In this document: positions 1 through 64,000 of the stretch, one piece after another | How the letters are laid out: each line of letters starts with the position of its first letter | Position numbering within the stretch: the first letter of the stretch is position 1 | Virus record (IMG/VR): IMGVR_UViG_3300013314_000001 | Coordinates: 1-64,000 of that record | Origin: a virus | DNA: 64,000 bases | Strand: one strand, 5' to 3' | Notes under the pieces: generated by a model | Seen by the model: the letters and a program-made list of their open reading frames with translations, nothing else | What the model was told of the DNA's origin: nothing | Databases searched by the model: none | Translations under genes and position numbers: made by a program

Positions 1-5
1 AAGGA

Positions 6-1067
6 ATGAAACTTATAGAATCTGGTAAGATTTTAGATGATAAAGATAATCCAGGTGATTACAAGATATTAAGTAATAACGCACCTAAAGGATATTGGAA
101 TGTGAAAAAGCAAACTCCTACACCTCCATTAACACCACCGTCTCCATTAACACCATTAACAGAAATTACTGTAAAAATAAGAACTAGTTATTTTTATCAA
201 GGTATTCATGATGTTTCTATTGGTGGTAATAATAGTGGTGGATTAGGTGGGACTACTTCTGATGATGGTCCAGTTATACCAAAAACTGTAGAATCAACTT
301 TTTTATTATCTGAAGAATTATACTATGTAGGTATTAAACCACCTCAAACACCATATGGAACGATTCGAGTACCTTTTCCTTTTAATAATACTACTGACCA
401 TGTAGATGTTCAATTAAAAGATTATTCAGGTGTTCTATCTAAGCAAGATTTAGATGGTACTGGAACTCCAATCGGAACAATGATAATTATTTCTAGTGCA
501 GGTCAAGATTATTCATTTGAAATTAATACTTCTTTTGTACCTACATATAGCATACTAGAAACAAATCTTAATCAACTTTATAATATTATTAGTGGAAATA
601 ATGGAAGATTTGGACTATGGCCAGTTAATGTTCATTATGCAATACGATATACAACTCCTATTATTTGTAATAGTGAAATATTAGAAATTAACTATAGCAA
701 TAACGATAGTGTTGGAACTGGCGGAAGTGGGAACAATCATGATTATAAATGTCCTTGTCCAGATGCCACGAAAGAAAAATACCTCTCACCCACAGACACT
801 TCAGGCAATCAGCCACCTTATAAAGAATGGAAAAACAGCGATGCTGGCGCTAAAGATGGAGCTTGTAAACACGTTTGGGGGTTAAGAATTTTAAATAAAT
901 TGGTAGGGACTGACATAGGGCAGTTTCCAATCCCAACTGATATGCCCATTGAGATTTCAGAGTCTACAAGGTTTCCTGGCGAACATAGCCCACAAGTTGC
1001 AAATCCTGGTGGTGGCGGGTTTAAAAACTGGCGCATGAATAAAACAACTCGCGGTGATAAATTCTAG
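6..1067 (+). CDS. structural-module protein, putative tail fibre / host-recognition protein (possibly 5'-truncated by window edge)
   Basis: 353-aa ORF whose frame stays open to nt 1. Has a Pro/Thr linker PTPPLTPPSPLTPLTE and a Gly/Asn-rich body. Tightly packed and co-oriented with the esterase-bearing fibre-like ORF 1483..3108. No catalytic motif recognised; function is by context only. Confidence 0.4.
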   Translation: MKLIESGKILDDKDNPGDYKILSNNAPKGYWNVKKQTPTPPLTPPSPLTPLTEITVKIRTSYFYQGIHDVSIGGNNSGGLGGTTSDDGPVIPKTVESTFLLSEELYYVGIKPPQTPYGTIRVPFPFNNTTDHVDVQLKDYSGVLSKQDLDGTGTPIGTMIIISSAGQDYSFEINTSFVPTYSILETNLNQLYNIISGNNGRFGLWPVNVHYAIRYTTPIICNSEILEINYSNNDSVGTGGSGNNHDYKCPCPDATKEKYLSPTDTSGNQPPYKEWKNSDAGAKDGACKHVWGLRILNKLVGTDIGQFPIPTDMPIEISESTRFPGEHSPQVANPGGGGFKNWRMNKTTRGDKF

Positions 1068-1097
1068 GAATCCTAGCGCATATACACATTAACAAAT

Positions 1098-1478
1098 ATG
1101 CGCTATGACGAGGTAAGCATTTACGGTGTAGATGCTAATGGAAATAGAAAAGTAATTAAAGTTGCATCTGATGGAACTTTAATTATTTCAGTTAGTCCCA
1201 ATAATACCTACACAGTACAGAACTTCAGCATTACAACAAATACAGTTGGAACATCCTTTGCCATTTTTTCTGATATTTTTTGTAAACAAATAGTAATAGC
1301 AAACACTACAAATACTGATATCGAATATCAGCGCAATGCTGCGGGTGTAGCTTTCCCAATCCCTGCTCAATCAGCAAAAACAATAATTGGAATTACCAAC
1401 TCTAATCAAATTGGAATTAGGCGAATTGACCAAAATAATACTCAGATAACTTTATTTGCAGAAATAATTAACTACTAA
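1098..1478 (+). CDS. hypothetical protein (tail-fibre cluster)
   Basis: 126-aa ORF, 30 nt after the preceding stop and 4 nt before the next start. No motif recognised. Confidence 0.5.
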   Translation: MRYDEVSIYGVDANGNRKVIKVASDGTLIISVSPNNTYTVQNFSITTNTVGTSFAIFSDIFCKQIVIANTTNTDIEYQRNAAGVAFPIPAQSAKTIIGITNSNQIGIRRIDQNNTQITLFAEIINY

Positions 1479-1482
1479 ATTT

Positions 1483-3108
1483 ATGAGTTTTTCTTTAAAT
1501 AAATCTTATGTAATTGCTGGTACTTCTGGGAATGTAATTACCCTAATAGGTGTAGGTACTTCTTGGCTTTCAACTAATCCCATTTTTACTTTAACTGGTG
1601 GAACTGGAAATATAATTACAGCACAAAATATTACCACCAATACAAGTGCTACTATTACTATTTCCGTTGGTTTTATAAGCTCTGAATTAACTATTACAGA
1701 TCCCTCTACTTCCAATACCCAAAGTTTGTATGTTGCTGTCAATGTTGCTTTAGCAGGAATAGCTTCAGCTAGTGAAGTTTATGCTGATGGCTATTCTGCA
1801 AATAAAGCAATAGACGACAACTTCAACACTTTTTGGAGTGGCACTACTGACACTAATAGGTCTACTTGGCAGGTTGATTTAAGAGCTAACGTTTTAGTTT
1901 TTGAAACTAGATTCTATTCTATCTCCAATACGTATGATGGCAGAATAAAAAACGCGGATGTTTATTGGAGTCAAAATTCAGATTTATCATCTCCTATTGT
2001 TTCACAAAACATAGGAGGAACGTTATTATCAGATAGTAATGGGAATTATGGAATTGTTTTTAATAATAGTGGAGTAAATGCTAGATATATTCAATTTAAA
2101 GTAGCATTAGGAGAAGCTGGAAGTATTGCTGAATGTCGGGTATATGCTTATCAACCACCTCCACCCCCAACAACATATAATTTATCTGCAAATGTTAGTA
2201 GCATTAGTATTGGGTCAGCTATAAATTTAACTTTATCGCTACCTAACAATACTAAGTTAGCTAGCGTTGTTACTTTTACTCTTTCCGATAATGGCAATGG
2301 CGGGACTTTTAGCAGCAATAATGTTCAGTTAACTCCATTAATTTCTTCAGCAACAGTAACTTACACTCCAAATAGCTCAGGAACCAAGGTAATTTCTTGT
2401 ATTAATAGTGGGGGATTAACAAATCCCTCATCGATTTTTATTACTGCCTTTGCTCCTTCTGTTACTTTAAATGTTGTGTTCGATGGTAATTCTTTGACTG
2501 CGGGGCTTGGCGGTTCTCGACCCTATTCTGTAAATTGTATTCAATCACTTGTCAATGCTCAATATAGTGTAATTTCATCCAACTTCAGTGTATCTGGGCA
2601 AACTACTACCCAAATGATTTCAGATGCAAATTCACAAATTGACGGAGCTTATGATTCCTCAAAAAATTATAATATTGTAGTTTGTTGGGAAGGGATAAAT
2701 GATTTATATTTTGGTGTAACAATTACCCAAGCTTATAATAATATTGTAAATTATTGCTTAGGAAGAAAAGCCAAGGGATTTAAGGTTGTAGTTGTTACTT
2801 TAACACCTCGCCAAAATGTGGGAACTCCAGCTAATCAAGAAGTAAATAGATTAGCTGTAAATGCTTTGATTTTACAAAACTGGAAAACTTTTGCAGATGC
2901 GTTGGCAGATATTGGTAATAATGTTCCTATGGGAGTATTTGAGACTTGTAATAACTCAATCTATTATGCTTCTACCGATTTAGTGCATTTTACAGATGTT
3001 GGATATAATATTTTAGCGGGTATTGTTACTAGTGCGATTTATTCAGCTATTAATAGCAATAGTGTATTAAAACAAAGTTTTAATAGATTTGATGTAGGTA
3101 AAAGCTAG
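1483..3108 (+). CDS. tail-associated protein with discoidin (F5/8 type C)-like domain and C-terminal SGNH/GDSL esterase domain
   Basis: NKAIDDNFNTFWSG...STWQVDL resembles the F5/8-type-C carbohydrate-binding fold. The C-terminus carries SGNH blocks FDGNSLTAG (block I), WEGINDL (block III GxND) and DLVHFTDVGY (block V DxxH). Confidence 0.7.
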   Translation: MSFSLNKSYVIAGTSGNVITLIGVGTSWLSTNPIFTLTGGTGNIITAQNITTNTSATITISVGFISSELTITDPSTSNTQSLYVAVNVALAGIASASEVYADGYSANKAIDDNFNTFWSGTTDTNRSTWQVDLRANVLVFETRFYSISNTYDGRIKNADVYWSQNSDLSSPIVSQNIGGTLLSDSNGNYGIVFNNSGVNARYIQFKVALGEAGSIAECRVYAYQPPPPPTTYNLSANVSSISIGSAINLTLSLPNNTKLASVVTFTLSDNGNGGTFSSNNVQLTPLISSATVTYTPNSSGTKVISCINSGGLTNPSSIFITAFAPSVTLNVVFDGNSLTAGLGGSRPYSVNCIQSLVNAQYSVISSNFSVSGQTTTQMISDANSQIDGAYDSSKNYNIVVCWEGINDLYFGVTITQAYNNIVNYCLGRKAKGFKVVVVTLTPRQNVGTPANQEVNRLAVNALILQNWKTFADALADIGNNVPMGVFETCNNSIYYASTDLVHFTDVGYNILAGIVTSAIYSAINSNSVLKQSFNRFDVGKS

Positions 3109-3164
3109 AGCATAATTTTTTAGCTGAATATTAGGAACTTTATTGGTACCTTCTCTGGTATAAT

Positions 3165-3482
3165 ATGGCTTTTCTAGATTCCTACAATTTATCAAACACC
3201 CCTGCATTTAAAGCTAGAGTAGAAGCCGCTATCGTAGCAGCTGCTATTGATATTAATGGAGAGGCAACAAGTGGGGATACTAATAAAGATACCAAACGTA
3301 AAACATTAGCACTTGCAATTATTAGCAAGACTAATGATTATGTAGCAATCTTTTCTCGCCTTGTAGCAGCTAATCCTACTATTAGTGCTACTTATGCAGC
3401 CACACCTGATCAATCATCTGTCAGTGATAGTAACATTGCTTTTGCAGTAGCTTCAGTATTTGACGATGCTGCTGGCGTGTAA
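3165..3482 (+). CDS. hypothetical protein
   Basis: 105-aa Ala-rich ORF, last gene of the fibre cluster. No motif recognised. Confidence 0.5.
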   Translation: MAFLDSYNLSNTPAFKARVEAAIVAAAIDINGEATSGDTNKDTKRKTLALAIISKTNDYVAIFSRLVAANPTISATYAATPDQSSVSDSNIAFAVASVFDDAAGV

Positions 3483-3805
3483 TACTTCCGACACTTTCGG
3501 TTTAGACTGGAAGTGTCACCGAAAGTATTGGAAACATGGACACAATAGACTCAGAACCAATTAGTATCAAAGATGCCATGCATCGCTACGGAATCAGCAG
3601 CCCTAGCACCTGGGCTGAATGGTTAGAAAAGGCTGGTATACAAAGCTTTAAGAAAGGAAGGGAGCGTTACATTTACACTTATCAGCTAGCCACCCTCGAT
3701 GCGATCGCTCGTGAACGTAACCGTCCCATAAATACTTCCACTCCCAAAAGTATCGAAAGTATCGTAACTGAATACTTCCAGGAACCGAAAGTATTGGAAG
3801 TGTCA
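3481..3805. repeat. cluster of short direct/inverted repeats (GGAAGTGTCA, CCGAAAGTATTGGAA, AATACTTCC)
   Basis: CCGAAAGTATTGGAA occurs at 3519-3533 and 3785-3799. GGAAGTGTCA occurs at 3509-3518 and 3796-3805. AATACTTCC (reverse complement of GGAAGTATT) occurs at 3481, 3731 and 3771. CGAAAGTAT is tandem at 3746-3764. Confidence 0.75.
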
Positions 3806-4048
3806 GACCTTGTAGCGATTATGACATCAATGCTCGGTGTTATGCAGTTTCATTCAGTGCCACCAGTTGACCCAGATGAGAGTTACAAAAGACTTGAACA
3901 GTATGCTGCATACAACTGGCGCATCAAATCAAAAGACCTTGCAGCATTGCTTGAACTAAAAAGTGTTCCAAAATCCCCTTACATGGCTAAAGGGTTTTGG
4001 TTCGAGCGACAGGGGCGTGAATGGAAAGTTTCAAAATTCAAGGAATAA
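3536..4048 (+). CDS. hypothetical protein, possible DNA-binding (HTH-like N-terminus)
   Basis: 170 aa. The N-terminal ISIKDAMHRYGISSPSTWAEWLEKAGI looks like a MerR/excisionase-type HTH. Its leader and coding sequence carry the repeat cluster 3481..3805. Confidence 0.4.
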   Translation: MDTIDSEPISIKDAMHRYGISSPSTWAEWLEKAGIQSFKKGRERYIYTYQLATLDAIARERNRPINTSTPKSIESIVTEYFQEPKVLEVSDLVAIMTSMLGVMQFHSVPPVDPDESYKRLEQYAAYNWRIKSKDLAALLELKSVPKSPYMAKGFWFERQGREWKVSKFKE

Positions 4049-4064
4049 TCAGCTGGCCATATAG

Positions 4065-5024
4065 GTGGTCAACATGGTTACTCAACAAGATTTAGATTTT
4101 ATTCTAGATTGTCAAGTCAAAGAGATTTATAACATTCTCGTTACAAGTTATTCTCTCTGCATTGATATTTATTCCCAAACTTTAATAATTAACGTGAGCA
4201 AATCTGTTTCTATACAAGAGCTTGAAGCACTTGAGAAAGAAATAGGAGTTGCTGCATATCTTAAACTGGGTTGCAAGAAAGTTTCTTTCTATTGTTGTCA
4301 AAATTGGTTATACGACTACAATTCAAATATAGTCGATGAATTAAATAACATGACAACAGCCACATTAACAAATCAAGTTGAAGACGAGTCTGAGTTTCAA
4401 CAACCTTTTCAACAACCACAAACAGACATAGCAGTTGACTGGATAAGCTTTGGTGGGATTGCCCAAAGCCTGGGATGTTCAACGGAAACTGTAAGTAATG
4501 AAGTTCAAGAATATAAAATCTTTGTAACGCTGCACCAAAATAATCTGGGACTATCGGGAGAAAACCTAGAGATATTCCTTAACCGTCGCCATACCGAAAT
4601 GGTGGAGAAGTTTCGGGCTTTACTTACCCGTAATGTTTCTACACCAGCAGCCCAACCATCTCGCGCTGCTGCTAAATTAAAAGCGGTTCCTGATAATAAA
4701 ACTAATGGCTTTGTGCCTACAGCAGAAGGGGGACTAACTTTGCCAGAAGACTTTGATATGATGGATGGGCGTAAGCGTCGCCCTGATATTATCACAGCTT
4801 TAAAGATTGCAATCGCTGCACTGCCTGATGGAGAAACTGAAGATATCAAAAAGATGTATGTGCGCCAAATAGCCATGCGCGAGAATGTAGAAAACTTTGT
4901 GGGAGCGTTAGCATCACAGTTTCAAGGGTCAGCGAAGTTTAAGAGTGTGGCTCAAACTTCCAAGGAGATTTATACAGCAGCCCGTCAACTTTGGGATGAG
5001 TATTTAGACTCTGCTCCAGCGTGA
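4065..5024 (+). CDS. hypothetical protein
   Basis: 319-aa ORF (alternative ATG at 4074), followed by a strong terminator. No motif recognised. Confidence 0.5.
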   Translation: MVNMVTQQDLDFILDCQVKEIYNILVTSYSLCIDIYSQTLIINVSKSVSIQELEALEKEIGVAAYLKLGCKKVSFYCCQNWLYDYNSNIVDELNNMTTATLTNQVEDESEFQQPFQQPQTDIAVDWISFGGIAQSLGCSTETVSNEVQEYKIFVTLHQNNLGLSGENLEIFLNRRHTEMVEKFRALLTRNVSTPAAQPSRAAAKLKAVPDNKTNGFVPTAEGGLTLPEDFDMMDGRKRRPDIITALKIAIAALPDGETEDIKKMYVRQIAMRENVENFVGALASQFQGSAKFKSVAQTSKEIYTAARQLWDEYLDSAPA

Positions 5025-5110
5025 TAAAATAAGCACATCTTCTCAGACCTTTCGTTTATGCGGCGGAGGCACGAGAAGTGCAAGGTACACGATTCTTTTT
5101 GTTGTAGATT

Positions 5111-5142
5111 TCCCGCTGACTTGAGGCTGCGGGATTTTTTTT
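5111..5142 (+). terminator. rho-independent terminator
   Basis: Stem TCCCGC(5111-5116)/GCGGGA(5129-5134) followed by T8. Confidence 0.8.
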
Positions 5143-5179
5143 GGTAGAATCAAGATGAACAAATTCAAAATGATACCCA

Positions 5180-5209
5180 CAGGCTAGTGGTTATTTGCTA
5201 GCCTGTTTT
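5180..5209 (+). terminator. second stem-loop terminator
   Basis: CAGGCTAG(5180-5187)/CTAGCCTG(5198-5205) followed by TTTT. Confidence 0.55.
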
Positions 5210-5238
5210 ACTGGGTTGTACTTGTATCAAATAAAATA

Positions 5239-5586
5239 ATGTGCAACTATCTGCTACAAGTACTAAGAAAAGTTAACAGGCAAAGAAAACTAAACAACCT
5301 GATAAAAACAGCACTTGGCAGAGATGCGCTTACAGCGCTAACTAATTCCCTGAAGATAGATGTTACTCAGGGATACAGACTACTAGTTGAGTTAGTTGAT
5401 TATGACGACAAGACTTTGAAAGTATTGCTAAAGTGCATATGTCAATGTAGCAGAAACGGATTCATTGGAAATGTTGCCTGTGAATTTAACGCTCGTTCCG
5501 CGTATTTGCGCTGTGCTGTTAATCCATCTGGGCCATGTCTCGGTTGTGAGTTTAGCACTGCGGCGACTGGTGTTGATTGGGGATAA
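5239..5586 (+). CDS. hypothetical Cys-rich protein (CAVNP motif)
   Basis: 115 aa. The C-terminal LRCAVNPSGPCLGC shares a CAVNP Cys motif with ORF 38387..38704 (LPCAVNPTFEVNC). Its 3' end overlaps the convergent ORF 5552..5866 by 35 nt. Confidence 0.35.
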   Translation: MCNYLLQVLRKVNRQRKLNNLIKTALGRDALTALTNSLKIDVTQGYRLLVELVDYDDKTLKVLLKCICQCSRNGFIGNVACEFNARSAYLRCAVNPSGPCLGCEFSTAATGVDWG

Positions 5587-5866
5587 GTTGGTGCAGCTTG
5601 TTTGTATCGACTACTTGCCAACCGTCGATTTTGGTTAGGAGCGATCGCAACATTTCATCTGAGGGTATGCAGTTATTTGCTGTTAGATAATCCCAATCGG
5701 TTGAGGAGACTGCACCCAGTTCTGTTGCCACGTTTAAGTAAAACTGTTGCAGCGTGATTACTTCCTCCACGCATAGGTCTATTTGGGCTTGGAGTTGCGA
5801 AGTTGTGGTAAAACTTCGCGCTCCTGGTTTATCAAGCTCCATTGCAATATCAATGTTATCAGTCAT
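5552..5866 (-). CDS. hypothetical protein
   Basis: 104-aa ORF, last gene of the minus-strand operon 6923->5552. Its start overlaps the upstream stop. Confidence 0.5.
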   Translation of the reverse strand: MTDNIDIAMELDKPGARSFTTTSQLQAQIDLCVEEVITLQQFYLNVATELGAVSSTDWDYLTANNCIPSDEMLRSLLTKIDGWQVVDTNKLHQLIPNQHQSPQC

Positions 5867-6077
5867 AAATTATAGAATCCACCATTGATTGAATATTTTC
5901 ACCATGATGGTCTTTATAAAAAGACCACAACTTACCGCCTGTAATTTGTTTTGCAATCAAAGCCTCAAAAATTAATTGCGTTTTCTGAGTAGTGTATTCG
6001 TTATAAATACGTGAGCAAATATCTATTGCGCCAAGGTTTCCTTCACTAACTTTTTGCATGGTGTCAATGTCTGTCAT
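5859..6077 (-). CDS. hypothetical protein
   Basis: 72-aa ORF. ATGA start/stop overlap with the upstream ORF 6074..6454 suggests translational coupling. Confidence 0.5.
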   Translation of the reverse strand: MTDIDTMQKVSEGNLGAIDICSRIYNEYTTQKTQLIFEALIAKQITGGKLWSFYKDHHGENIQSMVDSIIYD

Positions 6078-6454
6078 TGGTTTTGTGGTGGGGTGTATAC
6101 TGTGAACTCCGAATCTTTGAAAGCTTTCATAGCCTGTTGTCGCTGTTGTTCAAGTGCTTCTTGGTGCATTTGCATCTGAGTTTTACCATTAGCCTGAGAC
6201 TTCTTAGGCAAGGCTTGTTGAAATGCAGTGAAATTCTGGTAATAAACCTCCCAACGGTTCTGCCCCGCTTTGTTCTTGGAAGCTAACCAAGCCTCAATGT
6301 CATTCACTGGTTGGCTTAAATTTCTTGTCTTCTCCTCACAGAAATTTAAAAAATTCTCGCTCTCCGTTTCTGAGAGAGTCTTTTTAAATTCTGAATAAGT
6401 CTGAATAGCCTGAGAACTATTTGATATTGTGTACTTGTTTGTGACAATTATCAC
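6074..6454 (-). CDS. paralogue of the C-terminal domain of ORF 41243..42016
   Basis: SETESENFLNFCEEKTRNLSQPVNDIEAWLASKNKAGQNRWEVYY...MQMHQEALEQQRQQAM aligns with SEAESENFLTFCEEKTRNLNQPVNDIEAWLAHTTKAGQKRWEVYY...WQMHQEELEQQRQRAM. The DNA similarity is also visible. Confidence 0.65.
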   Translation of the reverse strand: MIIVTNKYTISNSSQAIQTYSEFKKTLSETESENFLNFCEEKTRNLSQPVNDIEAWLASKNKAGQNRWEVYYQNFTAFQQALPKKSQANGKTQMQMHQEALEQQRQQAMKAFKDSEFTVYTPPQNQ

Positions 6455-6923
6455 ATAAGGTAACTAAGTCATTTAAATGATTTAGTTCATCTTTGTGATG
6501 GTCATAAGTAAGATGATGTACCTGTAATTTCTTTGTTGAAGTACAGCTTTGACAATGCTTATCTCTTTCCAAAACAAGTTCTCTAACAGCTTTCCAGTAA
6601 TCGCTTTGCAAGAATCTTTGGTATTCTGGAGTGTGTAATTTTTCAGTTGTGAGATTTCTAAATCTATCTTCAACTTGAAACTCAAATAAATCAAGCTCTA
6701 ACAGTTTAGCTTTAGCACGATAAAAAGCAGTCTTACTTATTCCACATTCATCAAGGATAATGTCAACGTCAGGCATTTGAACGTAGCGATCGCCAAATGG
6801 ATCAAGAGTAACGAGGTAAGACCATAGCTTCCAGTCCGAAGCAGTTAAAGAACTTTCCCTCAACTTCTTTGTCATTGATGGACTAAGTTTAAAAAAGGGT
6901 TGATTATTTGATAGATTAGTCAT
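6417..6923 (-). CDS. winged-helix DNA-binding protein fused to an HNH endonuclease domain
   Basis: The N-terminus (ILDECGISKTAFYRAKAKLLELDLF) parallels the wHTH of ORF 41243..42016. The C-terminus has the HNH motif CQSCTSTKKLQVHHLTYDH...LVTLCDNCHKQVH. Confidence 0.7.
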   Translation of the reverse strand: MTNLSNNQPFFKLSPSMTKKLRESSLTASDWKLWSYLVTLDPFGDRYVQMPDVDIILDECGISKTAFYRAKAKLLELDLFEFQVEDRFRNLTTEKLHTPEYQRFLQSDYWKAVRELVLERDKHCQSCTSTKKLQVHHLTYDHHKDELNHLNDLVTLCDNCHKQVHNIK

Positions 6924-6947
6924 GTGTCGCTCCTTAACAGCGATAAT

Positions 6948-6991
6948 CCCAGTGGCAGATACGGTGTTGACAGCACCCCTGCACGACTGGG
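6948..6991 (-). promoter_or_regulatory. conserved 5'-leader hairpin downstream of a TAAAAT -10-like box (7010-7015)
   Basis: The CCCAGT/ACTGGG stem sits at the same anchored position as CCCGGC/GCCGGG in the paralogous leader 41185..41214. There are two compensatory pair changes. Confidence 0.5.
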
Positions 6992-7034
6992 CTTTAACTT
7001 ATACATACTATTTTACCATTGTTGCGATCGCAAA

Positions 7035-7289
7035 TTACTTCTCTTCATCTTGCGAGTAATAGTTTTCTTCTTCTAGCCACAGCTTCTCAAGTTCAGCAAC
7101 AGTAATGTTTTGGTCATTGGCAATATCAGACATCATCTCGCCAATGACACCAATATTAGACTCAACCCTTGCACCGATTATCTGAGCTGCATAAGTAGCT
7201 TTTGGTCTACCGTGAGCTTTAGCCCAGCAGATAAGCTTACGCATTTCAAACTCTGACAACTGGATCGTGAACTTATAAACTTTTGCCAT
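7035..7289 (-). CDS. ribbon-helix-helix (CopG/Arc-like) DNA-binding protein
   Basis: Start refined to ATG 7289 (MAKVYKF). FTIQLSEFEMRKLICWAKAHGRPKATYAAQIIGARV fits the beta-alpha-alpha RHH pattern. Divergent from the HTH gene at 7432. Confidence 0.6.
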   Translation of the reverse strand: MAKVYKFTIQLSEFEMRKLICWAKAHGRPKATYAAQIIGARVESNIGVIGEMMSDIANDQNITVAELEKLWLEEENYYSQDEEK

Positions 7290-7431
7290 AAGTATTTTAA
7301 CTCTGTTAATTATCTTTACGGTTGATGTGTTGCTAATCTCGTGGATTTGCATTATATTGCCTATGTTATCATCATTTATAAAAGAGCGTCCCCCAATGTG
7401 ACTAGACATTGAAGGACTTCCCCAACCACAG

Positions 7432-7698
7432 ATGACGCCTGTAGCAGAGGTACAAATCATTATGCTTCAAGAATTACTTCCTTTAATGCACCCAAGGGAG
7501 TTTCTTTGTGAATTTCCCCTAACTTATAAAGAACTGGCGCAGCAACTAGGCGTAACAACTTACGCTGTAGATAACTGGATGGGCAATCGCTGCAAGCCTT
7601 CCAGACAAACTCAGAGACAAGTTGCAGAGTTTGCAGCAAGACTTAAAGAAAACGCCCAGTTAAGAAGGTCTGTATTATCTACAGAAGATGATGAGTAG
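7432..7698 (+). CDS. HTH (Cro/CI-type) DNA-binding protein
   Basis: TYKELAQQLGVTTYAVDNWMGN is a classic HTH. Alternative start at ATG 7462. Followed by a terminator. Confidence 0.5.
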   Translation: MTPVAEVQIIMLQELLPLMHPREFLCEFPLTYKELAQQLGVTTYAVDNWMGNRCKPSRQTQRQVAEFAARLKENAQLRRSVLSTEDDE

Positions 7699-7736
7699 GA
7701 AATAATCATCTGTAGTAATTACAAGTTTTGCTATTG

Positions 7737-7757
7737 CCCAGGACTCCTGGGTTTTTT
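7737..7757 (+). terminator. rho-independent terminator
   Basis: CCCAGG(7737-7742)/CCTGGG(7746-7751) followed by T6. Confidence 0.8.
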
Positions 7758-7797
7758 AATATCTAAAGCATAGTCACAAGAGAGTTACAAAAAACCA

Positions 7798-8058
7798 ATG
7801 CCTACCGAGCGGCTACATCTTGACCCTACTGTGGACTGGCTACCCATGCCCCAGGCGGCTCAGATATTAGAAGTTAACCCTAGCCAAGTTAGACGCGATC
7901 GCGCAGTGTTAGAAGAGTTAGAACTGATTACTTACAACAACCGCAGCAACGGATTTAACCGACAAGTGTTTGAAGTGCTGTGGAGGTTTAGGCAATTGGT
8001 TAGGCAGAGGGGAAGGATTGAAGCGATCGCAGCAATTGTAAACCTAGAAGAAGGTTAA
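7798..8058 (+). CDS. hypothetical protein, excisionase/HTH-like
   Basis: 86 aa. LPMPQAAQILEVNPSQVRRDRAVL resembles MerR/Xis-type HTH. The assignment is weak. Confidence 0.4.
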   Translation: MPTERLHLDPTVDWLPMPQAAQILEVNPSQVRRDRAVLEELELITYNNRSNGFNRQVFEVLWRFRQLVRQRGRIEAIAAIVNLEEG

Positions 8059-8223
8059 TTCAACTGTCTATTAACCGCTAGTTATGAGTCATCTACCAAG
8101 CTACCCATTTGATAAGGACAAGGCAACAGAAAGAGTTAAAGAGTTTTTCGACAAGCTAAAAGTTAACTCTGAGACAACAACAACAGTAAAAACTTCAACA
8201 AGAAAAAGCGAGAGATAAGAGCC

Positions 8224-8601
8224 ATGAATGAGAAAGAACGTCAAGCAGTAGACGCAGTTAAGGCATCCCGACAGCCCGACAGCCGGACAGCCCGACAAAC
8301 AAAGCAAGGAGGTGGCAGGGCTAATGAGTCAGCGCAAGCGGCAGGGTCTAACTTACAGGAAAAACTAAACCTTGTCAGTGACCAGTTAACAAACAATATG
8401 AAACAGCAGATTTTTTCAAAGGCGATTGTCAAAGTGCTAGAAGACTTTGAAAATGGAGACTTTGGAGATTTGGCAGAACAAATGTTTTCAGAGTTAAACC
8501 AGGGTATCAATGCCCCTTTGGAAACAGAATACAGGGTTTTGCAAGCGTGGCAGGACTCCCCAAAGTACGCCTTGCCGTCCGCCGCCGACTTGAGTATATG
8601 A
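8224..8601 (+). CDS. hypothetical protein
   Basis: 125-aa ORF. The antisense ORFs 8101..8307, 8241..8510 and 8507..8692 are judged spurious. Confidence 0.5.
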   Translation: MNEKERQAVDAVKASRQPDSRTARQTKQGGGRANESAQAAGSNLQEKLNLVSDQLTNNMKQQIFSKAIVKVLEDFENGDFGDLAEQMFSELNQGINAPLETEYRVLQAWQDSPKYALPSAADLSI

Positions 8602-8636
8602 TTTTGCTTTCGTTAATCAAACGCAGGGAGGAAACT

Positions 8637-8801
8637 ATGATTATTGATGGAATGGCGGGAGTCTTAGGGCTTACCAGTTTGGTAGGCGGCATTGGGGGAG
8701 CAGCTTGTTTTTTAGCTGTAATGTTGCCTAGTGTAGGGCTTGCCGTAGGTGCGTTAGGAGTAGTGGCTGGGTTACATACATGGATTACAAGGAAAAAATA
8801 A
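8637..8801 (+). CDS. small membrane protein
   Basis: Start refined to ATG 8637, preceded by GGAGG. Hydrophobic Gly/Ala-rich sequence MIIDGMAGVLGLTSLVGGIGGAACFLAVMLPSVGLAVGALGVVAG. Confidence 0.45.
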   Translation: MIIDGMAGVLGLTSLVGGIGGAACFLAVMLPSVGLAVGALGVVAGLHTWITRKK

Positions 8802-8983
8802 CGCCAGAACTAACAGATAAGCAAACAACAACAATATTTGCCATTAACTGTGTTACTGGCATAAATAACGCATCTGATTACAAAGAATGTATTGCCAAGG
8901 CTAACAATTTATTAGCGCAAGGCAAAACCTTTCCTGATGTAGAAAAAGAAATTCGTGGATTTTTATTTTCCAAGTACCCATGA
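8780..8983 (+). CDS. hypothetical protein
   Basis: 67-aa ORF in a tightly packed plus-strand series. Confidence 0.45.
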   Translation: MDYKEKITPELTDKQTTTIFAINCVTGINNASDYKECIAKANNLLAQGKTFPDVEKEIRGFLFSKYP

Positions 8984-9180
8984 AACACGTTTACAGAGTT
9001 AGCTATGAAGATGATGAGGCAAATCCCACTCTAACGATGCAATCTTCTTATCCTCTAACAGTTCAAGATATGGAAGAAGCGATAACTGAACAGCTTAGAA
9101 GCCAGGGGATATTTGCTGGGGATGTTAAAGTCACCAAGTCCAAAGAAATCAAAAACCCCATTGCCAAGTTATTTCTATGA
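8980..9180 (+). CDS. hypothetical protein
   Basis: 66-aa ORF with a 4-nt start/stop overlap on both sides. Confidence 0.5.
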   Translation: MKHVYRVSYEDDEANPTLTMQSSYPLTVQDMEEAITEQLRSQGIFAGDVKVTKSKEIKNPIAKLFL

Positions 9181-9410
9181 AGAAAGAACAGCCCCATGCT
9201 ATTGAGGCTGAGTATTACCCAGACGGAACCCAGAAGCGATACTACAAAAGAGTAGAACAACCATACCCCCAAGTTTTTCAGTTAGTCATAGGTTTGTGTG
9301 CGATCGCAATCGCCATGTCTGGAATTGCGATTACCTTTTACTTATCCAAAAATCAGTGCAATGAAAATTACAATCAAGCTCCACAACCAAGACTATATAG
9401 AAGCGATTAG
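9177..9410 (+). CDS. small membrane protein
   Basis: 77 aa with one hydrophobic helix, VFQLVIGLCAIAIAMSGIAITFYL. Confidence 0.45.
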   Translation: MKKEQPHAIEAEYYPDGTQKRYYKRVEQPYPQVFQLVIGLCAIAIAMSGIAITFYLSKNQCNENYNQAPQPRLYRSD

Positions 9411-9669
9411 GAAACAAACAGGCATGGCGACTCACGCCGAAGCATTAAACCATTTGCTTACTGTACTAAAGACAGATGGTTTCTCACTAATCAAAGGTGA
9501 GAAATATATACCAGTCACAAGGGATGAAGAAGTCACACCGGCACCAAGGAAGGAGATAGTAGTTGAAAAAAAGTCCACAATGTTCAGAGATTATCAAATA
9601 GACGACGAGTACCAAATAGACCCGACAATCCAGAGGTTAATTAACGCTGGACTAGAGATGGAGTTTTAA
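9361..9669 (+). CDS. hypothetical protein, RHH-like N-terminus
   Basis: Start placed at ATG 9361 (MKITIKLHNQDYIEAIRKQTGMATHAEALNHLL, an RHH-like pattern). It overlaps the previous ORF by 50 nt, so the start is uncertain. Confidence 0.35.
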   Translation: MKITIKLHNQDYIEAIRKQTGMATHAEALNHLLTVLKTDGFSLIKGEKYIPVTRDEEVTPAPRKEIVVEKKSTMFRDYQIDDEYQIDPTIQRLINAGLEMEF

Positions 9670-9672
9670 ATA

Positions 9673-10197
9673 ATGCAAGATAGACAAGCAGGGAGTTTTC
9701 GCCCTTCAACAATCAGTGAAAATTTAGCAACAGCCGCTATTATAATCGGCGTGGGTTTTATGGCTGTTGATACTTTTTGTACAGTTAAGAAAGGCTTAGG
9801 AGTATTTAACTCAGGAGACTTTCTAGTAAATTTCGTTGCTGCATTTTTATGGGGCGGTTTTTGTGCAGTAGTTCAGAAGGCAGTCTTTAGCGTCTTGATT
9901 AATCCAGAGAGCAAGAGTACTTTTGACAAGATGTGGCACAGTGGAATTATTGGTAAGGCAGTACTATTTACCCTAACTTGCGTAGCTATAGCTGCAATTC
10001 ATTTCAGCTTTACCTCCACTAGCCAAACACTAGGAATTAATGCTAGTCGTTTGGGAATTAGTTTACCAGAGCAACAATCAACAGCAAGTCTAGGAATAGT
10101 TATTCAATTCTTGATTGGTGCATTTGTAGGCTTTATGGTAGCTTTCATTGACGAGATTTGTTTCTTATGCGCAAGGATTATTAAAGGAAATGGTTAG
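9673..10197 (+). CDS. integral membrane protein (about 4 TM helices)
   Basis: 174 aa with four long hydrophobic segments. Confidence 0.55.
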   Translation: MQDRQAGSFRPSTISENLATAAIIIGVGFMAVDTFCTVKKGLGVFNSGDFLVNFVAAFLWGGFCAVVQKAVFSVLINPESKSTFDKMWHSGIIGKAVLFTLTCVAIAAIHFSFTSTSQTLGINASRLGISLPEQQSTASLGIVIQFLIGAFVGFMVAFIDEICFLCARIIKGNG

Positions 10198-10475
10198 TTA
10201 CTTTTTTACGATTGTAATTGGCGCGGCACTTTTCATCATGATAGTGCGCTTACTTCCTAAAAATTTTAATGGAGAAGAATGGTTCAGAAAGTTATTGAAA
10301 AAGTAAAGTTTAGCTTTGTGACAGCAGGAATATTTGGTTTAGGTTTCCTGCTGTACTACTTGATTTGTTTAGGAAGTTATCAAAGTTATGCAGAATCATT
10401 ACCTGTACTACCAATTAAAAATAATCAAGTCTCACACTAAAACAGCAGTAATCGCTTTTATTATTGGCTGGTTAA

Positions 10476-11909
10476 TTGTCCCTTCCCCAATCTCCCTTAT
10501 ATTTCCCCGTGCAATTCGTGAAACACTACACAACGTTAGCTGCACCACAAACTCAGTCTACAAAACCTTTGGAATCGACTAAGGTAGGGGGGGATGGCAT
10601 ATTATTTGTACTTATGCTGGCTGCGGTTGCTGGCATATTTTTGTTTAAGGGTAAGAAAAGTAATCGTACTCATGATCACATTAATCCCTCAGAAATGGGA
10701 TCAGAAGTAGCACACGTAGAAAAAAACAAACCTCAGTCACATGACAGTGACACAAGGTTAATAACTAATGCCCAACACCCAACGTCCAATACCCAACCTC
10801 CAACACCCAACGACCAAGTAGGTCAACGCATTATTGAGGAGTTGGTCAGCACCAAACTCAGCACCCTATTAGCCGCTCCTTCTGGTGCGGGTAAGTCAGT
10901 CACTCAAGCTTACTGGCTGTCAAAACTTTATGAAAAATTCCCCGGTGCCGATGTCTATGTTATCGCCCGGAAAAACGACAGCTTTAATGGACTGCGGGAA
11001 CAGAGAAAGGTTTTCGTCTACGACACTGACAACCCCAAAGATGCGCTTCAGGCTTTGCAGACAGTCCATGATATTTTCAAAGTGCGATCGCAGTTTTCCG
11101 AAGACGAGCGATCGCAATTCGCAACTCAACCAGTGCGATTAATCTTGGCTGACTGGTACAGCATTCATAACAACCTAGTTAAGTCTCACGAGAAACTGTG
11201 GAAGTCAGAGATTCAAAGCAAGCTGGCGGATATCGTAACTGTAGCCAGAGAATTTAATGTGAGCTTGTTCGCCGATTCCCAGACTTTCAATCTTGCGTCG
11301 CTGGGATTGGCCGAAGATTCCAATATCCGCAATAACTTAAACATCATCAGCCAGGGGCTTATCAGCATTGATGAGGATGGCAATGAGCAGGGTGGATTTG
11401 AGGTTATCCAATCAATTATTAGAAATGCTTACGTTTTTCCTGGGGAAGAAGTGCGGCGGGTGATTAGCTTAGAAGTCGAAAAGTTAATCAAACTTTCTAA
11501 TGCCCAACGCACACCCATAATTTTATCAACGGCTGGGAAGCCCAAAGCAGGGTTACTCCCTAATTTGATGGAGTATAAGGGCAGAAATATTTTTAAGACA
11601 GATTCACCCATTCACCCCAAGACTGATTTAACTTCCCCTCTTGAAGGGGGGAAGTTGTGTGAGTTAACCGCATCATCTGTACTACCTGAGCCACTGCGTA
11701 CCATTTGGCGTGTAGCTCAAGAGAAAGATGACTGGTTGACTGCCCGTGATATTGCTAGAAAAGAATATGCCGTACTCAAGGGAATGAATACAGCAGCAGA
11801 AATTATTCAGTTTGTGCAGCAGCTTGAGAGAATAGAGCTAGTTGAGATTAGTTCTGAAGTTGGGCAAGCTATTAGGTTTCGGCAAGTTCAAAAAGTTAAA
11901 GGTGAGTAG
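10476..11909 (+). CDS. membrane-anchored P-loop NTPase
   Basis: Has an N-terminal TM segment (ILFVLMLAAVAGIFLF), Walker A LAAPSGAGKSVT, a Walker-B-like VRLILADW and a C-terminal wHTH-like tail. Start is uncertain (10476 or ATG 10614). Confidence 0.6.
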   Translation: MSLPQSPLYFPVQFVKHYTTLAAPQTQSTKPLESTKVGGDGILFVLMLAAVAGIFLFKGKKSNRTHDHINPSEMGSEVAHVEKNKPQSHDSDTRLITNAQHPTSNTQPPTPNDQVGQRIIEELVSTKLSTLLAAPSGAGKSVTQAYWLSKLYEKFPGADVYVIARKNDSFNGLREQRKVFVYDTDNPKDALQALQTVHDIFKVRSQFSEDERSQFATQPVRLILADWYSIHNNLVKSHEKLWKSEIQSKLADIVTVAREFNVSLFADSQTFNLASLGLAEDSNIRNNLNIISQGLISIDEDGNEQGGFEVIQSIIRNAYVFPGEEVRRVISLEVEKLIKLSNAQRTPIILSTAGKPKAGLLPNLMEYKGRNIFKTDSPIHPKTDLTSPLEGGKLCELTASSVLPEPLRTIWRVAQEKDDWLTARDIARKEYAVLKGMNTAAEIIQFVQQLERIELVEISSEVGQAIRFRQVQKVKGE

Positions 11910-11918
11910 GCGTTAGCC
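11908..11918 (-). promoter_or_regulatory. motif B copy 1 (GGCTAACGCCT on minus strand)
   Basis: Perfect AGGCGTTAGCC. On the minus strand it lies just after the bidirectional terminator at the distal end of the 17.7->11.9 kb block. It overlaps the TAG stop of the plus-strand gene 10476..11909. Confidence 0.85.
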
Positions 11919-11930
11919 TATAAAAAATAT

Positions 11931-11959
11931 CCCCCAAAGCGTGAGTGCTTGGGGGTTTT
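11931..11959. terminator. bidirectional rho-independent terminator
   Basis: CCCCCAAAG...CTTGGGGG stem flanked by an A-run upstream and a T-run downstream, between convergent genes. Confidence 0.8.
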
Positions 11960-11961
11960 GA

Positions 11962-12225
11962 TTATTGTTCTATGGGGTTGGGCTTTGTTCCTGGATGATA
12001 CTCCCACTCATGGTAAGAGCTACTTTGCCAATAGCCATCTTTAGCTAAAACTTGCTGCCCCACTTGTTCATATATTTCTGCTGGGCATCTGTCTTCTGGA
12101 TTGCTTTGGCGATCTACTTTTTCAGATAATCGCAAAGCATAATCAGACGGTTGTTCGCCATCGTTTGTTGAGAGATGGAACGTATCATGATAAGTTACAT
12201 AGTCTACATTTACTTGGTTTGTCAT
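11962..12225 (-). CDS. hypothetical protein
   Basis: 87-aa ORF, last gene of the minus block. Confidence 0.5.
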   Translation of the reverse strand: MTNQVNVDYVTYHDTFHLSTNDGEQPSDYALRLSEKVDRQSNPEDRCPAEIYEQVGQQVLAKDGYWQSSSYHEWEYHPGTKPNPIEQ

Positions 12226-12293
12226 TTTGTTTTTTGGCTGAATTGAATAAATTTTATCAAGACTAGTATTAGAGTTAGTATCAAAAAATGATG

Positions 12294-12662
12294 CTAACTA
12301 CGTTTATATAATTTAGAATCTGATTTCAAAATTTGTTTTTTTCTTTGTTGCTTTTTTATATCCTCTTCTTCATCTATAAATTTTTCTTCAACTCTAAAAC
12401 CTGACTCTTTAAGGAAAGCGGAAATAAAATCTTGAACTTCCCCTTTTCCTCGCAAAAACAGCAAGGGATTCTGCTTGTCTTCGTTTTTCAAAATATCTTC
12501 TAATTTAAGTTTGACTTTTTTCAACCGATAAGTTATAGCCTCCTTATCCCAATCTTCACTTGTTAGATTATCCAAACCAATAAAATCTTGGTCGAATAGA
12601 TTATTCGACTTTTTTATTTTTTCTGCGCTGTATGCTGTAAACTCGCCAAATACTATTTTCAT
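12294..12662 (-). CDS. hypothetical protein
   Basis: 122-aa Lys/Glu-rich ORF. Confidence 0.5.
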   Translation of the reverse strand: MKIVFGEFTAYSAEKIKKSNNLFDQDFIGLDNLTSEDWDKEAITYRLKKVKLKLEDILKNEDKQNPLLFLRGKGEVQDFISAFLKESGFRVEEKFIDEEEDIKKQQRKKQILKSDSKLYKRS

Positions 12663-12728
12663 AAACCCTCATCAGTACCAGCATTGAGCCATCTGGCAGA
12701 CTAACCAGGGGGTTAGTTTCGGATTGGT

Positions 12729-12926
12729 TTAGTTAATAGATAATCTCAAATTATTTTGAGAATCGACTACAAACTGACCATCAATTTTTACCTTATCCCA
12801 GTCTTGTTGCCAGAACTCTCCACCGCAGCCCATTCCGCCACAACTACCACCAATTCTTACGCATACATCGCAATAGTTTGGATGCTTTGCTTTTTGAACT
12901 AAATTCCAAAAGTTTGTTGATTGCAT
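12729..12926 (-). CDS. small Cys/Gly-rich protein
   Basis: Start refined to ATG 12926, preceded by GAAGGAG. Contains CDVCVRIGGSCGGMGCGG. Confidence 0.5.
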   Translation of the reverse strand: MQSTNFWNLVQKAKHPNYCDVCVRIGGSCGGMGCGGEFWQQDWDKVKIDGQFVVDSQNNLRLSIN

Positions 12927-12970
12927 AATCTTTTTCTCCTTCAATAAACAAAACAATTCACCAAGTTTTT

Positions 12971-12981
12971 AGGCGTTAGCC
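12971..12981 (-). promoter_or_regulatory. motif B copy 2
   Basis: Perfect 11-mer. Its internal TAA is the stop of ORF 12976..13989. It lies 45 nt upstream of the next start. Confidence 0.85.
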
Positions 12982-13989
12982 TATCTTCTTCAAAACAATA
13001 TCTACAACCTCAGTTACAGATAGTAGAGAAGGATTATTCCAAGAGCTACCGCCTACGGCTGCTCTGCCTCCCCACCCTTCAAATGCAGGGTTTTTATTTA
13101 CTTCTGCTGCTGTTAACGCTTCAAAAACTTTCTTGCTCGCGTAGTCTAATTTGTCTGCATTCGGATGAGCCGGGTTACTACCAAGTGTGTAGCGGATGCC
13201 ATCACGCTCTTTGCGCGGTTGCACTACCAAAGTCACGGGCGACAAATCATTTAAGTTTGCCACCTGGGGAATAGCCCGATAAAATGCGCGGGGATCAACA
13301 TAGCGTGTTACGTCTGAAAGCTGCGCGATCGCTACTCCCTTATATACGTCAATCCGCCCATCAGCCAACATTTGAATGTCAGCCTCTACTTGTTCCCAAT
13401 ACTCAGTAGCTTCTCCCTGTTCTCCTGGCCAGAGACACTCACCCTTCATTGCAGCAATTAACCATTCTGTGCCATTTTGGAAGGCAGCAGAATAAAATTC
13501 TTCACGCTGTTCATCCGTCCAATCATTTCTCTTAATTGGCAAACCTAATTGATTAGCTAAGTTGTTGCCTGTAGACTTCATTGCAGCTACCGCTTGCGCT
13601 GCAAAGTCTGCTAAATCAGACAAGTCTTCAGGTATGTAAAGGTAATCGCAATCGAATGCGATTGCCCTTAGCTTTCTAAAATTATCATCGGATATTAAAG
13701 CTTTTGGATCATAGCCATAACGCGGTTGATATTTACCCCAAAGAATCCAAGCTGCTGCTACGCAAGCGTCAGCATCAGTTTGAGTTGTTACTATGACAGC
13801 ATCATCTTTGATATCTTCATAGAACATAGAGTTAATTTCGTCCATCTGGATTTTGGAACCACCTGGGCGATGGTGGTCAAAATGTAAATCACCTGGCTTC
13901 TTTTCCCACTTGGGAACTGTGCCATCAAGCATGATAATTTGCTTGTCTGTGGGAAGTTGATCTATCTTGGTTGTGGTCAAAAACTGCAT
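12976..13989 (-). CDS. hypothetical protein (weak DHH/DHHA1-phosphoesterase-like motifs)
   Basis: 337 aa. HFDHHRPGG, TDADACVAAAW and C-terminal GWGGRAAVGGS loosely recall the DHH, DxD and GGGH motifs, but their order is atypical. Confidence 0.3.
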   Translation of the reverse strand: MQFLTTTKIDQLPTDKQIIMLDGTVPKWEKKPGDLHFDHHRPGGSKIQMDEINSMFYEDIKDDAVIVTTQTDADACVAAAWILWGKYQPRYGYDPKALISDDNFRKLRAIAFDCDYLYIPEDLSDLADFAAQAVAAMKSTGNNLANQLGLPIKRNDWTDEQREEFYSAAFQNGTEWLIAAMKGECLWPGEQGEATEYWEQVEADIQMLADGRIDVYKGVAIAQLSDVTRYVDPRAFYRAIPQVANLNDLSPVTLVVQPRKERDGIRYTLGSNPAHPNADKLDYASKKVFEALTAAEVNKNPAFEGWGGRAAVGGSSWNNPSLLSVTEVVDIVLKKIG

Positions 13990-14426
13990 AATAATTCACC
14001 AATCCTGTTTGTTACAAAATCACCAAAAGTTGCTTTTTCTGCCAAGAAAACTAATTCACCAGTTCCCTTAACAGTCTCTAAATCTTTCGCTTTTCCAATG
14101 TAATAATTACCGTTTAACAACTCATCCTCAAATAAGTGTGTGAGTTTCCACGGTTTTCTAGTTGTATCGAAATAATCAATATTGGGTATCCCGTCTCCAT
14201 AAAGGGATAAAACAATGGGGCAATCATCGCTTAGATGAACTTCGATAATCGCATCATCTACTTCTGTTGCCCAACATTCAGGAAGATAACTATAGGCAAA
14301 TCCTACTAGACCTCCCATAAATTCAGATAGTTTTTCTCTATCTGAGCCTAAGTATGCTTGTCCTTTTAGGGGAGTCTTGTCACCATATCTGCTATGAAAC
14401 ACTGTAATCATTTTTGTTAAGGGCAT
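13977..14426 (-). CDS. hypothetical protein
   Basis: 149-aa ORF overlapping the downstream start by 13 nt. Confidence 0.5.
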   Translation of the reverse strand: MPLTKMITVFHSRYGDKTPLKGQAYLGSDREKLSEFMGGLVGFAYSYLPECWATEVDDAIIEVHLSDDCPIVLSLYGDGIPNIDYFDTTRKPWKLTHLFEDELLNGNYYIGKAKDLETVKGTGELVFLAEKATFGDFVTNRIGELLCSF

Positions 14427-14446
14427 CTACTTGGATGCCCACTAAT

Positions 14447-14746
14447 TTAACCGCAATAACTCGAATTAACTGAACAGGAAGCCCAAGGTTCGCCGCTACC
14501 ACAATTGCAAGGGCGGGAATTAGCTTTATCATCTTCTATTTCCTGCAATCGAAGTGATAGATATTCATCTGTGTAACTTCCGTCATCCTGAAACCTGTCG
14601 GCATCAGGGATATAGTTATCTTGACCTTCTTCAACTAAATGGCAGTCGCAAGCAAAAGCACCGGAACCGCAAAAACATAAACCTTGTGTTCTCATTGTTT
14701 CTAGATTATACAGACGATCGGAAGAGGGGTATTCCAAACCCCTCAA
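14447..14746 (-). CDS. SEC-C-motif (CxCGSG) metal-binding protein
   Basis: Contains CFCGSGAFACDCH and CNCGSGEPWASC. The likely true start is ATG 14695 (MRTQGL), since the upstream part overlaps a hairpin. Confidence 0.5.
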   Translation of the reverse strand: MRGLEYPSSDRLYNLETMRTQGLCFCGSGAFACDCHLVEEGQDNYIPDADRFQDDGSYTDEYLSLRLQEIEDDKANSRPCNCGSGEPWASCSVNSSYCG

Positions 14747-14753
14747 TCTAATG

Positions 14754-14764
14754 AGGCGTTAGCC
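14754..14764 (-). promoter_or_regulatory. motif B copy 3
   Basis: Perfect 11-mer, 4 nt after the stop of ORF 14769..15317. Followed by the hairpin GAGGGGT..ACCCCTC and a TATAAT box. Confidence 0.85.
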
Positions 14765-14768
14765 TTCT

Positions 14769-15317
14769 TTACTTCCAACCAATCAAGGTTTTACCCTTCT
14801 CAGAAAACTTAGCAAAGCCAAGCTCTATTCCAACTCTAAGCGCATCTGCTATAGCAGTCTTACTAATCTCCCTAGCTTTAATAGGCTTAAGAAACCTTTC
14901 AGGAATTTCCTCAATGGGAAAGTTAGGGTCAACAATAACTGACGCTTGAGTTGCTTTTAGTTTAAGCTTAGGAAAATCCTTAGTTGGCAGTGTGCCACCT
15001 TTGGATTCAATGATGCGCTCAACAAACTTCTTGAGAGAACTTTGACGACGCTCTGTTGCCCGTGACAAACTTAAGAACCTTTCAGCTTGGTCATCATAGT
15101 ACTCAGTCTCTTTTTCAAGCCGTGCCAGATAATAGCAAGCACGAGAGATTTTATCCTTAAGTTGTTCTTCATTCGTAATAAACTGCTGGAAGAATTCTTC
15201 AATCTGCTGCTGCTGTTCCTCTGGAGTGAGTAATGAATCTTCCAAACCCTCAAGAAAGTCTTGAAGGTCTTGGGAAATTTGATATTCAGCTAGTTGGATT
15301 TGTGGAAGAGTAGGCAT
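14769..15317 (-). CDS. Siphovirus Gp157-like protein
   Basis: 182 aa. An acidic coiled-coil N-terminus and the C-terminal pattern ...VIVDPNFPIEEIPERFLKPIKAREISKTAIADALRVGIELGFAKF resemble the Gp157 family of phage replication modules. Confidence 0.45.
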   Translation of the reverse strand: MPTLPQIQLAEYQISQDLQDFLEGLEDSLLTPEEQQQQIEEFFQQFITNEEQLKDKISRACYYLARLEKETEYYDDQAERFLSLSRATERRQSSLKKFVERIIESKGGTLPTKDFPKLKLKATQASVIVDPNFPIEEIPERFLKPIKAREISKTAIADALRVGIELGFAKFSEKGKTLIGWK

Positions 15318-15460
15318 TAGATATAATCCTTGTGAATTAAAGTTACTTCTCTACGACCTTGACCACGATGCTTAGGTGCATCATCTGGGGCTTGTTCAGC
15401 TAATGCAGAAGAGATTTGTACAAAGACTAAAAGCAAAGCGAGTATAATTGTTTTCATCAT
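15317..15460 (-). CDS. small secreted peptide (signal-peptide-like), not in ORF track
   Basis: 47 aa, MMKTIILALLLVFVQISSALAEQAPDD... Its stop overlaps the next ATG (TAATG). Confidence 0.35.
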   Translation of the reverse strand: MMKTIILALLLVFVQISSALAEQAPDDAPKHRGQGRREVTLIHKDYI

Positions 15461-15531
15461 TTACGTGAGGTATAGTGGTGTATTGCGATCGCCACGCCAG
15501 GAAAGCAAACGATCGCAATTTCAAATCTTTT

Positions 15532-15542
15532 AGGCGTTAGCC
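15532..15542 (-). promoter_or_regulatory. motif B copy 4
   Basis: Perfect 11-mer, 13 nt after the stop of ORF 15556..16356. Confidence 0.85.
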
Positions 15543-15555
15543 TTCTAATCAGATG

Positions 15556-16356
15556 CTATTTAGCCTTGCCATTAGCTTTAGCTTCTGCAAGAATCTGCTC
15601 ACTGCCAGGGAAAGGCTTAAACTCTGGGAACTCTTCAGGCACGTAGCCTTCAGCAGCTTTAAGTGCAGCCTTTTCTACTACATCATTGAATAGTCGGTTG
15701 CTATACTGACTTGCAATAATATTTGCAATTTCCAAAAACTCTTTCTCTGTATCTGTAGCTGGTGGACGCATAGACCAGTCGAGATAAAAGTAAGACTTGA
15801 CTCCTTCACCTTTGCATACAGTAAAACTGTAGATAGAATTCTGGAGAGTTTCAGTCATGCGTATCTGAACATAATCTACAATGTTTGGATATTGCGCTTT
15901 AACTTCTGGGTTCAGTTGCCAAGAAATAAAAGCATCTTCTTCAATGGGCTGCAACAAATTGTTGAACTCTTCCATTGACTGTCCACGCATTAAGAAAGAA
16001 GAGAGAATACCAGGGCTCATCTGACCATCAATAAACTCACCCTTTTTTTTAGGATGTGCGATCGCAGATGAAACAGGTAGACACCAAACCTCACGGAAAA
16101 GTTCATTTACATAGAACTCACCCAAAGTTAGGTGACGCTCGGCAGAATAGTTAGGACGCTGGGGGAATACCAAAACTACATCAGCCTTATGAGCAACGAT
16201 GCTGTCTTGAAATTCCCCTGACTGCATAGCTTCCATCAAATCTGGGCCAAAGCCTTTGTCAACCAACGCGCCACCGTCTCCCCTAAAGAAATACTGGCGA
16301 ACCATAGACCCAATTAATGCAGAGGTCTTACCTGAAGCAGATGTGATTACTTTCAT
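15556..16356 (-). CDS. hypothetical protein (degenerate P-loop-like N-terminus)
   Basis: 266 aa. ITSASGKTSAL lacks the first Gly/Ala of Walker A, so an ATPase call is not supported. Confidence 0.45.
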   Translation of the reverse strand: MKVITSASGKTSALIGSMVRQYFFRGDGGALVDKGFGPDLMEAMQSGEFQDSIVAHKADVVLVFPQRPNYSAERHLTLGEFYVNELFREVWCLPVSSAIAHPKKKGEFIDGQMSPGILSSFLMRGQSMEEFNNLLQPIEEDAFISWQLNPEVKAQYPNIVDYVQIRMTETLQNSIYSFTVCKGEGVKSYFYLDWSMRPPATDTEKEFLEIANIIASQYSNRLFNDVVEKAALKAAEGYVPEEFPEFKPFPGSEQILAEAKANGKAK

Positions 16357-16413
16357 ATTTCTAAGTAGCGAGTAAATTTGTACTAGAGCTAGATTAAATC
16401 TAGCTCACAATTT

Positions 16414-16722
16414 TTAGGCGTTAGCCTTTACCAAATCAGTTACTAAAACTGAATTTTCTGAATAGTTGCTTTCCCATTCATAACCATACTGATTGACTAA
16501 ATAGTAGCTCCAGTATGGGTGACGAATACACTCAGTTGAATGCACTGAGAAAACTTCAAAATTAGCTTTGATTCCTGAGATGTAATATACATTAGTCTTA
16601 TTAGAGCCAATGCCCGACTCACTAAATCTTACAGCTTGAAATTGCACAAACGCTGGAGTTCCTAAAACTTCTGCAAGTGGTTGCCCTTTGTATGTAACGT
16701 TTTCCAGAGTATTCATTTTCAC
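16414..16722 (-). CDS. hypothetical protein
   Basis: 102-aa ORF. Confidence 0.5.
   Translation of the reverse strand: MKMNTLENVTYKGQPLAEVLGTPAFVQFQAVRFSESGIGSNKTNVYYISGIKANFEVFSVHSTECIRHPYWSYYLVNQYGYEWESNYSENSVLVTDLVKANA
16416..16426 (-). promoter_or_regulatory. motif B copy 5
   Basis: Perfect 11-mer. It is read in frame as A-N-A-stop at the end of ORF 16414..16722 and is followed by the hairpin GAGCTAGATTTAATCTAGCTC. Confidence 0.85.
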
Positions 16723-16745
16723 CTTATATAGTTCAGGTTTTGTAA

Positions 16746-16754
16746 ACGTTAGCC
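16746..16754 (-). promoter_or_regulatory. motif B, degenerate copy
   Basis: ACGTTAGCC (9 of 11), just after the stop of ORF 16757..16987. Confidence 0.5.
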
Positions 16755-16756
16755 TC

Positions 16757-16987
16757 TTAGTTTACAGAACCAAGTCTCTGCATTTTGCCCCAGCACTCAT
16801 TACAAGTTTCTGGGTAATCATCATTAGCCGTTCCCAAACACCAAGGCATTTCTCTTTTACACTGGTCACATTCCCAGGTATGCCCAGGCTCACACTGATT
16901 GCAGGTACAAAGCAGTGGAGCTTGGTTATTGTTCTGCCGGAGTAGCTGGTGCTTGTTAAATTCGTCAGTGTTTGCAAGTATAGTCAT
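16757..16987 (-). CDS. small Cys-rich (zinc-binding-like) protein
   Basis: CTCNQCEPGHTWECDQCKREMPWC...CNEC. The other-frame ORF 16762..16977 is judged spurious. Confidence 0.5.
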   Translation of the reverse strand: MTILANTDEFNKHQLLRQNNNQAPLLCTCNQCEPGHTWECDQCKREMPWCLGTANDDYPETCNECWGKMQRLGSVN

Positions 16988-17020
16988 AACTTCAAAGGGG
17001 AATAATCCCCCAACAATTAT

Positions 17021-17332
17021 CTAAGCTGCCCCTGGAGTCTGGTTAACATCTTTATTTAACACCAAAGTTCTACCACCAAAACTATCATGCAACCAACCAT
17101 TTACTAACCTTAGCCCTGGTTGTGGTAGTGGGTCTACAGTTATTGGTTGATTCAATAATTCATCCACTTCAGCCGACCATGCCCAGAATAATTTGCCCAT
17201 TGCAATCTCAGCTTGCTTAAGCTGCGAATTTAACCCCGGCAACAGCACCGCATCCTGGCACTGGCGTATCTGCTGTTCCAATATTTCATAGCTTACCTTA
17301 GCGTCAAGGTAAGTATCCTTTATCTGACTCAT
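17021..17332 (-). CDS. hypothetical protein
   Basis: Start refined to ATG 17332 (MSQIKD). Confidence 0.5.
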   Translation of the reverse strand: MSQIKDTYLDAKVSYEILEQQIRQCQDAVLLPGLNSQLKQAEIAMGKLFWAWSAEVDELLNQPITVDPLPQPGLRLVNGWLHDSFGGRTLVLNKDVNQTPGAA

Positions 17333-17402
17333 GGTACAATAACCTTTGTAATTTAAACACATTTTTCCTACCCAAGTCCTATCAATTGCCTTGGGTAGAT
17401 TT

Positions 17403-17702
17403 CTAAACCGTATAAACTATCTCAGCATCAATCTTTAATTGATGTGGAACCGAAACATTCGCAATAATGCCATCTTCAGTATTGAACGTTACCAAAATAA
17501 TTTCATACTCAAGTTTGAGTATAAGTTCGTCCGGTATGCAATCAAAGTGGTTATGAACATCACTTACAAAATTCTCCTCAGCTATTACAAGCTCTTTAGT
17601 CAAAGCTCGTAGACTCTCTCGCATCTGTTCTTGCTTACGCTTTAACTCAAGCATTTTTATTGCAGACTGCTCTATTGGTTTTAGAGGAATAATCGTATCC
17701 AT
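17403..17702 (-). CDS. hypothetical protein (first gene of minus block)
   Basis: Start refined to ATG 17702 (MDTIIP), preceded by AGGAG. Confidence 0.5.
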   Translation of the reverse strand: MDTIIPLKPIEQSAIKMLELKRKQEQMRESLRALTKELVIAEENFVSDVHNHFDCIPDELILKLEYEIILVTFNTEDGIIANVSVPHQLKIDAEIVYTV

Positions 17703-17739
17703 TGCTAATCTCAAACTCCTAATAAATCTCACAGACCCC

Positions 17740-17750
17740 AGGCGTTAGCC
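17740..17750 (-). promoter_or_regulatory. motif B copy 7 (head of minus-strand block)
   Basis: Perfect 11-mer in the divergent region, 38 nt upstream of ATG 17702. Confidence 0.85.
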
Positions 17751-17777
17751 TTCTTCAGCTATCTTAGTACTGACACT

Positions 17778-17795
17778 TATCAGCATATAACGATA
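17778..17795. promoter_or_regulatory. operator-like site O1 (TATCAGCATATAACGATA)
   Basis: The 13-nt core CAGCATATAACGA recurs inverted at 17835-17847 and directly at 30364-30376. Confidence 0.6.
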
Positions 17796-17834
17796 TTAAC
17801 CAAAGGTCAACCCCCTCTAGTATTTTTCTGATTG

Positions 17835-17848
17835 TCGTTATATGCTGA
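17835..17848. promoter_or_regulatory. operator-like site O2 (inverted copy)
   Basis: TCGTTATATGCTG is the exact reverse complement of the O1 core, 41 nt away. Confidence 0.6.
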
Positions 17849-17850
17849 AG

Positions 17851-17967
17851 AAAGGCAGAGGGCAGAGGGCAGAGGGCAGAAGGGAAGAGGTTATATAAGA
17901 CCTTAAGACTTCTGACACTATATTAAATCCATCCTTCTGCCTTCTGCCTTCTGCCCTCTGCCTTTCC
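17851..17967 (-). mobile_element. miniature hairpin element: inverted heptamer arrays (GGCAGAG/GGCAGAA)n without an ORF
   Basis: The left arm 17851-17890 and right arm 17933-17967 are reverse complements. The 42-nt loop contains GACACTATAT, matching (in reverse complement) ATATAGTGT next to the left arm of cassette 42966..43439. Confidence 0.65.
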
Positions 17968-17971
17968 TACT

Positions 17972-18415
17972 ATGACCCGTAGCACACATCAGAAAAAATT
18001 ATATTCAATGGAAGAGATTTTTGGCGAGAAGCCGAGCGAGTTCTTTTTTACGATCACGCCTACGTCTCAGAAAAAGTTATTACAGGCTGCAAAAAAATTA
18101 GAGATTACAGAATCCTTTTTAGTCGAGGCGATAATAAGAGTTGGTGCTGGAGCAGCGATCGAATACTACTTAGAAAAAGGTTTTAACACTAAAGAGAACA
18201 AAAGGTTTAAATCACTTAATCGTCATGGAGAGAACAAGAGTAAGCGACATAAATCTTTATCCCTCACTAACTATGCACACGAGGCATTGAGCAAGTACGC
18301 ATCATTACTCAATGAATCACGTTCCGAAGTATTAGAATGTGCTATTCGTTCAAAGACCGCAATAATTGAAGCTACAGAGTTTGTTAAATTCTTGATTCAA
18401 CAGCAGTTAACTTGA
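17972..18415 (+). CDS. tandem ribbon-helix-helix DNA-binding regulator
   Basis: Two RHH-like units: FFFTITPTSQKKLLQAAKKLEITESFLVEAIIRVG and KSLSLTNYAHEALSKYASLLNESRSEVLECAIRSK. It lies next to the operator-like sites. Confidence 0.5.
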   Translation: MTRSTHQKKLYSMEEIFGEKPSEFFFTITPTSQKKLLQAAKKLEITESFLVEAIIRVGAGAAIEYYLEKGFNTKENKRFKSLNRHGENKSKRHKSLSLTNYAHEALSKYASLLNESRSEVLECAIRSKTAIIEATEFVKFLIQQQLT

Positions 18416-18512
18416 CTTCTGCTTTGTTACTGACATCAATCTTTTATAAACATTGCGTATATATACACTGTACTTTCAAGATAAAAAATTTAATCATTAT
18501 ACAAAGCAAGGA

Positions 18513-18540
18513 ATCTTACCATAAAATCCTATGGTAAGAT
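18513..18540. promoter_or_regulatory. perfect 10-bp inverted repeat ATCTTACCAT-N8-ATGGTAAGAT
   Basis: Seen in the intergenic region upstream of ORF 18610..19749. Confidence 0.5.
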
Positions 18541-18609
18541 ACACTTACACAAAAAAAACCGAGGGCGCGAACCCAACGGTTTAAACATTTCAAATCAAAT
18601 AAGATCCTT

Positions 18610-19749
18610 ATGCTATATACATCTCAGACACAAGACAATAGTACATTCGATGATTGCCTAGAAAAATTATACAGCGAAGAGAAGTTTAATGCAATCGTTA
18701 GGTTTTTAAAAGTCCGAATCTCGCCTTACGCAAGGGCTGTAGGAGACACGCTGTTAGTAGCTGGACTTGAAAAAGATTTTGAAACTGACTTAACAATAAA
18801 CGAGATAGCTAGCAATAGTGGTGTTAGTCGCAGTATGACTATTCAATCTCTGAAGCTGCTGGTCGATTTACAGATTTTCCATAAGCAGGAGGAAATTAAT
18901 AAACCTTGTACGTATAAGTTCAATCCTGGGGAATGGCTCCAGTATAGTACACCTGAACCAAGAAAGAAAGTTGTGAGGATTTTTGGGGAAGATGCGGGGA
19001 GTAAGGAAGTTGGGGATAGGGGGGGAAGTGAGAATGATTCTTGCAGTCCACCAGATACACCCCAGGAACAGAGTATAAATGCTTATCCTGAACCGATGAA
19101 TGAGGGGGATGTGGTGCCGGCGTATGAACAGCCACATCTTGACTATGCGAGCGACCCGTTGTTTGCTCAGGCTCATACTGCGCGAATGGAAGCATTGAAG
19201 TCAAAGCCACAAAAGGTATTAAAGATAAAGGATGGTGACTGGTTCTGGGAAATGCCCTGCAACACTGATGTAGATTCAGGAAAGGTAATTGACCAGATTA
19301 TAGAAAAGGAAGGCATCACAGTTCAGAGAGCGGTCGCGCAGGTGGTAAAGCTGGCCAAGAAAGTTATGGATATCTTTGCAGAGTTAAAGATTCCCTTCAA
19401 GATTACCGAGTCACCGGAGGCTGCTTGTGAAAAGTTGTTGGCGGCGATCGCAAAAAAGCAACCTATTGTTCGTGATGAGTTTAAAGAGCGCCGCATTGGA
19501 AAAGTTGAAAAGCTTGAAGATTATTACCAAAAGCTTCAGAAGCTAGGTTATGCCAAACAAAGCGTTAAGCTTTCTGAATGCAATGGACAAATAAACTTAG
19601 TACCTATTGGTGGAGTGACACCGCAACCAGTAGCCATTGCAGACTTGATGAAAAATCACTCAGACCCAAGCGCAACCCTTAGATTGGAATACTACACTTT
19701 TGCTGAAGTAATTGAAAATTATGAGCGAGGCTCATTACGTACTATTTAA
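18610..19749 (+). CDS. winged-helix DNA-binding protein, possible replication/regulatory protein
   Basis: 379 aa. INEIASNSGVSRSMTIQSLKLLVDLQIFHKQ is MarR/wHTH-like. Function is by context only. Confidence 0.4.
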   Translation: MLYTSQTQDNSTFDDCLEKLYSEEKFNAIVRFLKVRISPYARAVGDTLLVAGLEKDFETDLTINEIASNSGVSRSMTIQSLKLLVDLQIFHKQEEINKPCTYKFNPGEWLQYSTPEPRKKVVRIFGEDAGSKEVGDRGGSENDSCSPPDTPQEQSINAYPEPMNEGDVVPAYEQPHLDYASDPLFAQAHTARMEALKSKPQKVLKIKDGDWFWEMPCNTDVDSGKVIDQIIEKEGITVQRAVAQVVKLAKKVMDIFAELKIPFKITESPEAACEKLLAAIAKKQPIVRDEFKERRIGKVEKLEDYYQKLQKLGYAKQSVKLSECNGQINLVPIGGVTPQPVAIADLMKNHSDPSATLRLEYYTFAEVIENYERGSLRTI

Positions 19750-19848
19750 AAAGGCAGACGGTGTAACCCATCTGCCCTAGCCGTTGTTGGAGTCGGCCAC
19801 TCCGCTTTTTGGTGAATCCTAATCTCGGCTCTGTGCCTGAGTGAAACC

Positions 19849-20289
19849 ATGTTAACACAGCTTCGACATTTTTATCTAGTGGGAGAAGAGGAAACCATTC
19901 CCTACTCCAAACGACTGCGACATTTTACTGGGAGCGTCGCCGCCACAATTCTAATGCAGAGGTTAGAATATCACTTTAGAAAATATCCTGATGGCTTTCA
20001 TAAATTCCTTACTAAAAGTAGCAAGACTACATTGCATAGAGCTACTTATAGTTGGGAAGAAGAACTAGGTTTTGGTAAGGAGGAATTTGTTAGAACCTTT
20101 AGTTATATTGGAGTGAAGCATACAACCAAAGACCAATACCAGAAAGCGATGCAGCCGTTCTTTAATAGTAGGAATGAAGAGAAGTATTACTGTAGTTACT
20201 CTGACCGAAACACGGGAATGACATGGTACTATCGTAACCATTTTTTAGTTGATGCGTTAGGTGAAAAGTTGTTAATTTATAAGGATTAA
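19849..20289 (+). CDS. hypothetical protein
   Basis: 146-aa ORF. Confidence 0.5.
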   Translation: MLTQLRHFYLVGEEETIPYSKRLRHFTGSVAATILMQRLEYHFRKYPDGFHKFLTKSSKTTLHRATYSWEEELGFGKEEFVRTFSYIGVKHTTKDQYQKAMQPFFNSRNEEKYYCSYSDRNTGMTWYYRNHFLVDALGEKLLIYKD

Positions 20290-20290
20290 T

Positions 20291-21304
20291 ATGATTGCAG
20301 ATTTAGTTAAGGTATGGGATAATAAAGAGAATGCCCCCGCGTTGTTAGAAGCAACCGAGAGCGTGACATCCTATAATGCAGGACATAATATGATTTTAAC
20401 TGAAGATGTACTTCAGCGCTACCGTGCTAACCAAGGTTACGTTTATTTAATCCATGCGATTGGAACAGACCGATACAAGATAGGTCGCAGTGTAAGCCCC
20501 CCAGTAAGGCTGGAAACGCTCAAGAAGCAATCACCATACCCGCTACAGATGACGGATGTCATTGGCATTTGGAAAAAGTATCTTGACCAACATCTAGACG
20601 ATGACCAATTTTCTACAGCTGTGGACAAGGCAATTCTGTCTACTCCGTTCATGCCGGTGCCAGAGAAGCTAATCGAATTTGCCAGTGGCAGTCTACAAAC
20701 CAAAGCTATGGAAGAATGGCGCGTCTGTGTTCTACGTTGGGCTGCATCAAGCGTAGAGAACCAAGAAAAGATATGGCCATCACTTTCCCCCCGGTGTCGC
20801 GCAGCTGTGCAAATCATTGGTGGTTTTTATCCAGTGGGCATTGCTGAGTATGGGGAACTGCGCCAACTTGAGCAACAGTTCATCGCAGCTTACTGCCAAT
20901 GTGCGCCGAATGCCAAAGCTTTGCCCCCAGGTAAAATCCCACCCATAAGTTTTGAAGGTGAAGAGAAAGTTACAGAGCGTTCAGCTTCAGTGTCAGAACC
21001 AATTGCTGAAGTGTTAGAAATTATTGAGGAGCGCATTGGGGGGAAAAAAGCAACAGACGAACAGGCAGCCGCAAATATGTTCAGGTTTAAATACGGCTGG
21101 ACAATTGACACTGGACGGTTAGCCCATTACCTTGAATTGGATTTAGTTGGCAAGCAGCGCTTTATCAGCAGGTTTGGTTTTCTGATGCGGAACCGTCCAG
21201 ACTGGAAATCTGCGGTTAGCCAATTTGACAAAGCAACTGGTTATCAAGCACCACCCCCAGAAATTGATTCACGAGCGATTGCAAAACAATGGCTACAAAA
21301 CTAA
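20291..21304 (+). CDS. protein with N-terminal T5orf172 (GIY-YIG-related)-like segment
   Basis: GYVYLIHAIGTDRYKIGRSVSPPVRLETLKKQSPYPL matches the start of the T5orf172/MUG113 pattern. The rest is unrecognised. Confidence 0.4.
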   Translation: MIADLVKVWDNKENAPALLEATESVTSYNAGHNMILTEDVLQRYRANQGYVYLIHAIGTDRYKIGRSVSPPVRLETLKKQSPYPLQMTDVIGIWKKYLDQHLDDDQFSTAVDKAILSTPFMPVPEKLIEFASGSLQTKAMEEWRVCVLRWAASSVENQEKIWPSLSPRCRAAVQIIGGFYPVGIAEYGELRQLEQQFIAAYCQCAPNAKALPPGKIPPISFEGEEKVTERSASVSEPIAEVLEIIEERIGGKKATDEQAAANMFRFKYGWTIDTGRLAHYLELDLVGKQRFISRFGFLMRNRPDWKSAVSQFDKATGYQAPPPEIDSRAIAKQWLQN

Positions 21305-21585
21305 CCATCCGTGCGCGTCGTCGCCAACGACAACGTAGAAAAAATGACTTGGATATTTTGAACTTGAAAAGGATTAGGGAAAATTTTCTTTGGTCTATGG
21401 CTACCTGGAATGGTACACGCTGCGGTAGCTGTGGGAAAAAAGTTCGCGCTCATTGGCTAGAGAACCATAGCGGGTCATTTCTTGGGGGATGGATAACTGC
21501 TTTTGGTTCTGCATGCCACAAGACTAAATGCCCTGGTGAAAACCCTAACTGGGAAATTCAAATTAAGGAACACGAGATATGTTAA
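21289..21585 (+). CDS. small basic Cys-rich protein
   Basis: 98 aa with RARRRQRQRRKN and CGSCGKK...CHKTKC. Confidence 0.4.
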   Translation: MATKLTIRARRRQRQRRKNDLDILNLKRIRENFLWSMATWNGTRCGSCGKKVRAHWLENHSGSFLGGWITAFGSACHKTKCPGENPNWEIQIKEHEIC

Positions 21586-21950
21586 ATGCAATGTTTGGTG
21601 AGAGTGAATTTGATTCTAGCAATTCAGAGATTAAATCCCCGGTAATCGAACCAGTAGTGATAAAGGTCTTTGACATTATTGGGGAGAATGGAATATTTAT
21701 AAAGGATGGACAGCAGCTTTACTCAGTAGCTAAAACAGTTTTGGAAATTGATGGTGAAGTTGTACTTGATTTTGATGGTGTACTTCACGTAGACACTGCT
21801 TTCTTTAGCTATTCAGTTGGACACTTGATTAAAGATTACGGTCGCAATCAAATTAAGATAACTGGGCTTTCCCCACTTCAGCAACAGTTGGTAGAAAAAG
21901 TTATCCAGAACGCTGAGACTTACTATCAAAAGCAGGAACATCAACAGTAG
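21579..21950 (+). CDS. STAS-like DUF4325-type protein
   Basis: IKDGQQLYSVAKTVLEIDGEVVLDFDGVLHVDTAFFSYSVGHLIKDYG matches the DUF4325 pattern (..v.lDF.gv..vts.Fl....g.l). Confidence 0.5.
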   Translation: MLNAMFGESEFDSSNSEIKSPVIEPVVIKVFDIIGENGIFIKDGQQLYSVAKTVLEIDGEVVLDFDGVLHVDTAFFSYSVGHLIKDYGRNQIKITGLSPLQQQLVEKVIQNAETYYQKQEHQQ

Positions 21951-23178
21951 TCCAGCCCACATTCTTGTTAATGACTTTTTTCTCTAAACTTTTGATATGT
22001 GTAAAAGCAATATGGTGTAAGTTATGCCAATGCTCTAAATTCCCTAGCAGATTACGCAATGGGCTTTTAGAATTTAATGCTACCCACCTATGCAATTCTT
22101 CCTTGTGCGCCACCCATAATTTCTTGAGCAATGGCTTGTAGTACTTTTCCTCCCAAGGTATAATCCAGTTCCAGCACTCAGCTTTTTTGTCATATTCAAT
22201 CAAGACACGAAACGCACTAATAGCTGGGAAAAGGGTACTACGTGGGGCGTGAATACCTGGAACAATATATTCTGGGTTGCAGTGCATTACTTCAAATTCA
22301 CTACCAGTTTTAACTGTGGGTATACCTGATAGTAAATTATCTCTATCATCTCTAACTATCAGCCAGAATAAATATTCAAGATAACCAATGTCCTCAATCA
22401 AGTTTCCTATTAGCTGTGCATTCTCCAGCATAGAATCGTAGTAGCCGCTAAGATTGCTTATGTAAGTAATTGGGAATCTACCTGACCCAGAGTTAAGCCA
22501 ATAGAAACGGGGGGCTATCATACCAGCAACTTGCAGAACATGGTCAACACTGCAACGTGGATCGAGAGAGGTATCTGCTTGATTTTGATGATAAGCTACC
22601 TTCCAAGTTCCTGGTATATAAGTTTTTAACGTGTCAAATTTCCCCTCAGAATCGTAACGAGTTTTTTTGTCATGCCGATAAACTATCTGCCGATGTGAAG
22701 CAATGCGTCTATCATCCTTTGTGGGCTGTGCCAGCTTGATTGTCAATGGCACTCGCACTAAACTTAGGTCAACACCTTTCAAGGAAAAGTCATGTAGTGC
22801 CAGCATAGTATGCCTACCATCGGCGTGACCCTGCTGAATTTCGTTTTTACAGGTTCCAGGATTAAATATTAGAGTTACGGCTTTTATGCCGTCCTCTAAC
22901 TCTTCTACATGGTTAATATTGGCATAAAGGTATACACCCATATTTAACTCATGAAAGCGTTCTGGTTCATCTATTAAGCTTTGAACTATCATCTTGTAGA
23001 CAGTTTGCTTAGTGTTTGCTTTCCGTGGGTTAGGTGCATCAGGAATGTGCTGCTCATGCGGAAAGTACTTACCCAGTGCTAAACATCTAATCTCGGTGTG
23101 AGTTTCCCAATCACTAGGAAAATTGACTACTTGAAATGTTACTGTAGGTGCTAGGGTATTAGTTGGTAGTATTTTCAT
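21901..23178 (-). CDS. AIPR/DGQHR (ParB-fold)-like protein, candidate abortive-infection / exclusion gene
   Basis: 425 aa. NPRKANTKQTVYKMIVQSLIDEPERFHELNMGVYLYAN...IQQGHADGRHTMLAL parallels the AIPR pattern N.R....vn..I..tL..eP..F...NNGiti...i.NG.QT. It converges on and overlaps ORF 21579..21950 by 50 nt. Confidence 0.4.
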   Translation of the reverse strand: MKILPTNTLAPTVTFQVVNFPSDWETHTEIRCLALGKYFPHEQHIPDAPNPRKANTKQTVYKMIVQSLIDEPERFHELNMGVYLYANINHVEELEDGIKAVTLIFNPGTCKNEIQQGHADGRHTMLALHDFSLKGVDLSLVRVPLTIKLAQPTKDDRRIASHRQIVYRHDKKTRYDSEGKFDTLKTYIPGTWKVAYHQNQADTSLDPRCSVDHVLQVAGMIAPRFYWLNSGSGRFPITYISNLSGYYDSMLENAQLIGNLIEDIGYLEYLFWLIVRDDRDNLLSGIPTVKTGSEFEVMHCNPEYIVPGIHAPRSTLFPAISAFRVLIEYDKKAECWNWIIPWEEKYYKPLLKKLWVAHKEELHRWVALNSKSPLRNLLGNLEHWHNLHHIAFTHIKSLEKKVINKNVGWTTVDVPAFDSKSQRSG

Positions 23179-23229
23179 AGGGGAGCGGCTATGGTGTATT
23201 AGATACCATCATAGCCGTTTATTTTATTA

Positions 23230-23436
23230 TTAATACTTGTCCATTACAATCATACAAGTTTGGATTCCACAAGGTACATCACTATCTTTAAAACCATCAT
23301 CTGGCATTTTAGTAATGCGTGATTGACCTCCTAACCAATCAGTAAACTGTTGAAACACTCTGCCTCTTTTGCTATCAAATCCCCGTGGGGCGATCGCAAC
23401 TAATCTTCCCCCAGGTACAAGGCAAGCGTAAGCTAC
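23230..23436 (-). pseudogene. 3' remnant of a class I SAM-dependent methyltransferase gene
   Basis: An open frame without a start codon reads (V)AYACLVPGGRLVAIAPRGFDSKRGRVFQQFTDWLGGQSRITKMPDDGFKDSDVPCGIQTCMIVMDKY. L.PGGRLV.I is the typical motif-III region near an MTase C-terminus. Confidence 0.4.
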
Positions 23437-23723
23437 TTATTCACCTTATCAAGTTCCGCTTCTGTCACCCAACCCCACTCACGCCACCATTCATCGTCTC
23501 TGTGGTAATAGTAAATCTGGTACTCACAGCCTCTAGTAACCCATGTACGCTGACCTTCGACTAAATCATAATCGTTAAGGTAACGAATAGATTTGATAAT
23601 AGTAGGAAGGTTGCAGTTTGGTACTACTACTACTTGATTGACTTTGTATTTGAACTGAATAGTTGACTCAATATCAACTATCGTATTTTCAACTTTCACG
23701 TTATTATCTCCAAAACAATTCAT
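23433..23723 (-). CDS. hypothetical protein
   Basis: 96-aa ORF. Its ATG lies 8 nt after motif B copy 8. Confidence 0.5.
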   Translation of the reverse strand: MNCFGDNNVKVENTIVDIESTIQFKYKVNQVVVVPNCNLPTIIKSIRYLNDYDLVEGQRTWVTRGCEYQIYYYHRDDEWWREWGWVTEAELDKVNK

Positions 23724-23730
23724 ACTTTTT

Positions 23731-23741
23731 AGGCGTTAGCC
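23731..23741 (-). promoter_or_regulatory. motif B copy 8
   Basis: Perfect 11-mer. Its internal TAA is the stop of ORF 23736..23930. Confidence 0.85.
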
Positions 23742-23930
23742 TCTACCAATTAATTTTCTAGTGTTCCGTGAATACTTCCTAAGAATAGTCCTGCGCTGCT
23801 TGTGGCAGAACTCGATAACAGAGCTATAGAAGAGATTGTCACCCTCCTCTAATAGTTTTCTGCATCGGTGTTCGTGACTGGCTAGGATGCGTAGAAAATC
23901 TATGTTATGGCATCCAGTGTTATGTTTCAC
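23736..23930 (-). CDS. small basic protein (RKYSRNT family, paralogue of 24297..24506)
   Basis: The C-terminus RRTILRKYSRNTRKLIGRG compares with KERKLIIRKYSRNTLRIIK. Confidence 0.5.
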   Translation of the reverse strand: MKHNTGCHNIDFLRILASHEHRCRKLLEEGDNLFYSSVIEFCHKQRRTILRKYSRNTRKLIGRG

Positions 23931-24045
23931 TTGAGTAGCAATGCTTCCTTGTGTTGCTCACTCAATATACTATTGTTAGTGATTAACTCAGGATTAGCAG
24001 AATAGTAAAGGTATGAGTAAGCGAGTAACCCAGTCCAGGGTTTAA

Positions 24046-24300
24046 TTACTTTGACTGTTGACCTATCAAAATATCCCTCAGCATGCCCTCACTAATCTCA
24101 GCAGACATAAATCTATTCGGTGAGTCTAGCCCATTGCTTAATGCTAAATCAAAGATGATTGTACCATTAAAACCCTTAAGGATTCGTTCAATCTCGTTAA
24201 GGGAAACATGACTTATGTTACTCTCAGGGGAATTAGAGAAAGCAACATAAGTACTGGGAACCCACAAGCGTAATCTAAAATGTGTTGTGTGAATGCTCAT
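24046..24300 (-). CDS. hypothetical protein
   Basis: 84-aa ORF with a 4-nt overlap with the upstream gene. Confidence 0.5.
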   Translation of the reverse strand: MSIHTTHFRLRLWVPSTYVAFSNSPESNISHVSLNEIERILKGFNGTIIFDLALSNGLDSPNRFMSAEISEGMLRDILIGQQSK

Positions 24301-24506
24301 TTGATTATTCTTAAGGTATTGCGTGAGTATTTGCGAATGATAAGCTTACGCTCTTTTTTTATTTGCTTAACCCAGTCACAGTTAAATTTAGTATTACCCT
24401 CTGACGTATGAGAGAGCCTGATTGCATCTGTCTGAAGCCATCCTAAACTTTTGAAATAGAGTAATTTATGTACCCTATTAAGCGGATATCTAAATCTGTT
24501 TATCAT
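24297..24506 (-). CDS. small basic protein (RKYSRNT family)
   Basis: Start placed at ATG 24506 (the ORF track starts at TTG 24512). Confidence 0.5.
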   Translation of the reverse strand: MINRFRYPLNRVHKLLYFKSLGWLQTDAIRLSHTSEGNTKFNCDWVKQIKKERKLIIRKYSRNTLRIIK

Positions 24507-24628
24507 AAGCAAACCTCAACAAACTCAGTTTTTCTTGGCTTACCAATTTCTGGCGGTTGTTTTTTCCCTGCCATTGCAGCAGGAATTAACAACACAAACA
24601 GCAACATTGTGACAATAAAATATTTCAT
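24503..24628 (-). CDS. small signal-peptide-bearing peptide, not in ORF track
   Basis: 41 aa, MKYFIVTMLLFVLLIPAAMAGKKQPPEIGKPRK... Has an ATGA overlap with the next gene. Confidence 0.35.
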   Translation of the reverse strand: MKYFIVTMLLFVLLIPAAMAGKKQPPEIGKPRKTEFVEVCL

Positions 24629-24636
24629 GTTGGTCA

Positions 24637-24662
24637 ATAAAAACCCCCAGATAAACTAGGGG
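24637..24662 (-). terminator. rho-independent terminator after the helicase gene
   Basis: Minus strand reads CCCCTAG-TTTAT-CTGGGGG followed by TTTTTATT. Confidence 0.7.
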
Positions 24663-24681
24663 TAAAAAGTTCACCAACACT

Positions 24682-24692
24682 AGGCGTTAGCC
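24682..24692 (-). promoter_or_regulatory. motif B copy 9
   Basis: Perfect 11-mer between the helicase stop and the terminator. Confidence 0.85.
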
Positions 24693-24770
24693 TGAATTAG
24701 ACATGGTATAATTTCCTTAGAATTATTGAGTGTGTAGTCCGTGAGATTGCAACCTTACGGACTATGTTTT

Positions 24771-26324
24771 TTAGAAATCGTCGTCGATCTCACCAATCTC
24801 AAATCTAGAAACTGAGTTAGAAACAGAACTAGATGGTTTGTCGCACTGCCTAACCATAAACAAAGTTTTCTTTGCTCTTGTGTGCGCTACAAAGCAAATA
24901 TTATATTCTTGATCCAACTCGGAAGGTTTTTGATTCTTCCAAGTCAAAGGAAGCTTTTCAGGATAGAGAATAAACACGGTGTCATTTTCCAAACCTTTTG
25001 ACCTGTGGATTGTAGACAAGATTACGCAATCCTCCGAGTTGCGATCGCTGAACAATCTATCAATGTCCTGACATAACCAATCAATAGTCCTACTCTTAAA
25101 CCACTGGTAGCAATAGCGCACACCGTCAACCTTATCCAAAAATGCGGTGAGTATTAAAGTTGAGTCTTCATTAACTGACAGCTTCATAGCTTTATCCCTA
25201 GAGTAATCCTCTAAGAATTTCTCAAACAGCCTGTAGTCAAACCCTGGCATCTTTGCCACATCATTAATTACATCAATCAACTGCTTGGCTACATCCACTC
25301 CCTTCACCTGGGCTGGAACTTGTTTGGCTATGAGTTCAAGGCAAACTCTAATTAGTGGCGCAGTCATCCGGCACAGTACTAAATCCCCAACCTCAACAGA
25401 GTTAGCCAGTTCAAGCTCACTGATATACTTGACTTCTCCTTCAATCGCTCCTGGCGCGGGTTCAATATTTGGTGAGAATTCTTTTGCTAACTTAATGTGA
25501 GATGTTGGGCATCTATAGCAAATCGACAATGGCAAAGTCTTGGCATTAGTACGCTCAATGATTCTATCCATGCTGTCAGAATTGCTACCAGCAAACGCCA
25601 TAATAGCCTGAAAACGATCACCGACGAAGACTTTACGACCTCTGCCGTTGCAGCATTTAATTACAAGTTCAAGCTGTGCAGAATTCAAATCCTGGGCCTC
25701 GTCTACAAGCACCACAGGATAAGCACTGGGATTCAGCTTAAAACTATGAGGCAACCAGAGCATATCAGTAAAATCAATCTCACCTCTAGTTTTGGCCAGT
25801 AAATCACCATCAGCAATTACTTGACCAATAATAGGCAATATTAATTCTTGCTCTGTTACTTCTAAAGCAAACTGCCCAATCATTCTTTTTAGGTCATCAA
25901 CACTATTAGGGTCAGTCAAAGTAAGTCGAGCAAACCGACTAACGTTATTAATCTCCTTGGCAATTTTGAAAGGTTCTAGCTGAAAATTATTAGCTTTTTG
26001 GATAACTTGATTTGCGTAAGCTTTGCTAATCTCACGGTACTTATTATCGTTAGGGCTTTGCAGTCCTCTTATGAACTCACGCACACAACCATAGCCAACT
26101 GCATGAATGGTTTTAACTGTAATGTTTCTCGCAACTTTAGGCTGAATTGCTTGCACAATATGCTTATTAAAGGCAAGCAATAATCCCCTAGTCTGAATGC
26201 GCTTGGTTACTTCTACTAAAGTAGTGGATTTCCCAGACCCCGCAGTTGCCTCAACTACGATATCAGTATTACCATTCTCAACTTCATTGAATACTGCAAG
26301 TTGATATTTAGATGGTGTAAACAT
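24771..26324 (-). CDS. UvrD/Rep/PcrA-like SF1 DNA helicase
   Basis: Walker A EATAGSGKST, Walker B VLVDEAQDL and motif VI TIHRSKGLE, with order and spacing typical of SF1A helicases. Confidence 0.85.
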   Translation of the reverse strand: MFTPSKYQLAVFNEVENGNTDIVVEATAGSGKSTTLVEVTKRIQTRGLLLAFNKHIVQAIQPKVARNITVKTIHAVGYGCVREFIRGLQSPNDNKYREISKAYANQVIQKANNFQLEPFKIAKEINNVSRFARLTLTDPNSVDDLKRMIGQFALEVTEQELILPIIGQVIADGDLLAKTRGEIDFTDMLWLPHSFKLNPSAYPVVLVDEAQDLNSAQLELVIKCCNGRGRKVFVGDRFQAIMAFAGSNSDSMDRIIERTNAKTLPLSICYRCPTSHIKLAKEFSPNIEPAPGAIEGEVKYISELELANSVEVGDLVLCRMTAPLIRVCLELIAKQVPAQVKGVDVAKQLIDVINDVAKMPGFDYRLFEKFLEDYSRDKAMKLSVNEDSTLILTAFLDKVDGVRYCYQWFKSRTIDWLCQDIDRLFSDRNSEDCVILSTIHRSKGLENDTVFILYPEKLPLTWKNQKPSELDQEYNICFVAHTRAKKTLFMVRQCDKPSSSVSNSVSRFEIGEIDDDF

Positions 26325-26390
26325 AATCTTCCCCCATGATTTAATATTGTAATATCTAGCATGCTACCATTTTACATACTAGATAAATCT

Positions 26391-26996
26391 TTAAACAAGT
26401 GCAGGTTTCAAACCTAGTAACTCTATGCGATTAGCTACTACAAAAAGCTTTTGCTTTTGTTGATAGTCCTGTTCCCACTGACTGATGGATAGCCTACCGT
26501 CAACCCCTAAGAACTGACCTTTAACACCCCAATCCTGAAGGACTTCAGCCTGTCTATCCCAACAATCAACCTTGAAGAAGTAGGGTTCATTCTCCCTACG
26601 GTTGAGAGCTAAACTGGTAGTAGAAACCCTTTGACCCCCCTGCAAGAACTTGTGGTCTGGTTCAATTGTCTGACGACCGACAAGGGAAATCATATTGATT
26701 TGTTCCCCCATATAGCCTAAGATTAAATGATTGACCTCAAGCCATACTACTTTACCAATCCATAACTTACCTATTGTTAGGATGAGTTCACCTTGCTGAA
26801 GTGCTAGTAGGTTTCTAGCATTGTTTTTGTAGGCGTGAAGGTAAATGATTTGCTCACCTACTTGACCACGCCTACCGTCAAGGATAAGGCAACACTCAGC
26901 AATAACTAAGTCTGACTCGTCAACGTAAGCAGCACTGATGAACGCTAGAGAGAGGATGCAGATATTCATAGAGATTAGAATTAACATCACCCTCAT
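26391..26996 (-). CDS. ssb: single-stranded DNA-binding protein with two OB-fold-like halves
   Basis: The C-terminal half MISLVGRQTIEPDHKFLQGGQRVSTTSLALNRRENEPYFFKVDCWDRQAEVLQDWGVKGQFLGVDGRLSISQWE fits the bacterial SSB pattern. The N-terminal half repeats a similar pattern. Start is uncertain (26996 or ATG 26969). Confidence 0.65.
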   Translation of the reverse strand: MRVMLILISMNICILSLAFISAAYVDESDLVIAECCLILDGRRGQVGEQIIYLHAYKNNARNLLALQQGELILTIGKLWIGKVVWLEVNHLILGYMGEQINMISLVGRQTIEPDHKFLQGGQRVSTTSLALNRRENEPYFFKVDCWDRQAEVLQDWGVKGQFLGVDGRLSISQWEQDYQQKQKLFVVANRIELLGLKPALV

Positions 26997-26997
26997 T

Positions 26998-27008
26998 AGG
27001 CGTTAGCC
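26998..27008 (-). promoter_or_regulatory. motif B copy 10
   Basis: Perfect 11-mer. Its internal TAA is the stop of the ArdC-like gene, and the motif ends in TAATG overlapping the SSB ORF start. Confidence 0.85.
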
Positions 27009-27911
27009 CTCAGTCTCCTCGTACTCTTCTTTAATCCCCGCATTCTCAAGCAGGTAGCGACACGCCTTTTGAGCGAGAGACGCTGCTTTCATAAACGCTT
27101 TGTTATCATCTTTAAGAACTGATATCCAGTTATTCAGATAGTTAGCATGGTTCTGCAACTCGTAGTCCATGCCCAAAGCATTGGTCACAAACACCGAACC
27201 CAACTCAGCAACCAACTCCTCAAACGCATACTTGGGAGTTCCAAACCTGCCATGTTCCCGTGCTAACCGTTTCTCATGCCCAGTCCAGTGAACGTGTTCA
27301 TGTGCCAGGGTTGAGTAATACTCGTTAGCACTGGTGAAGTTTTCAAACTCTGGCATAAGAATAGTATCCTCACTTGGGATATAACAAGGTTGGTCGCCCA
27401 TGTGCTTGAGTTGCGATCGCTGGGCTTTGATAAACTCCTCAATGGTAATGATGCGCTTATCTGGGTTCATACCCTGAGCAACTTTCTTTTTAGCAAGCCA
27501 GTCAGCGATCGTAATCTTTCCGTTGGAATCATCAAACTGGTGGATGCTGAAAAGGTTGTACCACTTGGCAGTACGGTAAAACTCCTTCTCGCCAGTATCC
27601 TTGTTTTCCTTGCAGCCGGTGCCACCCCAATATAACCAAACACTCTTAGAGCCTCGTGTCACTTGCCAACCAACCTCACTAGCTTGTTTAAATGTGAGAA
27701 AGTAAGGATGCTCCCAATCATTAATCAACATCTCAATGGAACAAAGCAATGGGTTAACGCCCCGGTAGACATGACCAGTAATCGCATTCTGACAAGGGTT
27801 GCCATGCCATGACTTAACCCAAGGTTTCTTTCCTTGCTCCATTAAAGTTATCAACTTGGTAGTGAGTAGTTCATACTTGTCAATAGCTGGGTGTTTAACT
27901 TTAGTAGCCAT
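27003..27911 (-). CDS. ArdC-like protein (N-terminal ssDNA-binding domain plus zincin HExxH domain)
   Basis: ITGHVYRGVNPLLC...YFLTFKQASEVGWQVTRGSKS matches the ArdC/DUF1738 N-domain. LAHEHVHWTGH...YAFEELVAELGSVF matches the metalloprotease domain. Confidence 0.8.
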   Translation of the reverse strand: MATKVKHPAIDKYELLTTKLITLMEQGKKPWVKSWHGNPCQNAITGHVYRGVNPLLCSIEMLINDWEHPYFLTFKQASEVGWQVTRGSKSVWLYWGGTGCKENKDTGEKEFYRTAKWYNLFSIHQFDDSNGKITIADWLAKKKVAQGMNPDKRIITIEEFIKAQRSQLKHMGDQPCYIPSEDTILMPEFENFTSANEYYSTLAHEHVHWTGHEKRLAREHGRFGTPKYAFEELVAELGSVFVTNALGMDYELQNHANYLNNWISVLKDDNKAFMKAASLAQKACRYLLENAGIKEEYEETEG

Positions 27912-27941
27912 GAGAGTTAGTCCGAAAACTTCATAGCTACT

Positions 27942-27952
27942 AGGCGTTAGCC
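27942..27952 (-). promoter_or_regulatory. motif B copy 11
   Basis: Perfect 11-mer. Its internal TAA is the stop of ORF 27947..28366, 31 nt upstream of ATG 27911. Confidence 0.85.
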
Positions 27953-28366
27953 TACTTCATAAAAAGTACATTTCTCAGCTATCAAATCTAAATCATGCTC
28001 AGTTGTTATCTCCTCATAATTTAATTCAACAGAAGGATGATTGCAATAAAATAATAGTTGTGGTTCTGCTTCTGGATTTTGTGGAACATCCCATGAATGC
28101 TCATGATATTTACACTCTAAACAAGTTAATGTAACATCTGTTGATTTCATGAATCGATTGGCTGCTTCTTTGTAAATATATCCAGCAGTAACATCTAACC
28201 ACCTACCAGTATAACCACCGTAAAATTGTACGCTTGTTTTGCAAAGCTTAGATTCTAAATCAAAATCTCCTTGTTCATCAAAAATGTTGCACTCTTTAAC
28301 TGCTTGACATAATTCTTCATCACCCCAAGTTTTAAGTAAATCTGCTAAATCATCAATAATAGTCAT
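27947..28366 (-). CDS. hypothetical protein
   Basis: 139-aa ORF. Confidence 0.5.
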   Translation of the reverse strand: MTIIDDLADLLKTWGDEELCQAVKECNIFDEQGDFDLESKLCKTSVQFYGGYTGRWLDVTAGYIYKEAANRFMKSTDVTLTCLECKYHEHSWDVPQNPEAEPQLLFYCNHPSVELNYEEITTEHDLDLIAEKCTFYEVG

Positions 28367-28755
28367 CCCATTAACCTCAGTTGTCTACAATAAATTTGAT
28401 GCCCATTCTCTTTAGTCATTGACGCATAAACTAAAGCAAAAGAAATGTTAACTTCCTTCCACCATTTTGCTAATGGATGCCCTTGTTCATCCATTAACCC
28501 AGCGTACTTGTCAAGATAATCAGCAGCAGTCAGAAAGTGAGTAAAGCAATCAAATGCAAGGTCATGCAATCGCTCTCTCACGTTACGTTTAACTGATGCC
28601 CTAGACCCATTCCAGTAAATAGAATGCCAAGTTTTAGTATAGTTATCGGCGCACTCAATAGCTATAGTCAAATGTTCCTTGGCAGATATTAAATATTGAT
28701 GGGTGCTAGGTATTTGATTTTCAGCAGAAGCCAAGCAAGCCCAGGTGCTAATCAC
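28363..28755 (-). CDS. hypothetical protein
   Basis: 130-aa ORF with a 4-nt overlap with the downstream gene. Confidence 0.5.
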   Translation of the reverse strand: MISTWACLASAENQIPSTHQYLISAKEHLTIAIECADNYTKTWHSIYWNGSRASVKRNVRERLHDLAFDCFTHFLTAADYLDKYAGLMDEQGHPLAKWWKEVNISFALVYASMTKENGHQIYCRQLRLMG

Positions 28756-28785
28756 TATTTAAGTAATACGTCTATCACTCAAATT

Positions 28786-28796
28786 AAGCGTTAGCT
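28786..28796 (-). promoter_or_regulatory. motif B, degenerate copy
   Basis: AAGCGTTAGCT (9 of 11), immediately after the stop of ORF 28797..29441. Confidence 0.5.
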
Positions 28797-29441
28797 TTAT
28801 GCAATTTCATAAGAAGCACAAAGTCCAGGATTAAAAAGCTGTCCGTCAAGACATAGTTTTTTACCAGATGCAACATCTAAATAATCTATTAATTCTTGAG
28901 TGCGCCTTGGGTGACGAAACCAGCCCGTACCATCAACTGACTCAGCACCCGAATTATGGCAAACCCAAAGCCAGCGCAAAGTATTGATTCTTGCTATGTG
29001 AACACGAGGAAAACCAGCACAAAAATATTTAATATTGCTACGCTTCCAATCAGTAGAACCTCCAACAAAAACTACATCAGCCTTATCAGGAACATCATTC
29101 AAGGTATGACCATTTTGAACGGCAAAAGCACAAGTAAAGCCAAACTCATACTTGATTATTGGATACCATTCTTTCCATAATTTAGAAGTAGTTGCAGCAT
29201 CTCCGACAGCATCAGGGACAACAACCCAACGAGGCTGATATCCTAAGGATTTAATTTTTGTTAACAAAGTAATAAAAGGATTTTGCTGAAACTCTAGCCC
29301 TTTACGCCACAAAGCGTAAACCCCATTATCAGCAGCGAAATCACAGTGAGCATTCCACCAACCACCAGGGCTAATAAGCATGGCTAAATTGCTATAGCCA
29401 AGTTTAATAACCATACTGTTATTCCCAGGCATGACTATCAT
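28797..29441 (-). CDS. hypothetical protein, possibly DpdA/TGT-like DNA-guanine transglycosylase
   Basis: 214 aa. FAADNGVYALW, VVVPDAVGD, VVFVGGSTDWK and AESVDGTGWFR recall, from memory, conserved blocks of phage DpdA-type transglycosylases. This is unverified. Confidence 0.3.
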   Translation of the reverse strand: MIVMPGNNSMVIKLGYSNLAMLISPGGWWNAHCDFAADNGVYALWRKGLEFQQNPFITLLTKIKSLGYQPRWVVVPDAVGDAATTSKLWKEWYPIIKYEFGFTCAFAVQNGHTLNDVPDKADVVFVGGSTDWKRSNIKYFCAGFPRVHIARINTLRWLWVCHNSGAESVDGTGWFRHPRRTQELIDYLDVASGKKLCLDGQLFNPGLCASYEIA

Positions 29442-30287
29442 CTAAAACTTAACCTCCACTTTTCCATTAACAACTTCCAACCCCCGACGCTTGGCAAACT
29501 CTACCATCGCATTCTCAGCTTTACCCCCTCTGTTGCAGTCGTACATTTTCTGACAAATCTTAAGCCACTGTTCAATAGTCACCTCATCTTCTGCTACAAG
29601 TTGCTCTTTCTTGAAAGTTGCTTTGCCTGGAGAACCATCTATTTCAGCAAAGACGTAACTACCCTTATCCGTAGTAACCTTCCCACTACTACCAACCCAC
29701 CCGTCTGGGTTATCTACTACAACAAACCTATCTCCAACTGCTACGTTGGATACTGCAATAGGCTTTGTTGTCTGGTCTTTAGTGAGTAACTTCATCAGCG
29801 TATCTTTATCAATTTCCCATACCTTTACTTCATACTCAAACCCATAAGGCTTAAGTCTATCAGCTTTACGAATAGAGCTTAAAGTACAAACACCTTTAAC
29901 ACCTAAGTACTTCTGGAACCGATTAGCATTCTGCAACGCTGTACCATCGACACTCTTATTCATCCCAAAATAGTAAACGTGCGCTTCACCATCACAAAGC
30001 ATAGCAAAAATACGTTGTGTTAACTGGCGCAAATCAAACTTACCTTTGGGCGCTGCAAGTTGTAGTGAACGTACCCACCAGATAGCATCTGTTAACTCTT
30101 TCTTTTTCATGTTGGACATACACTTGCCGAATGTTGCCTTACAAATAATCTGCCCCAGTTCATGATTCATCTTAGAAGCGATCGCTTTCAATTGGCGAAT
30201 GGTAAAACTTTGAATATTCTCAATGAATCGAATGGAACTTAGATTAAAACTCTTGACCCAGTTGTAAGCTTCTTTAATGTATGACAT
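29442..30287 (-). CDS. hypothetical protein (HeH/SAP-like N-terminal motif)
   Basis: 281 aa. FTIRQLKAIASKM...KKKELTDAIW resembles the helix-extension-helix motif also seen in ORFs 54397 and 54866. Confidence 0.45.
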   Translation of the reverse strand: MSYIKEAYNWVKSFNLSSIRFIENIQSFTIRQLKAIASKMNHELGQIICKATFGKCMSNMKKKELTDAIWWVRSLQLAAPKGKFDLRQLTQRIFAMLCDGEAHVYYFGMNKSVDGTALQNANRFQKYLGVKGVCTLSSIRKADRLKPYGFEYEVKVWEIDKDTLMKLLTKDQTTKPIAVSNVAVGDRFVVVDNPDGWVGSSGKVTTDKGSYVFAEIDGSPGKATFKKEQLVAEDEVTIEQWLKICQKMYDCNRGGKAENAMVEFAKRRGLEVVNGKVEVKF

Positions 30288-30359
30288 AATAAACCTTATA
30301 CTTTTTGATGAACATTGATTATTTAGCTTCAGCCCCCTGAAGCTATTACCTTATCCTTA

Positions 30360-30379
30360 GTATCAGCATATAACGATAC
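30360..30379. promoter_or_regulatory. operator-like site O3 (GTATCAGCATATAACGATAC)
   Basis: Third copy of the O1 core, in the 145-nt intergenic region upstream of ORF 29442..30287. Flanked by the hairpins GAGGAAATTAATATTTCCTC and AGCTTCAGGGGGCTGAAGCT. Confidence 0.6.
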
Positions 30380-30422
30380 CTTGGAAAAAGCAAGAGGAAA
30401 TATTAATTTCCTCAAAGTTATT

Positions 30423-30433
30423 AGGCGTTAGCC
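30423..30433 (-). promoter_or_regulatory. motif B copy 13
   Basis: Perfect 11-mer abutting the TAG stop of ORF 30433..30825. Confidence 0.85.
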
Positions 30434-30825
30434 TACTTCTTATTCATTTCTAGTTTTGTTTTAAGCTCTTGAATTGAGTATCCTTGAAGCCAAAAAGATT
30501 CTGTGCTAATGCCTTCTAACAGTTCTGAGCTTACTAATTGATTTAAACTAGAAAGCCAATCACGATAAATGATTGAATTTTTAGTTTCTGGATGTCTAGG
30601 GCTAGACCCTCCTTTCATGCCATAAATGTTTAAACCCTGATTAGTCCAGGACTCTAATATTTTTTCCATCTCAGCAACTACCATTTCTGGGGTTTTGCCT
30701 TGGTCGTAAGCAGTACTAGCATCATATTGTATTTCTATAGTACTTAGCTTGTCTCCATGTTTTAGCTCACAAATCTCAGAAATTTTATCACTCCAATCTC
30801 GCCAACTCATTTGATAGTTATTCAT
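30433..30825 (-). CDS. hypothetical protein
   Basis: 130-aa ORF. Confidence 0.5.
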   Translation of the reverse strand: MNNYQMSWRDWSDKISEICELKHGDKLSTIEIQYDASTAYDQGKTPEMVVAEMEKILESWTNQGLNIYGMKGGSSPRHPETKNSIIYRDWLSSLNQLVSSELLEGISTESFWLQGYSIQELKTKLEMNKK

Positions 30826-30854
30826 CTTTTAACACAATAGCATTCTCTTATTTT

Positions 30855-30865
30855 AGGCGTTAGCC
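30855..30865 (-). promoter_or_regulatory. motif B copy 14
   Basis: Perfect 11-mer. Its internal TAA is the stop of the 1429-aa ORF. Confidence 0.85.
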
Positions 30866-33800
30866 TCCATAAAGTTTTTTTAGTCCTGCTTCGTCTTGTT
30901 GACGCTTCTGTTCTTGTTGACGTTGATATTCATTTATTCCCGCAGCTGCTAGGTAAACACCTCCTGCTGTGGGTAGCGCCCAATTAGGTATCTGGTATTG
31001 GGCGTTGGGTGTTGGAGATTGGGCATTAAAATTATCAGCAGTTACGTACTGGGGTTCTGGTAAGCCTGTAGGTGTTGGTGCTAATTGAGAGGGTATGTAC
31101 TGCTCTTTCTGTGGACTAGCATACTGAATACTACGTTGTGATGGTTGTACTGTGTAACTTTGATCGTAGTCTTGCTGGGTGGGTGGGCGTTGTGCTGGTT
31201 GAGAACTTAATAAACTGTTAACGTTAAAACTTCTACGGGCTGCGGTATCTGCTGGGGGAGTTTCTAGCAATTGGCTTAATGCCGCTTCACTGCTAGCTGG
31301 AATTAATAAAGGTTTGTCACGGTAAAAAGTAGGGTCAAATTTGTTGGAACTTTTAACTTCATAACCTGCATTATTAATTGCTGGGTCAGGACGAGTATCA
31401 ACAATTTTAATAGTGCCATCAGGTTGAACTACTTGTTTAAAATTGCTTAATAATTGGGCATTAGACTGTGGTTGAAGTAATCCAAGTGAGCCTCTGTAAG
31501 TATTCCCCATGTCAACAATTTGTTGAGTAGCCCTGCCTGTATCAACCATTGTTTGCACTTCAGGGTCAATCACTTCTTGAGAGTTATACTTTACAGGCAA
31601 GCTGACAGAGCGCTCTGAAGGTAAACCAATTGGTAATGAACCCGTGCCAACAGTAATACCTGGTTCAGACTCCTGTAAGTTTAACCCCGCTTGCTGCATC
31701 TGCTCTGCTAGATTAGCGGCGCGGCGCTTACCAGTGGTAGTAGTAATCTGAATCTCTGGCGCAGGTTCTATGCCCATCAGTTGAGAGTAAGCATTGGTTG
31801 CATTACCTATTTCACTTTGCAGGTGTTCCGCCCTCGCTTGAAGTTCGGCGGGGTTCATTCTTCTGGTGCTATCAAAAATATCTAATAAATCTTTTTGATT
31901 GACATAATCTACATCTTCCTCATGAGTTGTTCCATCAGCAGCCGTTATAGTTTTTCGCTTGTTAAAATAGTTTGCAGGAACTACTTGCTCAAGCCCAGCT
32001 TGGTTAGTATACTTTATAGTGCTACCAGTAAAGTTATTATCTTGGTAAACCGGACTATTAGCTGTAGGTGAAGTTTGGTAATTTGTCAACAGTGCATTAG
32101 TTCTGTTTAACTCTTGTTTTTTAGCTTCTATTGCAGAGACAATATCAGTAGGAGCAATGCTAGGGTCAGCATAGGCAGAAGCTAATCCTTTACCCGATTT
32201 CCTAATGTTGGTAATGTCATCCGCAGGGTTAAAGTTTAATTCTCCATCACGAGCGATCGCACCAAGTTCAGCGTCACTCGGTCCGTCTTGATTCCACCAC
32301 TGAACTTTGTCATCAAGTCCTACACGGGTTCTGCTATGCAGTTGAGTTTTTTCTGCTGAAAGTTGGTTAGTGCTTGGTAAATATTCGGTAGCAGTAGCTT
32401 CAGGGGTTAATGGATACTTTGCCCCATCTATGCCAACTCTAACATCAGCTAAATGTTGGTCAAGTAGAGTTTGCTTACTGTTGTCAACCGCAGGTGTAAG
32501 ATTTGTTGGTATACCTTTCTTTTGTAGTGACCTGCCTATCTCTCTTGCATAAGATAAGTCATCAGCATCTTTTGACTTAATCAAACTTTGATATTGTTGC
32601 AGTTCAGCAATTGTTTCTGGGTCTAAATATTTTGATGAATCCCCAGTAACAGTATCAAGTGGTGCTACAGATGGAGTGTATGGCATAAACTCTGGTTCAC
32701 TCATAACTCCCCCTGGTATTCTCTCTTCATGCATTACAGGGAGAGTCACACCCTGAATCTGACCACTGGGTATAACTGGCGCAATCTCATTACCAGTTTG
32801 AGTGATAGAATACTGCCGAGTGAACGGGTTTACTTGTGGCGGTTCTTGGTACTGCGCTGCTGCATCTCGCGCTACTTTATCAACTGCTTGCGATTCCAAA
32901 GTTAACGTGTCAGTGTCAGAACGCAGTCGTAAATAACTACCACCTTTGGGAGTTTCAATTTTAAGATAGCTAGGTTCTAGTGGATCGTAAAGCGTCTGGT
33001 CACGACTCTTGTATCTTGGACTTGGTTGTATCCCTCCACCCATCCATCGCCCACGGCTGCTAAGTTGTGTAGGGTCTAGTGTACCATTATTGCGCTGCAC
33101 TGAAAGAGATGCTATGCGCCTACCTTGATAATTGTCTGGATAGTGATAAGCATTGTCAGGATTGCCAGGATACTCAGCAACACCGTAGTCATTAACTGCG
33201 GCGAGGGTTAGGGGAGTTTCAGGAGTTGTTGGGAATCTTATAACGTCAGGACTATTAATTATGTTTTCCCTAACCTGATCGTAAGGAGCTATACTGTTTA
33301 ATGCTTGCTTTTGACTATGGTTATAATAATCTCCAAGGTTTGCTCTACGTGGTAAATTTAAAGCATTAACTCTGTCATTAAACAATTGTTCTTTAGCTTG
33401 TAAAAAACTTGCGTCAACTGAATCTAAATTAGAGATGATTTCATTACGTGCTTTGTTCTTAGTATAATATCTATCCTCATCATATTGACGCTTTAGTTTA
33501 TCAAAATTGTCTGCTTCTATATATGCACTTTGTTGTTGAATCTCTGCATCATTTGACCTGTCAATATTGCTGATAGTTCTTTGTGGTGTTGGTTCTAAAA
33601 ATTCAGATGCAGGTGTAAGGGCTGTTACTCCCTTGGGAACATAGTGGGTATTATCATTTAAACCATAATTAAACCCTGGATCTAAAACTATTCTATTTTG
33701 CCCTTTTTGAGTCAGTGTATTATTAACTGTTTCACTCAAAGCAAACAGAGGGTTAGCTGCTAGTAAATTTAGATTAATTTTGTTTCCATCTAAAAAGTTA

Positions 33801-35149
33801 CCGCGAAGTAAATTAACTTCGTCACTATCCATCCTTTCTAAATGCTGTCTTTTAACAACATTTCTTGGAACATCTACAGGATATCCCCCTTGAGAATAAG
33901 CCATGCGATCGCTGATAAAATCTTCTTGAGTTAAATCTGGTAGTGCTGCACTAGGTTGGTTTCTTCCCGATTGCCAAGTACCCCCTCGCGCTAAATCAGC
34001 AGCCGTCATACTAGCCCCTTGGCTTTGCTTGTTAGCACTAAAATAATTTAGGTATGGTTGCTGTCTATCCTCTACCCAAGTACCACTACCCCCAGCCCGT
34101 GCTACTGCGTCAATGGCATCTTTCCCTGGTTCATCAGGTGAACCCCAGTAAACAGGAATTGAATCGCTAGAACGATTTCTTAATGCTTCTTTCTGCAAGT
34201 CATCAATACTTTTTAGCTCCAGTCCTAATCCTTGTAATTCACCTCTATTAGGTAGAATAAATTCACCATCAGCTATAGTGTTACGTTTAACTAATTGATA
34301 TTTTCCTGTAGCATCTGTAGGTCTAATCTCATCATAGTTATTTAAGTTAGGGCTAGTTTTTAGAAACCTTTTATAAGTTCCCTCATTCATATACTGAGGA
34401 ACATTAACACCAGCCATTACATCTTGATACTGTTGCGGTGAAACAACTTCGCTTAAATGAACTTTAGCTGTGCTATTCTTATCAAAAATATAAGGTTGTA
34501 CTCCTTGATTATTTCTGCCTGCATTAACCCAGCGAATATCTCTATACTCACCATTAACTAAAACCTTATCAATCCCTGCCATTGTAGTATCTGAATACTG
34601 GGGATTCTTTAGGTTAGATTTAACAAAAGGTAAACTACCCCGTTGGTTGGGTACTGGTGAATCACCATAGCCAATAGCATTAGGGTTAAAAAATTGATTC
34701 TGTGCATCAGTCTTTTCATAACTATTATTTTTAGGATTAGTTTTACTTAATATAAAGGCTTGTTCTTGAGGCGTAAAAGAACTAAAGGGAATCGCTTCAG
34801 TTTCTAATGAACTAACCGGCAACCCATTTGTTGCAGTATCTCTGCCATATCCTTGTACCTTTGCATAGCGAACACCTGTTGGTTGCTTATCACCTGGATT
34901 AGTATAAACAACTCCTACCTTATCTTCAGGTTGTAAACGTCCTACCTGCGCTTTTGCAGAGTAGCTTTGAGTATCTACGCTCCCATCAAGCCCTGCTTTA
35001 AAAAAAGCTTTTGGTTGAGCCTGTGTATATTTTAATTCTGGATTAGCAGCAATATTAGCAGTCCGTGTCTGATTGTTTCTATTTACCATGTAAGCATCAA
35101 ACGCTTCTTTGGTTGCTAGTGATGCTTGTGAAAATGGATTAATAGCCAT
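30860..35149 (-). CDS. giant orphan protein (1429 aa, N/Q/P-rich, C-terminal hydrophobic segment)
   Basis: Longest ORF in the window, uninterrupted and immediately downstream of the polymerase-like gene. No catalytic motif recognised. The C-terminus WALPTAGGVYLAAAGI is followed by a Q/E/K-rich tail. Confidence 0.7.
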   Translation of the reverse strand: MAINPFSQASLATKEAFDAYMVNRNNQTRTANIAANPELKYTQAQPKAFFKAGLDGSVDTQSYSAKAQVGRLQPEDKVGVVYTNPGDKQPTGVRYAKVQGYGRDTATNGLPVSSLETEAIPFSSFTPQEQAFILSKTNPKNNSYEKTDAQNQFFNPNAIGYGDSPVPNQRGSLPFVKSNLKNPQYSDTTMAGIDKVLVNGEYRDIRWVNAGRNNQGVQPYIFDKNSTAKVHLSEVVSPQQYQDVMAGVNVPQYMNEGTYKRFLKTSPNLNNYDEIRPTDATGKYQLVKRNTIADGEFILPNRGELQGLGLELKSIDDLQKEALRNRSSDSIPVYWGSPDEPGKDAIDAVARAGGSGTWVEDRQQPYLNYFSANKQSQGASMTAADLARGGTWQSGRNQPSAALPDLTQEDFISDRMAYSQGGYPVDVPRNVVKRQHLERMDSDEVNLLRGNFLDGNKINLNLLAANPLFALSETVNNTLTQKGQNRIVLDPGFNYGLNDNTHYVPKGVTALTPASEFLEPTPQRTISNIDRSNDAEIQQQSAYIEADNFDKLKRQYDEDRYYTKNKARNEIISNLDSVDASFLQAKEQLFNDRVNALNLPRRANLGDYYNHSQKQALNSIAPYDQVRENIINSPDVIRFPTTPETPLTLAAVNDYGVAEYPGNPDNAYHYPDNYQGRRIASLSVQRNNGTLDPTQLSSRGRWMGGGIQPSPRYKSRDQTLYDPLEPSYLKIETPKGGSYLRLRSDTDTLTLESQAVDKVARDAAAQYQEPPQVNPFTRQYSITQTGNEIAPVIPSGQIQGVTLPVMHEERIPGGVMSEPEFMPYTPSVAPLDTVTGDSSKYLDPETIAELQQYQSLIKSKDADDLSYAREIGRSLQKKGIPTNLTPAVDNSKQTLLDQHLADVRVGIDGAKYPLTPEATATEYLPSTNQLSAEKTQLHSRTRVGLDDKVQWWNQDGPSDAELGAIARDGELNFNPADDITNIRKSGKGLASAYADPSIAPTDIVSAIEAKKQELNRTNALLTNYQTSPTANSPVYQDNNFTGSTIKYTNQAGLEQVVPANYFNKRKTITAADGTTHEEDVDYVNQKDLLDIFDSTRRMNPAELQARAEHLQSEIGNATNAYSQLMGIEPAPEIQITTTTGKRRAANLAEQMQQAGLNLQESEPGITVGTGSLPIGLPSERSVSLPVKYNSQEVIDPEVQTMVDTGRATQQIVDMGNTYRGSLGLLQPQSNAQLLSNFKQVVQPDGTIKIVDTRPDPAINNAGYEVKSSNKFDPTFYRDKPLLIPASSEAALSQLLETPPADTAARRSFNVNSLLSSQPAQRPPTQQDYDQSYTVQPSQRSIQYASPQKEQYIPSQLAPTPTGLPEPQYVTADNFNAQSPTPNAQYQIPNWALPTAGGVYLAAAGINEYQRQQEQKRQQDEAGLKKLYGG

Positions 35150-35244
35150 AGGATTTTTACTAATAATTTTTATTAGTTTTCCTTGGCTTGCCCTAAATAA
35201 AAAAATCTCCCACCCGAAAGTAGGAGAGTATATGCATCTCGGCT

Positions 35245-37563
35245 CTAGAAATTATCTAGAACCAACACCTCATTAAAGCCATTCTTGGTAGTTACTTGTC
35301 CTTCAAACCAAACATCTTTTAGCAATGTCGGTGAATCATTAACTGACAAGTAGCCTAAGTACTTACCATCCTCATCCTGTGCAAACAGATACCCATTAGT
35401 ATGAACAACCAAACGTAGGGGCATAACCTCACCCTGCCACTGATACCCAGGATAATCGCTGTGATTAGTCCCTGCTGCTGTCTCACAAACTTGGAGTTTA
35501 TTAATTCTCAATGTCTGCAAGCGTTCACAGATTTCCTCAAGCCCTACCAAAAAACAAATGAATGTGTTACTCTGGTCTATGCTATTGCTATGGTGCTTGG
35601 CGTACCAAAACGCGCCTACTGCATCAACGCGACTCTTCTTAGATGTGCAACCATCTAGAAGGGTTTTCCACTTTTTAACTACTGCCTTACGTTTCTCAAC
35701 GTAGGTTGTCACTGTGCTGCTATAAACAAACTCACCTTTTTGTACAGAGTCTATTTCTTCTTTTGAAACAGTTCTGATTGCCGCAGTGTACTCAGCACAC
35801 CGCAGTTTGGCTTTTTTCAGCCAATTGGCGTGAGGCTGGGGGAACAGTGGTTTAAACACACTGAACTTTGACTTACGCAGATTTGGCGCAACCCAGAGTT
35901 TATTCATCTCACGCACTAACCGAGAGATAGTATCACCGCGACCGTCATCTGTTACCAACTGAGTTAGATAACATTCCTTGTTCTTATTCTCGTTAAGCCA
36001 AGCGATATCTCCTTTCAGTTGTTTGGATATTTCGTTAAGCAGTTTTTTATCTGGTGGTGTCGCACCCTTGAGAGAGTCAACAGCCGCTTGCAACTGGGGA
36101 ACAAGCTTGTTAACTAAATCCTCTCTACCCATTGCCCAAGCCTTAGCAATTAACCAAGTAATAAGCCCAGTGTCATTAGCCATTGACTTAGTTGCTATTT
36201 CGCCAAGCGTTCCAACTACGGGCTGTTTCTTAGGTTTGATGTCGCCTTGATTCATGGGAGATTCACCAAAGTTCTTGACTGCGATCGCAACGTTAGGTAA
36301 CTTGTAAGTAGGTAGCCATTGAAGGTGGTCCCCATCAAAATCTCGACCTAATTTAAGTGCAGTAGCTTGATTAACTACTAACACGCCTTCGCAATCTTCC
36401 CAAGTTTCAAGGTGAACATTGCGCCAAACCTTGATGTCGTATTTCCAACGGCAAGGGTAAGGGAAAACTATTACCTCTTCTCCCTCTGGTAGCCCTGGAA
36501 TGTAGATGCAATCGTTAGGTAACGACTCATCGGGCATCACCATGCTGGAATTGAACTTGACCGAGCCAGCAGTTGCTAGAGTTATCCAACGACCACGGAA
36601 CATTTCAGTTACCTTGTCAACTACCCAAGGATGACTGGTTAGCTGACCATGAATATCAGCACCTACAAGCCGCGCTAGTGTAGACTTGTATTCATTCTCC
36701 TCTATTTCAGTATCGTAATCCTCACTACCCAGTAGACACTCTGCCAGTTTCCTCTGGTTAGTGAGTGTTTCATTTATGCCATTAGCAGCCTTGATGGTTG
36801 CTGGCAAGATATCTTTCTCAACAGCATCCCAAGGAAGATACTGAAGGACTGAGTAACTGAGACTGCAACGTCGCCAGTCTAAGCGCTTGGTAGCGTGCTT
36901 AATCTCAGGGGAGGCAAACACTAAACCAAGTGTTAATTCTGGTAAGTCATACTCACCGGGAGCTACCTTGTTGCCTTTGAAGCAACTCACTGGTAGCACT
37001 AAGTCATAGTCAGAGTTTTCAACCTTCTCACTGTAAGCAATAGTGCCTTTAGCAATCCAAGCTGGAAACTGGCTAGCAGCACGGAATTGGAACGGATTGT
37101 TTACCGATTCGGTTAATAAATATGAAAGTCGAAAACCTGTTTTTCCGTGGCAATCCCCTACATCGTACTCAGTATCATCATCAGCAACTACCAATAACTT
37201 AACTGCGATCGTAATTATCTCCTTACACTCAGTCGTTAAGTTACTACCATAGCTGATTGCATTGGCATTGCTTCCAAAGAACCGAGTGAAATAATCCCCG
37301 CCTCCCTTGGCAAATAAAACCCTACCATGCTTTCTAGCACCAGACGCACCGACTAAGTGGTAATCTTCAAAACCAGTGTCAAGGATTTTTGCGATCGCAG
37401 CATAGTTAGGTTTCTTCTCTGCTAGCATTGAGGAGACATCCCCAACTGCAAACTTAACATCTGGGTAAAGATGCCCTAGTAAGGTATTGCGATAGCTAAT
37501 CTCACAACCTTCAGGCAACCAAACCTTATCTACCAAATCAAAAATGGGAAGTATTAAACTCAC
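35245..37563 (-). CDS. two-barrel (double-psi beta-barrel) polymerase-like protein, cellular-RdRP / YonO-like
   Basis: GTG start preceded by AGGAG. EEVIVFPYPCRWKYDIKVW...VLVVNQATALKLGRDFDGDHLQW (DFDGD at nt 36328-36342) matches the catalytic barrel of RNAP beta-prime (NADFDGD) and RdRPs (NPCLHPGDVRV...DLDGD). PFQFRAASQFPAWIAKGTIAY (nt 37033-37095) matches the first RdRP barrel (FQIR..G.KG). Confidence 0.6.
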   Translation of the reverse strand: MSLILPIFDLVDKVWLPEGCEISYRNTLLGHLYPDVKFAVGDVSSMLAEKKPNYAAIAKILDTGFEDYHLVGASGARKHGRVLFAKGGGDYFTRFFGSNANAISYGSNLTTECKEIITIAVKLLVVADDDTEYDVGDCHGKTGFRLSYLLTESVNNPFQFRAASQFPAWIAKGTIAYSEKVENSDYDLVLPVSCFKGNKVAPGEYDLPELTLGLVFASPEIKHATKRLDWRRCSLSYSVLQYLPWDAVEKDILPATIKAANGINETLTNQRKLAECLLGSEDYDTEIEENEYKSTLARLVGADIHGQLTSHPWVVDKVTEMFRGRWITLATAGSVKFNSSMVMPDESLPNDCIYIPGLPEGEEVIVFPYPCRWKYDIKVWRNVHLETWEDCEGVLVVNQATALKLGRDFDGDHLQWLPTYKLPNVAIAVKNFGESPMNQGDIKPKKQPVVGTLGEIATKSMANDTGLITWLIAKAWAMGREDLVNKLVPQLQAAVDSLKGATPPDKKLLNEISKQLKGDIAWLNENKNKECYLTQLVTDDGRGDTISRLVREMNKLWVAPNLRKSKFSVFKPLFPQPHANWLKKAKLRCAEYTAAIRTVSKEEIDSVQKGEFVYSSTVTTYVEKRKAVVKKWKTLLDGCTSKKSRVDAVGAFWYAKHHSNSIDQSNTFICFLVGLEEICERLQTLRINKLQVCETAAGTNHSDYPGYQWQGEVMPLRLVVHTNGYLFAQDEDGKYLGYLSVNDSPTLLKDVWFEGQVTTKNGFNEVLVLDNF

Positions 37564-37626
37564 TGAGAACTCCTAGTAACTAGAAGCCCCAAGTAATTAA
37601 ATTACTCAGGGCAAATTAGCTACTAA

Positions 37627-37659
37627 CAGCGCGAAGCGTTTAAAAGAAAAATATTTCTT
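37627..37659 (-). promoter_or_regulatory. motif A copy 1 (promoter-like), upstream of the polymerase-like gene
   Basis: Minus strand AAGAAATATTTTTCTTTTAAACGCTTCGCGCTG, 63 nt before GTG 37563. A stem-loop lies in the leader. Confidence 0.75.
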
Positions 37660-37667
37660 TATTTGAT

Positions 37668-38174
37668 TTAGATATGCTTCCAAGAATGGCGATTAATTAT
37701 TCGTGATGCAGTAGATTGATTAATAGCGTATAACTTTGCTAATTCTTCAATATTCATTATCCCTTGAGAATGTATTTCTCTCATACGAATAACTTCTTTT
37801 TCTGTCAATTTACTGACAGGACTTTTGGAACCACACCTTAACTCAGACTTGGAATTCTGAATTACTTTTCCTCTCCCCTTAGCCCACATATCTTTAATAT
37901 TTTCTGACTGTGTACCTAATCGTAAGTGCTGAGGATTAACACAGGCTGGCACATCACATTCGTGTAATATCACCAAGCCTTTTGGCACATCTTTTTTATT
38001 TGCAATAATCCAGCTAATTCTGTGGGAAGGAACAGAAATGCCTAATATACTAAGGCAACCATACTTCATTGACGTAGTTGTTCCAGCCTTCCAAAGCCAA
38101 CAACCATCAGCCTTTTCAACTTTACTCCAAAATCTTTCTAACACATCAGGAGTAAGATGCTCTAATATATTCAT
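37668..38174 (-). CDS. free-standing HNH homing-type endonuclease
   Basis: GCWLWKAGTT...HRISWIIANKKDVPKGLVILHECDVPACVNPQHLRLGTQSENIKDM is the HNH_3 pattern, with a C-terminal HTH (INQSTASRIINR). Paralogue of the partial ORF 63835..64000. Confidence 0.8.
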   Translation of the reverse strand: MNILEHLTPDVLERFWSKVEKADGCWLWKAGTTTSMKYGCLSILGISVPSHRISWIIANKKDVPKGLVILHECDVPACVNPQHLRLGTQSENIKDMWAKGRGKVIQNSKSELRCGSKSPVSKLTEKEVIRMREIHSQGIMNIEELAKLYAINQSTASRIINRHSWKHI

Positions 38175-38296
38175 GTTGACGTACCGTAATTACGTTGACC
38201 GCTTGGGTGTGCGACTAACACACTCAGGCATATAACTATTATCCACTATTTTGGTAACAGCATCCGGGAACTCCCACAATTAGTACGAGTTCTTTT

Positions 38297-38324
38297 CAGC
38301 GCGAAGCGTTCAGAGAAAAATATT
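38297..38324 (-). promoter_or_regulatory. motif A copy 2 (variant), upstream of the HNH gene
   Basis: Minus strand AATATTTTTCTCTGAACGCTTCGCGCTG. Confidence 0.7.
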
Positions 38325-38381
38325 AAAGACTGTTCCACCCCAAGCGTATTGGAGTAGAACAGTCTTATATTCACAATCGTT

Positions 38382-38392
38382 AGGCGTTAGCC
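38382..38392 (-). promoter_or_regulatory. motif B copy 15
   Basis: Perfect 11-mer. Its internal TAA is the stop of ORF 38387..38704. Confidence 0.85.
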
Positions 38393-38704
38393 TTTCAAGT
38401 ACTTGTCAGCAGCATCTAGAAATAAAGTGATGTCAGGAAAAATCTCAGCACGTTCTTTAAGATAAGGTAATGCCCTATCATTCAAAGAAGTTGGTATCCA
38501 TGCAAACTCTAGTTTCCCATCAATTCGTTCTTCTAACAAAGGTTCATTGCAAGGTGACAAACAAAACAAATACGCAACGTTTGCTAGGTCTACTACTGAA
38601 TCTCTTACTTGTTCGTAGTCTCTGCAATTCACTTCAAATGTAGGATTGACAGCACAAGGAAGAATCTGACTACCGGAATAGTATTTACAGGTATAACAAA
38701 GCAT
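38387..38704 (-). CDS. hypothetical Cys-rich protein (CAVNP motif)
   Basis: MLCYTCKYYSGSQILPCAVNPTFEVNCRDYE shares a motif with ORF 5239..5586. Confidence 0.5.
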   Translation of the reverse strand: MLCYTCKYYSGSQILPCAVNPTFEVNCRDYEQVRDSVVDLANVAYLFCLSPCNEPLLEERIDGKLEFAWIPTSLNDRALPYLKERAEIFPDITLFLDAADKYLKG

Positions 38705-38735
38705 TTTTTAATTCCCAAAATCTACACTTCCTCCA

Positions 38736-38767
38736 CGACGCGAAGCGTTTCAAGAAAAATATTTCTT
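38736..38767 (-). promoter_or_regulatory. motif A copy 3
   Basis: Minus strand AAGAAATATTTTTCTTGAAACGCTTCGCGTCG, 31 nt before ATG 38704. Confidence 0.75.
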
Positions 38768-38874
38768 CCAGGGTCTATGTCACTCAGCGACAAATAAAAA
38801 ATCCCCCGACGCAAATCAGGAGATGAAGAGTTATATATTTATAAACATTAGTCTTTACAGTCTTAACACAAAAA

Positions 38875-39204
38875 TTATTCAGTAGCAGGTTCTCTAGATT
38901 CATAATCTTCTACCGCTTTACTGATAATTTCTTCTAATTCTGAAGGAAGATTAGAGCTACTAATTATACGGCCTCCTCTTGCTATAGCCATTCCAGACAT
39001 ACTAGGCATTGCAATCGCACCAGCTTGCGCCATGCAAGTGTGACGAGGCTCACCATAGCACTCACTTAAAATGCCCAATGTTTGTACCAAAGCACCTAGA
39101 GTATAATGTGTAGCGCCATACTCTATCAAGTCCTGCATTAACTTTCGAGTAGCTGTTTGATGTGCTGCGATCGCTTCTATAATCTTTTCGTTATCTGGTT
39201 GCAT
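38875..39204 (-). CDS. hypothetical protein
   Basis: 109-aa ORF. Confidence 0.5.
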   Translation of the reverse strand: MQPDNEKIIEAIAAHQTATRKLMQDLIEYGATHYTLGALVQTLGILSECYGEPRHTCMAQAGAIAMPSMSGMAIARGGRIISSSNLPSELEEIISKAVEDYESREPATE

Positions 39205-39238
39205 AGAATTTTAAATTACGTCAAATCTAGTGTACCCA

Positions 39239-39733
39239 CTACTTTGACAAAACGAACATCCCAGCCCCTAATCTTTTTGGTTCAGCTATCTGACGTAGAT
39301 ACTGCGCGAGTTCTGCCTGTGGTGGGAACCATTCAAAGGTGTTTCGTTTGGTGAGGTAGCCATCAGCAAATTTTACTTGACCACTGGTATGTTGAATCTG
39401 ATTGGCCACCACAAGCGATTGCTTTGTCAACTCCCAACATTTCTGCAAAACTTCCAGCCGCTCACCTGGGTTTTCAATCACACCCAGGACAAACGAGAGT
39501 TGCACCACATCAGCAGGGTCTAACTGGGTATCTGGAAAGTAGTAGGGGTCATACCCTACAGCCTCATATCCCGCTTGACCCAACAGACTTACATCGTCGC
39601 CATACCCACAGCCGTAGTCTAGAAAGGTTTGCCCAGGTTTGAGAATACCATTTGCGATCGCAGTCTCAAGAGGGCGAGAATACTTGGTGCGACGCATAGC
39701 TGCACGGTGGCGTTCGATAACTAGAGGGGTCAT
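39239..39733 (-). CDS. class I SAM-dependent methyltransferase (resembles N-domain of DNA-phosphorothioation-associated methyltransferases)
   Basis: Motif I FLDYGCGYGDD, and FVLGVIENPGERLEVLQKCWELTKQSLVVA. The RT.YSRP..A N-terminus is as I recall for that family. Confidence 0.6.
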   Translation of the reverse strand: MTPLVIERHRAAMRRTKYSRPLETAIANGILKPGQTFLDYGCGYGDDVSLLGQAGYEAVGYDPYYFPDTQLDPADVVQLSFVLGVIENPGERLEVLQKCWELTKQSLVVANQIQHTSGQVKFADGYLTKRNTFEWFPPQAELAQYLRQIAEPKRLGAGMFVLSK

Positions 39734-39775
39734 ACTTGCGTTATGTGAGTACGCAAGTATGGTTCCTATTGGTTT

Positions 39776-39922
39776 TTAATCATCAGGCAAGTCGATATCT
39801 TCCTTTTCTGTTTCTTCGTCATTATCATAATCAGTTAACGCTGACCACGCAGCGCTTGGGGTGTCTCCATCATCTTCATCATTATCCCATGATGGGCTGT
39901 AATCGCCTGGTGTGCTTGTCAT
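39776..39922 (-). CDS. small highly acidic protein, not in ORF track
   Basis: 48 aa, MTSTPGDYSPSWDNDEDDGDTPSAAWSALTDYDNDEETEKEDIDLPDD. The N-terminus is repeated at 41097 (MTSTPSDYS). Confidence 0.35.
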   Translation of the reverse strand: MTSTPGDYSPSWDNDEDDGDTPSAAWSALTDYDNDEETEKEDIDLPDD

Positions 39923-40152
39923 TTTTTTAGGTGTTCGTAAGGTATATGAACGTTATGCTCAACGCACTTTTGCTTTGCTTTCGTAAAGTGTAAATCTACA
40001 ACCACAGTACTGAAAGACAGTCTGGTTATAACCATTTCACACAAGGCATAAGGCATAAATCCAAGCTCGTTAATTACAACCCACTGCCCAACGCTAAAGT
40101 GAGAGGCTAGTGGATTGTATAGTGCTTGAGTCTCAAGAGAAATTTGCGGCAT
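39919..40152 (-). CDS. hypothetical protein
   Basis: 77-aa ORF. Confidence 0.45.
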   Translation of the reverse strand: MPQISLETQALYNPLASHFSVGQWVVINELGFMPYALCEMVITRLSFSTVVVDLHFTKAKQKCVEHNVHIPYEHLKK

Positions 40153-40164
40153 GGCTAACTACTA

Positions 40165-40584
40165 TCAAATTGAAAAGATATGCTTTAACTCTGGGTCTGA
40201 CTTAGCTAATTGAATTAACCAACTCAACAAAGCTTGCTGAGGTTTATCAAGCTTATCAACTCGAGCATTTGCTAGTAATGCAGCAGTTGTTAAACAAGTT
40301 GACCTTCGCTTAAGTCCATCCTTCATTGCAGCAAGTGCCGCCTCATGTCCATCTCCTTGCGCGTTCTGTTTTAACCCTGGATAGTTTTCTTCTAGAGCGT
40401 CGCCGTAAGTTCTCTCATCAAACGTAGGAGAGTTGCGACCCCCGTAATTTTTCCAGGTTCGATAAGATGCACCACCACGAAAAGAACAAATCAACTGCCA
40501 TCTGTCAGCACTAGAAAACTTAATCTTTGTTATCATCTGTTCCTTGTTCTGCATTATCGTCAATGCCCAGGACGTTGTAAGCAT
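40165..40584 (-). CDS. hypothetical protein
   Basis: 139-aa ORF. Alternative start at ATG 40554. Confidence 0.5.
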   Translation of the reverse strand: MLTTSWALTIMQNKEQMITKIKFSSADRWQLICSFRGGASYRTWKNYGGRNSPTFDERTYGDALEENYPGLKQNAQGDGHEAALAAMKDGLKRRSTCLTTAALLANARVDKLDKPQQALLSWLIQLAKSDPELKHIFSI

Positions 40585-40602
40585 CGCTGGGCAATTAAAG
40601 AA

Positions 40603-41046
40603 TTATTGGTAAGCTCTCTTCTCTGATTCAGCAAGTAACCTGGGTTGTTCCAATCCACTTACTGTTGACTTGCAGAACTTAATAAAATCTTCAGCACTTT
40701 TGTACCAGTCCCAAGGCAAAGGTCTGTTACTCTTTTCGGCAGATATCCGCAAGCGTTCGCTCTCAACAATTAGTGGTGAACCTAGCTGAGAAAACTTTTC
40801 ATTGTGATTATTGGTGCTGTACCAGTGTTCACAAATCACCCAGCCAATCTCATGCTTATCAACCACAATAAATTGAGGTTTCCATTTCCCCCAATAATTT
40901 AATAAATCAACGTGAGCATATAGCCCAATTTCAACTACCTGCTTTTCTTCCCCATCCTCTGTTAACGTCCTGCTTTGCGTCTTTTTCGTACTGCTTGGAT
41001 TTTTCTTGTTCTTCGCTTTTGTCTTCGTCTGCTTTAAGTCTTCCAT
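40603..41046 (-). CDS. hypothetical protein (Lys-rich N-terminus)
   Basis: 147-aa ORF. A 57-codon ORF in another frame starts upstream at 41097 (MTSTPSDYS...), so the 5' end is unresolved. Confidence 0.45.
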   Translation of the reverse strand: MEDLKQTKTKAKNKKNPSSTKKTQSRTLTEDGEEKQVVEIGLYAHVDLLNYWGKWKPQFIVVDKHEIGWVICEHWYSTNNHNEKFSQLGSPLIVESERLRISAEKSNRPLPWDWYKSAEDFIKFCKSTVSGLEQPRLLAESEKRAYQ

Positions 41047-41139
41047 CGTTAAGCCTATCCTTTTCTTGCTTGCTGTAATCGCTTGGTGTTGAAGTCATCT
41101 TTATGAATCGACATAGTTTTATTAGACATCACACACTCT

Positions 41140-41150
41140 AGGCGTTAGCC
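41140..41150 (-). promoter_or_regulatory. motif B copy 16 (head of the 41.1->21.9 kb minus block)
   Basis: Perfect 11-mer in the divergent intergenic region. Confidence 0.85.
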
Positions 41151-41184
41151 TTCTTCCGTTATGATAAAATAGTATAAGTTGAAA

Positions 41185-41214
41185 CCCGGCCATGTAGTGC
41201 CAACTACTGCCGGG
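41185..41214 (+). promoter_or_regulatory. conserved 5'-leader hairpin downstream of a TAAAAT box (41165-41170)
   Basis: CCCGGC(41185-41190)/GCCGGG(41209-41214). Paralogous to 6948..6991. Confidence 0.5.
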
Positions 41215-41242
41215 AGTATCGCTGTATAGGACAGCAACACAA

Positions 41243-42016
41243 ATGAACGTTAAATCTAATGCTAGTCTAGCAACAAATCAAGCTGAACACAAGCCACGAT
41301 TTTTTAAGATGACTGCTGAAAGAGCTAAAGCTGATTACAAGGAAAAACTTATTACCACCGAAGCATACATACTTTACTTACTAGATGCTCATCGGTCTAT
41401 CGGTTGGAAGTGGAAAGTTGAGCCTAAAGAATTCTGTAAAACCTGGGACATCCCCCGTAGCACATTCTATAAAGCAATATCAAAACTAAAAACTAAGGGC
41501 AAGCTCAACTGGGAACTTGAAGGCACAATAACTTTGTGGAGAGGTTCGGACATTGGGATGCAAGACAGTCTCATTGATGAGCCATCTAGTCCAACTCATG
41601 AGACTAATAGTCTCGTTGATGAGACTAATAGTCTCGTTGATGAGACTGTAGTCTCACTCACGCGCAAGCAGGGTACTCAAACCCTTACGCAGCAAGAGGT
41701 TGAAAACCCAATAGATATTAAACAGACTTATACAGATTTTATAAACTCTCTCTCAGAAGCGGAGAGCGAGAATTTTTTAACTTTCTGTGAGGAAAAAACA
41801 AGAAATTTAAACCAGCCAGTAAACGACATTGAGGCATGGTTAGCGCACACCACTAAAGCTGGACAGAAACGCTGGGAAGTTTATTACAATAAGTACAAAG
41901 CTTCTCAGCAGAGCAAACCTAAGAAGTCTCAGGCTAATGTTAAAACTCAATGGCAAATGCACCAAGAAGAACTTGAACAGCAACGCCAACGGGCTATGGC
42001 ACACCTAGAACTCTAG
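41243..42016 (+). CDS. winged-helix DNA-binding protein, candidate lambda-O-like replication initiator
   Basis: wHTH FCKTWDIPRSTFYKAISKLKTKGKL. The central coding region carries three 21-bp-spaced palindromes. The C-terminal domain is paralogous to ORF 6074..6454. Confidence 0.45.
   Translation: MNVKSNASLATNQAEHKPRFFKMTAERAKADYKEKLITTEAYILYLLDAHRSIGWKWKVEPKEFCKTWDIPRSTFYKAISKLKTKGKLNWELEGTITLWRGSDIGMQDSLIDEPSSPTHETNSLVDETNSLVDETVVSLTRKQGTQTLTQQEVENPIDIKQTYTDFINSLSEAESENFLTFCEEKTRNLNQPVNDIEAWLAHTTKAGQKRWEVYYNKYKASQQSKPKKSQANVKTQWQMHQEELEQQRQRAMAHLEL
41600..41655. repeat. three tandem palindromic iterons GAGACT-N2-3-AGTCTC with 21-bp period (ori-like)
   Basis: Copies at 41600-41614, 41621-41635 and 41642-41655. 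An AT-rich tract follows at about 41710-41746. Confidence 0.7.
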
Positions 42017-42925
42017 CAAGTCAACAGCTTTCAGCTTGGCATAGTCACCACGCCGATCATATTTTTGAGTCACATTTGCTGACGCATGGCCAGCTAATTT
42101 TTGAATGCTGCTGATATCCGCCCCAGCGTCAAACAAATCACTAATGAAGGTACGCCGAAAATCATGCGCTGTAAAATCCTGGGCAATGCCAGCAAGCAGC
42201 GCAAGTCTACGAACAATAATAGGCACGGCTTGGTCAGTTAACCGTTGAGTAAAGATGATGTTATCCCCCCGTGAAATAGCCATGAACAGAGGGGAGATAG
42301 GGGGAATGGCATTAAGCCAGGGAACAAGAACATCGACCCGTGATTTGGGGATAAATACCACCCTTGCTTTATTTCCTTTCCCTTTACGGATAGTTACGCT
42401 TCGTTCTGGGATGCTAATGTCACTCACGTTCAACGCAACTATCTCCGAACGCCTTAACCCAATCCGCAGCATAACCAGCATCGCGCTGTCTCTCAACCCT
42501 GCATTTGATGTATCATTAATACAAACTGAGAATAAACCTTTAACCTCGTCTTCACTCAAAGCCCTACCTTTGGGTGGGGATTCCCCTTTTACTTGCTTTA
42601 AATCTGTGGCGCGATCGCAATCGTCAACACTCATTAGTCCCAGGCGCTTGCACTCAATCAAAGTTTTCTTGAGAGCGGCCAGCATTTTATTAGCTGTGGC
42701 TGGTGCATATTTCTCAGCCAGGAGCGAACGCACAGCTTGAGTATGTTGGTAGCGTAAATCTTGCCAAGGAAAGCTAACTAAGGTTGCACCTTCCATAATC
42801 ATGCTGGCAATCATGTTAAGGGATTGCGTCATTGTGAGCCGACTACCTGGGGCAAGAGAGGCTAAGTAGATTATTGCAGGGCTTTGAATTAGTAGTTGAG
42901 ACTTCCCTTCTTTAAGGGTTAGCAT
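42005..42925 (-). CDS. int: tyrosine recombinase / phage integrase (XerC/D-like)
   Basis: GLRRSEIVAL (Arg I), HDFRRTFISDL (H-x-x-R) and LAGHASANVTQKYDRRG (catalytic Tyr region). Confidence 0.85.
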   Translation of the reverse strand: MLTLKEGKSQLLIQSPAIIYLASLAPGSRLTMTQSLNMIASMIMEGATLVSFPWQDLRYQHTQAVRSLLAEKYAPATANKMLAALKKTLIECKRLGLMSVDDCDRATDLKQVKGESPPKGRALSEDEVKGLFSVCINDTSNAGLRDSAMLVMLRIGLRRSEIVALNVSDISIPERSVTIRKGKGNKARVVFIPKSRVDVLVPWLNAIPPISPLFMAISRGDNIIFTQRLTDQAVPIIVRRLALLAGIAQDFTAHDFRRTFISDLFDAGADISSIQKLAGHASANVTQKYDRRGDYAKLKAVDLLEF

Positions 42926-42965
42926 AGCGGTTGTAGTTTTAGATATGGTTCCTAGTATGTCAGAA

Positions 42966-43439
42966 AAAGGCAGAAGGTAGAAGGCAGAAGGCAGAAGGTA
43001 AGAGGATTAGATATGATATAGTGTAAATACTTCAAACTTTTAGCCTTCAAACTTATGAGTTATAAGACTCAGTTCATTTGGAAAAGAGCAGTTCAGTTAT
43101 CAGTTAACTGCTATAAATTTACTGAAGACTTTCCTAAAACAGAAGCATACGGATTAGTTAGTCAAATTAGACGCGCATCTGTTTCTGTACCTAGCAACAT
43201 AGCTGAAGGATATGGACGAAAAACAACAGGTGAATATGTTCATTTTTTGCATATATCACTTGGTTCTTTGCGTGAACTAGATACACAATTAATAATTGCA
43301 AGAGAAGTTGGTTTAAAAAACAGGAATCTCTTTGAACAAATTTTGAATGAAGTAGAAGAAATGCAAAGCATATTAGTCTCTTCACTTAATAAAATTAAAT
43401 CCTAACCTTCTGCCCTCTGCCTTCCCCCTTCTGCCTTCT
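42966..43439 (+). mobile_element. hairpin-bounded cassette: inverted heptamer arrays flanking a four-helix-bundle gene
   Basis: The left arm 42966-43005 (GGCAGAAGG repeats) is the reverse complement of the right arm 43406-43439 (CCTTCTGCC repeats). A miniature ORF-less copy lies at 17851..17967. Confidence 0.6.
43055..43405 (+). CDS. four-helix-bundle protein (23S rRNA intervening-sequence protein / Avd-like family)
   Basis: WKRAVQLSVNCYKFTEDFPKTEAYGLVSQIRRASVSVPSNIAEGYGRKT..EYVHFLHISLGSLRELDTQL is the signature of this family. Confidence 0.8.
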   Translation: MSYKTQFIWKRAVQLSVNCYKFTEDFPKTEAYGLVSQIRRASVSVPSNIAEGYGRKTTGEYVHFLHISLGSLRELDTQLIIAREVGLKNRNLFEQILNEVEEMQSILVSSLNKIKS

Positions 43440-43549
43440 TTAGCGTTGGGAAGACCCCTTCTCAATGGTGACTTTTCAGAAGTTAAGTAATACTACTGAA
43501 CTAGGTGCGAGAAAGATAACGCACGATAGTAATTACTTGAAATATTCTG

Positions 43550-44497
43550 ATGCTAGCCATTAAGGAAAATTTTAAACTAATCAATGGACTAGGGGTTGCA
43601 ATTGTCTCTCGCAACCTAGAATTAATTCAGCAAATTATACAGGATTTAGGCTCAAGAAACAAGGGAGAAATTCAACGCCTTTGGATAAGTATTGAGTCTG
43701 ACTTATCTGAGGAGGATATTAAGTGGTTCTACGTAACAGTCAAAGAACTTTTCTCGACTGAATTAGAAGAATTACCTCCATTATCTCCTCAAGAAAACCA
43801 CATTAAAGCTGAGATTGAAAACCGACTCTCATTATTTTTGGCATCTTTTCTTGAGAGAGGAACAGACTTATCGGTTCTGAGAAGCGACAAATTATATCGT
43901 GAAGACTATCCTACCTGGGGAAGTTACTGCCGTTTTGCTCTTGGAATTCACCCTGCCTACGCTGACAGATTGATCCGGGCTGCTGATATTGTTAAGGATT
44001 TGAAGCCAATTGGCGTGAATAGTATTCTCCCTGGCAATGAACTTATTGTCAGAGAACTCAGCAGAATTGAGCCTGAGCTACGGCAAGTTGTATGGGAACA
44101 GGTGGTTAGGTCTGGGGATAAAATCACAGCTGACAACGTGCGTCGGGTTCATGATACCTACGAAGTTGTCAAACCCATTGAATTAATTGTTGGGGATTTT
44201 AAACCAGGACAAATAGTAGCAATCAATTCACCCGATACAAAACTATCTATTGGAAGAGTCATAAGTATTACTCCCAATAAAAGATATAAGATTAAATCTG
44301 GTATTGAAATATTTACTTTTGTCCCAAAAAGTATTGAGGCATTAGATTTTAGTCAGTATATATTTAGCAGAATTGAAAAGCTAACTACATCTGATAAATT
44401 GCAAGTTCAATTAATAGGTCAATCATTCTTTTACTGCAAAGTAATTGAAGATTGGCAAATTAAACTACTATCTTTTTTAGAGGAAATATGTCTTTAG
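43550..44497 (+). CDS. hypothetical DNA-binding protein (ParB/KorB-like HTH segment)
   Basis: LRSDKLYREDYPTWGSYCRFALGIHPAYADRLIRAADIVKDL resembles the HTH module of ParB-like phage proteins. The assignment is weak. Confidence 0.35.
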   Translation: MLAIKENFKLINGLGVAIVSRNLELIQQIIQDLGSRNKGEIQRLWISIESDLSEEDIKWFYVTVKELFSTELEELPPLSPQENHIKAEIENRLSLFLASFLERGTDLSVLRSDKLYREDYPTWGSYCRFALGIHPAYADRLIRAADIVKDLKPIGVNSILPGNELIVRELSRIEPELRQVVWEQVVRSGDKITADNVRRVHDTYEVVKPIELIVGDFKPGQIVAINSPDTKLSIGRVISITPNKRYKIKSGIEIFTFVPKSIEALDFSQYIFSRIEKLTTSDKLQVQLIGQSFFYCKVIEDWQIKLLSFLEEICL

Positions 44498-45138
44498 AAT
44501 TGTTTATTGCTTACGCTAATACTAGAGATATTCCTACTCGTAATATGCTAGTCAAGCTTAATCTAAACCTTGCACGAAAGGTAGCGCACTCTATAAAAAA
44601 GTTTTGTGCTGAACCCTATGAAGACTTAGAACAAGAGGCGGCGATTGGATTAGTAAGAAGTGTAGAGCATTTCGATCCACATCGCGGATTAAAGTTTAGT
44701 AGCTTTGCAGTGCCATATATTCATGGCAAACTCTTGCAGTATCTCAGGGACAAAGGGCATTCAATTAGGCTTACTCAAGCTATGCAAACCCTTAATAACA
44801 AAGGGAAAAAAGCAGCAGCATTGTTATCTCAAAAGCTAGGACGTACAGCGACACTCTCAGAGGTGGCAGCACATCTTGGATGTTGTGCTGATGAGTATAG
44901 AGCAGCAGTTCAGGCAAATATCATCTCTTCTAACTGTGAGCCTATTAATTTAGACTCAGAAGAAGTAATGAGAATTGAGAGTAATAACCAGTACATTTAT
45001 TACGCCCCTGAGATTAAGATTAATTGGGATTCTTTGACTCAGAGTGAACTAGGAACGCTAGAAAACAAAAGCGGTGAACGCCGGAGACTATGGCACAGCC
45101 TAGCGAAAATGAATGCCCCCTATAATAACGACGGCTAG
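44488..45138 (+). CDS. sigma-70 family RNA polymerase sigma factor
   Basis: Region 2: EDLEQEAAIGLVRSVEHFDPHRGLKFSSFAVPYIHGKLLQYLRD. Has a region 3/4-like HTH TLSEVAAHLGCCADEY. Confidence 0.8.
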   Translation: MSLELFIAYANTRDIPTRNMLVKLNLNLARKVAHSIKKFCAEPYEDLEQEAAIGLVRSVEHFDPHRGLKFSSFAVPYIHGKLLQYLRDKGHSIRLTQAMQTLNNKGKKAAALLSQKLGRTATLSEVAAHLGCCADEYRAAVQANIISSNCEPINLDSEEVMRIESNNQYIYYAPEIKINWDSLTQSELGTLENKSGERRRLWHSLAKMNAPYNNDG

Positions 45139-46636
45139 CGGTTTACCTGGAGGAGAAGGTAATCTTGGTAAATTCTATTCTCAAGCTTGGCACGATGAAC
45201 AAGCTCGTATATTTGCTGCGTCTAAGCAAGGTAGACGAGCGCAAATTGTCGTTGATAAATATTCTAATAATCCACAAGTAAATAATATAGTTGACAATAC
45301 TCATTTTGAACCTTGGACTAATTATGATGCTCAAACTGTTCAGCCTGTAAATAAATCAGCAGGGCGAGTGATTGCTGATAAAAATAATGATTTAAATATA
45401 GATGACCCTTGGACTACGCAAGAATCCACATTACCTGCATCAATTTTAGAAAGTAATATTTTTCCTGGGGCTAAAGCTGCTAGTCCAATTATCAATGACC
45501 CAATAGCAGGGCGTAGTCCTTGGTTACATGATGACTCAGCGCCTCAAATTCCCACGGGCTATCAATCTATTCCTATACAATCACACATCCCAGAGTTTGA
45601 AAAGTTTGACCAAAGCTACAGACAAGTAAGCAATAATCCACCTGACGCAATACCTACAGGCTATCAAAAAGAATCTACTCAACCCCATATCCCAGGCTTT
45701 GAAAAGTTTGACCAAAGCTATCGCAATGTATCTACTGCACCCGGACAGATCCCAACCACTTCACCTTACTATGTAGAACAAGCTGCATTGCCTTTGGAAA
45801 CTGGACATGAGCAAACAGAACTTCCTTTGTATTCTCAAACCTACGATCCAACTGCTCAAGTTCCCTACGAAGCTTTTATAAAACCTCAGTATGGTTTTTT
45901 TGATAGTATTCGCAAGGGCTTAAGTAGTGGGTTTGATTATAGCATTAACAGTGAAGAACATCCACACGCTAAATCAGTTGTCTTTGAGCGCGCTCCTAGT
46001 TATGAATATGATTACTTACCCCCATCTGGACAAGCCGCTTATTTTGCAGGAAGAATCGCCGGAGATGCAGCTGGATATGGAACTAAACATTTTCTCTGGA
46101 GAACTCAACCAGAAGATATTGCTGGCACATATTCAGGTAAAGGTATTAGAGAAGCTGGCGGCTCTCGATTTGCTAATGTAGTAGGTCCAGTTGCCGTTAC
46201 TTCAGCAATGGCACTAGGTTCTAACATTTATAATCCATTTAATTTAGCGCAAGGTGGTAGACCTTTAGGCTACGCTGCATCTTCCCCAGACCCTAACGAC
46301 CCAAGAGAATCGACAGCGCCAATCTATGATATGGCAATTGAGAAAGGATTTCTTGGGCATCGGGGACGGTTACTACCTTGGGAACAATTTAAACAAGAAC
46401 GCCCTGACGTAAGCTACCAACAATATTCTGATTATCAAAGTTATCTCAGTAATAAAGATGATAACTTTCTGCGTAATGCAACACTAGGCATAGTCAAAGG
46501 TGACATGAATGGTGTTAATGGCCCAGAGATTTCTATTGGTGGATACTCTGTTACTCCGATGGGGGCAGCTGCTGCACTGGGAACTTATGCGGCGATTCGT
46601 CATGGCATTGGTCGGGTTGGGATGTTGACTCGGTAA
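45113..46636 (+). CDS. hypothetical protein (507 aa), probable virion/morphogenesis-associated
   Basis: Contains an internal duplicated segment IPTGYQ..S.Q.HIP.FEKFDQSYR. Function is by context only. Confidence 0.45.
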   Translation: MPPIITTASGLPGGEGNLGKFYSQAWHDEQARIFAASKQGRRAQIVVDKYSNNPQVNNIVDNTHFEPWTNYDAQTVQPVNKSAGRVIADKNNDLNIDDPWTTQESTLPASILESNIFPGAKAASPIINDPIAGRSPWLHDDSAPQIPTGYQSIPIQSHIPEFEKFDQSYRQVSNNPPDAIPTGYQKESTQPHIPGFEKFDQSYRNVSTAPGQIPTTSPYYVEQAALPLETGHEQTELPLYSQTYDPTAQVPYEAFIKPQYGFFDSIRKGLSSGFDYSINSEEHPHAKSVVFERAPSYEYDYLPPSGQAAYFAGRIAGDAAGYGTKHFLWRTQPEDIAGTYSGKGIREAGGSRFANVVGPVAVTSAMALGSNIYNPFNLAQGGRPLGYAASSPDPNDPRESTAPIYDMAIEKGFLGHRGRLLPWEQFKQERPDVSYQQYSDYQSYLSNKDDNFLRNATLGIVKGDMNGVNGPEISIGGYSVTPMGAAAALGTYAAIRHGIGRVGMLTR

Positions 46637-46892
46637 ACTCTTTCTCTGCCAAGAATGCAATCACAACTGCAACCCTAGCAAGAATAAATTCATGGTCTAC
46701 ATTTTCTTCTTCTAAATGTCTTGCTACTTCTCTTAACAATTCCATACACCGATTGTTGTCAAGAGTTTTATAAAGTTCCCCAGGCTCAATCGGTAATTGA
46801 ATAGTCCAAGTCTCACCTTCAGCGCAACACTGTTCAATTTCCCCATTCTTAAGTTGACGTTTAACTAGCTCAATCTTATCGGCTTCTGTCAT
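46551..46892 (-). CDS. hypothetical protein (lone minus-strand ORF)
   Basis: 113 aa. It overlaps ORF 45113..46636 by 86 nt, and its start codon overlaps the divergent start of ORF 46891 (CATG). It may be spurious. Confidence 0.3.
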   Translation of the reverse strand: MTEADKIELVKRQLKNGEIEQCCAEGETWTIQLPIEPGELYKTLDNNRCMELLREVARHLEEENVDHEFILARVAVVIAFLAEKEFTESTSQPDQCHDESPHKFPVQQLPPSE

Positions 46893-47643
46893 GGTATTAC
46901 CCTACTTAACTCCTAAGATTAATCCACCACCAAGGTTTGCTAATATTGGCTTTGATACTCGTAACTATATTAACCCTAATATCCTTGAAAATGTTCATGC
47001 AATAAACGGTAAGTTCACAAAAGATGAACTACAATCTAATTACACTTCAGGTAATGCAAAATTAAAATCAGCACCCGCCTATGGTGTAACTCAAGCAGCA
47101 CAAATAATTATTGATGCTAATCCTAATATAGATGTTTACTCTGGAAGTATTGGTAATGAAATGCTTGCAGACGAATCTCCAACAATTAAGGGCGCTCATG
47201 GAAGAAGACTAAACCCTTTAGATGATGAAACTGATTACATTACTTTAATCCGTGATGATCTTAATAATTTAGGCGCATTGCAAACATTGAATCATGAGAC
47301 TGGGCATTACCGTATGGGACACAGTACACCACTAGGGTCTGTTGCTATGCCTGAATCTATCAATGGTCGAAACAATACCGATAAAGCACTGAAGGAAATA
47401 GAAGCTGAAAGCGTAGCGGCTGCTACGATGAATCGGTTGGGCTATGGGTATGCCCCTGGATTAGTTGATAGAAGCAGTTCATATATTGCTAGGTGGTATA
47501 ATGACTTACCGCGCCAATGGCAAACACCAGTTTTAACAGACAGAGTAAACAATAGAGCGAATGAATTGGCTACTCAACTTGTGCCAGAACCTATCAGAAG
47601 ATTCGGCCCCATTTCTACACGAATAGCTAACTTAGCTTTTTAG
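46891..47643 (+). CDS. HExxH zinc-metallopeptidase-like protein
   Basis: LNHETGHYRMGH followed by EIEAESVAAATMNRLGY, an ImmA/IrrE/ArdC-C-like pattern. Confidence 0.5.
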   Translation: MVLPYLTPKINPPPRFANIGFDTRNYINPNILENVHAINGKFTKDELQSNYTSGNAKLKSAPAYGVTQAAQIIIDANPNIDVYSGSIGNEMLADESPTIKGAHGRRLNPLDDETDYITLIRDDLNNLGALQTLNHETGHYRMGHSTPLGSVAMPESINGRNNTDKALKEIEAESVAAATMNRLGYGYAPGLVDRSSSYIARWYNDLPRQWQTPVLTDRVNNRANELATQLVPEPIRRFGPISTRIANLAF

Positions 47644-47672
47644 GAAAACTAACTTTAACAATTTATACTTTT

Positions 47673-48179
47673 ATGAACATAGGCAACCCATTAGAGGCAC
47701 TACCCCGTTATGCCAAAATTGTAGATGTAGGACTTAGAAACAAACCATTCTCAGCATATCAGCCCGGCATGAATGCTCCCGTAGGTAGAGCAGATTCAGC
47801 GCTTTATAATGCTGCTAACTGGGCGACTAATCACAGACCAATAGCTGCTGCTGGGGTAATTGGTGCGGTTGCTGCTAATCAAATGCTGGGCAATCCCGTT
47901 GGTGGTATTACAGATGCTTTAACTTTTGGGATGACAAACTTTCGCCCTGACACAGTAGTAGGTGCTGAACCAGTACAGCAAAGTATAATTATGCAACAGC
48001 CGGGAATGCCTACTTCAAATCAAGCTGGTGTACCAACTGTACCAATAAGTTTACCAGCTTTGAACGAGGAAGACCGGAAGCGGCAACTACAATATCTGCA
48101 ACGACAAATGGCTACTAGCCTAATTACAATGCAGGGATTACAGCAAGCGGGAGGTGGTGATAATGGCGGGAATTATTAA
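47673..48179 (+). CDS. hypothetical protein
   Basis: 168-aa ORF, Gly/Ala/Gln-rich. Confidence 0.5.
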   Translation: MNIGNPLEALPRYAKIVDVGLRNKPFSAYQPGMNAPVGRADSALYNAANWATNHRPIAAAGVIGAVAANQMLGNPVGGITDALTFGMTNFRPDTVVGAEPVQQSIIMQQPGMPTSNQAGVPTVPISLPALNEEDRKRQLQYLQRQMATSLITMQGLQQAGGGDNGGNY

Positions 48180-48369
48180 TTTTTTCTTTGAGCTTTATTC
48201 CTCACTAGAATTTTGGAAAGTCCTTGGAATTCTTTTTCTAGTTGATAATATTTTTGATTTACAAAGTCATCCATCTAATGTATATCCTGCGATTAGCTTA
48301 TTTGTAAATCTTGCGGCTGGAATTCTTTGTCATTTTGTTAAAAGGAGTATTGATAATGGGAATAGTTGA
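48154..48369 (+). CDS. small membrane protein
   Basis: 71 aa with two hydrophobic helices. Confidence 0.4.
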   Translation: MVIMAGIINFFFELYSSLEFWKVLGILFLVDNIFDLQSHPSNVYPAISLFVNLAAGILCHFVKRSIDNGNS

Positions 48370-48847
48370 TGCACTTAAACTAGGCTGGCGTAGTATAGGT
48401 GATGATGCTGCTCGTGTTGCACTTGGACATGATGTAGCAGGAGCAATCAAAACTGCCAGTATTAATGATGCTGTAAGCCGTGGTGTTAGTGGACAAGACT
48501 TAGCACAACTTTATCCCCAAATTCAAAGTAATGCTGAAGATTTTCTTACCAATTTTCATGCAGCATATAAACCACCGACTTTTGATTCAGTACCACAGAA
48601 TTTAGCTTATGGTGCTACTCGCAAAGTTGCTGGTGGTTTGAATGCGATTAATCAAGGACTAGAAGGTGTAGGTGGTATACCTGGGGCAGCATTACAAGCA
48701 GCCTTTGTTGCACCTATGTTTATGCAGGGAGGGGGTCAACAGCAAGCACAGCAAAATAGCTATACAAATGATGATGTTGATATGATGCGTCGCCAACAAG
48801 CAATGCAGCAGCAACAACAGCAACAACAAACACAATATTATGGGTAG
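48356..48847 (+). CDS. hypothetical Q-rich protein
   Basis: Start refined to ATG 48356, preceded by AAAGGAG. C-terminal QQAMQQQQQQQQTQYYG. Confidence 0.5.
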   Translation: MGIVDALKLGWRSIGDDAARVALGHDVAGAIKTASINDAVSRGVSGQDLAQLYPQIQSNAEDFLTNFHAAYKPPTFDSVPQNLAYGATRKVAGGLNAINQGLEGVGGIPGAALQAAFVAPMFMQGGGQQQAQQNSYTNDDVDMMRRQQAMQQQQQQQQTQYYG

Positions 48848-49901
48848 AATAGCTAGCTTACTTGGTAAAGCTGCTCCTGTCGTTGGTGGTTATATGGATT
48901 ATCAAACTAGCAAAAATGCGGGTTATGACGATATCCATTCAATCGCAAATGCCACCGGTTCAACTGCTGGTGGTTGGGCTGGTGCTGAAGCTGGAGGACT
49001 AGCTGGTGGTGCTATTGGTACTGCCATTTTACCAGGCATAGGGACTGCAATAGGTGCTGGCATTGGTGGGATTGGTGGAGCGATCGCTGGCTCTGGTATT
49101 GGCAGTTGGTTGACAGGTAGTACAGATGATTTAATAAGAGGAAAACAAATGCAACACTTTGATCGTAACGGTAATTATCTTGGTGATGATGGTGCTGCTG
49201 AACCTAGCGGTAGCAGTAGTAATAATTCTTTTAGTCAACAACCAGACTATGTGCATGCTGGGCTTAATACAGTTGCAGGTGCTACTCTTCTGGGTACAGG
49301 AATAGCAGCAGGTAAAAACTTATTGCAAAATGGTGTTAACCCTATAAGTAATTATCAAGTTGCTAGAGGTTTAGGTTCAAGCGCTCCACAAGCAGCCAAA
49401 GCTGTAGGAAATACACTTTTTAGTGATGCGGGTCGTGCTTTAACAAAACTTCCAGGATGGGGCAAACTATTAGGTGGCGCTGCACTAGCTTATGATGCTG
49501 ACCAACTTGCTGGGCAACCAATAGAAAAAGGAATTGATAGTTTAACTAATCAGCGTACTAATTTAGACAACGACCCCGTTAATAGACAGAAGCAGCAGCA
49601 GCTACAGCAGTTACAACAAGACCAACAAAATGGTATGGCTCAACAGACAAGTGATGCTCAGTTGCAGCAAATGAATGATGACCCTAAAAATAGATTTATT
49701 CAGCAGCAAACTGATCGAGCGCATGGAATACAACAGCAAGATTATTGGAACCAGTATAACCGTGTACAGCAAGACGCTCAAGAACAATCTCGTAATCAGT
49801 TATCAGCAAATCTTGGTATAGGTTTAATGAACAATTGGAATACTTCAGCCCAAAATGTTAACGCCGCTATGCAAACTATTGGAAAGGCAAGCTACTTATA
49901 A
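48840..49901 (+). CDS. glycine-zipper / Q-rich protein
   Basis: GGWAGAEAGGLAGGAIGTAILPGIGTAIGAGIGGIGGAIAGSGIGSW, and a Q-rich C-terminal half. Confidence 0.5.
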   Translation: MGRIASLLGKAAPVVGGYMDYQTSKNAGYDDIHSIANATGSTAGGWAGAEAGGLAGGAIGTAILPGIGTAIGAGIGGIGGAIAGSGIGSWLTGSTDDLIRGKQMQHFDRNGNYLGDDGAAEPSGSSSNNSFSQQPDYVHAGLNTVAGATLLGTGIAAGKNLLQNGVNPISNYQVARGLGSSAPQAAKAVGNTLFSDAGRALTKLPGWGKLLGGAALAYDADQLAGQPIEKGIDSLTNQRTNLDNDPVNRQKQQQLQQLQQDQQNGMAQQTSDAQLQQMNDDPKNRFIQQQTDRAHGIQQQDYWNQYNRVQQDAQEQSRNQLSANLGIGLMNNWNTSAQNVNAAMQTIGKASYL

Positions 49902-50578
49902 TGCCAGTATCAACACAGCAAGACGCTCTAGATATGTCAAAACAATGGCAGGGTTGGCAAGGTGTTAATAATAATAACAGCCAAAATTTTATTGACAATA
50001 GAGTTGGAAAAGCACAACAACAACAGAAAGCTGATTATAATCAACAGTATAATCAGCAGCTAACTGATATGACTAACTGGGCACAGAATGCTAACTCAAT
50101 AAAAACTAACACTGATATTATTGCAAGACAAAGACAAGATAATCAGCAAGCTGCACAATTACAACAAAGTACTTTAGATAGAGCAGATGCAAACAAAAAT
50201 AGTTACGGTGGTAGTTCATCTACTTCTTATGGTATGAATGCGGCTCCTCCGTCTGGCTATGGTACTAATGTTTATGGACAAAGAACTCCATATAATCCTG
50301 ATACCGTATCTGACTGGCAAGATAACCAAGATAGGGTTGCAACTAATAATGCTCGAATGAGTCAAGCAAATGCGGCAGGAGATATAGCCCGTACTCAAGC
50401 TCAAACTGATGCTCAGTCAAGACTAACAACACAGCAAGCTGGAATTGATGCAGCGAAACAATCTCAGCAGAATAATTTTAATTCTCAGCAAGCTGCTGCT
50501 GATAGAGCATCACAACTAAACTTAGCTACTTTACAAAGCTATTCAATCAATCCAGGTAGTTTTAAATATTGGGGATAA
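49901..50578 (+). CDS. Q/N-rich protein
   Basis: 225 aa, low-complexity Q/N-rich. Its start overlaps the previous stop. Confidence 0.5.
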   Translation: MPVSTQQDALDMSKQWQGWQGVNNNNSQNFIDNRVGKAQQQQKADYNQQYNQQLTDMTNWAQNANSIKTNTDIIARQRQDNQQAAQLQQSTLDRADANKNSYGGSSSTSYGMNAAPPSGYGTNVYGQRTPYNPDTVSDWQDNQDRVATNNARMSQANAAGDIARTQAQTDAQSRLTTQQAGIDAAKQSQQNNFNSQQAAADRASQLNLATLQSYSINPGSFKYWG

Positions 50579-50584
50579 AATATT

Positions 50585-51142
50585 ATGGGAAGTGTAACAT
50601 TAACTGGAATTTCTACACCATTTAGCACATCATATGGTACGTCTCAAAAACCTATTAATCAAATGACTGATGAAGAGTTTGCAGCTTATGCATCAGGGCA
50701 ACAGACAAATCAAAATAGAACTAATCAATTAAATACTATTGCTGGAAGTGGTGTTAGTGCTGTTCAATTGCAAGCTCAACAACAAGCTAAAGACTTAGCA
50801 CAGACTCAACTAGATAATTCTGACAAACAAATGGCTCTCTCAAGTAAGTATCGGTCAGCAGAGTCAGAACAGAATAATCAAATAACTCAACAGCAAAACA
50901 CACAAAAATATGGTATTCAAACTGGGTTAAATACTCAAGAAAATACGCAGCAAACTGCTATGCAGAATAATCAAAATACACAGCAAACTGCTATGCAGAA
51001 TAATCAGAATACACAGCAAACTAATATGTTTAATCTTCAAAATCAAGCCAAGCAACAAGATACTCAAAGCGCTCGTAATGCTGCTAGTAGTTTATATTTT
51101 GGTCGAGCTAGGAATGGTAGTGGATTCCAAGGGCGGGGTTAA
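50585..51142 (+). CDS. Q/N-rich protein with tandem 11-aa repeat
   Basis: NTQQTAMQNNQ x2.5, encoded by the 33-bp tandem repeat. Confidence 0.5.
   Translation: MGSVTLTGISTPFSTSYGTSQKPINQMTDEEFAAYASGQQTNQNRTNQLNTIAGSGVSAVQLQAQQQAKDLAQTQLDNSDKQMALSSKYRSAESEQNNQITQQQNTQKYGIQTGLNTQENTQQTAMQNNQNTQQTAMQNNQNTQQTNMFNLQNQAKQQDTQSARNAASSLYFGRARNGSGFQGRG
50942..51028 (+). repeat. 33-bp tandem repeat, about 2.6 copies
   Basis: AATACGCAGCAAACTGCTATGCAGAATAATCAA (50942-50974), a near-identical copy at 50975-51007 and a partial copy at 51008-51028. Confidence 0.85.
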
Positions 51143-51336
51143 TGTACAAAGCTGGTAGCTACTCTCAGAATGTTTCAAGTGTCGATAGCAAAACTGTCAA
51201 TGACTTTGGTGGTGATTGGCATAAGGGGAATCCTAACTTTAGTGATGATAATAGCACTCACCTCAAGGCTAAGGATATGGCACAGCAGCAGCTTGATAAA
51301 AGAAAGTTTAATAAAACTGTTATCCCAGAAACTTAA
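51142..51336 (+). CDS. hypothetical protein
   Basis: 64-aa ORF with TAATG coupling to the upstream gene. Confidence 0.45.
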   Translation: MYKAGSYSQNVSSVDSKTVNDFGGDWHKGNPNFSDDNSTHLKAKDMAQQQLDKRKFNKTVIPET

Positions 51337-51443
51337 TCACGTCTTGTAGCAGAAGATAATGAACCTAGACCATTAACAAGTTACTCTAACCCAGTGCCTC
51401 CACCAATCAATTAACCAACAACATCCAACAATATCCAGGAACT

Positions 51444-51479
51444 ATAAGGGAAAGTTAATATACTATCCCTTATATTTTT
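51444..51479 (+). terminator. rho-independent terminator
   Basis: ATAAGGGA(51444-51451)/TCCCTTAT(51466-51473) followed by ATTTTT. Confidence 0.75.
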
Positions 51480-52043
51480 GTGCGTAAACAAAGACCTACT
51501 CTTGTCGATGAATTCAGGCAAGGGTTATCAGAAGAATTAGATAGCGAACTATTACGAATAGCTGAACTACCTAACGTTGCAGTTCCAGAGATTTATAACT
51601 GGCTAATTGTTAATCACTTCAAAGGTAGTCTCAGCGCTACTTATACTTGGTTTAACAACCATAAAAAAACAGGAGCGATTGCTGAGAAGTTCAACCTACT
51701 CCTGAAAGATTACGATGGTGTAGCCACAGAAAGGGTGCTACAAAAGCTACTCGTAATTTTAACAGAACAGATTGATGTAGCTATTACTAATATTGGGAAT
51801 GCTGAAGAACCAATTAGTGCAACCGAATATTTAAGGGCATTGCCTAACCTTGGCCGCGAGATTCGTTCTGTTATCCAGGCTTGTAACTCCCTTCAAGCGG
51901 TGCGCGATCGCAGAAGTTTGGAAGTAGCGGGAGCCTACAGATTATCCCAAGAATTATTAGTCACCTTTAAAGATTCCCCATTTGCTGATGCGCTTGATGA
52001 AGCGGTGCGTTCAGCCATGATTCTGATTGAAGATGAGGGGTAA
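51480..52043 (+). CDS. terS: putative terminase small subunit
   Basis: 187 aa with a GTG start, immediately upstream of and abutting TerL. Has an N-terminal HTH-like segment. The call is positional. Confidence 0.45.
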   Translation: MRKQRPTLVDEFRQGLSEELDSELLRIAELPNVAVPEIYNWLIVNHFKGSLSATYTWFNNHKKTGAIAEKFNLLLKDYDGVATERVLQKLLVILTEQIDVAITNIGNAEEPISATEYLRALPNLGREIRSVIQACNSLQAVRDRRSLEVAGAYRLSQELLVTFKDSPFADALDEAVRSAMILIEDEG

Positions 52044-53549
52044 GTGGGGAGAGCCAGCCGCAGTAGAAGAGATGCCCATCGGACTAAGGCTAGAGAGTTA
52101 GCACGGGCAGCAGGGATTAATAAACCTTCTGCTGAATCTCTTAGGGCGCGGCATGATTTTAGCTTTTTCTGTTACTGGATTACAAGAAATTCTTCTGAAC
52201 CAGCAACACCAGCAGAACACCATAAAGAATGGCATAAACACTGGGTTACTGAGCAAGATAGTAAATACTTGCTTCGTATTGCAGGGGACAATGTAGATTT
52301 GCTGGCACCACGAGGTTCAGGAAAATCTACATCGCTGGGTTTATTTGTGGCATGGGCGATTGGCTACCATACCATGCACAAAAAATTATTGCAGATATTG
52401 TACATATCCTACTCATTATCTGCGGCTCGCGGTAAATCAAAAACCATCAGAAGCATTATCGAATCTCCCGAATATGCTGAGATATTTCCGATGGTTGCGC
52501 CTGGACTTGAATGGTCAAACGATAACTGGAGCATAGACTTTAAACTTGCTGGCATTAAATCAACTGGTGCTGAAAGATTCACGATGATATGCGCTGGTGC
52601 AGCAGGAAGTATTACGTCAAAACGTGCGATGCTAATTATCCTGGATGATATTATCAAAAGCGCTGAACAAATAGCCAATCCAAGTGTTAGAGAAAAGATT
52701 GAGCGTAACTTTGTTAGTGTTATCCGTCCAACACTATTAGAAGGCGGAAGGATAATAGGACTAGGCACAAGGTTCAGACCAGATGATATTCACGTTACTA
52801 GATTTAATTCTAAAAAAGGCTGGATACAAATAGAACAGCAAGCAATCCTTGTTGATGAGTATGGAATTGAGCGTTCATACTGGGAAAGTTTCTGGTCATT
52901 AGCATATTTAAAACAGTTACAAAAAGATGATCCTTTATCTTTCAGCTACCAATTTCAAAACAAAATTGTACCACTTGATGAGATGGGTTTACATCCATCT
53001 TGGATACACTTTGAAGATATTCCAGAATCATTTGATTGCTACGCTGTGGGGATTGACTTAGCATCATCACTAAAACAAAAAGCCGATTTCACAGTTATGA
53101 CTTTAATCGGCAAGCTTAATGATAAATATTATGTGCTTGACTATCGGCGTGGTAAATGGAATGGGAACTTAGAAAAGTGTCAGCAGTTAGTTGAGCTATA
53201 CGAAGAATGGATAGAGCCAGGTATACCATTCACTGTGTTCTGCGAAGATACAAGTTACCAAAGTTCATTCCAAGGTGACTTCACAAACTATGTTGTTAAT
53301 GACTTAAAAATTTATGATATGCAGTGCAGGGGAGCAAGAATGAAAGGAGACAAATTAGCTCACTTGTTAAGTATCTCAGGCATCTTTGCCAATGGTGCAG
53401 TTGCCTACAATAGATTCAGATTTCATATAGAAGATGACATGATAAAAGAGCTTACACAATTTGGTGCAATGCCTCACGATGATGCGCTTGATAGCCTTGT
53501 ACTTGCTTTACAAGGATTAGGCTCTAGACGAAAGTTGCTTGCAGTGTGA
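52044..53549 (+). CDS. terL: terminase large subunit
   Basis: Walker A LLAPRGSGKST, Walker B MLIILDD, and nuclease-domain acidic motifs VGIDLA and PHDDALDSL. Confidence 0.9.
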   Translation: MGRASRSRRDAHRTKARELARAAGINKPSAESLRARHDFSFFCYWITRNSSEPATPAEHHKEWHKHWVTEQDSKYLLRIAGDNVDLLAPRGSGKSTSLGLFVAWAIGYHTMHKKLLQILYISYSLSAARGKSKTIRSIIESPEYAEIFPMVAPGLEWSNDNWSIDFKLAGIKSTGAERFTMICAGAAGSITSKRAMLIILDDIIKSAEQIANPSVREKIERNFVSVIRPTLLEGGRIIGLGTRFRPDDIHVTRFNSKKGWIQIEQQAILVDEYGIERSYWESFWSLAYLKQLQKDDPLSFSYQFQNKIVPLDEMGLHPSWIHFEDIPESFDCYAVGIDLASSLKQKADFTVMTLIGKLNDKYYVLDYRRGKWNGNLEKCQQLVELYEEWIEPGIPFTVFCEDTSYQSSFQGDFTNYVVNDLKIYDMQCRGARMKGDKLAHLLSISGIFANGAVAYNRFRFHIEDDMIKELTQFGAMPHDDALDSLVLALQGLGSRRKLLAV

Positions 53550-53550
53550 G

Positions 53551-53598
53551 ATAATAATAGAAAGCCCAGCGTTCTTTCTTGGCGGTCAGAACCTGAGC
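53551..53598 (+). repeat. 48-nt repeat, copy 1 (partner at 58400..58448)
   Basis: ATAATAGAAAGCCCAGCGTTCTTTCTTGGCGGTCAGAACCTGAG versus ATAATAGTTAAAGCCCAGCGTTCTTTTACTTGGCAGTTGAGAACCTGGG. Confidence 0.75.
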
Positions 53599-53766
53599 CC
53601 CCCGATTGCATTGTCTGTCTACCTGGGTGGGAGGAAAACCCACGCTATGATGTTGAAATGATTAAAGAAACATTTAAACTAATGGGCTATGACCTTGACA
53701 AAGGTTTGCAGGTTGATTGGGTAAAAGCTAAAGTTGTAAGTTGCGATCGCCCACACACCCGCACAT

Positions 53767-54159
53767 ATGAGACAACAGATAGTCAAACTATTACTTAAGC
53801 TAGCAATCTACTTCAGCCGCAGAAGATGGCGATTCATGCGTGACTGGACAGTGCGATTAAAGTTGTTTGTTGATGGTACATATTTCTGGCAACAATACAC
53901 AGTTAAGTTATGGAATCCTGCCACTGGTGAAACTAATCTAATCCCTGAGATTTCACCAAGCGATAAAACAATGCTTGAGACTTGGACTGTTGGTGATATG
54001 TCAAATAATCTCTATCGCTCAATCTACTTGAATGGTGGAGATAAAGATGATGACAAAATTTTAGTGACTATCCTTAATAAAAAAGGCTATATTATCTTAG
54101 ATGAAATCGCGTCAGCCACCAAAAAAAAAAGACAAATAGCCTTATCATTCTCAGCTTAG
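53767..54159 (+). CDS. hypothetical protein
   Basis: 130-aa ORF. Start is uncertain, and it competes with a frameshifted MAVENL-type reading frame upstream. Confidence 0.4.
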   Translation: MRQQIVKLLLKLAIYFSRRRWRFMRDWTVRLKLFVDGTYFWQQYTVKLWNPATGETNLIPEISPSDKTMLETWTVGDMSNNLYRSIYLNGGDKDDDKILVTILNKKGYIILDEIASATKKKRQIALSFSA

Positions 54160-54275
54160 GACTTCTTGTAGTTAATCTCTACTCATTCTTAATAGACCGT
54201 AGTTTCAATTCCATTCTACTAAGTTTGCTAAACTTAGTATCTTTGCTAGTAGCTGTAAATACAAAAATAAAATAT

Positions 54276-54286
54276 GAGCGTTAGCC
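54276..54286 (-). promoter_or_regulatory. motif B, degenerate copy at the distal end of the accessory island
   Basis: GAGCGTTAGCC (10 of 11). On the minus strand it directly follows the terminator hairpin ACCCCAG..CTGGGGT plus a T-rich run. Confidence 0.55.
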
Positions 54287-54295
54287 ACCAAAAGA

Positions 54296-54330
54296 AAATA
54301 GACCCCAGACATAATGCCTGGGGTGTACTG
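54296..54330 (-). terminator. terminator of the minus-strand island
   Basis: ACCCCAGGCATTATGTCTGGGGT followed by CTATTTTCTTTT on the minus strand. Coordinates are approximate. Confidence 0.6.
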
Positions 54331-54396
54331 ATGAAATAGACCCCACCTCTGTAAGCAGGGTCTATGGGTATCAATTTAGTTGATACCATTCTATCA

Positions 54397-54789
54397 TCAG
54401 CAAAGCGCTGCAATGAGTTCAGCCTTTCTCATATTGCTGTAACCTTTCAGCTTGCGATCGCTCGCCAACTTCTTAAGTTCTCTGATACCCAACCCCGCAA
54501 TATTTAGCCGAGGCATACGAGCCTTAGCCATTTGCACAATGTCAGGCATCTCATTGACTGCCTCCTCTGTATCAGGGACTTGATGAACCCACTCAAGGGT
54601 TGCATAAACAACTGGTTCAGTAACTGGAATAATTGGACTCTGAACTACTAAAGCGACTGATTCAATTGAGCTTTCAACTATTGCGTTGACCTGGGGTGTA
54701 TGGAGTAAACCCCGAATGAATAGACCAACAAATAATGTAACTGAACTGACAAGAATGATAACGAATAAATGTGTTAAAATGACTTGCAT
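54397..54789 (-). CDS. membrane-anchored protein with C-terminal HeH/SAP (Rho-N-like) motif
   Basis: N-terminal TM LFVIILVSSVTLFVGLFI. C-terminal IRELKKLASDRKLKGYSNMRKAELIAAL. Confidence 0.5.
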   Translation of the reverse strand: MQVILTHLFVIILVSSVTLFVGLFIRGLLHTPQVNAIVESSIESVALVVQSPIIPVTEPVVYATLEWVHQVPDTEEAVNEMPDIVQMAKARMPRLNIAGLGIRELKKLASDRKLKGYSNMRKAELIAALC

Positions 54790-54865
54790 GATAAGCTCCT
54801 AAGTATTGGTAAGTTGTTAATTATGTTGCGAGAACTCCGTAAGATATACTACGGAGTTCTTTCTA

Positions 54866-55453
54866 TTAATGAGATTGAATCTTGGCGATGATTTCAGCTT
54901 TAGTGCCATCAGCCTTAAAGCCAAGTTTCTTAGCAATGACTTTCAACTGCTTGACTGTACAAGCCCAAAGTTCTTCGGTTGTCCAATCGCTAGCAAAGAT
55001 TGCAGGTGCAACTTCAGCCCAATCATCAAAGTTATTACCAGAAGTAATACCTGGAAATAATTTAACAACGCTGATGGACATATCCCACTCATCACGAATG
55101 ATAGGACGTACAGCCGCAGGTGCAGCTAGACACTTCTCAAGTAACTTGAAAGTATTAATACGGTTAGAGGGAAGATTAGATTTACCGCATGACTTGTAGA
55201 GTGTGCTGTAAACTTCGGGAGTAGCCAAAAACTCGATAGCACGGCACTTACGATTAGCTGAGTAAGGCGCACCGGACTGCCATGAATCCTTGATGATTGT
55301 ACCCTTGAATGAACCAGTAACTTCGCATGCTTCCGAGAAGTACAAGCGACCGTAAACTGTACCGACTTTAACTAGAATACCAGATGCAGAGATAAAGTCA
55401 AGTCCAGCTACGATAAGTTGGAATTCAGGGCGAACGATTGTAGATGTAGACAT
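54866..55453 (-). CDS. protein with C-terminal HeH/SAP motif
   Basis: Start refined to ATG 55453, preceded by AGGAG. C-terminal TVKQLKVIAKKLGFKADGTKAEIIAKI. Confidence 0.5.
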   Translation of the reverse strand: MSTSTIVRPEFQLIVAGLDFISASGILVKVGTVYGRLYFSEACEVTGSFKGTIIKDSWQSGAPYSANRKCRAIEFLATPEVYSTLYKSCGKSNLPSNRINTFKLLEKCLAAPAAVRPIIRDEWDMSISVVKLFPGITSGNNFDDWAEVAPAIFASDWTTEELWACTVKQLKVIAKKLGFKADGTKAEIIAKIQSH

Positions 55454-55499
55454 GATTGAAACTCCTAAAAAATATGAAACTGATTTACAACAAAACATC

Positions 55500-55530
55500 C
55501 ACGCGAAGCGTTTAAAGAAAAATATTTCTT
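55500..55530 (-). promoter_or_regulatory. motif A copy 4
   Basis: Minus strand AAGAAATATTTTTCTTTAAACGCTTCGCGTG, 46 nt before ATG 55453. Confidence 0.75.
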
Positions 55531-55601
55531 ATGAGTGGATGTAGTACAAAGAAGAAGGCTATTGCGGTGCAATCGCCTTCTGTCCGAGTACAATTGATTG
55601 A

Positions 55602-56054
55602 TTAGGCGTAGACTTTTAACGCATCAAGTGCATCGTTATATTGAGAGTTGAGTAATGCAAAGTCTTCAGCGTTGCCACCAGCGTCGGGGTGCATAGTCTT
55701 AGCAGCGTTACGATATTCGGCTTTAACTTCAGCGATTGTAGAAAAGTTGCTAAAGCGAGTACGAGGTCTTAACCAACCACGTAAGAACTGCTCAAACTCA
55801 TTCTCGTCGTCATTGTAGTTATCATCGCAGCCGTAATCTTCCCACTCAGTAGAAGGAAATTTAGAGTACAAAGCATCAATTACTGAGTCAGATGCTTTGA
55901 TAATTTCAATCAAGATATAGCGACTGAATGAAGTTAAGTTGAAGCGAACGCCGAACTTCTGCAACCAAGCAACTGTTACATCAAACTTGGAACCGTCTAT
56001 CTTAAGTTCGTATTGGCTGTAGTCAAAGTTGTAGTTGAATGTGGTGTTAAACAT
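55602..56054 (-). CDS. J-domain (DnaJ-like) protein
   Basis: C-terminal AEVKAEYRNAAKTMHPDAGGNAEDFALLNSQYNDAL with the HPD tripeptide. Confidence 0.7.
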   Translation of the reverse strand: MFNTTFNYNFDYSQYELKIDGSKFDVTVAWLQKFGVRFNLTSFSRYILIEIIKASDSVIDALYSKFPSTEWEDYGCDDNYNDDENEFEQFLRGWLRPRTRFSNFSTIAEVKAEYRNAAKTMHPDAGGNAEDFALLNSQYNDALDALKVYA

Positions 56055-56088
56055 GATTGAATCCTTGAGATGATTGACACCACATCAA

Positions 56089-56116
56089 CAGCGCGAAGCG
56101 TTTAAAGAAAAATATT
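56089..56116 (-). promoter_or_regulatory. motif A copy 5
   Basis: Minus strand AATATTTTTCTTTAAACGCTTCGCGCTG, 34 nt before ATG 56054. Confidence 0.75.
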
Positions 56117-56146
56117 CTCCCTGGCGTTGTACCAGAGAGAAGCGCA

Positions 56147-56632
56147 TCATAAGCCTTTGTATTTAACCCAAGACTTCCAAACATTATCAGTCGGGACATC
56201 TTTGCGAATGGCATAATTAACACAATTGCCAGTGCCACCACTAGAGCCATCATGTAATGCAAGAAGGCGATCGCAATGGTCAACCATCCAAGCATTACGA
56301 ACCATCATCTTAGATGCAGAGTAGCCACCATCGGAAACAATCACAATCTCAGATGCAACAGAAAGAATGTAATTGAAACGCTCACGGTCAGGTAATTGCC
56401 AGCGAGACTCTTGACCCTTGAAAGGAACAGCAGCAATCAAAGGGATATGCAATTTAATAGCAGCCAAAGCAATCGCAGTATCCCAACCCAATGCCATGCC
56501 AGAGATGACCTTTGTAGGATTGCGAGATGATAAATAAGCAGCAGCCAAGTCAGTCAAACGCTCACGCACTGTATTAGAATAACCGCCCAATTTCTCAGGA
56601 CGATGACCAGTACCAGCAATTATTAAAGTCAT
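56147..56632 (-). CDS. SLOG-superfamily protein (DUF1273/YpsA-like)
   Basis: LIIAGTGHRPEKLGGY...VISGMALGWDTAIALAA...IAAVPFKGQESRW...VRNAWMVDHCDRLLALHDG matches the DUF1273 pattern. The overlapping ORF 56047..56295 is judged spurious. Confidence 0.6.
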   Translation of the reverse strand: MTLIIAGTGHRPEKLGGYSNTVRERLTDLAAAYLSSRNPTKVISGMALGWDTAIALAAIKLHIPLIAAVPFKGQESRWQLPDRERFNYILSVASEIVIVSDGGYSASKMMVRNAWMVDHCDRLLALHDGSSGGTGNCVNYAIRKDVPTDNVWKSWVKYKGL

Positions 56633-56662
56633 AATGAACCCTCATTAATTACACCTCCTTAT

Positions 56663-56690
56663 CAGCGCGAAGCGTTTAAAGAAAAATATT
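56663..56690 (-). promoter_or_regulatory. motif A copy 6
   Basis: Identical 28-nt core, 30 nt before ATG 56632. Its upstream flank is also shared with copy 7. Confidence 0.75.
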
Positions 56691-56721
56691 CCCTGAACTA
56701 TTTAGCTCAAGGAAAAACTTT

Positions 56722-57048
56722 CTACACTTGCTCACTTGCAATTAACCAGTTAACCGCACTCACAATAATATCTGCATGACAGGCGAGGGGCTTGCACCAA
56801 CACACAAGCCTAATGCTCTCACCAGCTTTTACTCTACGAGCGATCGCAAACAACTCCGCACGAGCCTTAGAGCTTTCGTTCTTAATCTCAGCCCATAGCC
56901 AAATACGATAAGCAGCAACTACAGTTTCTCTGTCTGCTTCACTTTTCATAGCAAATGGATTGCCTAGTGGAAAAGGTCTACCCACATAAACATCAGACCA
57001 GCCTAGCTCACTACTTAAGTTCCGTTTGCTAACAACTTTGATATTCAT
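56722..57048 (-). CDS. DUF4326-family protein
   Basis: VYVGRPFPLGNPF...VAAYRIWLW...IRLVCWCKPLACHADII matches the DUF4326 pattern. Confidence 0.65.
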   Translation of the reverse strand: MNIKVVSKRNLSSELGWSDVYVGRPFPLGNPFAMKSEADRETVVAAYRIWLWAEIKNESSKARAELFAIARRVKAGESIRLVCWCKPLACHADIIVSAVNWLIASEQV

Positions 57049-57079
57049 AATTGAACTCCTACTGATTACACTTCCCCTT

Positions 57080-57107
57080 CAGCGCGAAGCGTTTAAAGAA
57101 AAATATT
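57080..57107 (-). promoter_or_regulatory. motif A copy 7
   Basis: Identical 28-nt core, 31 nt before ATG 57048. Confidence 0.75.
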
Positions 57108-57295
57108 CACGCTTGACTAATTAGCTCAAGCAAAAACTCACCACCCATATTTACCCATGCGTAGTTCTATTTCTGAGTTGTACTCATCATCATAAAAAGC
57201 ATCCATGAATATTTGACATAGTGAATTGAGTAGCAGTAGTCTCATGGTGGTCAATTCGTAGTTGAGGATTCACGCCAATTGGCATCACATTATTC

Positions 57296-57306
57296 AGGCG
57301 TTAGCC
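57296..57306 (-). promoter_or_regulatory. motif B copy 18 (head of the accessory island)
   Basis: Perfect 11-mer in the divergent region next to plus-strand ORF 57360. Confidence 0.85.
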
Positions 57307-57359
57307 TCTTTCCCCAACAGCTAGGAACACTCAACGCGTAGTACGTTAAAGCTTAAACC

Positions 57360-57842
57360 ATGAGTGTAATTGAGAACCAAGAACATTTAATCGCTCAAAC
57401 CCAACAGTTGTATGGTGATTTGTTGAATGCTGGTAAGTATGCTGAGGCGATCGCAATCGGTAAACTGATTCTGGATTTGTCAGTTGCCTACAAAGAACTA
57501 GGCACTGTTTATCCATCAATTGCTAAGTCTAGTGAAACTGGCTGGATAAAGAGTGAACCATTTGGTACAGCTTTTGGTCAGACAAACTTCGCAAGTATTA
57601 GTCCTATCAGCCAAAGAATTAAGAGAATTAGTAATCACCCATCTCCAGAAATTATGGAGGAATTATATAAACAAAAAATAAATAATAGTCAACCATACCA
57701 ACCTGCTCAGTATGCGTGGGCTGATGGTTTTGAGGGAGTAACAGTACCTCCACGAGAAACTGAGGCACCCAATTTACCAAATCCCAATGGCATCTCATCA
57801 CAGCCTAGACCCGACTACTGGGAAGATAATCGTCGCCAATGA
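57360..57842 (+). CDS. hypothetical protein
   Basis: 160-aa ORF. Confidence 0.5.
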   Translation: MSVIENQEHLIAQTQQLYGDLLNAGKYAEAIAIGKLILDLSVAYKELGTVYPSIAKSSETGWIKSEPFGTAFGQTNFASISPISQRIKRISNHPSPEIMEELYKQKINNSQPYQPAQYAWADGFEGVTVPPRETEAPNLPNPNGISSQPRPDYWEDNRRQ

Positions 57843-58270
57843 CACAACCCGTAGAGAATACAAGTCGATACACAAGTGTTACAACGTCTACGCAACCAGA
57901 GGGGATTGTTTTAACCTTTCAGAATATCTCTGTGTTCTTGGGTATCTTGGTTAGCTTAAGCGTTTTATCCACGATTGTTATTAGACTTATTACCAGTCAG
58001 AATAAAGTATCGACTGCAATTGACCAAATAGAAAAAGCGCTTAAAGAATATGCTGCAAACTTTGACAAGCTTCGTGAAGTTGAAAGAACTCTAGACTTTC
58101 ACGTTAGAGATTACACGAATCAAAATAAAATACTTCAGTTGGTACTTGAACAAACAAATCAAAAGTCAGAAGATAAGATTCAGCGATTACAGTTAGAAGT
58201 GAAAGAGATGCAGTCGTTTCTAAAGCGTGATTTGAAATTTGTTATTCGTAATAAGAATGAAGCTGAGTAA
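57839..58270 (+). CDS. membrane-anchored coiled-coil protein
   Basis: TM segment ISVFLGILVSLSVLSTIVIRLI followed by heptad-like repeats. Confidence 0.5.
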   Translation: MTQPVENTSRYTSVTTSTQPEGIVLTFQNISVFLGILVSLSVLSTIVIRLITSQNKVSTAIDQIEKALKEYAANFDKLREVERTLDFHVRDYTNQNKILQLVLEQTNQKSEDKIQRLQLEVKEMQSFLKRDLKFVIRNKNEAE

Positions 58271-58399
58271 TAAAGCAAGACAATCTTTAAGCACAGTTAG
58301 GCAATTACGCCAAGCTAAAAAGTATTTGGGTGTTGATGCAATATATTTGTTTGTCTCAGATGTTGATAGTGATTGGTTAAAAAGGTGGGTTGATGTGGG

Positions 58400-58448
58400 A
58401 TAATAGTTAAAGCCCAGCGTTCTTTTACTTGGCAGTTGAGAACCTGGG
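58400..58448 (+). repeat. 48-nt repeat, copy 2
   Basis: See 53551..53598. Contains the TTG start of ORF 58429. Confidence 0.75.
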
Positions 58449-58665
58449 GATGGTACACCTAATTACGGTAGGCGACATGAATCATTATAACTCCGATGTG
58501 CATATTCTTGATGTGCTTTGCAAGAATGGACATGACTGGAATAACACTGGTAAAAGTTTAAGGTATAAGGTTAATGGACTTTGCATAGGTTGTCAGCAAG
58601 CCAGAAGGTTAGCTAATCGTTGCCATTGTTTTAATAGGAACTATAGCCATGATGTTAAGTATTAA
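58429..58665 (+). CDS. small Cys-rich protein (MAVENL family)
   Basis: 78 aa with a TTG start. Contains C..GH...C.GC. Its 5' end is duplicated after terminase, where it is frameshifted. Confidence 0.4.
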   Translation: MAVENLGMVHLITVGDMNHYNSDVHILDVLCKNGHDWNNTGKSLRYKVNGLCIGCQQARRLANRCHCFNRNYSHDVKY

Positions 58666-58670
58666 CTTTC

Positions 58671-60791
58671 ATGGCTCATGGCATCCTCGACCAAATAATT
58701 GAATCAATACTTGACCCTACGAGTAAGGGGATGTCAGGCAATACACTAATTGTTGCAAATCATTTGCAGCAAATGAAATTATTCTCACTAAGAGGCGGGG
58801 TTGAAATTCTTCCTACACAAGACGATGATTATGATTCGAGGAAGAAGTTCATTGACAACATCTGGAAACAAAATCAGCTTGACCTTTACTTAGATAAAAT
58901 CTGGGACTTCACATTACTCAAAGGTCAAATTCTTTTATACCTCAGACCAACTAAAGATGGAACATATAAAATATATTTCTATCCCAAAGACAGCTTCCGT
59001 GCCTACTATAACAGCGACGGTGATTTGGCTGAGGTGGTCATCCGATACAACTTTAAAGTACGTGGACAATTTGACAACGCTCAGAACTTGCACTGGATTA
59101 AACTCAGAATCACCTCAGAAACAGTAGAGCAAACCGAGACTGACCAGCAGCCTAGTTTTGATGGCGAGTATCTAACTAGCATGAATGCAAAAACCTATAC
59201 CAACACACTCAAGTTTATACCTTGTGTAGTAGTTAGAAATGCACCAACTGGACCAGGTGAAGATGGGGTGTGCGAGTTTGAACATTTGCGATCGCAGATT
59301 GAGACCCATGACAAATTGATGGGTGCTATCAATGCAAACTTAGCATTCTTTGGTAATCCCTCACTGGTAACTACTCGTTCTCCAACAGAGATTATGGAGG
59401 CGATAGAGGATGACACACCAGCACTTAATAAAAGTCGTACTCTTTCAAGCGCTGGCGGCTGGTATGGGGATACTACAAATAGCAGTCGCAAACAAGACCC
59501 CTTTGCTTATCGTGCAGGACAAGAAGGCATTAGGGTTAAGCGTGTAGTCGGTAACGTGTCGAATGATGAGCGATTTGGTTACATTGCACCTGACCCTATA
59601 TCACCTGACCATACCCAACACGTTAGGGAAATGCGAGAAGCAATTCACTTTGCACTAGGGGGAATTGATGAACGGGGGATGACGGCAACCGCTACAGCTT
59701 ACGAGATGAAAAGTATCTACGGTCGAGTTGCTGCAACTGCTATTAAAAAGTGCAGGGCTATTTACGATCATGGACTATGTAAGTTATTTGAAATGGCGTT
59801 AGCTGCTGAAGAAGATTTATTCAAGCAATCTCTAGCAGTTGCACTTAAGAAAACTCCTGAAGAAATGACAGAGGGTTTTATTCAAGACTTAACAAACAAA
59901 GGAAAGATTCCACCTAATGTATTTGGACTACCACCAATAGGTAATCGTCAAATCAAATGGCGTTGGACTGGGCCAGTGTTTGAACCCAGCCCAACAGACA
60001 TGAGAGATAAGACAATTGCAGCTCGTAACTATCAAGAACTTGGTGTGCGATCGCTCGAAAGTCTCAAGACTATTTTTGATAATAAAACTGATAAAGAATT
60101 AGAAGGAATGCTAAAAGGTGGATATCCTTTTAGATACATGAGTAGCGTTGGTAATACGACTTCTCAGTTCTTAGGATTATATCAACAAATGCTTAACTTA
60201 CCTAATGGACAAGGACAGTCATTAGCCCAAACAGTACAGATGCCTCCACTAATTAGTAGAAGTATTGATACCCTTTATAAGGAACTAAACTATGACCCAA
60301 GATTCGACGCAGTACAACCAGGGGACATCCCCGACTATCGAGTCGGCGCAAGCTCCTACAGTAATTTCCTTTCCCCAGGTGGCGGCGCAATACCAGGGGC
60401 AGCAGGTAGCACAACCCCAGCAGGGACAAGTAGTACAATTCCCGGTATATCAAACGCCCCAAGTCCTCTCGCAGCCTCCGGTATCCTCCCCTTCCCAGTC
60501 CAAACCTTCGGAGGACAACCCATGGAAACAGGCGTTCGAGTCGGTAACATCCTTCCTGAGTACGCCGCTGACCTCCCCATATCAGGGTCAACAGTCACAA
60601 TCCCAAACACGCCAATTGCCGGGGGCTTACAACCCAACCAATCCATACTCAGCAGCCAATTACCGCCAGGGTCAGCAATCCCCCCAGACCTCGCAGTCGG
60701 CGCAGAACAACCAGGCTCAATCTGGAGTCAGCTATTCCCCACAGTCGCAGCAGCAACAAGTAAGCTACGCAAACATACCTCAAAGAAGTAG
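58671..60791 (+). CDS. portal protein (putative) with P/G/S-rich C-terminal extension
   Basis: 706-aa ORF in the canonical position between terminase and the scaffold/capsid genes. No exact motif recognised. The last ~165 codons overlap ORF 60292..61242. Confidence 0.55.
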   Translation: MAHGILDQIIESILDPTSKGMSGNTLIVANHLQQMKLFSLRGGVEILPTQDDDYDSRKKFIDNIWKQNQLDLYLDKIWDFTLLKGQILLYLRPTKDGTYKIYFYPKDSFRAYYNSDGDLAEVVIRYNFKVRGQFDNAQNLHWIKLRITSETVEQTETDQQPSFDGEYLTSMNAKTYTNTLKFIPCVVVRNAPTGPGEDGVCEFEHLRSQIETHDKLMGAINANLAFFGNPSLVTTRSPTEIMEAIEDDTPALNKSRTLSSAGGWYGDTTNSSRKQDPFAYRAGQEGIRVKRVVGNVSNDERFGYIAPDPISPDHTQHVREMREAIHFALGGIDERGMTATATAYEMKSIYGRVAATAIKKCRAIYDHGLCKLFEMALAAEEDLFKQSLAVALKKTPEEMTEGFIQDLTNKGKIPPNVFGLPPIGNRQIKWRWTGPVFEPSPTDMRDKTIAARNYQELGVRSLESLKTIFDNKTDKELEGMLKGGYPFRYMSSVGNTTSQFLGLYQQMLNLPNGQGQSLAQTVQMPPLISRSIDTLYKELNYDPRFDAVQPGDIPDYRVGASSYSNFLSPGGGAIPGAAGSTTPAGTSSTIPGISNAPSPLAASGILPFPVQTFGGQPMETGVRVGNILPEYAADLPISGSTVTIPNTPIAGGLQPNQSILSSQLPPGSAIPPDLAVGAEQPGSIWSQLFPTVAAATSKLRKHTSKK

Positions 60792-61242
60792 TACAGCATT
60801 TGCTAGTACAGAAGAACTAATCGGTCAACTTGGCCCACGGGCTGCTGAGATTTTAAACGAGTCTCATTGTAAAACTGAAGACCAGTTACAGTTAGTTACT
60901 CAACAAGCGCAGATATTACATCGTTTTGCATTAGAGTCTGTACAGACAATGCAACAGCTTGCACCGCACATTGAGCGTTACGCTCGGATGGAAAGTTTGT
61001 TAACTGACCCAGATAGATTAGCTGCTTACACAGTTGACTATTTTACTTATATTAAACCACTTCCTGAAAGACCTAATGCAGCCGCTTCTCTAGTACGCCC
61101 CGACTTTCCTTCTATGCCTACTAATTCTGGAGGCAACGGACAAATGCGATTAGCTAATGTGCGGCCTGACCAGCGATGGATGGTTGCTGACAGGATGGAA
61201 GCACAAGGGCTGATGAATGGTAAAACTATTATTGTGCAGTAA
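60292..61242 (+). CDS. Q/P-rich protein with helical C-terminal domain, scaffold-like
   Basis: 316 aa. An AGGA box lies 8 nt upstream of the ATG. Its Q-rich composition matches other proteins of this phage. Positioned between portal and capsid genes. Confidence 0.45.
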   Translation: MTQDSTQYNQGTSPTIESAQAPTVISFPQVAAQYQGQQVAQPQQGQVVQFPVYQTPQVLSQPPVSSPSQSKPSEDNPWKQAFESVTSFLSTPLTSPYQGQQSQSQTRQLPGAYNPTNPYSAANYRQGQQSPQTSQSAQNNQAQSGVSYSPQSQQQQVSYANIPQRSSTAFASTEELIGQLGPRAAEILNESHCKTEDQLQLVTQQAQILHRFALESVQTMQQLAPHIERYARMESLLTDPDRLAAYTVDYFTYIKPLPERPNAAASLVRPDFPSMPTNSGGNGQMRLANVRPDQRWMVADRMEAQGLMNGKTIIVQ

Positions 61243-61421
61243 TGGATAATAAATCTCGTCTAAGTTTATCAATTGATTATCTCAATCAAATTGATAAAGA
61301 GCTTAACCAAGAACAAAAAGAAAATGGTTCTCGTGAAGTTGCTATCGCTATAACTCATTTACAAACAGCCATTCTTTGGCTTCAGAAATCTGAGTTTATT
61401 GTAAGTGAGGTTGTGAAGTAA
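61242..61421 (+). CDS. small protein, not in ORF track
   Basis: 59 aa, MDNKSRLSLSIDYLNQIDKELNQEQKENGSREVAIAITHLQTAILWLQKSEFIVSEVVK. TAATG coupling at both ends. Confidence 0.4.
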   Translation: MDNKSRLSLSIDYLNQIDKELNQEQKENGSREVAIAITHLQTAILWLQKSEFIVSEVVK

Positions 61422-61939
61422 TGACCCCACAAGAATATTTAAGAATGCAGCAGATAGACCAAATGCAAGCTGCACAAGAAGCTGCACGACGACAACCCCA
61501 ACCTAATAGATTAGTTCAAGCTTTACCCTATGCTGCTGCTGCAATTCCTGTAGCTGCTGGTTTATATGGTGCTAATGCTTTAGCCTCTGATGGTAATGAA
61601 ACTTGGCAGCGCACTGCTGAGAACACCGCAGGTAACTTAGCTGGTGGTTTAGCTGGTGCTTACGCTGGTTCTAGGTTTGGTCTTCCTGGCGCTGTAGTTG
61701 GTGGGATAGCTGGTGCTTTGGGCGGTGGTTATGTGAGCGATCGCATTGCTGACCAGTTCGACCCAAACGACGGACAAGCAATGAGTTTACTTGATGCACA
61801 CTTACAAGCTCAACCGGGAAATCCCTATGAGCAAGAGGCACAGCTGCGTCAACAGATACAACAAGTGCAAATGGCTCAACGTCAGCAACAAGCCGCAATG
61901 AGACAACAAGCGATGCAACAGTATCAAGGACAGCAGTAA
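61421..61939 (+). CDS. glycine-zipper / Q-rich protein
   Basis: GGLAGAYAGSRFGLPGAVVGGIAGALGGGYV, and a C-terminal QQIQQVQMAQRQQQAAMRQQAMQQYQGQQ. Confidence 0.5.
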   Translation: MTPQEYLRMQQIDQMQAAQEAARRQPQPNRLVQALPYAAAAIPVAAGLYGANALASDGNETWQRTAENTAGNLAGGLAGAYAGSRFGLPGAVVGGIAGALGGGYVSDRIADQFDPNDGQAMSLLDAHLQAQPGNPYEQEAQLRQQIQQVQMAQRQQQAAMRQQAMQQYQGQQ

Positions 61940-62082
61940 TGGAACTTTTAATTAAGCAACAAACCGATTTACTTTTAGCACTTCAGCTAATAAGACCATC
62001 TCATTGTGAAGAAGCTGAACAGTTAGCTAATGCTATTCATACAGCTTACGGAATTTTAATCAGATTGAAAACTGCTAATTAA
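61939..62082 (+). CDS. small protein, not in ORF track
   Basis: 47 aa, MELLIKQQTDLLLALQLIRPSHCEEAEQLANAIHTAYGILIRLKTAN. TAATG coupling with the upstream gene. Confidence 0.3.
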   Translation: MELLIKQQTDLLLALQLIRPSHCEEAEQLANAIHTAYGILIRLKTAN

Positions 62083-62091
62083 TAATAAATT

Positions 62092-62121
62092 CCCCCTAGA
62101 TTAACCACAGGTACTAGGGGG
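62092..62121 (+). promoter_or_regulatory. hairpin enclosing the capsid-gene Shine-Dalgarno sequence
   Basis: CCCCCTAG(62092-62099)/CTAGGGGG(62114-62121). The 3' arm is the SD, 2 nt before ATG 62124. Confidence 0.5.
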
Positions 62122-62123
62122 AA

Positions 62124-62315
62124 ATGTCAAACCAATCATGTCTGCCTTTAACATTCCTTATAAGAGGTAGACAATTGTTTATTGATCCAGATTTTCCAAT
62201 CTTACTTGGACAAGAACTTTACCGTCCTGATGCCAAGTACATTCTCAAGTATGTTACCCGCCCTCGTGTTAAACATGAGTTCTTTAAGGGACCGGGTGAC
62301 AACGTTCAACTCGAT
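62124..62315 (+). CDS. major capsid protein, exon 1
   Basis: 64 codons ending ...GPGDNVQLD. The TAA that closes the ORF is the first triplet of a group I intron. The last exon bases ACTCGAT pair with GTCGAGT (62323-62329) to form P1 with a terminal U.G. Confidence 0.65.
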
Positions 62316-62687
62316 TAAATTTGGTCGAGTATAAACGGGATGAATTGCTGGAACCCCACGTAACCAAAGGGCAATCAGCAGCCAAGCTTAACCAGGAATG
62401 GTTTTGAAGGTTCAGAGACTAACAGCCGAGTCTAGAACAGACAGTAATGTTGACACGAGCCTCCCGGTACTAAAGTTAAAGGAAGAAGGAGAGAATCGAA
62501 CTCCCTGCATCAGGGTATTGAATATTTGGCTTCACCCCTATGTCTAGCCAATTACAGCCTTACAGATTCGGCATCAATCACTAACCATTACTGATTGCTT
62601 CTTCCACGCTTAGTATATGATATAGTCCCAGCCTTCAGCGATCGCAAAGCTGGAGTTACAGGATAAAGAGCCTGTATATAAGGAATG
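62316..62687 (+). ncRNA. group I self-splicing intron (no internal ORF)
   Basis: The core elements occur in canonical order: P AATTGCTGGAA (62343-62353), Q AATCAGCAGCC (62373-62383), R GGTTCAGAGACTAACA (62409-62424) and S GATATAGTCC (62619-62628). P4 pairs TTGCTG/CAGCAG and P7 pairs GACTA/TAGTC. P9-like hairpins lie at 62628-62653 and 62658-62675. The 3' boundary (G62687 or G62702) is inferred. Confidence 0.7.
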
Positions 62688-63698
62688 CGTTACAAATTTT
62701 GGGGTACCGGCGATGACGGTTACACCAAAGCATCACGAGAACGGTCTGATACTCAGACCATCGGCGTAAGCAGTTCTCGACGGATTGAGAAAGATAAAAT
62801 CATTCTGACGCTTAAGGAATATACGGGTCCAGCCGACGAGAATGATCCAAATTCTCCTTCCACTTTCCAAATTCCCCTGCGTGTAATCTTAACTGCTCAA
62901 CGCGCACTCTGGGAGTATGGCCAAAAAGCGTTTCATGATTCTATTGGAAGTTCAAATTTATTACAAGACTTCCGCCGTTGGGAAGATAGACTTTATTGCA
63001 ATGAGTTATTAAAGACTAGCTTCACCTATAACCCACGGGGTTTTGCTGATGGTGCAACTGTTAATCTAACTGCTGCTGATACTAATTTTAAAGGACAGCC
63101 ACCTAAGTTTAACGTTGATGACTTAGAGCAAGTAGTTGCGGATATGACGACTAGGAATTGCCCTTCGTTCGAGGACGGCAATTACGTTTGTGTTTGCGAC
63201 CCATACTTCCTCAAAGACCTTCGCGCTGATAGCAAGTTCTTAGAAGTAAGTCGTTACCCGACGATGGTTCCCATTGGCGCGATGACTCCCGGTGCTGGTA
63301 GTATGTCACCTCCGCAAGTACCCTTTAACTCACCTTGGGCACAAGGGTTAATGGCTGGACAAGCCGTTGATGTGCAGGGTCAAACAATGATGCCTTCGGG
63401 CTTTTGCTTCGATGGTGTGCGGTTCTTCGTAAGCACTAATCTACCTAAAGCACAAGTCACAGTCAACTATACTAATCCAGTAAGCGCGGTCGCTGGCAGT
63501 GCTACTCGCGTTGGTAACTTAGGCATCTTCTTTGGTGCTGAAGCGATTGGCGTTGGTCTGGGTGGGGCTGGGCCAGAAATACTTCTCAACAACAATGACG
63601 ATTTTCAGAGGTTCGTGATTGCTATTTGGAGACTCTACGGAAGTTGGGAACTCCTTGATGAACGGTTCGTCTCGGTTTGTAGGTCTTATACAACCTAG
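62688..63698 (+). CDS. major capsid protein, exon 2 (HK97-fold-like)
   Basis: 336 codons. Placed last in the portal-scaffold-capsid order and followed by a strong terminator. The in-frame junction ...GDNVQLD|RYKFWGTGDD is predicted. An in-frame TAA at 62679-62681 blocks any earlier junction. Confidence 0.65.
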   Translation, partial: RYKFWGTGDDGYTKASRERSDTQTIGVSSSRRIEKDKIILTLKEYTGPADENDPNSPSTFQIPLRVILTAQRALWEYGQKAFHDSIGSSNLLQDFRRWEDRLYCNELLKTSFTYNPRGFADGATVNLTAADTNFKGQPPKFNVDDLEQVVADMTTRNCPSFEDGNYVCVCDPYFLKDLRADSKFLEVSRYPTMVPIGAMTPGAGSMSPPQVPFNSPWAQGLMAGQAVDVQGQTMMPSGFCFDGVRFFVSTNLPKAQVTVNYTNPVSAVAGSATRVGNLGIFFGAEAIGVGLGGAGPEILLNNNDDFQRFVIAIWRLYGSWELLDERFVSVCRSYTT

Positions 63699-63783
63699 TA
63701 TAGAGCTTTTAAAGCTAGTTGCTCAAGTTATGAAAAAGATTATTTGAGCATTGTATTTGAGATGATGCCATGATAATATAAAG

Positions 63784-63812
63784 AAAGCCCGGTGAGTTAG
63801 ACCGGGCTTTTA
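63784..63812 (+). terminator. rho-independent terminator after the capsid gene
   Basis: AAAGCCCGGT(63784-63793)/ACCGGGCTTT(63801-63810) plus a T-run. Confidence 0.85.
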
Positions 63813-63834
63813 ATTAATTACTGGATTTAATCTC

Positions 63835-64000
63835 ATGCTAGTTGATCAAGAAACTCTGCGACGCTTTTGGTCTAAGGTAGATGTCAAAGGTGAAGATGAC
63901 TGTTGGCTATGGACTGCTGCAACTTCTACAGTCGGTAAATCTGTAATGGGTAAGTGGTCGCCACCCCGATACACAGACTTAAGCTTTCAAGCAGTAAGAG
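63835..64000 (+). CDS. HNH homing-type endonuclease, 5' part (truncated by window end)
   Basis: MLVDQETLRRFWSKVDVKGEDDCWLWTAATST... parallels the N-terminus of ORF 37668..38174 (LTPDVLERFWSKVEKADGCWLWKAGTTT). Confidence 0.6.
   Translation, partial: MLVDQETLRRFWSKVDVKGEDDCWLWTAATSTVGKSVMGKWSPPRYTDLSFQAVR

Follow-up and report, generated by a model that had tools for sequence, protein, structure and literature searches.

Motif A, a repeated and covarying mini-hairpin element in a phage encoding a two-barrel RNA polymerase, as a possible hairpin-type promoter

The promoters of the coliphage N4 virion polymerase are DNA hairpins that require a G at the 5' side and an A at the 3' side of the loop together with a C:G closing pair (PMC13037366, PMC4496689). 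DNA mini-hairpins of the GCGAAGC type, which have been called "extraordinarily stable", also occur in these promoters. In T4-like phages, the promoter-early stem-loop (PeSL) forms a composite of terminator and promoter before each small accessory ORF of a variable region, and such units are likely substrates for modular shuffling (PMC2839356, PMC4122927). Promoters have also been sought for phage enzymes of the two-barrel superfamily. In P23-45, phage-specific motifs lie upstream of mapped start sites (PMC10770324), and the AR9 polymerase recognises the template strand according to references cited in that article (PMC10770324). The promoter of YonO, which transcribes late genes from very few promoters, is undefined (PMC5467207). 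For gp66 of crAss phi14:2, no promoter motif was found; this enzyme transcribes DNA when it is single-stranded but not when it is double-stranded, and QDE-1 acts together with RPA and a helicase (bioRxiv 10.1101/2020.03.07.982082).

In a window of 64,000 nt from the sequence record of an uncultivated cyanobacterial virus (IMGVR_UViG_3300013314_000001, positions 1 to 64,000), a preliminary description had noticed a repeated promoter-like element, here termed motif A, and had compared it with the promoters of single-subunit phage RNA polymerases. We tentatively read motif A as a cassette that joins a terminator to a promoter of the hairpin type, the latter being recognised by the phage polymerase, and give this reading somewhat less than an even chance. 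The phage-specific side of the earlier comparison gained from our analysis, whereas its T7-type side is less apt than a comparison with the N4 hairpin promoters, the polymerase of this phage being QDE-1/RDR-like. In both N4 and motif A, a small GC hairpin carries a 3-nt loop, which on the template strand reads 5'-G-N-A-3' and is closed by C:G; the stem may vary in sequence provided that it still pairs, a conserved position follows downstream at a short, constant distance, and an SSB gene or protein is available (for N4, PMC4496689). They differ in the enzyme, which is T7-like in N4, whereas this phage encodes only a QDE-1/RDR-like two-barrel enzyme, in stem length (5-7 bp in N4, 2-4 bp in motif A), and in the tract next to the hairpin, an A-tract between hairpin and +1 in N4 but a T/A-tract 5' of the hairpin in motif A. 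On the side of motif A, the likeness is drawn from sequence and the start site is a predicted one. Motif A shares with PeSLs the layout before small accessory ORFs and the probable suitability for shuffling. However, PeSL promoters are early promoters of the sigma-70 type used by the host polymerase, whereas motif A has a covarying mini-hairpin and no sigma-70 hexamers. The P23-45 motifs are linear, one AT-rich and one GC-rich, and none of the promoters considered here for P23-45, AR9, YonO and gp66 is described as a hairpin, unlike motif A.

Copies and composite architecture of motif A

The 26-mer GAATATTTTTCTTTAAACGCTTCGCG matched six sites in the window at up to three mismatches, all six on the minus strand, whereas dinucleotide shuffles gave 0.00 expected matches. 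A seventh copy, with its core at 37630-37638, has a T-run that is longer by one T. The queries AACGCTTCGCG, GCTTCGC and AATATTTTTC each found seven minus-strand matches in the window, this copy included; the first two had no plus-strand match there, and AATATTTTTC had a single one at 45455, unrelated to motif A. All seven copies are intergenic in the greedy ORF set and sense-oriented. Intergenic DNA makes up 11.1% of the window, and by simple arithmetic the chance of seven intergenic copies out of seven is about 2e-7. The seven minus-strand intergenic copies of the preliminary description were thereby recovered by pattern matching; its starts, from 37627 to 57080, agree with the minus-strand CGCTTCGCG cores, whose first positions open the hairpin intervals in Table 1, and its start-codon distances were reproduced. 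A start codon follows within 30-63 nt in six of the seven copies, and most copies have an AGGAG-like site 7-9 nt 5' of the start codon. The genes served were likewise found by domain match as HNH_3, SAP (HeH-type fold), YpsA/SLOG and DUF4326; the DnaJ match of the J-domain gene was weak.

Table 1. Coordinates of motif A copies, associated hairpins and relevant genes in the window
Feature	Position	Strand	Details
Motif A copy 7	57083..57108	-	T-run and mini-hairpin CGCTTCGCG at 57083-57091; then CTG, purine-rich spacer, GTGTAAT box, AGGAG, ATG 57048 (DUF4326 gene; 31 nt)
Hairpin GCTTGAGCTAATTAGTCAAGC		-	visible 5' of copy 7
Motif A copy 6	56666..56691	-	hairpin 56666-56674; SLOG/YpsA gene ATG 56632 (30 nt)
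Motif A copy 5	56092..56117	-	hairpin 56092-56100; J-domain gene ATG 56054 (34 nt)
Motif A copy 4	55502..55527	-	hairpin 55502-55510 (ACGC-TTC-GCGT); 5' of SAP-domain gene, probable ATG 55453 with AGGAG ribosome-binding site (46 nt); longest ORF begins earlier, at 55498
Motif A copy 3	38739..38764	-	hairpin 38739-38747; 105-aa gene, ATG 38704 (31 nt)
Motif A copy 2	38300..38325	-	hairpin 38300-38308; ancestral polymerase-gene copy; remnant ATG 38263 (MLLPK*), 36 nt; next, inserted HNH gene, ATG 38174 (122 nt)
Motif A copy 1	37630..37656	-	hairpin 37630-37638; 3' end of HNH cassette; polymerase GTG 37563 (63 nt)
Terminator-like hairpin	56115..56141	-	T tail is the T-run of copy 5
Terminator-like hairpin	56689..56714	-	T tail is the T-run of copy 6
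Terminator-like hairpin, 18 pairs	38326..38366	-	T tail is the T-run of copy 2
Terminator-like hairpin	38801..38824	-	about 35 nt 5' of copy 3
Polymerase-leader hairpin	37586..37612	-	between copy 1 and GTG start
Two-barrel RNA polymerase gene, 772 aa	35245..37563	-	GRDFDGDH motif; candidate reader of motif A
HNH endonuclease gene	37668..38174	-	inserted between ancestral copy 2 and polymerase ORF
SigF-like sigma factor gene	44488..45138	+	regions 2 and 3 only; rival candidate reader
Phage SSB gene	26391..26996	-	possible cofactor, should the hairpin need extrusion and stabilisation

The composite element follows the order T-run, 9-nt mini-hairpin (CGC-TTC-GCG), purine-rich spacer, GT(G)TAAT-like box, ribosome-binding site and ATG. 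The element had been described as a single long promoter block of 28-32 nt. This view did not hold, because the T-run is often the U-tract of an upstream terminator-like hairpin, doubling as the tail of the terminator-like hairpin of the upstream gene in at least three copies, and is variable or absent in related phages (variable in length in L001, absent from L147 and L148). To judge from the sequence comparison, the conserved, probably functional core is the mini-hairpin of 2-4 bp with its 3-nt loop, together with the GT(G)TAAT-like box 10-11 nt downstream. Nearest-neighbour DNA energies of the hairpins are weak, about -2 kcal/mol, and equal on both strands, the special stability of GNA loops being taken from the literature and not included in these nearest-neighbour values. 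At 54.8-57.1 kb, the unit of hairpin, T-run, motif A and gene occurs four times in succession. Recent duplication partly explains why the four copies in this accessory island are nearly identical over 26-57 nt: the family D1 repeats 56635-56691 and 57052-57108 are 84% identical, and the hairpins upstream of the island copies are likewise related (family D20). A second hairpin element, GGCTAACGCC, has the same architecture and is commoner than motif A, with 15 copies.

Conservation and covariation in related phages

Related phage contigs, whose RNA polymerases are 43-77% identical to that of the window, carry motif A in matching positions and with unchanged orientation. The closest, L001 (77%), has four copies 5' of four consecutive genes, the polymerase gene included, and its copy at 9957 is orthologous to copy 2. 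In eleven further contigs (L002-L009 and L146-L148), the element lies upstream of the polymerase gene with differing stems, which read CCC/GGG, (A)ACC/GG(T)T, TGC/GCA, CAC/GTG, GC/GC and GCC/GGC; the CCC/GGG, CAC/GTG, TGC/GCA and GCC/GGC stems represent compensatory substitutions. The loop is kept as T(T/A)C, with the exception of TTT in the orthologous copy of L007. A leader hairpin at the position equivalent to that of the window is also present in L002 and L004-L009. Against a hairpin-type promoter stand L071, which lacks the hairpin, L149, with a different repeat upstream of the polymerase gene, and the remoter homologues of the polymerase in cyanobacterial chromosomes, where no such element occurs.

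The element is strongly strand-asymmetric. When the window and L001-L009 were scanned for a T-rich tract followed by a C-TWC-G hairpin, 31 matches were in sense orientation and none in antisense. Stem position 2, at which pairing was not required, is a Watson-Crick pair in 44 of 59 sense matches versus 1 of 16 antisense matches. When all small hairpins were enumerated, C-TTC-G was the most strand-biased triloop (21 sense versus 3 antisense). Among 41 copies, the pair 12-18 is GC in 24, CG in 10 and AU in 3, and the pair 11-19 is CG in 17, UA in 8 and GC in 3; the covariation score was matched by none of 500 shuffles, and slid controls scored much lower. These patterns indicate that selection acts on motif A in the related phages.

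Alternative readers and functions

A serious rival, although clearly less probable in our estimate, is that the host core RNA polymerase reads motif A with the SigF-like sigma factor of the phage; the GT(G)TAAT box would serve as a -10/-12 element and the hairpin region as an upstream or auxiliary element. Host sigma would then give way to phage sigma for the minus-strand clusters, polymerase gene included, and finally to the phage polymerase for late operons, as with YonO; the copy 5' of the polymerase gene would suit such a middle-gene role for the polymerase. The ORF previously assigned to a sigma factor did match Sigma70_r2 and r3 and is SigF-like (PRK07408, E 2e-45). The Synechocystis SigF promoter has an AG-rich region, GGTAA at -12 and TAGGC at -32 (PMC2532724), and motif A likewise places a box, GTGTAA, resembling GGGTAA, after a purine-rich spacer. 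The element and the sigma gene co-occur in all clade members with flanking DNA recovered, but co-occurrence does not discriminate between the readers because the polymerase is encoded in each of them as well. However, TAGGC is lacking at the equivalent position of motif A, and no region 4 was detectable in the phage sigma at E values up to 10, which makes recognition of an upstream element by this factor unlikely. Moreover, at the position where -10 elements of the sigma-70 type need A, the box carries G, and a start 7-10 nt past it would lie within the AGGAG-like sites or beyond them. Reading as double-stranded DNA also leaves the hairpin covariation and the strand asymmetry of the loop unexplained. 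The structural (plus-strand) cluster begins with the sigma gene, a position that suggests a role in late-gene expression, and contains no copy of motif A on either strand.

The covariation would fit an RNA hairpin equally well. In read-through transcripts, motif A might then govern processing, stability or antitermination between cistrons, with the upstream T-run and hairpin as an ordinary terminator or attenuator and no start at motif A. L002 and L003 read C-UUCG-G, the context of a stable RNA tetraloop, and the elements lie between cistrons within co-oriented clusters. Nevertheless, we regard a role in RNA as quite improbable. Several copies retain no more than two G-C pairs around the triloop, as in GC-TTC-GC of L146 and GC-TAC-GC of L004; such a stem is marginal for RNA, whereas it defines the minimal DNA mini-hairpin (PMC13037366). 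No Rfam family matched, and with strong terminator-like hairpins just upstream, the downstream genes would be left without a promoter. A copy of motif A also belongs to the mobile HNH cassette and lies just 5' of the displaced polymerase ORF, a placement that would make sense if this copy restores polymerase expression.

Since the phage encodes a tyrosine recombinase, it may be temperate, and the core, being a short inverted repeat, might be an operator or activator site of a phage regulator such as a temperate-cycle repressor, next to a weak host-type promoter. One copy overlaps a weak sigma-70-like prediction (GTGACA-16-TATTTT), but no sigma-70-type hexamer pair overlaps the other six. Half-sites of 3 bp that are 3 nt apart are too close for a dimeric helix-turn-helix protein, the sense-strand loop is T(T/A)C and never its complement, and the copies are scattered 5' of accessory genes without the clustering of an immunity region, all of which makes an operator very improbable. 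Least probable of all are single-strand priming signals for DNA replication, with the two-barrel polymerase as primase. In their favour, mini-hairpins reading GCGAAGC and CCGAAGG are part of phage G4-type origins and of ssiA, the latter being recognised by the RepB' primase (PMC13037366), the window proteins that were scanned included neither a DNA polymerase nor a primase, and the polymerase gene shares its cluster with SSB and helicase genes. However, the tight, constant relation to start codons and gene orientation is unexpected of replication signals, and the plus-strand clusters have no copies on either strand.

A possible hairpin-type promoter

The promoter-like, phage-specific reading of the preliminary description has gained comparative conservation, position, orientation and selection, from which we infer promoter activity. 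The candidate reader, the 772-aa DPBB protein, was modelled with a pLDDT of 85 and is predicted to have a QDE-1/RDR2-like two-barrel RNA polymerase fold. RDR2 and QDE-1 were its best fold matches (E about 1e-17), followed by Thermus phage non-virion polymerases, with gp64 and gp62 as the closest phage structures, and by crAss phi14:2 gp66; it belongs to the same enzyme superfamily as P23-45 gp96/gp64, the AR9 non-virion polymerase and YonO.

In the hairpin-type promoter we propose, the T-run would terminate the upstream unit and supply an easily melted AT-rich flank. Upon unwinding of the DNA, the invariant part, a mini-hairpin C-T(T/A)C-G closed by 1-3 more pairs, may form on the template strand, as DNA rather than RNA; the template-strand cores GCGAAGC, CCGAAGG and GCGTAGC are of the GCGNAGC mini-hairpin class. 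The two-barrel polymerase, perhaps with the phage SSB, would recognise this hairpin and start transcription some 10-13 nt beyond it, in the GT(G)TAAT box or close by, leaving a leader of about 20-25 nt that bears the ribosome-binding site. Motif A would thereby drive expression of the polymerase gene as well as of the small accessory genes. A difficulty is that a polymerase transcribing its own gene needs another source for its first molecules, which might be delivered with the virion or arise by host read-through.

Copies, placement and anatomy of motif A

The preliminary description had claimed seven copies of motif A, all on the minus strand and all intergenic, and this was confirmed. Six copies match a 26-mer consensus with at most three mismatches, all on the minus strand, where dinucleotide shuffles gave zero matches. 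The seventh is a copy with an extra T in its T-run, and the 11-mer AACGCTTCGCG has seven matches on the minus strand and none on the plus strand. All seven copies are intergenic in a window of which only 11% is intergenic, and the distances to start codons and the identities of the served genes proved correct. The element is confined to the minus-strand gene clusters of the window and to the sense orientation, i.e. the strand of the downstream gene. Its repetition is real and non-random. The claimed length and near-identity stood only in part: the four copies of the accessory island (54.8-57.1 kb) are nearly identical across more than 26 nt, and since an upstream hairpin is also common to two of these four (repeat families D1 and D20), part of the likeness reflects recent duplication.

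On the sense strand, the terminator-like hairpin of the upstream gene is followed by AATAT and a T-run, (A/G)AA, the hairpin CGC-TTC-GCG, CTG, about 8 purine-rich nt, a GT(G)TAAT box, 4-6 nt, an AGGAG-like site, 7-9 nt and ATG. At copies 2, 5 and 6, the consensus scan placed the T-run at the tail of a predicted terminator-like hairpin, so that a GC-rich stem-loop directly precedes the T-run as in an intrinsic terminator. The same scan found such a hairpin about 35 nt upstream of copy 3 and none at copy 1, while copies 4 and 7 have nearby hairpins just outside its rules. A terminator explains the T-run, but not the conserved core downstream of it. Judged by its sequence, motif A does not appear to be a sigma-70-type promoter: with A demanded at position 2 and T at position 6 of the -10, a -35/-10 pair 16-18 nt apart was matched only weakly and at one of the seven copies (copy 3), and sigma-70 consensus matches in the window did not exceed those in shuffles. 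An Rfam search of the motif returned zero matches. Motif A is best viewed as a terminator-promoter cassette whose candidate promoter is phage-specific and of the hairpin type; for it we infer promoter activity, start site, folding at the DNA level and the reading enzyme.

The window comes from a JGI metagenome contig of 75.7 kb and is rich in HIP1 sites (GCGATCGC), which presumably point to a cyanobacterial host. Its plus-strand clusters are structural, and its minus-strand clusters encode a UvrD-type helicase, SSB, ArdC-like and Mu Gam-like proteins, a methyltransferase, accessory genes, the polymerase and a 1429-aa protein. Among the window proteins scanned, none was recognised as a DNA polymerase or primase. 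The ORF at 10476-11909 contains three tandem 14-nt units (AACACCCAACGTCC-like; repeat family D13).

Coordinates of features in the window and, where a locus is named, in related contigs
Feature	Position	Strand	Remark
Motif A cores, copies 1-7	37630, 38300, 38739, 55502, 56092, 56666, 57083	-	
Motif B copies	57297-57306, 41141-41150, 38383-38392, 30856-30865, 30424-30433, 27943-27952, 26999-27008, 24683-24692, 23732-23741, 17741-17750, 16417-16426, 15533-15542, 14755-14764, 12972-12981, 11909-11918	-	
Polymerase gene	35245-37563	-	772 aa
Sigma gene	44488-45138	+	SigF-like
HNH-disrupted region	37630-38325	-	remnant ORF 38246-38263; HNH gene 37668-38174; compared with L001
Leader hairpin of polymerase gene	37586-37612	-	L002 ~4735-4757; L004-L009 ~9905-9945
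CCTAAGTGACCTGTCTTTGACTTAGG-like repeats	~9730-9990		in L149
1429-aa protein	30860-35149	-	
SSB gene	26391-26996	-	
Large terminase	52044-53549	+	plus-strand cluster
Tail-lysin-like protein	48840-49901	+	plus-strand cluster
Portal-like protein	58671-60791	+	plus-strand cluster
Major head protein	62685-63698	+	plus-strand cluster
Tyrosine recombinase	42005-42925		
AIPR domain protein	21901-23178	-	abortive-infection-type
Mu Gam-like protein	14769-15317	-	end protection
F5/8 type C + GDSL lipase domain protein	1483-3108	+	
Heptamer arrays	~17840-17880 (+), 17933-17967, ~42975-43000 (+), 43406-43440		
19-nt blocks	~17776-17800, ~30340-30365	-	
Tandem 14-nt units	10760-10815	+	

The hairpin in related phages and a second motif

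We compared the polymerase neighbourhoods of relatives, among them the loci L001-L009 and L146-L149 from related contigs (the clade). In L001, whose polymerase is 77% identical to that of the window, four copies of motif A stand ahead of four consecutive genes, the polymerase gene last, and read ..AATAT-T(7-10)-GAACGCTTCGCG.. with T-runs of varying length. At the corresponding site ahead of the polymerase gene, further relatives have a motif A-like element with a different stem: TTTTCTTTTCCC-TTC-GGGT in L002 (58% polymerase identity), GAACC-TTC-GGGTT in L003 (50%), (G)TGC-TAC-GCA(C) in L004 and L005 (47-50%), CAC-TTC-GTG followed by CTGA as in the window in L006, L008 and L009 (46-47%), GC-TTC-GC in L146 (52%), GCGC-TTC-GCG without a T-run and with a conserved GGCAAGYGTG upstream in L147 (44%), and GCC-TTC-GGC with the upstream box TCGACTCCGGCA in L148 (43%). 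L007 is an exception with its TTT loop, and the hairpin is absent upstream of the polymerase gene in L071. At that place L149, a Rivularia-MAG relative, has three CCTAAGTGACCTGTCTTTGACTTAGG-like repeats and no mini-hairpin; L004-L009 carry a fragment of these repeats, TTTGACTTAGG, upstream of their motif A. The motif can do without its T-run. A GT(G)TAAT-like box lies 10-11 nt past the hairpin in the window, L001, L147 and L148, with the variants GTTAYTG at 15 nt in L002 and GTAGTT repeats at 7 nt in L004. An exact-motif scan of IMG/VR for motif A found nothing. In most relatives, a strong hairpin, often followed by Ts, is also present between motif A and the polymerase start codon; this leader hairpin could be an attenuator or serve translational control of the polymerase gene.

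Four counts indicate that the motif A hairpin is under selection and strand-specific. A scan of the window and L001-L009 that required pairing gave 31 sense and 0 antisense matches. When pairing was not required, the position beside the closing pair was Watson-Crick in 44/59 sense matches versus 1/16 antisense ones. Among 41 copies picked by position or T-richness, many double changes occurred at two stem pairs (GC 24, CG 10, AU 3 and CG 17, UA 8, GC 3), and the covariation score was reached by 0 of 500 shuffles, slid controls scoring much lower. Finally, C-TTC-G was the most strand-biased triloop (21 to 3) in an unbiased census of small GC hairpins in non-redundant clade loci.

The polymerase gene itself offers a further comparison. 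In L001, ...TCGTACTATTTGTGGGAGTTCCGCC-ATG stands past the element at 9957 and opens the polymerase ORF (MLLPIFDLV), in an uninterrupted arrangement. The orthologous window copy (38300) has the same leader and then ATG-CTG-TTA-CCA-AAA-TAG (MLLPK*), past which come the HNH gene, a second motif A copy (37630), a new leader and a GTG encoding VSLILPIFDLV. In the window, a homing-endonuclease cassette has thus entered the polymerase gene behind its fourth codon and has brought or duplicated a copy of motif A directly ahead of the displaced ORF. A copy at this place is expected if the element is needed for polymerase expression, which is a hint of promoter function.

A second element, motif B, reads (A/G)GGC-TAAC-GCC-TAA and occurs 15 times in the window, always on the minus strand. 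It heads each of the three minus-strand clusters (57297, 41141 and 17741) and is also found at internal gene junctions, its loop often holding the stop codon of the upstream gene. Motif B may be a second promoter class or an intercistronic signal. Across the clade it has 99 sense versus 9 antisense copies, and C-TAAC-G was the most strand-biased tetraloop, 51 to 0, in the small-hairpin census of the non-redundant loci. Its stem covaries (AGCC/GGCT and AACAC/GTGTT in L148, GGGAC/GTCCC in L149) and its loop is TTAC in L146. Of the 15 window copies, 12 have a (G/T/A)TGA box exactly 8 nt past the GCC arm, and in two more the box lies 2-4 nt further on; the copy at 11909 is the only one without the box and also the only one without a downstream gene. 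The template strand of motif B reads GCGTTAGC (GCGTAAGC in L146) and belongs to GCGNNAGC, the other canonical mini-hairpin class (PMC13037366). Motifs A and B have a template-strand mini-hairpin, a short spacer and a GTG-type box in common, and may be two promoter classes of one system. Integron attC-like cassette sites, considered because the recombinase has weak integron-integrase matches and motif B contains GTTAGCC/GGCTAAC, were rejected, as the repeats are far too short and have no R''/L''-L'/R' architecture.

A 19-nt block, ATCGTTATATGCTGATA(A/C)T, is common to two minus-strand sites within sigma-70-like promoters, of which that at 17.8 kb reads TTGACC-17-TATATG; one block lies upstream and the other downstream of a motif B copy. 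These sites are candidate host-polymerase promoters of the minus-strand clusters.

The polymerase, the sigma and the reading of motif A

The 772-aa protein carries GRDFDGDH and with it the metal-binding DxDGD motif of a double-psi beta-barrel catalytic core, and its residues D408, D410, G411 and D412 are invariant in 16 homologues. Pfam gave no match for it and sequence searches of the PDB were uninformative, the fold search alone giving structural matches. An AlphaFold model built on 16 homologues (pLDDT 85) was closest to plant RDR2 and fungal QDE-1 (E ~1e-17, TM ~0.55), followed by the Thermus phage non-virion polymerases gp64 and gp62 (E ~1e-11) and by crAss phi14:2 gp66 (E 5e-5). We regard the protein as a predicted two-barrel (QDE-1/RDR/YonO-like) RNA polymerase, from the 'cyanobacterial YonO-like' family that was recognised by bioinformatics in 2010 (PMC2919709). 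Its homologues number about 60, and most stand on metagenome contigs of 55-79 kb. Nothing was found when the polymerase region was searched at the nucleotide level in phage and plasmid collections, or by tblastn of the polymerase in phages. Distant homologues (26-39% identity; L012-L065) are common in genomes of filamentous cyanobacteria (Microcoleus, Planktothrix, Lyngbya, Phormidium, Coleofasciculus), some on complete chromosomes. Their polymerase ORF often abuts an upstream ORF, and the chromosomal loci are without the phage sigma, the giant protein, the SSB and motifs A and B.

In every relative with the downstream flank recovered, the polymerase gene is followed, either at once or after a few small genes, by one that encodes a large protein (855-1588 aa). 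The window counterpart is the 1429-aa low-complexity protein, rich in Q, N, P and S and with no family match, to which the five largest of these proteins (1237-1588 aa) show detectable homology. The 1429-aa protein may be ejected or belong to the virion, which would bear on polymerase delivery with the DNA.

The sigma is SigF-like (PRK07408, E 2e-45), and only regions 2 and 3 were detectable in it, even at E up to 10, and likewise in its orthologues in relatives. That the phage polymerase reads motif A as a hairpin-type promoter is a nearly even call. Recognition of hairpin or single-strand promoters is known for the phage polymerases of N4 (PMC4496689) and, on the template strand, AR9 (as cited in PMC10770324), whereas sigma holoenzymes are not known to recognise duplex DNA in this way. 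Among characterised enzymes, those most closely related to the polymerase prefer single-stranded templates (bioRxiv 10.1101/2020.03.07.982082). A sigma with no detectable region 4 and a motif without sigma-70 features count for the polymerase, and the sigma gene heads the late cluster, which has zero copies of motif A.

It is unlikely that the sigma itself reads motif A. It is present in every clade member with flanking DNA recovered; the polymerase is too, so that co-occurrence does not separate the two. SigF promoters are purine-rich with GGTAA at -12 (PMC2532724), and the GTGTAA box and purine-rich spacer of motif A resemble this part, whereas TAGGC, which SigF promoters have near -32, is missing at the right distance. 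A cascade from host sigma to phage sigma to phage polymerase for late genes would mirror YonO (PMC5467207). However, a start 7-10 nt past the box would land inside well-placed AGGAG-like sites, and the hairpin is left unexplained. Among isolated phages, only S-EIV1 has a similar portal-like gene, and the 50 kb of it that were examined encode neither sigma nor polymerase. A distinct late-promoter motif that could be assigned to the sigma was sought in the plus-strand clusters: TATGATATAGT occurs there twice, which is not above chance at 2 mismatches, and boxes of the GGTAA type did not convince. Among relatives, the DNA upstream of the sigma operon shows no conservation. For the L147 variant, a sigma-54 promoter was rejected on spacing and because cyanobacteria are not known to have sigma-54.

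Heptamer arrays, GGCAGA(A/G) (complement CCTTCTG), were observed in the divergent regions heading the plus-strand clusters, one of them ending in GGTAAGAGG. Their AG-rich context vaguely recalls SigF-type promoters, and in the relatives examined no such array was seen ahead of the sigma operon.

Known analogues and implications

The closest analogues of motif A would be N4 early promoters for mechanism and the PeSL cassettes of T4-like phages for genome architecture (PMC2839356, PMC4122927). The core of N4 virion-polymerase promoters is of the GCGNAGC mini-hairpin class and needs a 5' G and a 3' A in the loop and a C:G closing pair, the stem identity being free (PMC4496689, PMC13037366). The template strand of motif A has the same loop (5'-G..A-3') and closing pair, and its stem identity is likewise free while pairing is kept (two covarying positions in the 41 copies). 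In 12 of the 13 positionally orthologous polymerase-upstream copies, sense C-T(T/A)C-G corresponds to template C-G(A/T)A-G, L007 with TTT being the exception.

Differences from N4 are evident as well. The motif A stem has 2-4 bp as opposed to 5-7 bp. N4 promoters are read by a T7-like virion RNA polymerase, whereas the polymerase here is QDE-1/RDR-like, and the window proteins scanned yielded no T7-like enzyme. Motif A may work like an N4 promoter, yet would stand outside the N4 system, its polymerase being unrelated. N4 promoters also have a start site at a fixed distance past the hairpin and depend on supercoiling and SSB; on these points, motif A offers a conserved GT(G)TAAT-like box 10-11 nt downstream and the phage an SSB gene.

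Covariation alone is equally consistent with a DNA and an RNA hairpin. Two facts favour a template-strand DNA hairpin: several copies hold just two G-C pairs around the triloop, which is marginal for RNA, and the GNA mini-hairpin sequence lies in all lineages on the template, not the sense, strand. The minimal mini-hairpins d(GCGAAGC), d(CCGAAGG) and d(GCGNAGC) owe their stability to two G-C pairs and a sheared G-A pair (PMC13037366). Nearest-neighbour DNA energies, about -2 kcal/mol on both strands, do not distinguish the strands and miss this special stability, so the stability argument rests on the literature.

As in PeSL cassettes, motif A is a composite of stem-loop and candidate promoter flanking small ORFs in a variable region. 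Four consecutive cassette units lie in the island, and DUF4326 and other cargo genes stand at different places in relatives. PeSL promoters are sigma-70 early promoters, whereas the candidate promoter of motif A is of a different type.

The prokaryotic enzymes closest to the eukaryotic RNAi polymerases are the two-barrel single-subunit RNA polymerases, for instance YonO, crAss gp66 and the cyanobacterial 'YonO-like' family, whose sequences have been known since 2010. Little is known about how these enzymes select their start sites: no promoter has been defined for YonO (PMC5467207), and for crAss gp66, which prefers single-stranded DNA, no motif was found (bioRxiv 10.1101/2020.03.07.982082). 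We propose, as a possible if somewhat doubtful reading, that motifs A and B are mini-hairpin promoters on the template strand (GCGNAGC and GCGNNAGC), recognised by a two-barrel polymerase of the RNAi type (QDE-1/RDR-like). A bolder variant would make the region-4-less SigF-like protein a specificity factor for the single-subunit enzyme. Even with the sigma as reader, the presence of a covarying hairpin within a promoter would call for an explanation. As a short, portable cis-element whose hairpin is open to compensatory mutation, motif A would make the start-site question directly testable in vitro, and together with the polymerase it could supply a compact orthogonal polymerase-promoter pair. 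If the proposal is true, motifs A and B would be the first defined start signals for the two-barrel polymerase family and an instance of convergence with the N4 virion polymerase, which is unrelated; if this is confirmed, hairpin promoters would have arisen twice, in unrelated polymerase families.

Follow-up and report, generated by a model that had tools for sequence, protein, structure and literature searches.

Inverted heptamer arrays enclosing a four-helix-bundle gene, and a gene-less counterpart, in a phage genome

Why a small four-helix-bundle (4HB) protein gene should lie in a phage genome between two inverted arrays of a seven-nucleotide unit, and why a second pair of arrays of the same unit should enclose no gene at all, is the question raised by this locus. 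The window (the whole 64-kb stretch of DNA analysed here) is phage-like, from what resembles a cyanophage genome, and carries terminase, portal or virion protein, and helicase; both the inverted (GGCAGAR)n arrays bracketing the 4HB gene at 43055-43405 and the gene-less copy near 17.85 kb were confirmed. Tandem Repeats Finder placed the period-7 arrays flanking the gene at 42967-42998 (4.6 copies, 92% matches) and 43406-43439 (4.9 copies, 77% matches), and the cassette arms delimited by inverted-repeat pairing (42964-43002 and 43402-43440) were 39 nt long and 87% complementary, with 399 nt between them. With at most one mismatch allowed, GGCAGARGGCAGAR gave 10 matches in the 64-kb window, each inside one of four arms, against 0.07 expected, and none of 100 shuffles reached 10; GGCAGAR arrays in the window were confined to these four arms of the full and mini copies.

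As proposed in the original prediction and borne out by ORF positions and a Pfam scan, the full copy lies between an integrase gene (42005-42925, minus strand) and the sigma operon (sigma-70-type gene, 44488-45138), the tyrosine integrase beginning about 40 nt from the left arm. Along the plus strand, the phage backbone first presents a promoter-like site (TTGAGA-18-TAGCAT, 42896..42925), a consensus match only that would feed read-through transcription into the cassette; the identical sequence is conserved in the cassette-free relative L087. It is followed by the remnant start of a replaced phage gene (ATG TCA GAA ..., 42957..42980, plus strand), which enters the left array, ends at a TAG within it and marks the acquired unit's left junction; in L087, the ATG corresponding to 42957 is the start of a 130-aa gene. 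The G-rich left arm (42964..43002, plus strand) comprises about five units of GGCAGAA/GGTAGAA, and an internal 5' module identified by alignment (43014..43054, plus strand) then carries a -10-like TGATATAGT (43014-43022), a pyrimidine-heptamer leader TACTTCAAACTT (43028-43039) and CCTTCAAACTT (43044-43054) up to the ATG. The arrangement TATAAT, 5-8 nt, ACTTCAAACTT, 7-10 nt, CTTCAAACTT, ATG was conserved in copies from Nostocales, Crocosphaera and Microcoleaceae and was also present before an ISL3 transposase, and the module with its -10-like box is a putative promoter. The intact ORF of 116 codons for amino acids (43055..43405, plus strand) runs into the C-rich right arm (43402..43440, plus strand), which begins at the stop codon, comprises about five units of CCTTCTG/CCCTCTG and forms the right junction of the acquired unit; a terminator-like hairpin with a T-run (43444..43477, plus strand) belongs again to the phage backbone, its hairpin being conserved in L087-L089.

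The mini copy spans 117 bp (17850-17966), with period-7 arrays at 17854-17890 (5.1 copies) and 17933-17964 (4.6 copies) according to Tandem Repeats Finder; 17861-17890 pairs with 17933-17962 across 42 nt, and the pairing can be extended to 48-nt arms at 17850-17897 and 17919-17966. On the plus strand, arrays, pairing and folding defined a G-rich left arm, (GGCAGAG)3 GGCAGAA GGGAAGA (17850..17890), and a C-rich right arm (17933..17966), which was correctly predicted to end 5 nt before the ATG of an RHH-like gene; this ATG (17972) is a conserved start codon in the related phage. The 42-nt loop (17891..17932, plus strand) weakly resembles both the 5' module of the cassette (TTATATAAG ... ACTTCTGAC) and sequence adjoining an arm of the full copy, which is suggestive only: about 20 nt of non-array sequence beside one arm was common to both copies (P ~0.03 for the right half), in an ambiguous orientation, and local alignment of the left half of the loop with the full-copy interior was not significant. 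The 9-mer ATATAGTGT, which had been put forward as linking the mini loop with the full copy in the opposite orientation, occurs at 43016-43024 (plus strand) and 17915-17923 (minus strand), and its three copies in the window compared with 0.6 expected and were reached in 2 of 100 shuffles. Being near chance level, it was ruled out as evidence for common descent of the two copies.

The history of both units was read from phage relatives retrieved by a protein-database search, namely the related phage L087/L090 together with L088 and L089, which span the cassette site only; the mini site was compared with L090 alone. At the cassette site, L087, L088 and L089 possess the 130-aa gene and a second small gene before an ORF315-sigma operon shared with the window, and L087 retains an integrase matching that of the window while the cassette is absent. 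In the alignment, identity with L087 continued through ATGTCAGAA and ended immediately short of the left arm; to the right of the cassette, sequence homologous to L087, L088 and L089 restarted at about 43441. Approximately 600 bp of resident DNA was replaced rather than plainly interrupted by an insertion. At the mini site, L090 has a 17-nt leader, GATTTAAAGGAAGTGAC, with the hairpin absent, and no GGCAGRR array was found in about 33 kb of the related phage (L087/L090). Since the differences between the window and its relatives stop at the outer arm edges, both units appeared to be discrete gains. As judged from the aligned sequences, the comparison thus showed that the cassette was gained in the phage lineage, both arms together with the gene, in place of two small genes in a promoter-terminator slot; for the mini, for which there is one comparator, its absence from L090 could instead reflect a precise loss there, with no gain in the window. 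The suggestion that the unit is or was mobile was therefore supported by filled versus alternative or empty sites for both copies, with breakpoints at the outer arm ends, and the proposed check for target-site duplications detected none at either junction against L087-L090. Neither plasmids nor GenBank phages matched the 8-kb region in a Megablast search, the two flanking proteins had no relatives in the viral contigs, and the window contained no Rfam family including rRNA, no tRNA and no PADLOC match.

The 116-aa protein was assigned to the predicted family with confidence, as its scores exceeded the curated cut-offs of both PF05635 (E = 5e-36, 123.5 bits vs 33.8) and TIGR02436 (E = 4e-37, 126.8 bits vs 24); it also matched NF008911 (167.8 bits vs a cut-off of 137). 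Its closest solved structure was XCC0516 (PDB 2GSC, E = 8e-22), the entry of which consists of five chains of one sequence. This homolog has been described as a homopentamer (PMC4990558), as it is in a passage of PMC10053308 citing Lin et al. (2006), and its gene carries a 4-unit GGGAATC array at the start. Comparison with the closest homologs gave dN/dS values of 0.06-0.08, which shows strong purifying selection on this gene; at dS above 1 (dN/dS 0.05-0.10), the array unit was nonetheless unchanged. These closest homologs (84-85% identity) lie in prophage or phage regulatory regions with C-rich arrays in direct orientation on either side of the ORF, and the inverted partner is located further upstream, directly 5' of an HTH gene in L084 and L086, whereas in L081 it falls inside a KilA-N ORF at a distance of about 1 kb; this arrangement speaks against the hairpin model favoured below. 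One protein search returned 5860 close relatives, typically stand-alone 116-aa genes, and cyanobacterial genomes were found to hold many 4HB paralogs each. The gene had no match in PHROGs or PADLOC, and tblastn of the protein against 50,697 phage records yielded nothing at E <= 1e-8.

The original prediction had interpreted the two copies as an autonomous element and its MITE. They do resemble such a pair in comprising a long and a short copy with common inverted termini and in being polymorphic among related genomes, where the breakpoints coincide with the ends of the element. However, no transposase, nuclease or recombinase domain was detected in the 116-aa protein, the profile matches of which were limited to the 4HB domain, resident DNA (~600 bp) was replaced with no target-site duplication, and the termini are degenerate tandem arrays, and the interpretation was consequently abandoned. 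Lacking a target-site duplication and a transposase, the locus does not qualify as a classical MITE pair; nor, with no reverse transcriptase among the sixteen ORFs scanned with Pfam and no TR/VR pair, does it qualify as a diversity-generating retroelement (DGR).

That the arms belong with the 4HB gene became evident from other genomes. Significance was defined as an ungapped flanking-stem score above the 99th percentile of 389 control positions, a measure which replaced ViennaRNA duplexfold of 110-nt flanks because the latter was too noisy through long interior loops. Significant inverted flanking arms were present at 53 of the 78 homolog loci, the period of both arms being 7 or 8 in nearly all of them, and the density of period-7/8 arrays in 87 sources (86 loci and the window) was 2.0/kb within 150 nt of 4HB genes compared with 0.21/kb beyond 400 nt, an enrichment of approximately 10-fold. 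The G-rich arm came first in every arm-bearing locus (53/53). Likewise, 11 of 14 viral-contig 4HB loci exceeded the same threshold, ten with period-7/8 arms and L159 marginally at period 12, and among these the G-rich arm also led. The unit proved to be lineage-specific: the arms of one cassette are alike, and the unit varies among lineages even at one conserved site, as exemplified by the AGGCAAT, TAGTAAT and ACAAGTAA types at an sdh-like site of Bacteroidota; an AGGCA core recurred among the units. A 4HB gene between inverted arrays of a lineage-specific 7-8-nt unit is a design found across at least 11 bacterial phyla, and we found no paper linking heptamer/octamer arrays with the PF05635/TIGR02436 gene family. 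Stop codons in three frames were considered as the cause of the 7-8-nt period and rejected as a general explanation: although enriched, with 37% of G-rich arms containing them compared with 9% after shuffling, they were absent from GGCAGAA-type arms.

The known system that the cassette most readily recalls is the intervening sequence (IVS) of 23S rRNA. ORF-bearing IVSs of Leptospira and Coxiella burnetii are about 430-760 nt long and are closed off by terminal inverted repeats that pair into a long stem (28 bp in Coxiella); the loop carries the S23p (PF05635) ORF, and RNase III cuts in mid-stem; they are regarded as selfish and horizontally transferred, a relation between ORF and mobility having been suggested since 1993 (PMC4990558). 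The present units share with them the terminal inverted repeats as a long stem, with arms of 39-46 nt, and an S23p-family ORF in the loop. Short ORF-less IVSs also exist in other bacteria and provide a parallel to the mini copy. In contrast to an IVS, the window unit lies between protein-coding phage genes and not in 23S rRNA, with no Rfam rRNA match, and its arms are tandem 7-nt arrays; no 23S/16S marker motif was found in 90 loci (80 genome loci and L081-L090). Furthermore, purifying selection on the present gene is strong, whereas the Coxiella IVS ORF has been reported as decaying.

Taken with these likenesses, the data were best explained by a horizontally acquired, IVS-like, hairpin-insulated 4HB cassette that spreads either through recombination or as a hitch-hiker on insertion sequences, to which we assign a probability of roughly 0.55. 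In a transcript crossing both arms, the arms would pair as a duplex of at least 34 bp, looping the cassette out and drawing the flanking RNA together; this duplex would be a substrate of RNase III, and the cassette would thus be tolerated in very tight intergenic spaces. Spread would occur via recombination at arrays or array-like sequences or on insertion sequences, for which a Nostoc ISL3 element bearing a 4HB gene is a candidate vehicle, with the 4HB protein not catalysing transposition. The anatomy, the association across phyla, the gain in this phage lineage and the purifying selection are shown by the data, whereas pairing at the RNA level, cleavage and mode of movement are inferred. The predicted RNA fold of the full unit (-139.8 kcal/mol, z = -5.8) joined the arms in the MFE structure, the mini formed a 34-bp stem at -77.4 kcal/mol (z = -11.5), and the geometry was substrate-like for RNase III (duplex of at least 34 bp, -63 to -77 kcal/mol). 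The mini was more stable in sense than in antisense (-77.4 vs -70.3 kcal/mol), and the full-copy arms showed the opposite strand preference (antisense -69.7 vs sense -62.7 kcal/mol). Across the homolog loci, arm mismatches comprised 59 G:U and 55 A:C, revealing no strand-specific signature. Considering this and the disagreement between the two window copies, a function at the RNA level is hypothetical, and the data would agree equally well with a hairpin in DNA or with arrays that bind a protein. In addition, about half of the arm mismatches were transversions (100/214), indicating that the arms are degenerate arrays and not strictly compensating helices; RNAalifold covariation in seven orthologous Flavobacterium cassettes identified one compensatory pair, the arms being too conserved. 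The conserved -10-like box of the cyanobacterial copies is located within the left arm, so that the mRNA of the 4HB gene itself would not include the 5' arm. Pairing by itself accounts for none of the 7-8-nt periodicity, the G-first polarity (53/53) or the AGGCA core.

These features, which exceed the needs of pairing, are addressed by a tentative alternative, comparable to REP/REPIN with RAYT or to an operator or TRAP-type array, in which a pentameric 4HB protein would specifically recognise the tandem units of 7-8 nt, in either DNA or RNA, regulating its own and neighbouring genes or aiding the maintenance or spread of the arrays, and gene-less hairpins including the mini would be dispersed targets. 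What linked RAYTs to REP sequences was a gene having inverted copies of a dispersed repeat on either side, and the same signature was seen here in 53/78 loci and 11/14 viral loci, with a short repeat also dispersed as gene-less intergenic hairpins. Gene-less pairs of the same unit were indeed located close to cassettes in several phyla (L026, L037, L056 and L065). The conservation of the unit where dS exceeds 1 points in the same direction, as does one Flavobacteriales case in which the arm type follows the protein type and not the site. Protein identity was 0.55 within unit classes vs 0.46 between them, with 0 of 2000 permutations as extreme, a difference confounded by taxonomy, and the unit-protein correlation is also explicable by arms and gene travelling together. 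The homopentameric homolog 2GSC would match arrays of about 4-5 units (median 4.4), but the unit-number distribution was truncated by the detection threshold and is uninformative, so that the idea of an array length peaking at five units was set aside. RAYTs, moreover, are HUH/Y1 transposases, whereas the 116-aa 4HB protein matches PF05635 only, shows no catalytic motif and no recognisable nuclease or recombinase domain, and has many paralogs per cyanobacterial genome; the repeats here are tandem arrays and not single palindromes. Binding of the arrays by the 4HB protein is hypothetical, and the arrays far outnumber 4HB genes, many of them being solitary.

Arrays of this kind are not confined to cassettes. 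The GGCAGAR arrays resemble the short tandemly repeated repetitive (STRR) sequences in being tandem heptanucleotide arrays dispersed in cyanobacterial intergenic DNA, such as Mazel et al. reportedly described in 1990 from the intergenic DNA of heterocystous cyanobacteria, and to our knowledge GGCAGAR is not among the classical STRR units. The Xanthomonas GGGAATC arrays and the "global regulator binding sites" of Geobacter metallireducens likewise consist of about 4-5 tandem 7-8-nt units, intergenic, near start codons and inside operons. Convergent inverted array pairs able to form stem-loops are frequent, numbering 70-75 in Xanthomonas (PMC4692102) and 24 plus 21 in Geobacter metallireducens (PMC2700814). 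A protein binding such arrays has been postulated in the Nostoc and Geobacter papers (Geobacter: PMC2700814), which favours the alternative just described; S23 and four-helix are not mentioned in PMC2700814, nor S23, "four helix" or "intervening" in PMC4692102, though XCC0516 adjoins repeat number 15 there. In its widest and rather speculative form, TIGR02436 4HB proteins would be the partners of bacterial heptamer/octamer arrays (STRR-type, Xanthomonas GGGAATC and Geobacter "global regulator sites"), one pentamer per cognate array of about five units, in a REPIN-RAYT-like system of repeat and keeper regulating or spreading hairpins in at least 11 phyla and in phages, with the 23S rRNA IVSs as one special case. 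Two old puzzles, the role of the very large S23p or "23S rRNA IVS protein" family (described in 1993) and the purpose of the heptamer arrays in cyanobacteria, Xanthomonas and Geobacter, may then be one. As S23p-family genes and heptamer arrays are physically linked in a consistent architecture, both questions become testable.

In an unlikely alternative, the arms would serve trans-acting recombinases of insertion sequences, or integrases, as ends or landing pads in the DNA, comparable to subterminal repeats or preferred target hairpins, the 4HB gene being a frequent cargo. Nostoc arrays lie directly inside the terminal inverted repeats (IRs) of an ISL3-family element bearing a 4HB gene (in the order IR, array, transposase, 4HB, array, IR), of which L012 is a derivative without the transposase, and paired 4-unit octamer arrays in Geobacter metallireducens often enclose IS110 or IS481 transposases. 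The right array is followed by a TnpB/IS605 OrfB gene in L086 and by a GIY-YIG/DUF723 gene in L081 and L084, a tyrosine integrase starts close to the left arm in the window, and the absence of strand bias in the arm mismatches would also fit. The window cassette, however, has neither ISL3 inverted repeats nor a target-site duplication, the integrase is kept in cassette-free L087, and Bacteroidota cassettes occupy conserved operon sites with no mobile-element gene nearby. The strong purifying selection likewise opposes this explanation, because it implies that the 4HB gene is not incidental junk.

Still less probable, and largely refuted, is the view that the arms are ordinary STRR-class repeats generated by slippage in cyanobacterial or phage intergenic DNA, with the 4HB association and hairpin geometry being incidental. 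The original prediction had itself raised the case of ordinary host-type heptamer repeats with no 4HB association and no empty or filled sites, and the first part of it held: GGCAGAR arrays also occur in Nostoc chromosomes, an ISL3 element, prophages and viral contigs, and in the viral contigs most of the 55 stretches with at least three perfect units were solitary, with 12 gene-less pairs (gaps of 11-166 nt) vs one pair enclosing a 4HB gene. Heptamer arrays of several kinds are, moreover, known in Nostoc and Xanthomonas (Xanthomonas: PMC4692102). The association with 4HB genes is nevertheless real across phyla, as is attested by the 10-fold enrichment and by the 53/78 loci at which inverted arms occur, the lineages concerned not being known to carry heptamer repeats. 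A matching inverted partner cannot arise by slippage, the G-rich arm leads in 53/53, and in the phage lineage of the window both arms came with the gene, and the window has no other such arrays.

A DGR remnant, that is, an Avd gene left after loss of the reverse transcriptase and the TR/VR pair, is very improbable: PF05635 is the Pfam family nearest Avd and the fold is a distantly related, pentamer-forming four-helix bundle, so that the predicted kinship with Avd stands at this distance, but the match to DivGenRetAVD was weak (E = 0.0026, 18.1 bits vs an equivalog cut-off of 80, against 127 bits for TIGR02436), the relatives are typical stand-alone 116-aa genes, no reverse-transcriptase domain was present in the sixteen window ORFs scanned with Pfam or in the Pfam listings for genes adjoining the closest homologs, and the surroundings of the 4HB gene held no direct repeat of at least 30 nt resembling a TR/VR pair, as the prediction that this is not a complete DGR had anticipated.

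For phage biology, the locus illustrates how a host-type selfish or regulatory cassette may have entered one phage genome twice, replacing two genes in a promoter-terminator slot in one instance and rebuilding the leader of a regulator gene in the other. Even if the arms were merely insulating hairpins, inverted 7-8-mer arrays would still be usable as an annotation rule for the borders of 4HB cassettes. The packing of such cassettes can be very close: in Flavobacterium, the stop codon of the upstream gene lies inside the first unit, and the downstream ATG is situated about 5 nt past the right arm.

Re-reading of the window bore out the original prediction as a description of the sequence, namely its arrays, its gene and a gene-less miniature copy. 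The ORF at 43055-43405 encodes a 116-aa four-helix-bundle (4HB) protein of the S23p, or 23S rRNA intervening-sequence (IVS) protein, family (PF05635, E = 5e-36; TIGR02436, E = 4e-37), whose nearest solved structure was XCC0516 (PDB 2GSC, E = 8e-22), an entry of five chains with one sequence that has been termed a homopentamer (PMC4990558). Tandem Repeats Finder detected four period-7 arrays of 4.6-5.1 copies each, at 42967-42998 and 43406-43439 around this gene and at 17854-17890 and 17933-17964 in the mini copy, which make up two inverted pairs. The arms of the full cassette (42964-43002 and 43402-43440) were 39 nt each and 87% complementary with a spacing of 399 nt, and those of the mini copy (17850-17897 and 17919-17966) were 48 nt each, with 42 nt between the halves of the core pairing. 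All 10 window matches to GGCAGARGGCAGAR with at most one mismatch, against 0.07 expected, lay inside these four arms. In RNA folding, the mini copy formed an uninterrupted 34-bp stem (-77.4 kcal/mol, z = -11.5), and the full unit folded with its arms paired (z = -5.8).

The more interesting result is that 4HB genes across phyla are bracketed by inverted arrays of 7-8-mers, a pattern that seems not to have been described; no paper tying such arrays to 4HB genes was found in the open-access literature searched. We collected 80 genome loci encoding relatives of the window protein, of which 78 were counted in a test in which the highest-scoring gap-free stem formed by the 150-nt flanks on either side of the gene was compared with 389 control positions in the same loci. 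The flanking stem exceeded the 99th percentile of the controls in 53/78 loci, and both arms of nearly all of these had a period of 7 (mostly) or 8. In an independent sample of viral contigs, 11/14 loci lay above the same threshold, ten with period-7/8 arms and one (L159) marginal, with period 12. The density of period-7/8 arrays was 2.0/kb within 150 nt of 4HB genes versus 0.21/kb more than 400 nt away, i.e. about 10-fold. The loci span at least 11 phyla, and the arm unit varied with lineage, for example GGCAGAR in Nostocales, GGCAGGR in Crocosphaera and Phormidiaceae, AGGCAAT or TAGTAAT in Flavobacteriia, GGCACTA and AGGTCGT in Planctomycetota, TAGGGTG in Acidobacteriota, and the octamers CAAGGRTT and GGCACAAA in Thermodesulfobacteriota and Nitrospirota; an AGGCA core was recurrent. 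Gene-less inverted pairs of the cassette's own unit were found nearby in several phyla. The G-rich arm was the 5' arm in 53/53 significant cassettes and purine-rich in 52/53; because an inverted repeat reads alike on both strands, this polarity characterizes the element itself, independently of how the gene is oriented. Among the 53 cassettes with significant arms (L009-L080 and the window), 37% of the G-rich arms had stops in all three frames, versus 9% of shuffled and 5% of C-rich arms; as the unit length is not a multiple of 3, one stop per unit cycles through the frames, a closure that fails for GGCAGAA-type units.

The Bacteroidota cassettes occupied conserved sites within operons, tightly packed: the first unit contained the upstream stop codon, and about 5 nt separated the last unit from the downstream ATG, the same spacing as between the mini copy and its ATG in the window. 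Two such intergenic sites were common across genera or orders (L021, L023, L024, L029, L031, L038, L048, L068 and L070; and L047, L052, L058, L062, L064, L071, L075 and L080), the first lying directly upstream of a gene starting MSAAKNINI; this conservation suggests that the cassettes either have resided there for long or were repeatedly replaced in place. At one conserved site the units differed by lineage, yet the two arms of each cassette always matched, and in one case the arm type went with the protein type and not with the site.

The cyanobacterial copies carried inside the left arm a module of TATAAT, 5-8 nt, ACTTCAAACTT, 7-10 nt, CTTCAAACTT and ATG, the leader being a degenerate array oriented like the 3' arm. 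The closest homologs of the window protein (84-85% identity; L081-L086, from Nostoc sp. DSM 114161 and metagenomes) occurred in regulatory regions of prophages or phages. Upstream of them stood a cro/cI-like HTH gene, adjacent in L084 and L086 and separated by a 114-aa ORF in L081-L083, and downstream a GIY-YIG/DUF723 gene or an IS605 TnpB gene. Direct C-rich arrays stood on both sides of their ORF, and the G-rich partner was situated farther upstream: immediately 5' of the HTH gene in L084 and L086, where arrays flank that gene too, and at a distance of about 1 kb, inside a KilA-N ORF, in L081. In a Nostoc ISL3-family insertion sequence (L001, L002, L004, L005, L006 and L007), inverted GGCAGAR arrays lay just inside the terminal inverted repeats (IR), in the order IR, array, leader, transposase, leader, 4HB, array, IR, the TATAAT-plus-ACTTCAAACTT leader preceding both genes; a 460-bp derivative without the transposase (L012) retained IR, array, 4HB, array, IR. 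The ISL3-family element is a vehicle for the 4HB cassette. The loops of several cyanobacterial gene-less GGCAGAR hairpins on viral contigs (L104, L115 and L138) contained another small repeat resembling GGGAGTAAGGGTTTAAGACCCCCAC, which suggests that very small mobile repeats have become nested in the hairpins by insertion.

The window itself is phage-like, encoding a large terminase (52044-53549), a portal or virion protein (58671-60791) and a helicase, and a tyrosine integrase gene and a sigma-70-type gene (44488-45138) adjoin the full cassette. Three relatives were found for ORF315, the protein downstream of the cassette, and the gene order in their contigs was integrase (in L087, from the related phage), a 130-aa gene, a second small gene, ORF315 and the sigma gene. 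In the junction alignment, the window and L087 were colinear across a promoter-like site and the beginning of the first small gene (ATGTCAGAA), up to exactly the onset of the left array; homology returned at about 43441, directly past the right array and where the second small gene has its stop codon, and ran on through a conserved terminator-like hairpin. As homology breaks at the outer arm ends, the cassette, both arms included, took the place of about 600 bp in a promoter-terminator slot, and no target-site duplication was present in this alignment. The only relative found for the RHH-like protein downstream of the mini copy was on the 62-kb related phage (L090), where the intergenic DNA aligned with that of the window on both sides of the hairpin, and GATTTAAAGGAAGTGAC stood ahead of the conserved ATG versus the 117-bp hairpin in the window. 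The roughly 33 kb available from the related phage contained no GGCAGRR arrays. Both units are gains specific to this phage lineage, with breakpoints at the arm ends, which supports the original suggestion that the unit is or was mobile. The resident sequence at both left junctions was heptamer-like (TCAGAAG and AAAGGAAG), which hints at microhomology-assisted recombination. Immediately left of the mini copy, an operator-like inverted pair CAGCATATAACGA / TCGTTATATGCTG was located at 17756-17768 and 17836-17848, with a third copy at 30363-30397, and L090 has two ATCATTATATAATGAT palindromes at that place; the mini copy went in between these operator-like sites and the RHH start codon, removing an SD-like AAGGAAG.

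The proposal that the two copies form an autonomous/MITE transposon pair did not hold up, and the 9-mer taken as a tie between them occurs at a frequency close to chance. They have in common the heptamer unit with an irregular last unit (GGTAAGA, GGGAAGA) and about 20 nt beside one arm (P of about 0.03 by shuffling), a likeness that fits either orientation, the element being quasi-palindromic. Weak resemblance to the -10-like box and first leader unit was seen in the left part of the mini loop, and a deletion from the leader array to the 3' array, its direct repeat, is a plausible but unproven origin of the mini copy.

The best-supported reading is that the cassette is an IVS-like, hairpin-bounded unit. 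ORF-bearing 23S IVSs enclose their S23p ORF in a 28-bp terminal stem, which RNase III cleaves midway (PMC4990558). The window likewise has a stem of at least 34 bp with an ORF of the same family in the loop, whereas its cassette lies outside rRNA, its arms are tandem heptamers and it resides in a phage genome. The tight packing between genes suggests that the arms would pair and loop the cassette out of read-through transcripts, and the stem geometry suits an RNase III substrate. Against a role in RNA only, no strand-specific G:U excess was seen (59 G:U vs 55 A:C mismatches), many arm mismatches were transversions, the two window copies favoured opposite strands, orthologs displayed almost no covariation, and cyanobacterial copies seemingly have a promoter inside the left arm.

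Judging by the periodicity, the polarity and the recurring AGGCA core, the units may themselves be read by some factor, a role for which the pentameric 4HB protein would be the obvious candidate, as in REP/RAYT systems or an operator array; we regard this reading as rather unlikely. A 4-unit GGGAATC array overlaps the start of XCC0516, the solved homolog (supplement, Rehm et al. 2015), and the 4HB family is absent from the text of that paper. In Geobacter, arrays that come in pairs and consist of four octamers or five heptamers have been annotated as binding sites of an unknown global regulator, many pairs enclosing IS110 or IS481 transposases (Aklujkar et al. 2009). That trans-acting recombinases use the arrays as ends or landing pads is doubtful. 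Incidental slippage is still less probable as the source of the repeats. (GGCAGAR)n is common by itself, viral contigs holding 55 mostly solitary stretches of at least three perfect units, and their inverted GGCAGAR pairs comprised 12 gene-less ones (gaps 11-166 nt), one around a non-4HB ORF and only one with a 4HB gene; the array unit was unchanged across divergence with dS above 1, over which the 4HB protein was under strongly purifying selection (dN/dS 0.05-0.10). A DGR remnant is hardly credible, since no RT domain was found in the sixteen ORFs scanned with Pfam and no TR/VR-like direct repeat of 30 nt or more near the gene, in line with the earlier view that this is no complete DGR, and the claimed kinship to the accessory protein Avd was rejected as an identity, the Avd equivalog model scoring 18 bits against a cut-off of 80 while TIGR02436 gave E = 4e-37.

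No near match to the window was found among GenBank phages or plasmids, no GenBank phage record encoded a relative of its 4HB protein at E <= 1e-8, PHROGs and PADLOC were without a family for that protein, and no tRNA or Rfam family was found in the window. The palindromic motif TAGGCGTTAGCCT occupied at least 13 intergenic sites throughout the phage (e.g. 11905, 14750, 16417, 17741, 23732, 24683, 27943, 30424, 38383, 41141 and 57294) and also occurred in L090 (about 5652); it is a candidate for a promoter or operator specific to the phage and might serve the phage sigma factor (44488-45138). A 57-nt family ending CAGCGCGAAGCGTTTAAAGAAAAATATT, with six copies (38269, 38708, 55471, 56061, 56635 and 57052), looks like a second family of regulatory motifs. 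An AIPR-family (abortive-infection-like) protein is encoded at 21901-23178 (-), with a counterpart of that family at the equivalent place in L090. A 276-nt inverted duplication (6128-6403 and 41723-41998, 82% complementary) overlaps the 3' part of ORF 41243-42016, the neighbour of the integrase. This ORF also contains a coding 21-nt tandem repeat (4.3 copies, 41567-41656) specifying an ETNSLVD motif, and a 33-nt tandem repeat of 2.5 copies was located at 50940-51022.
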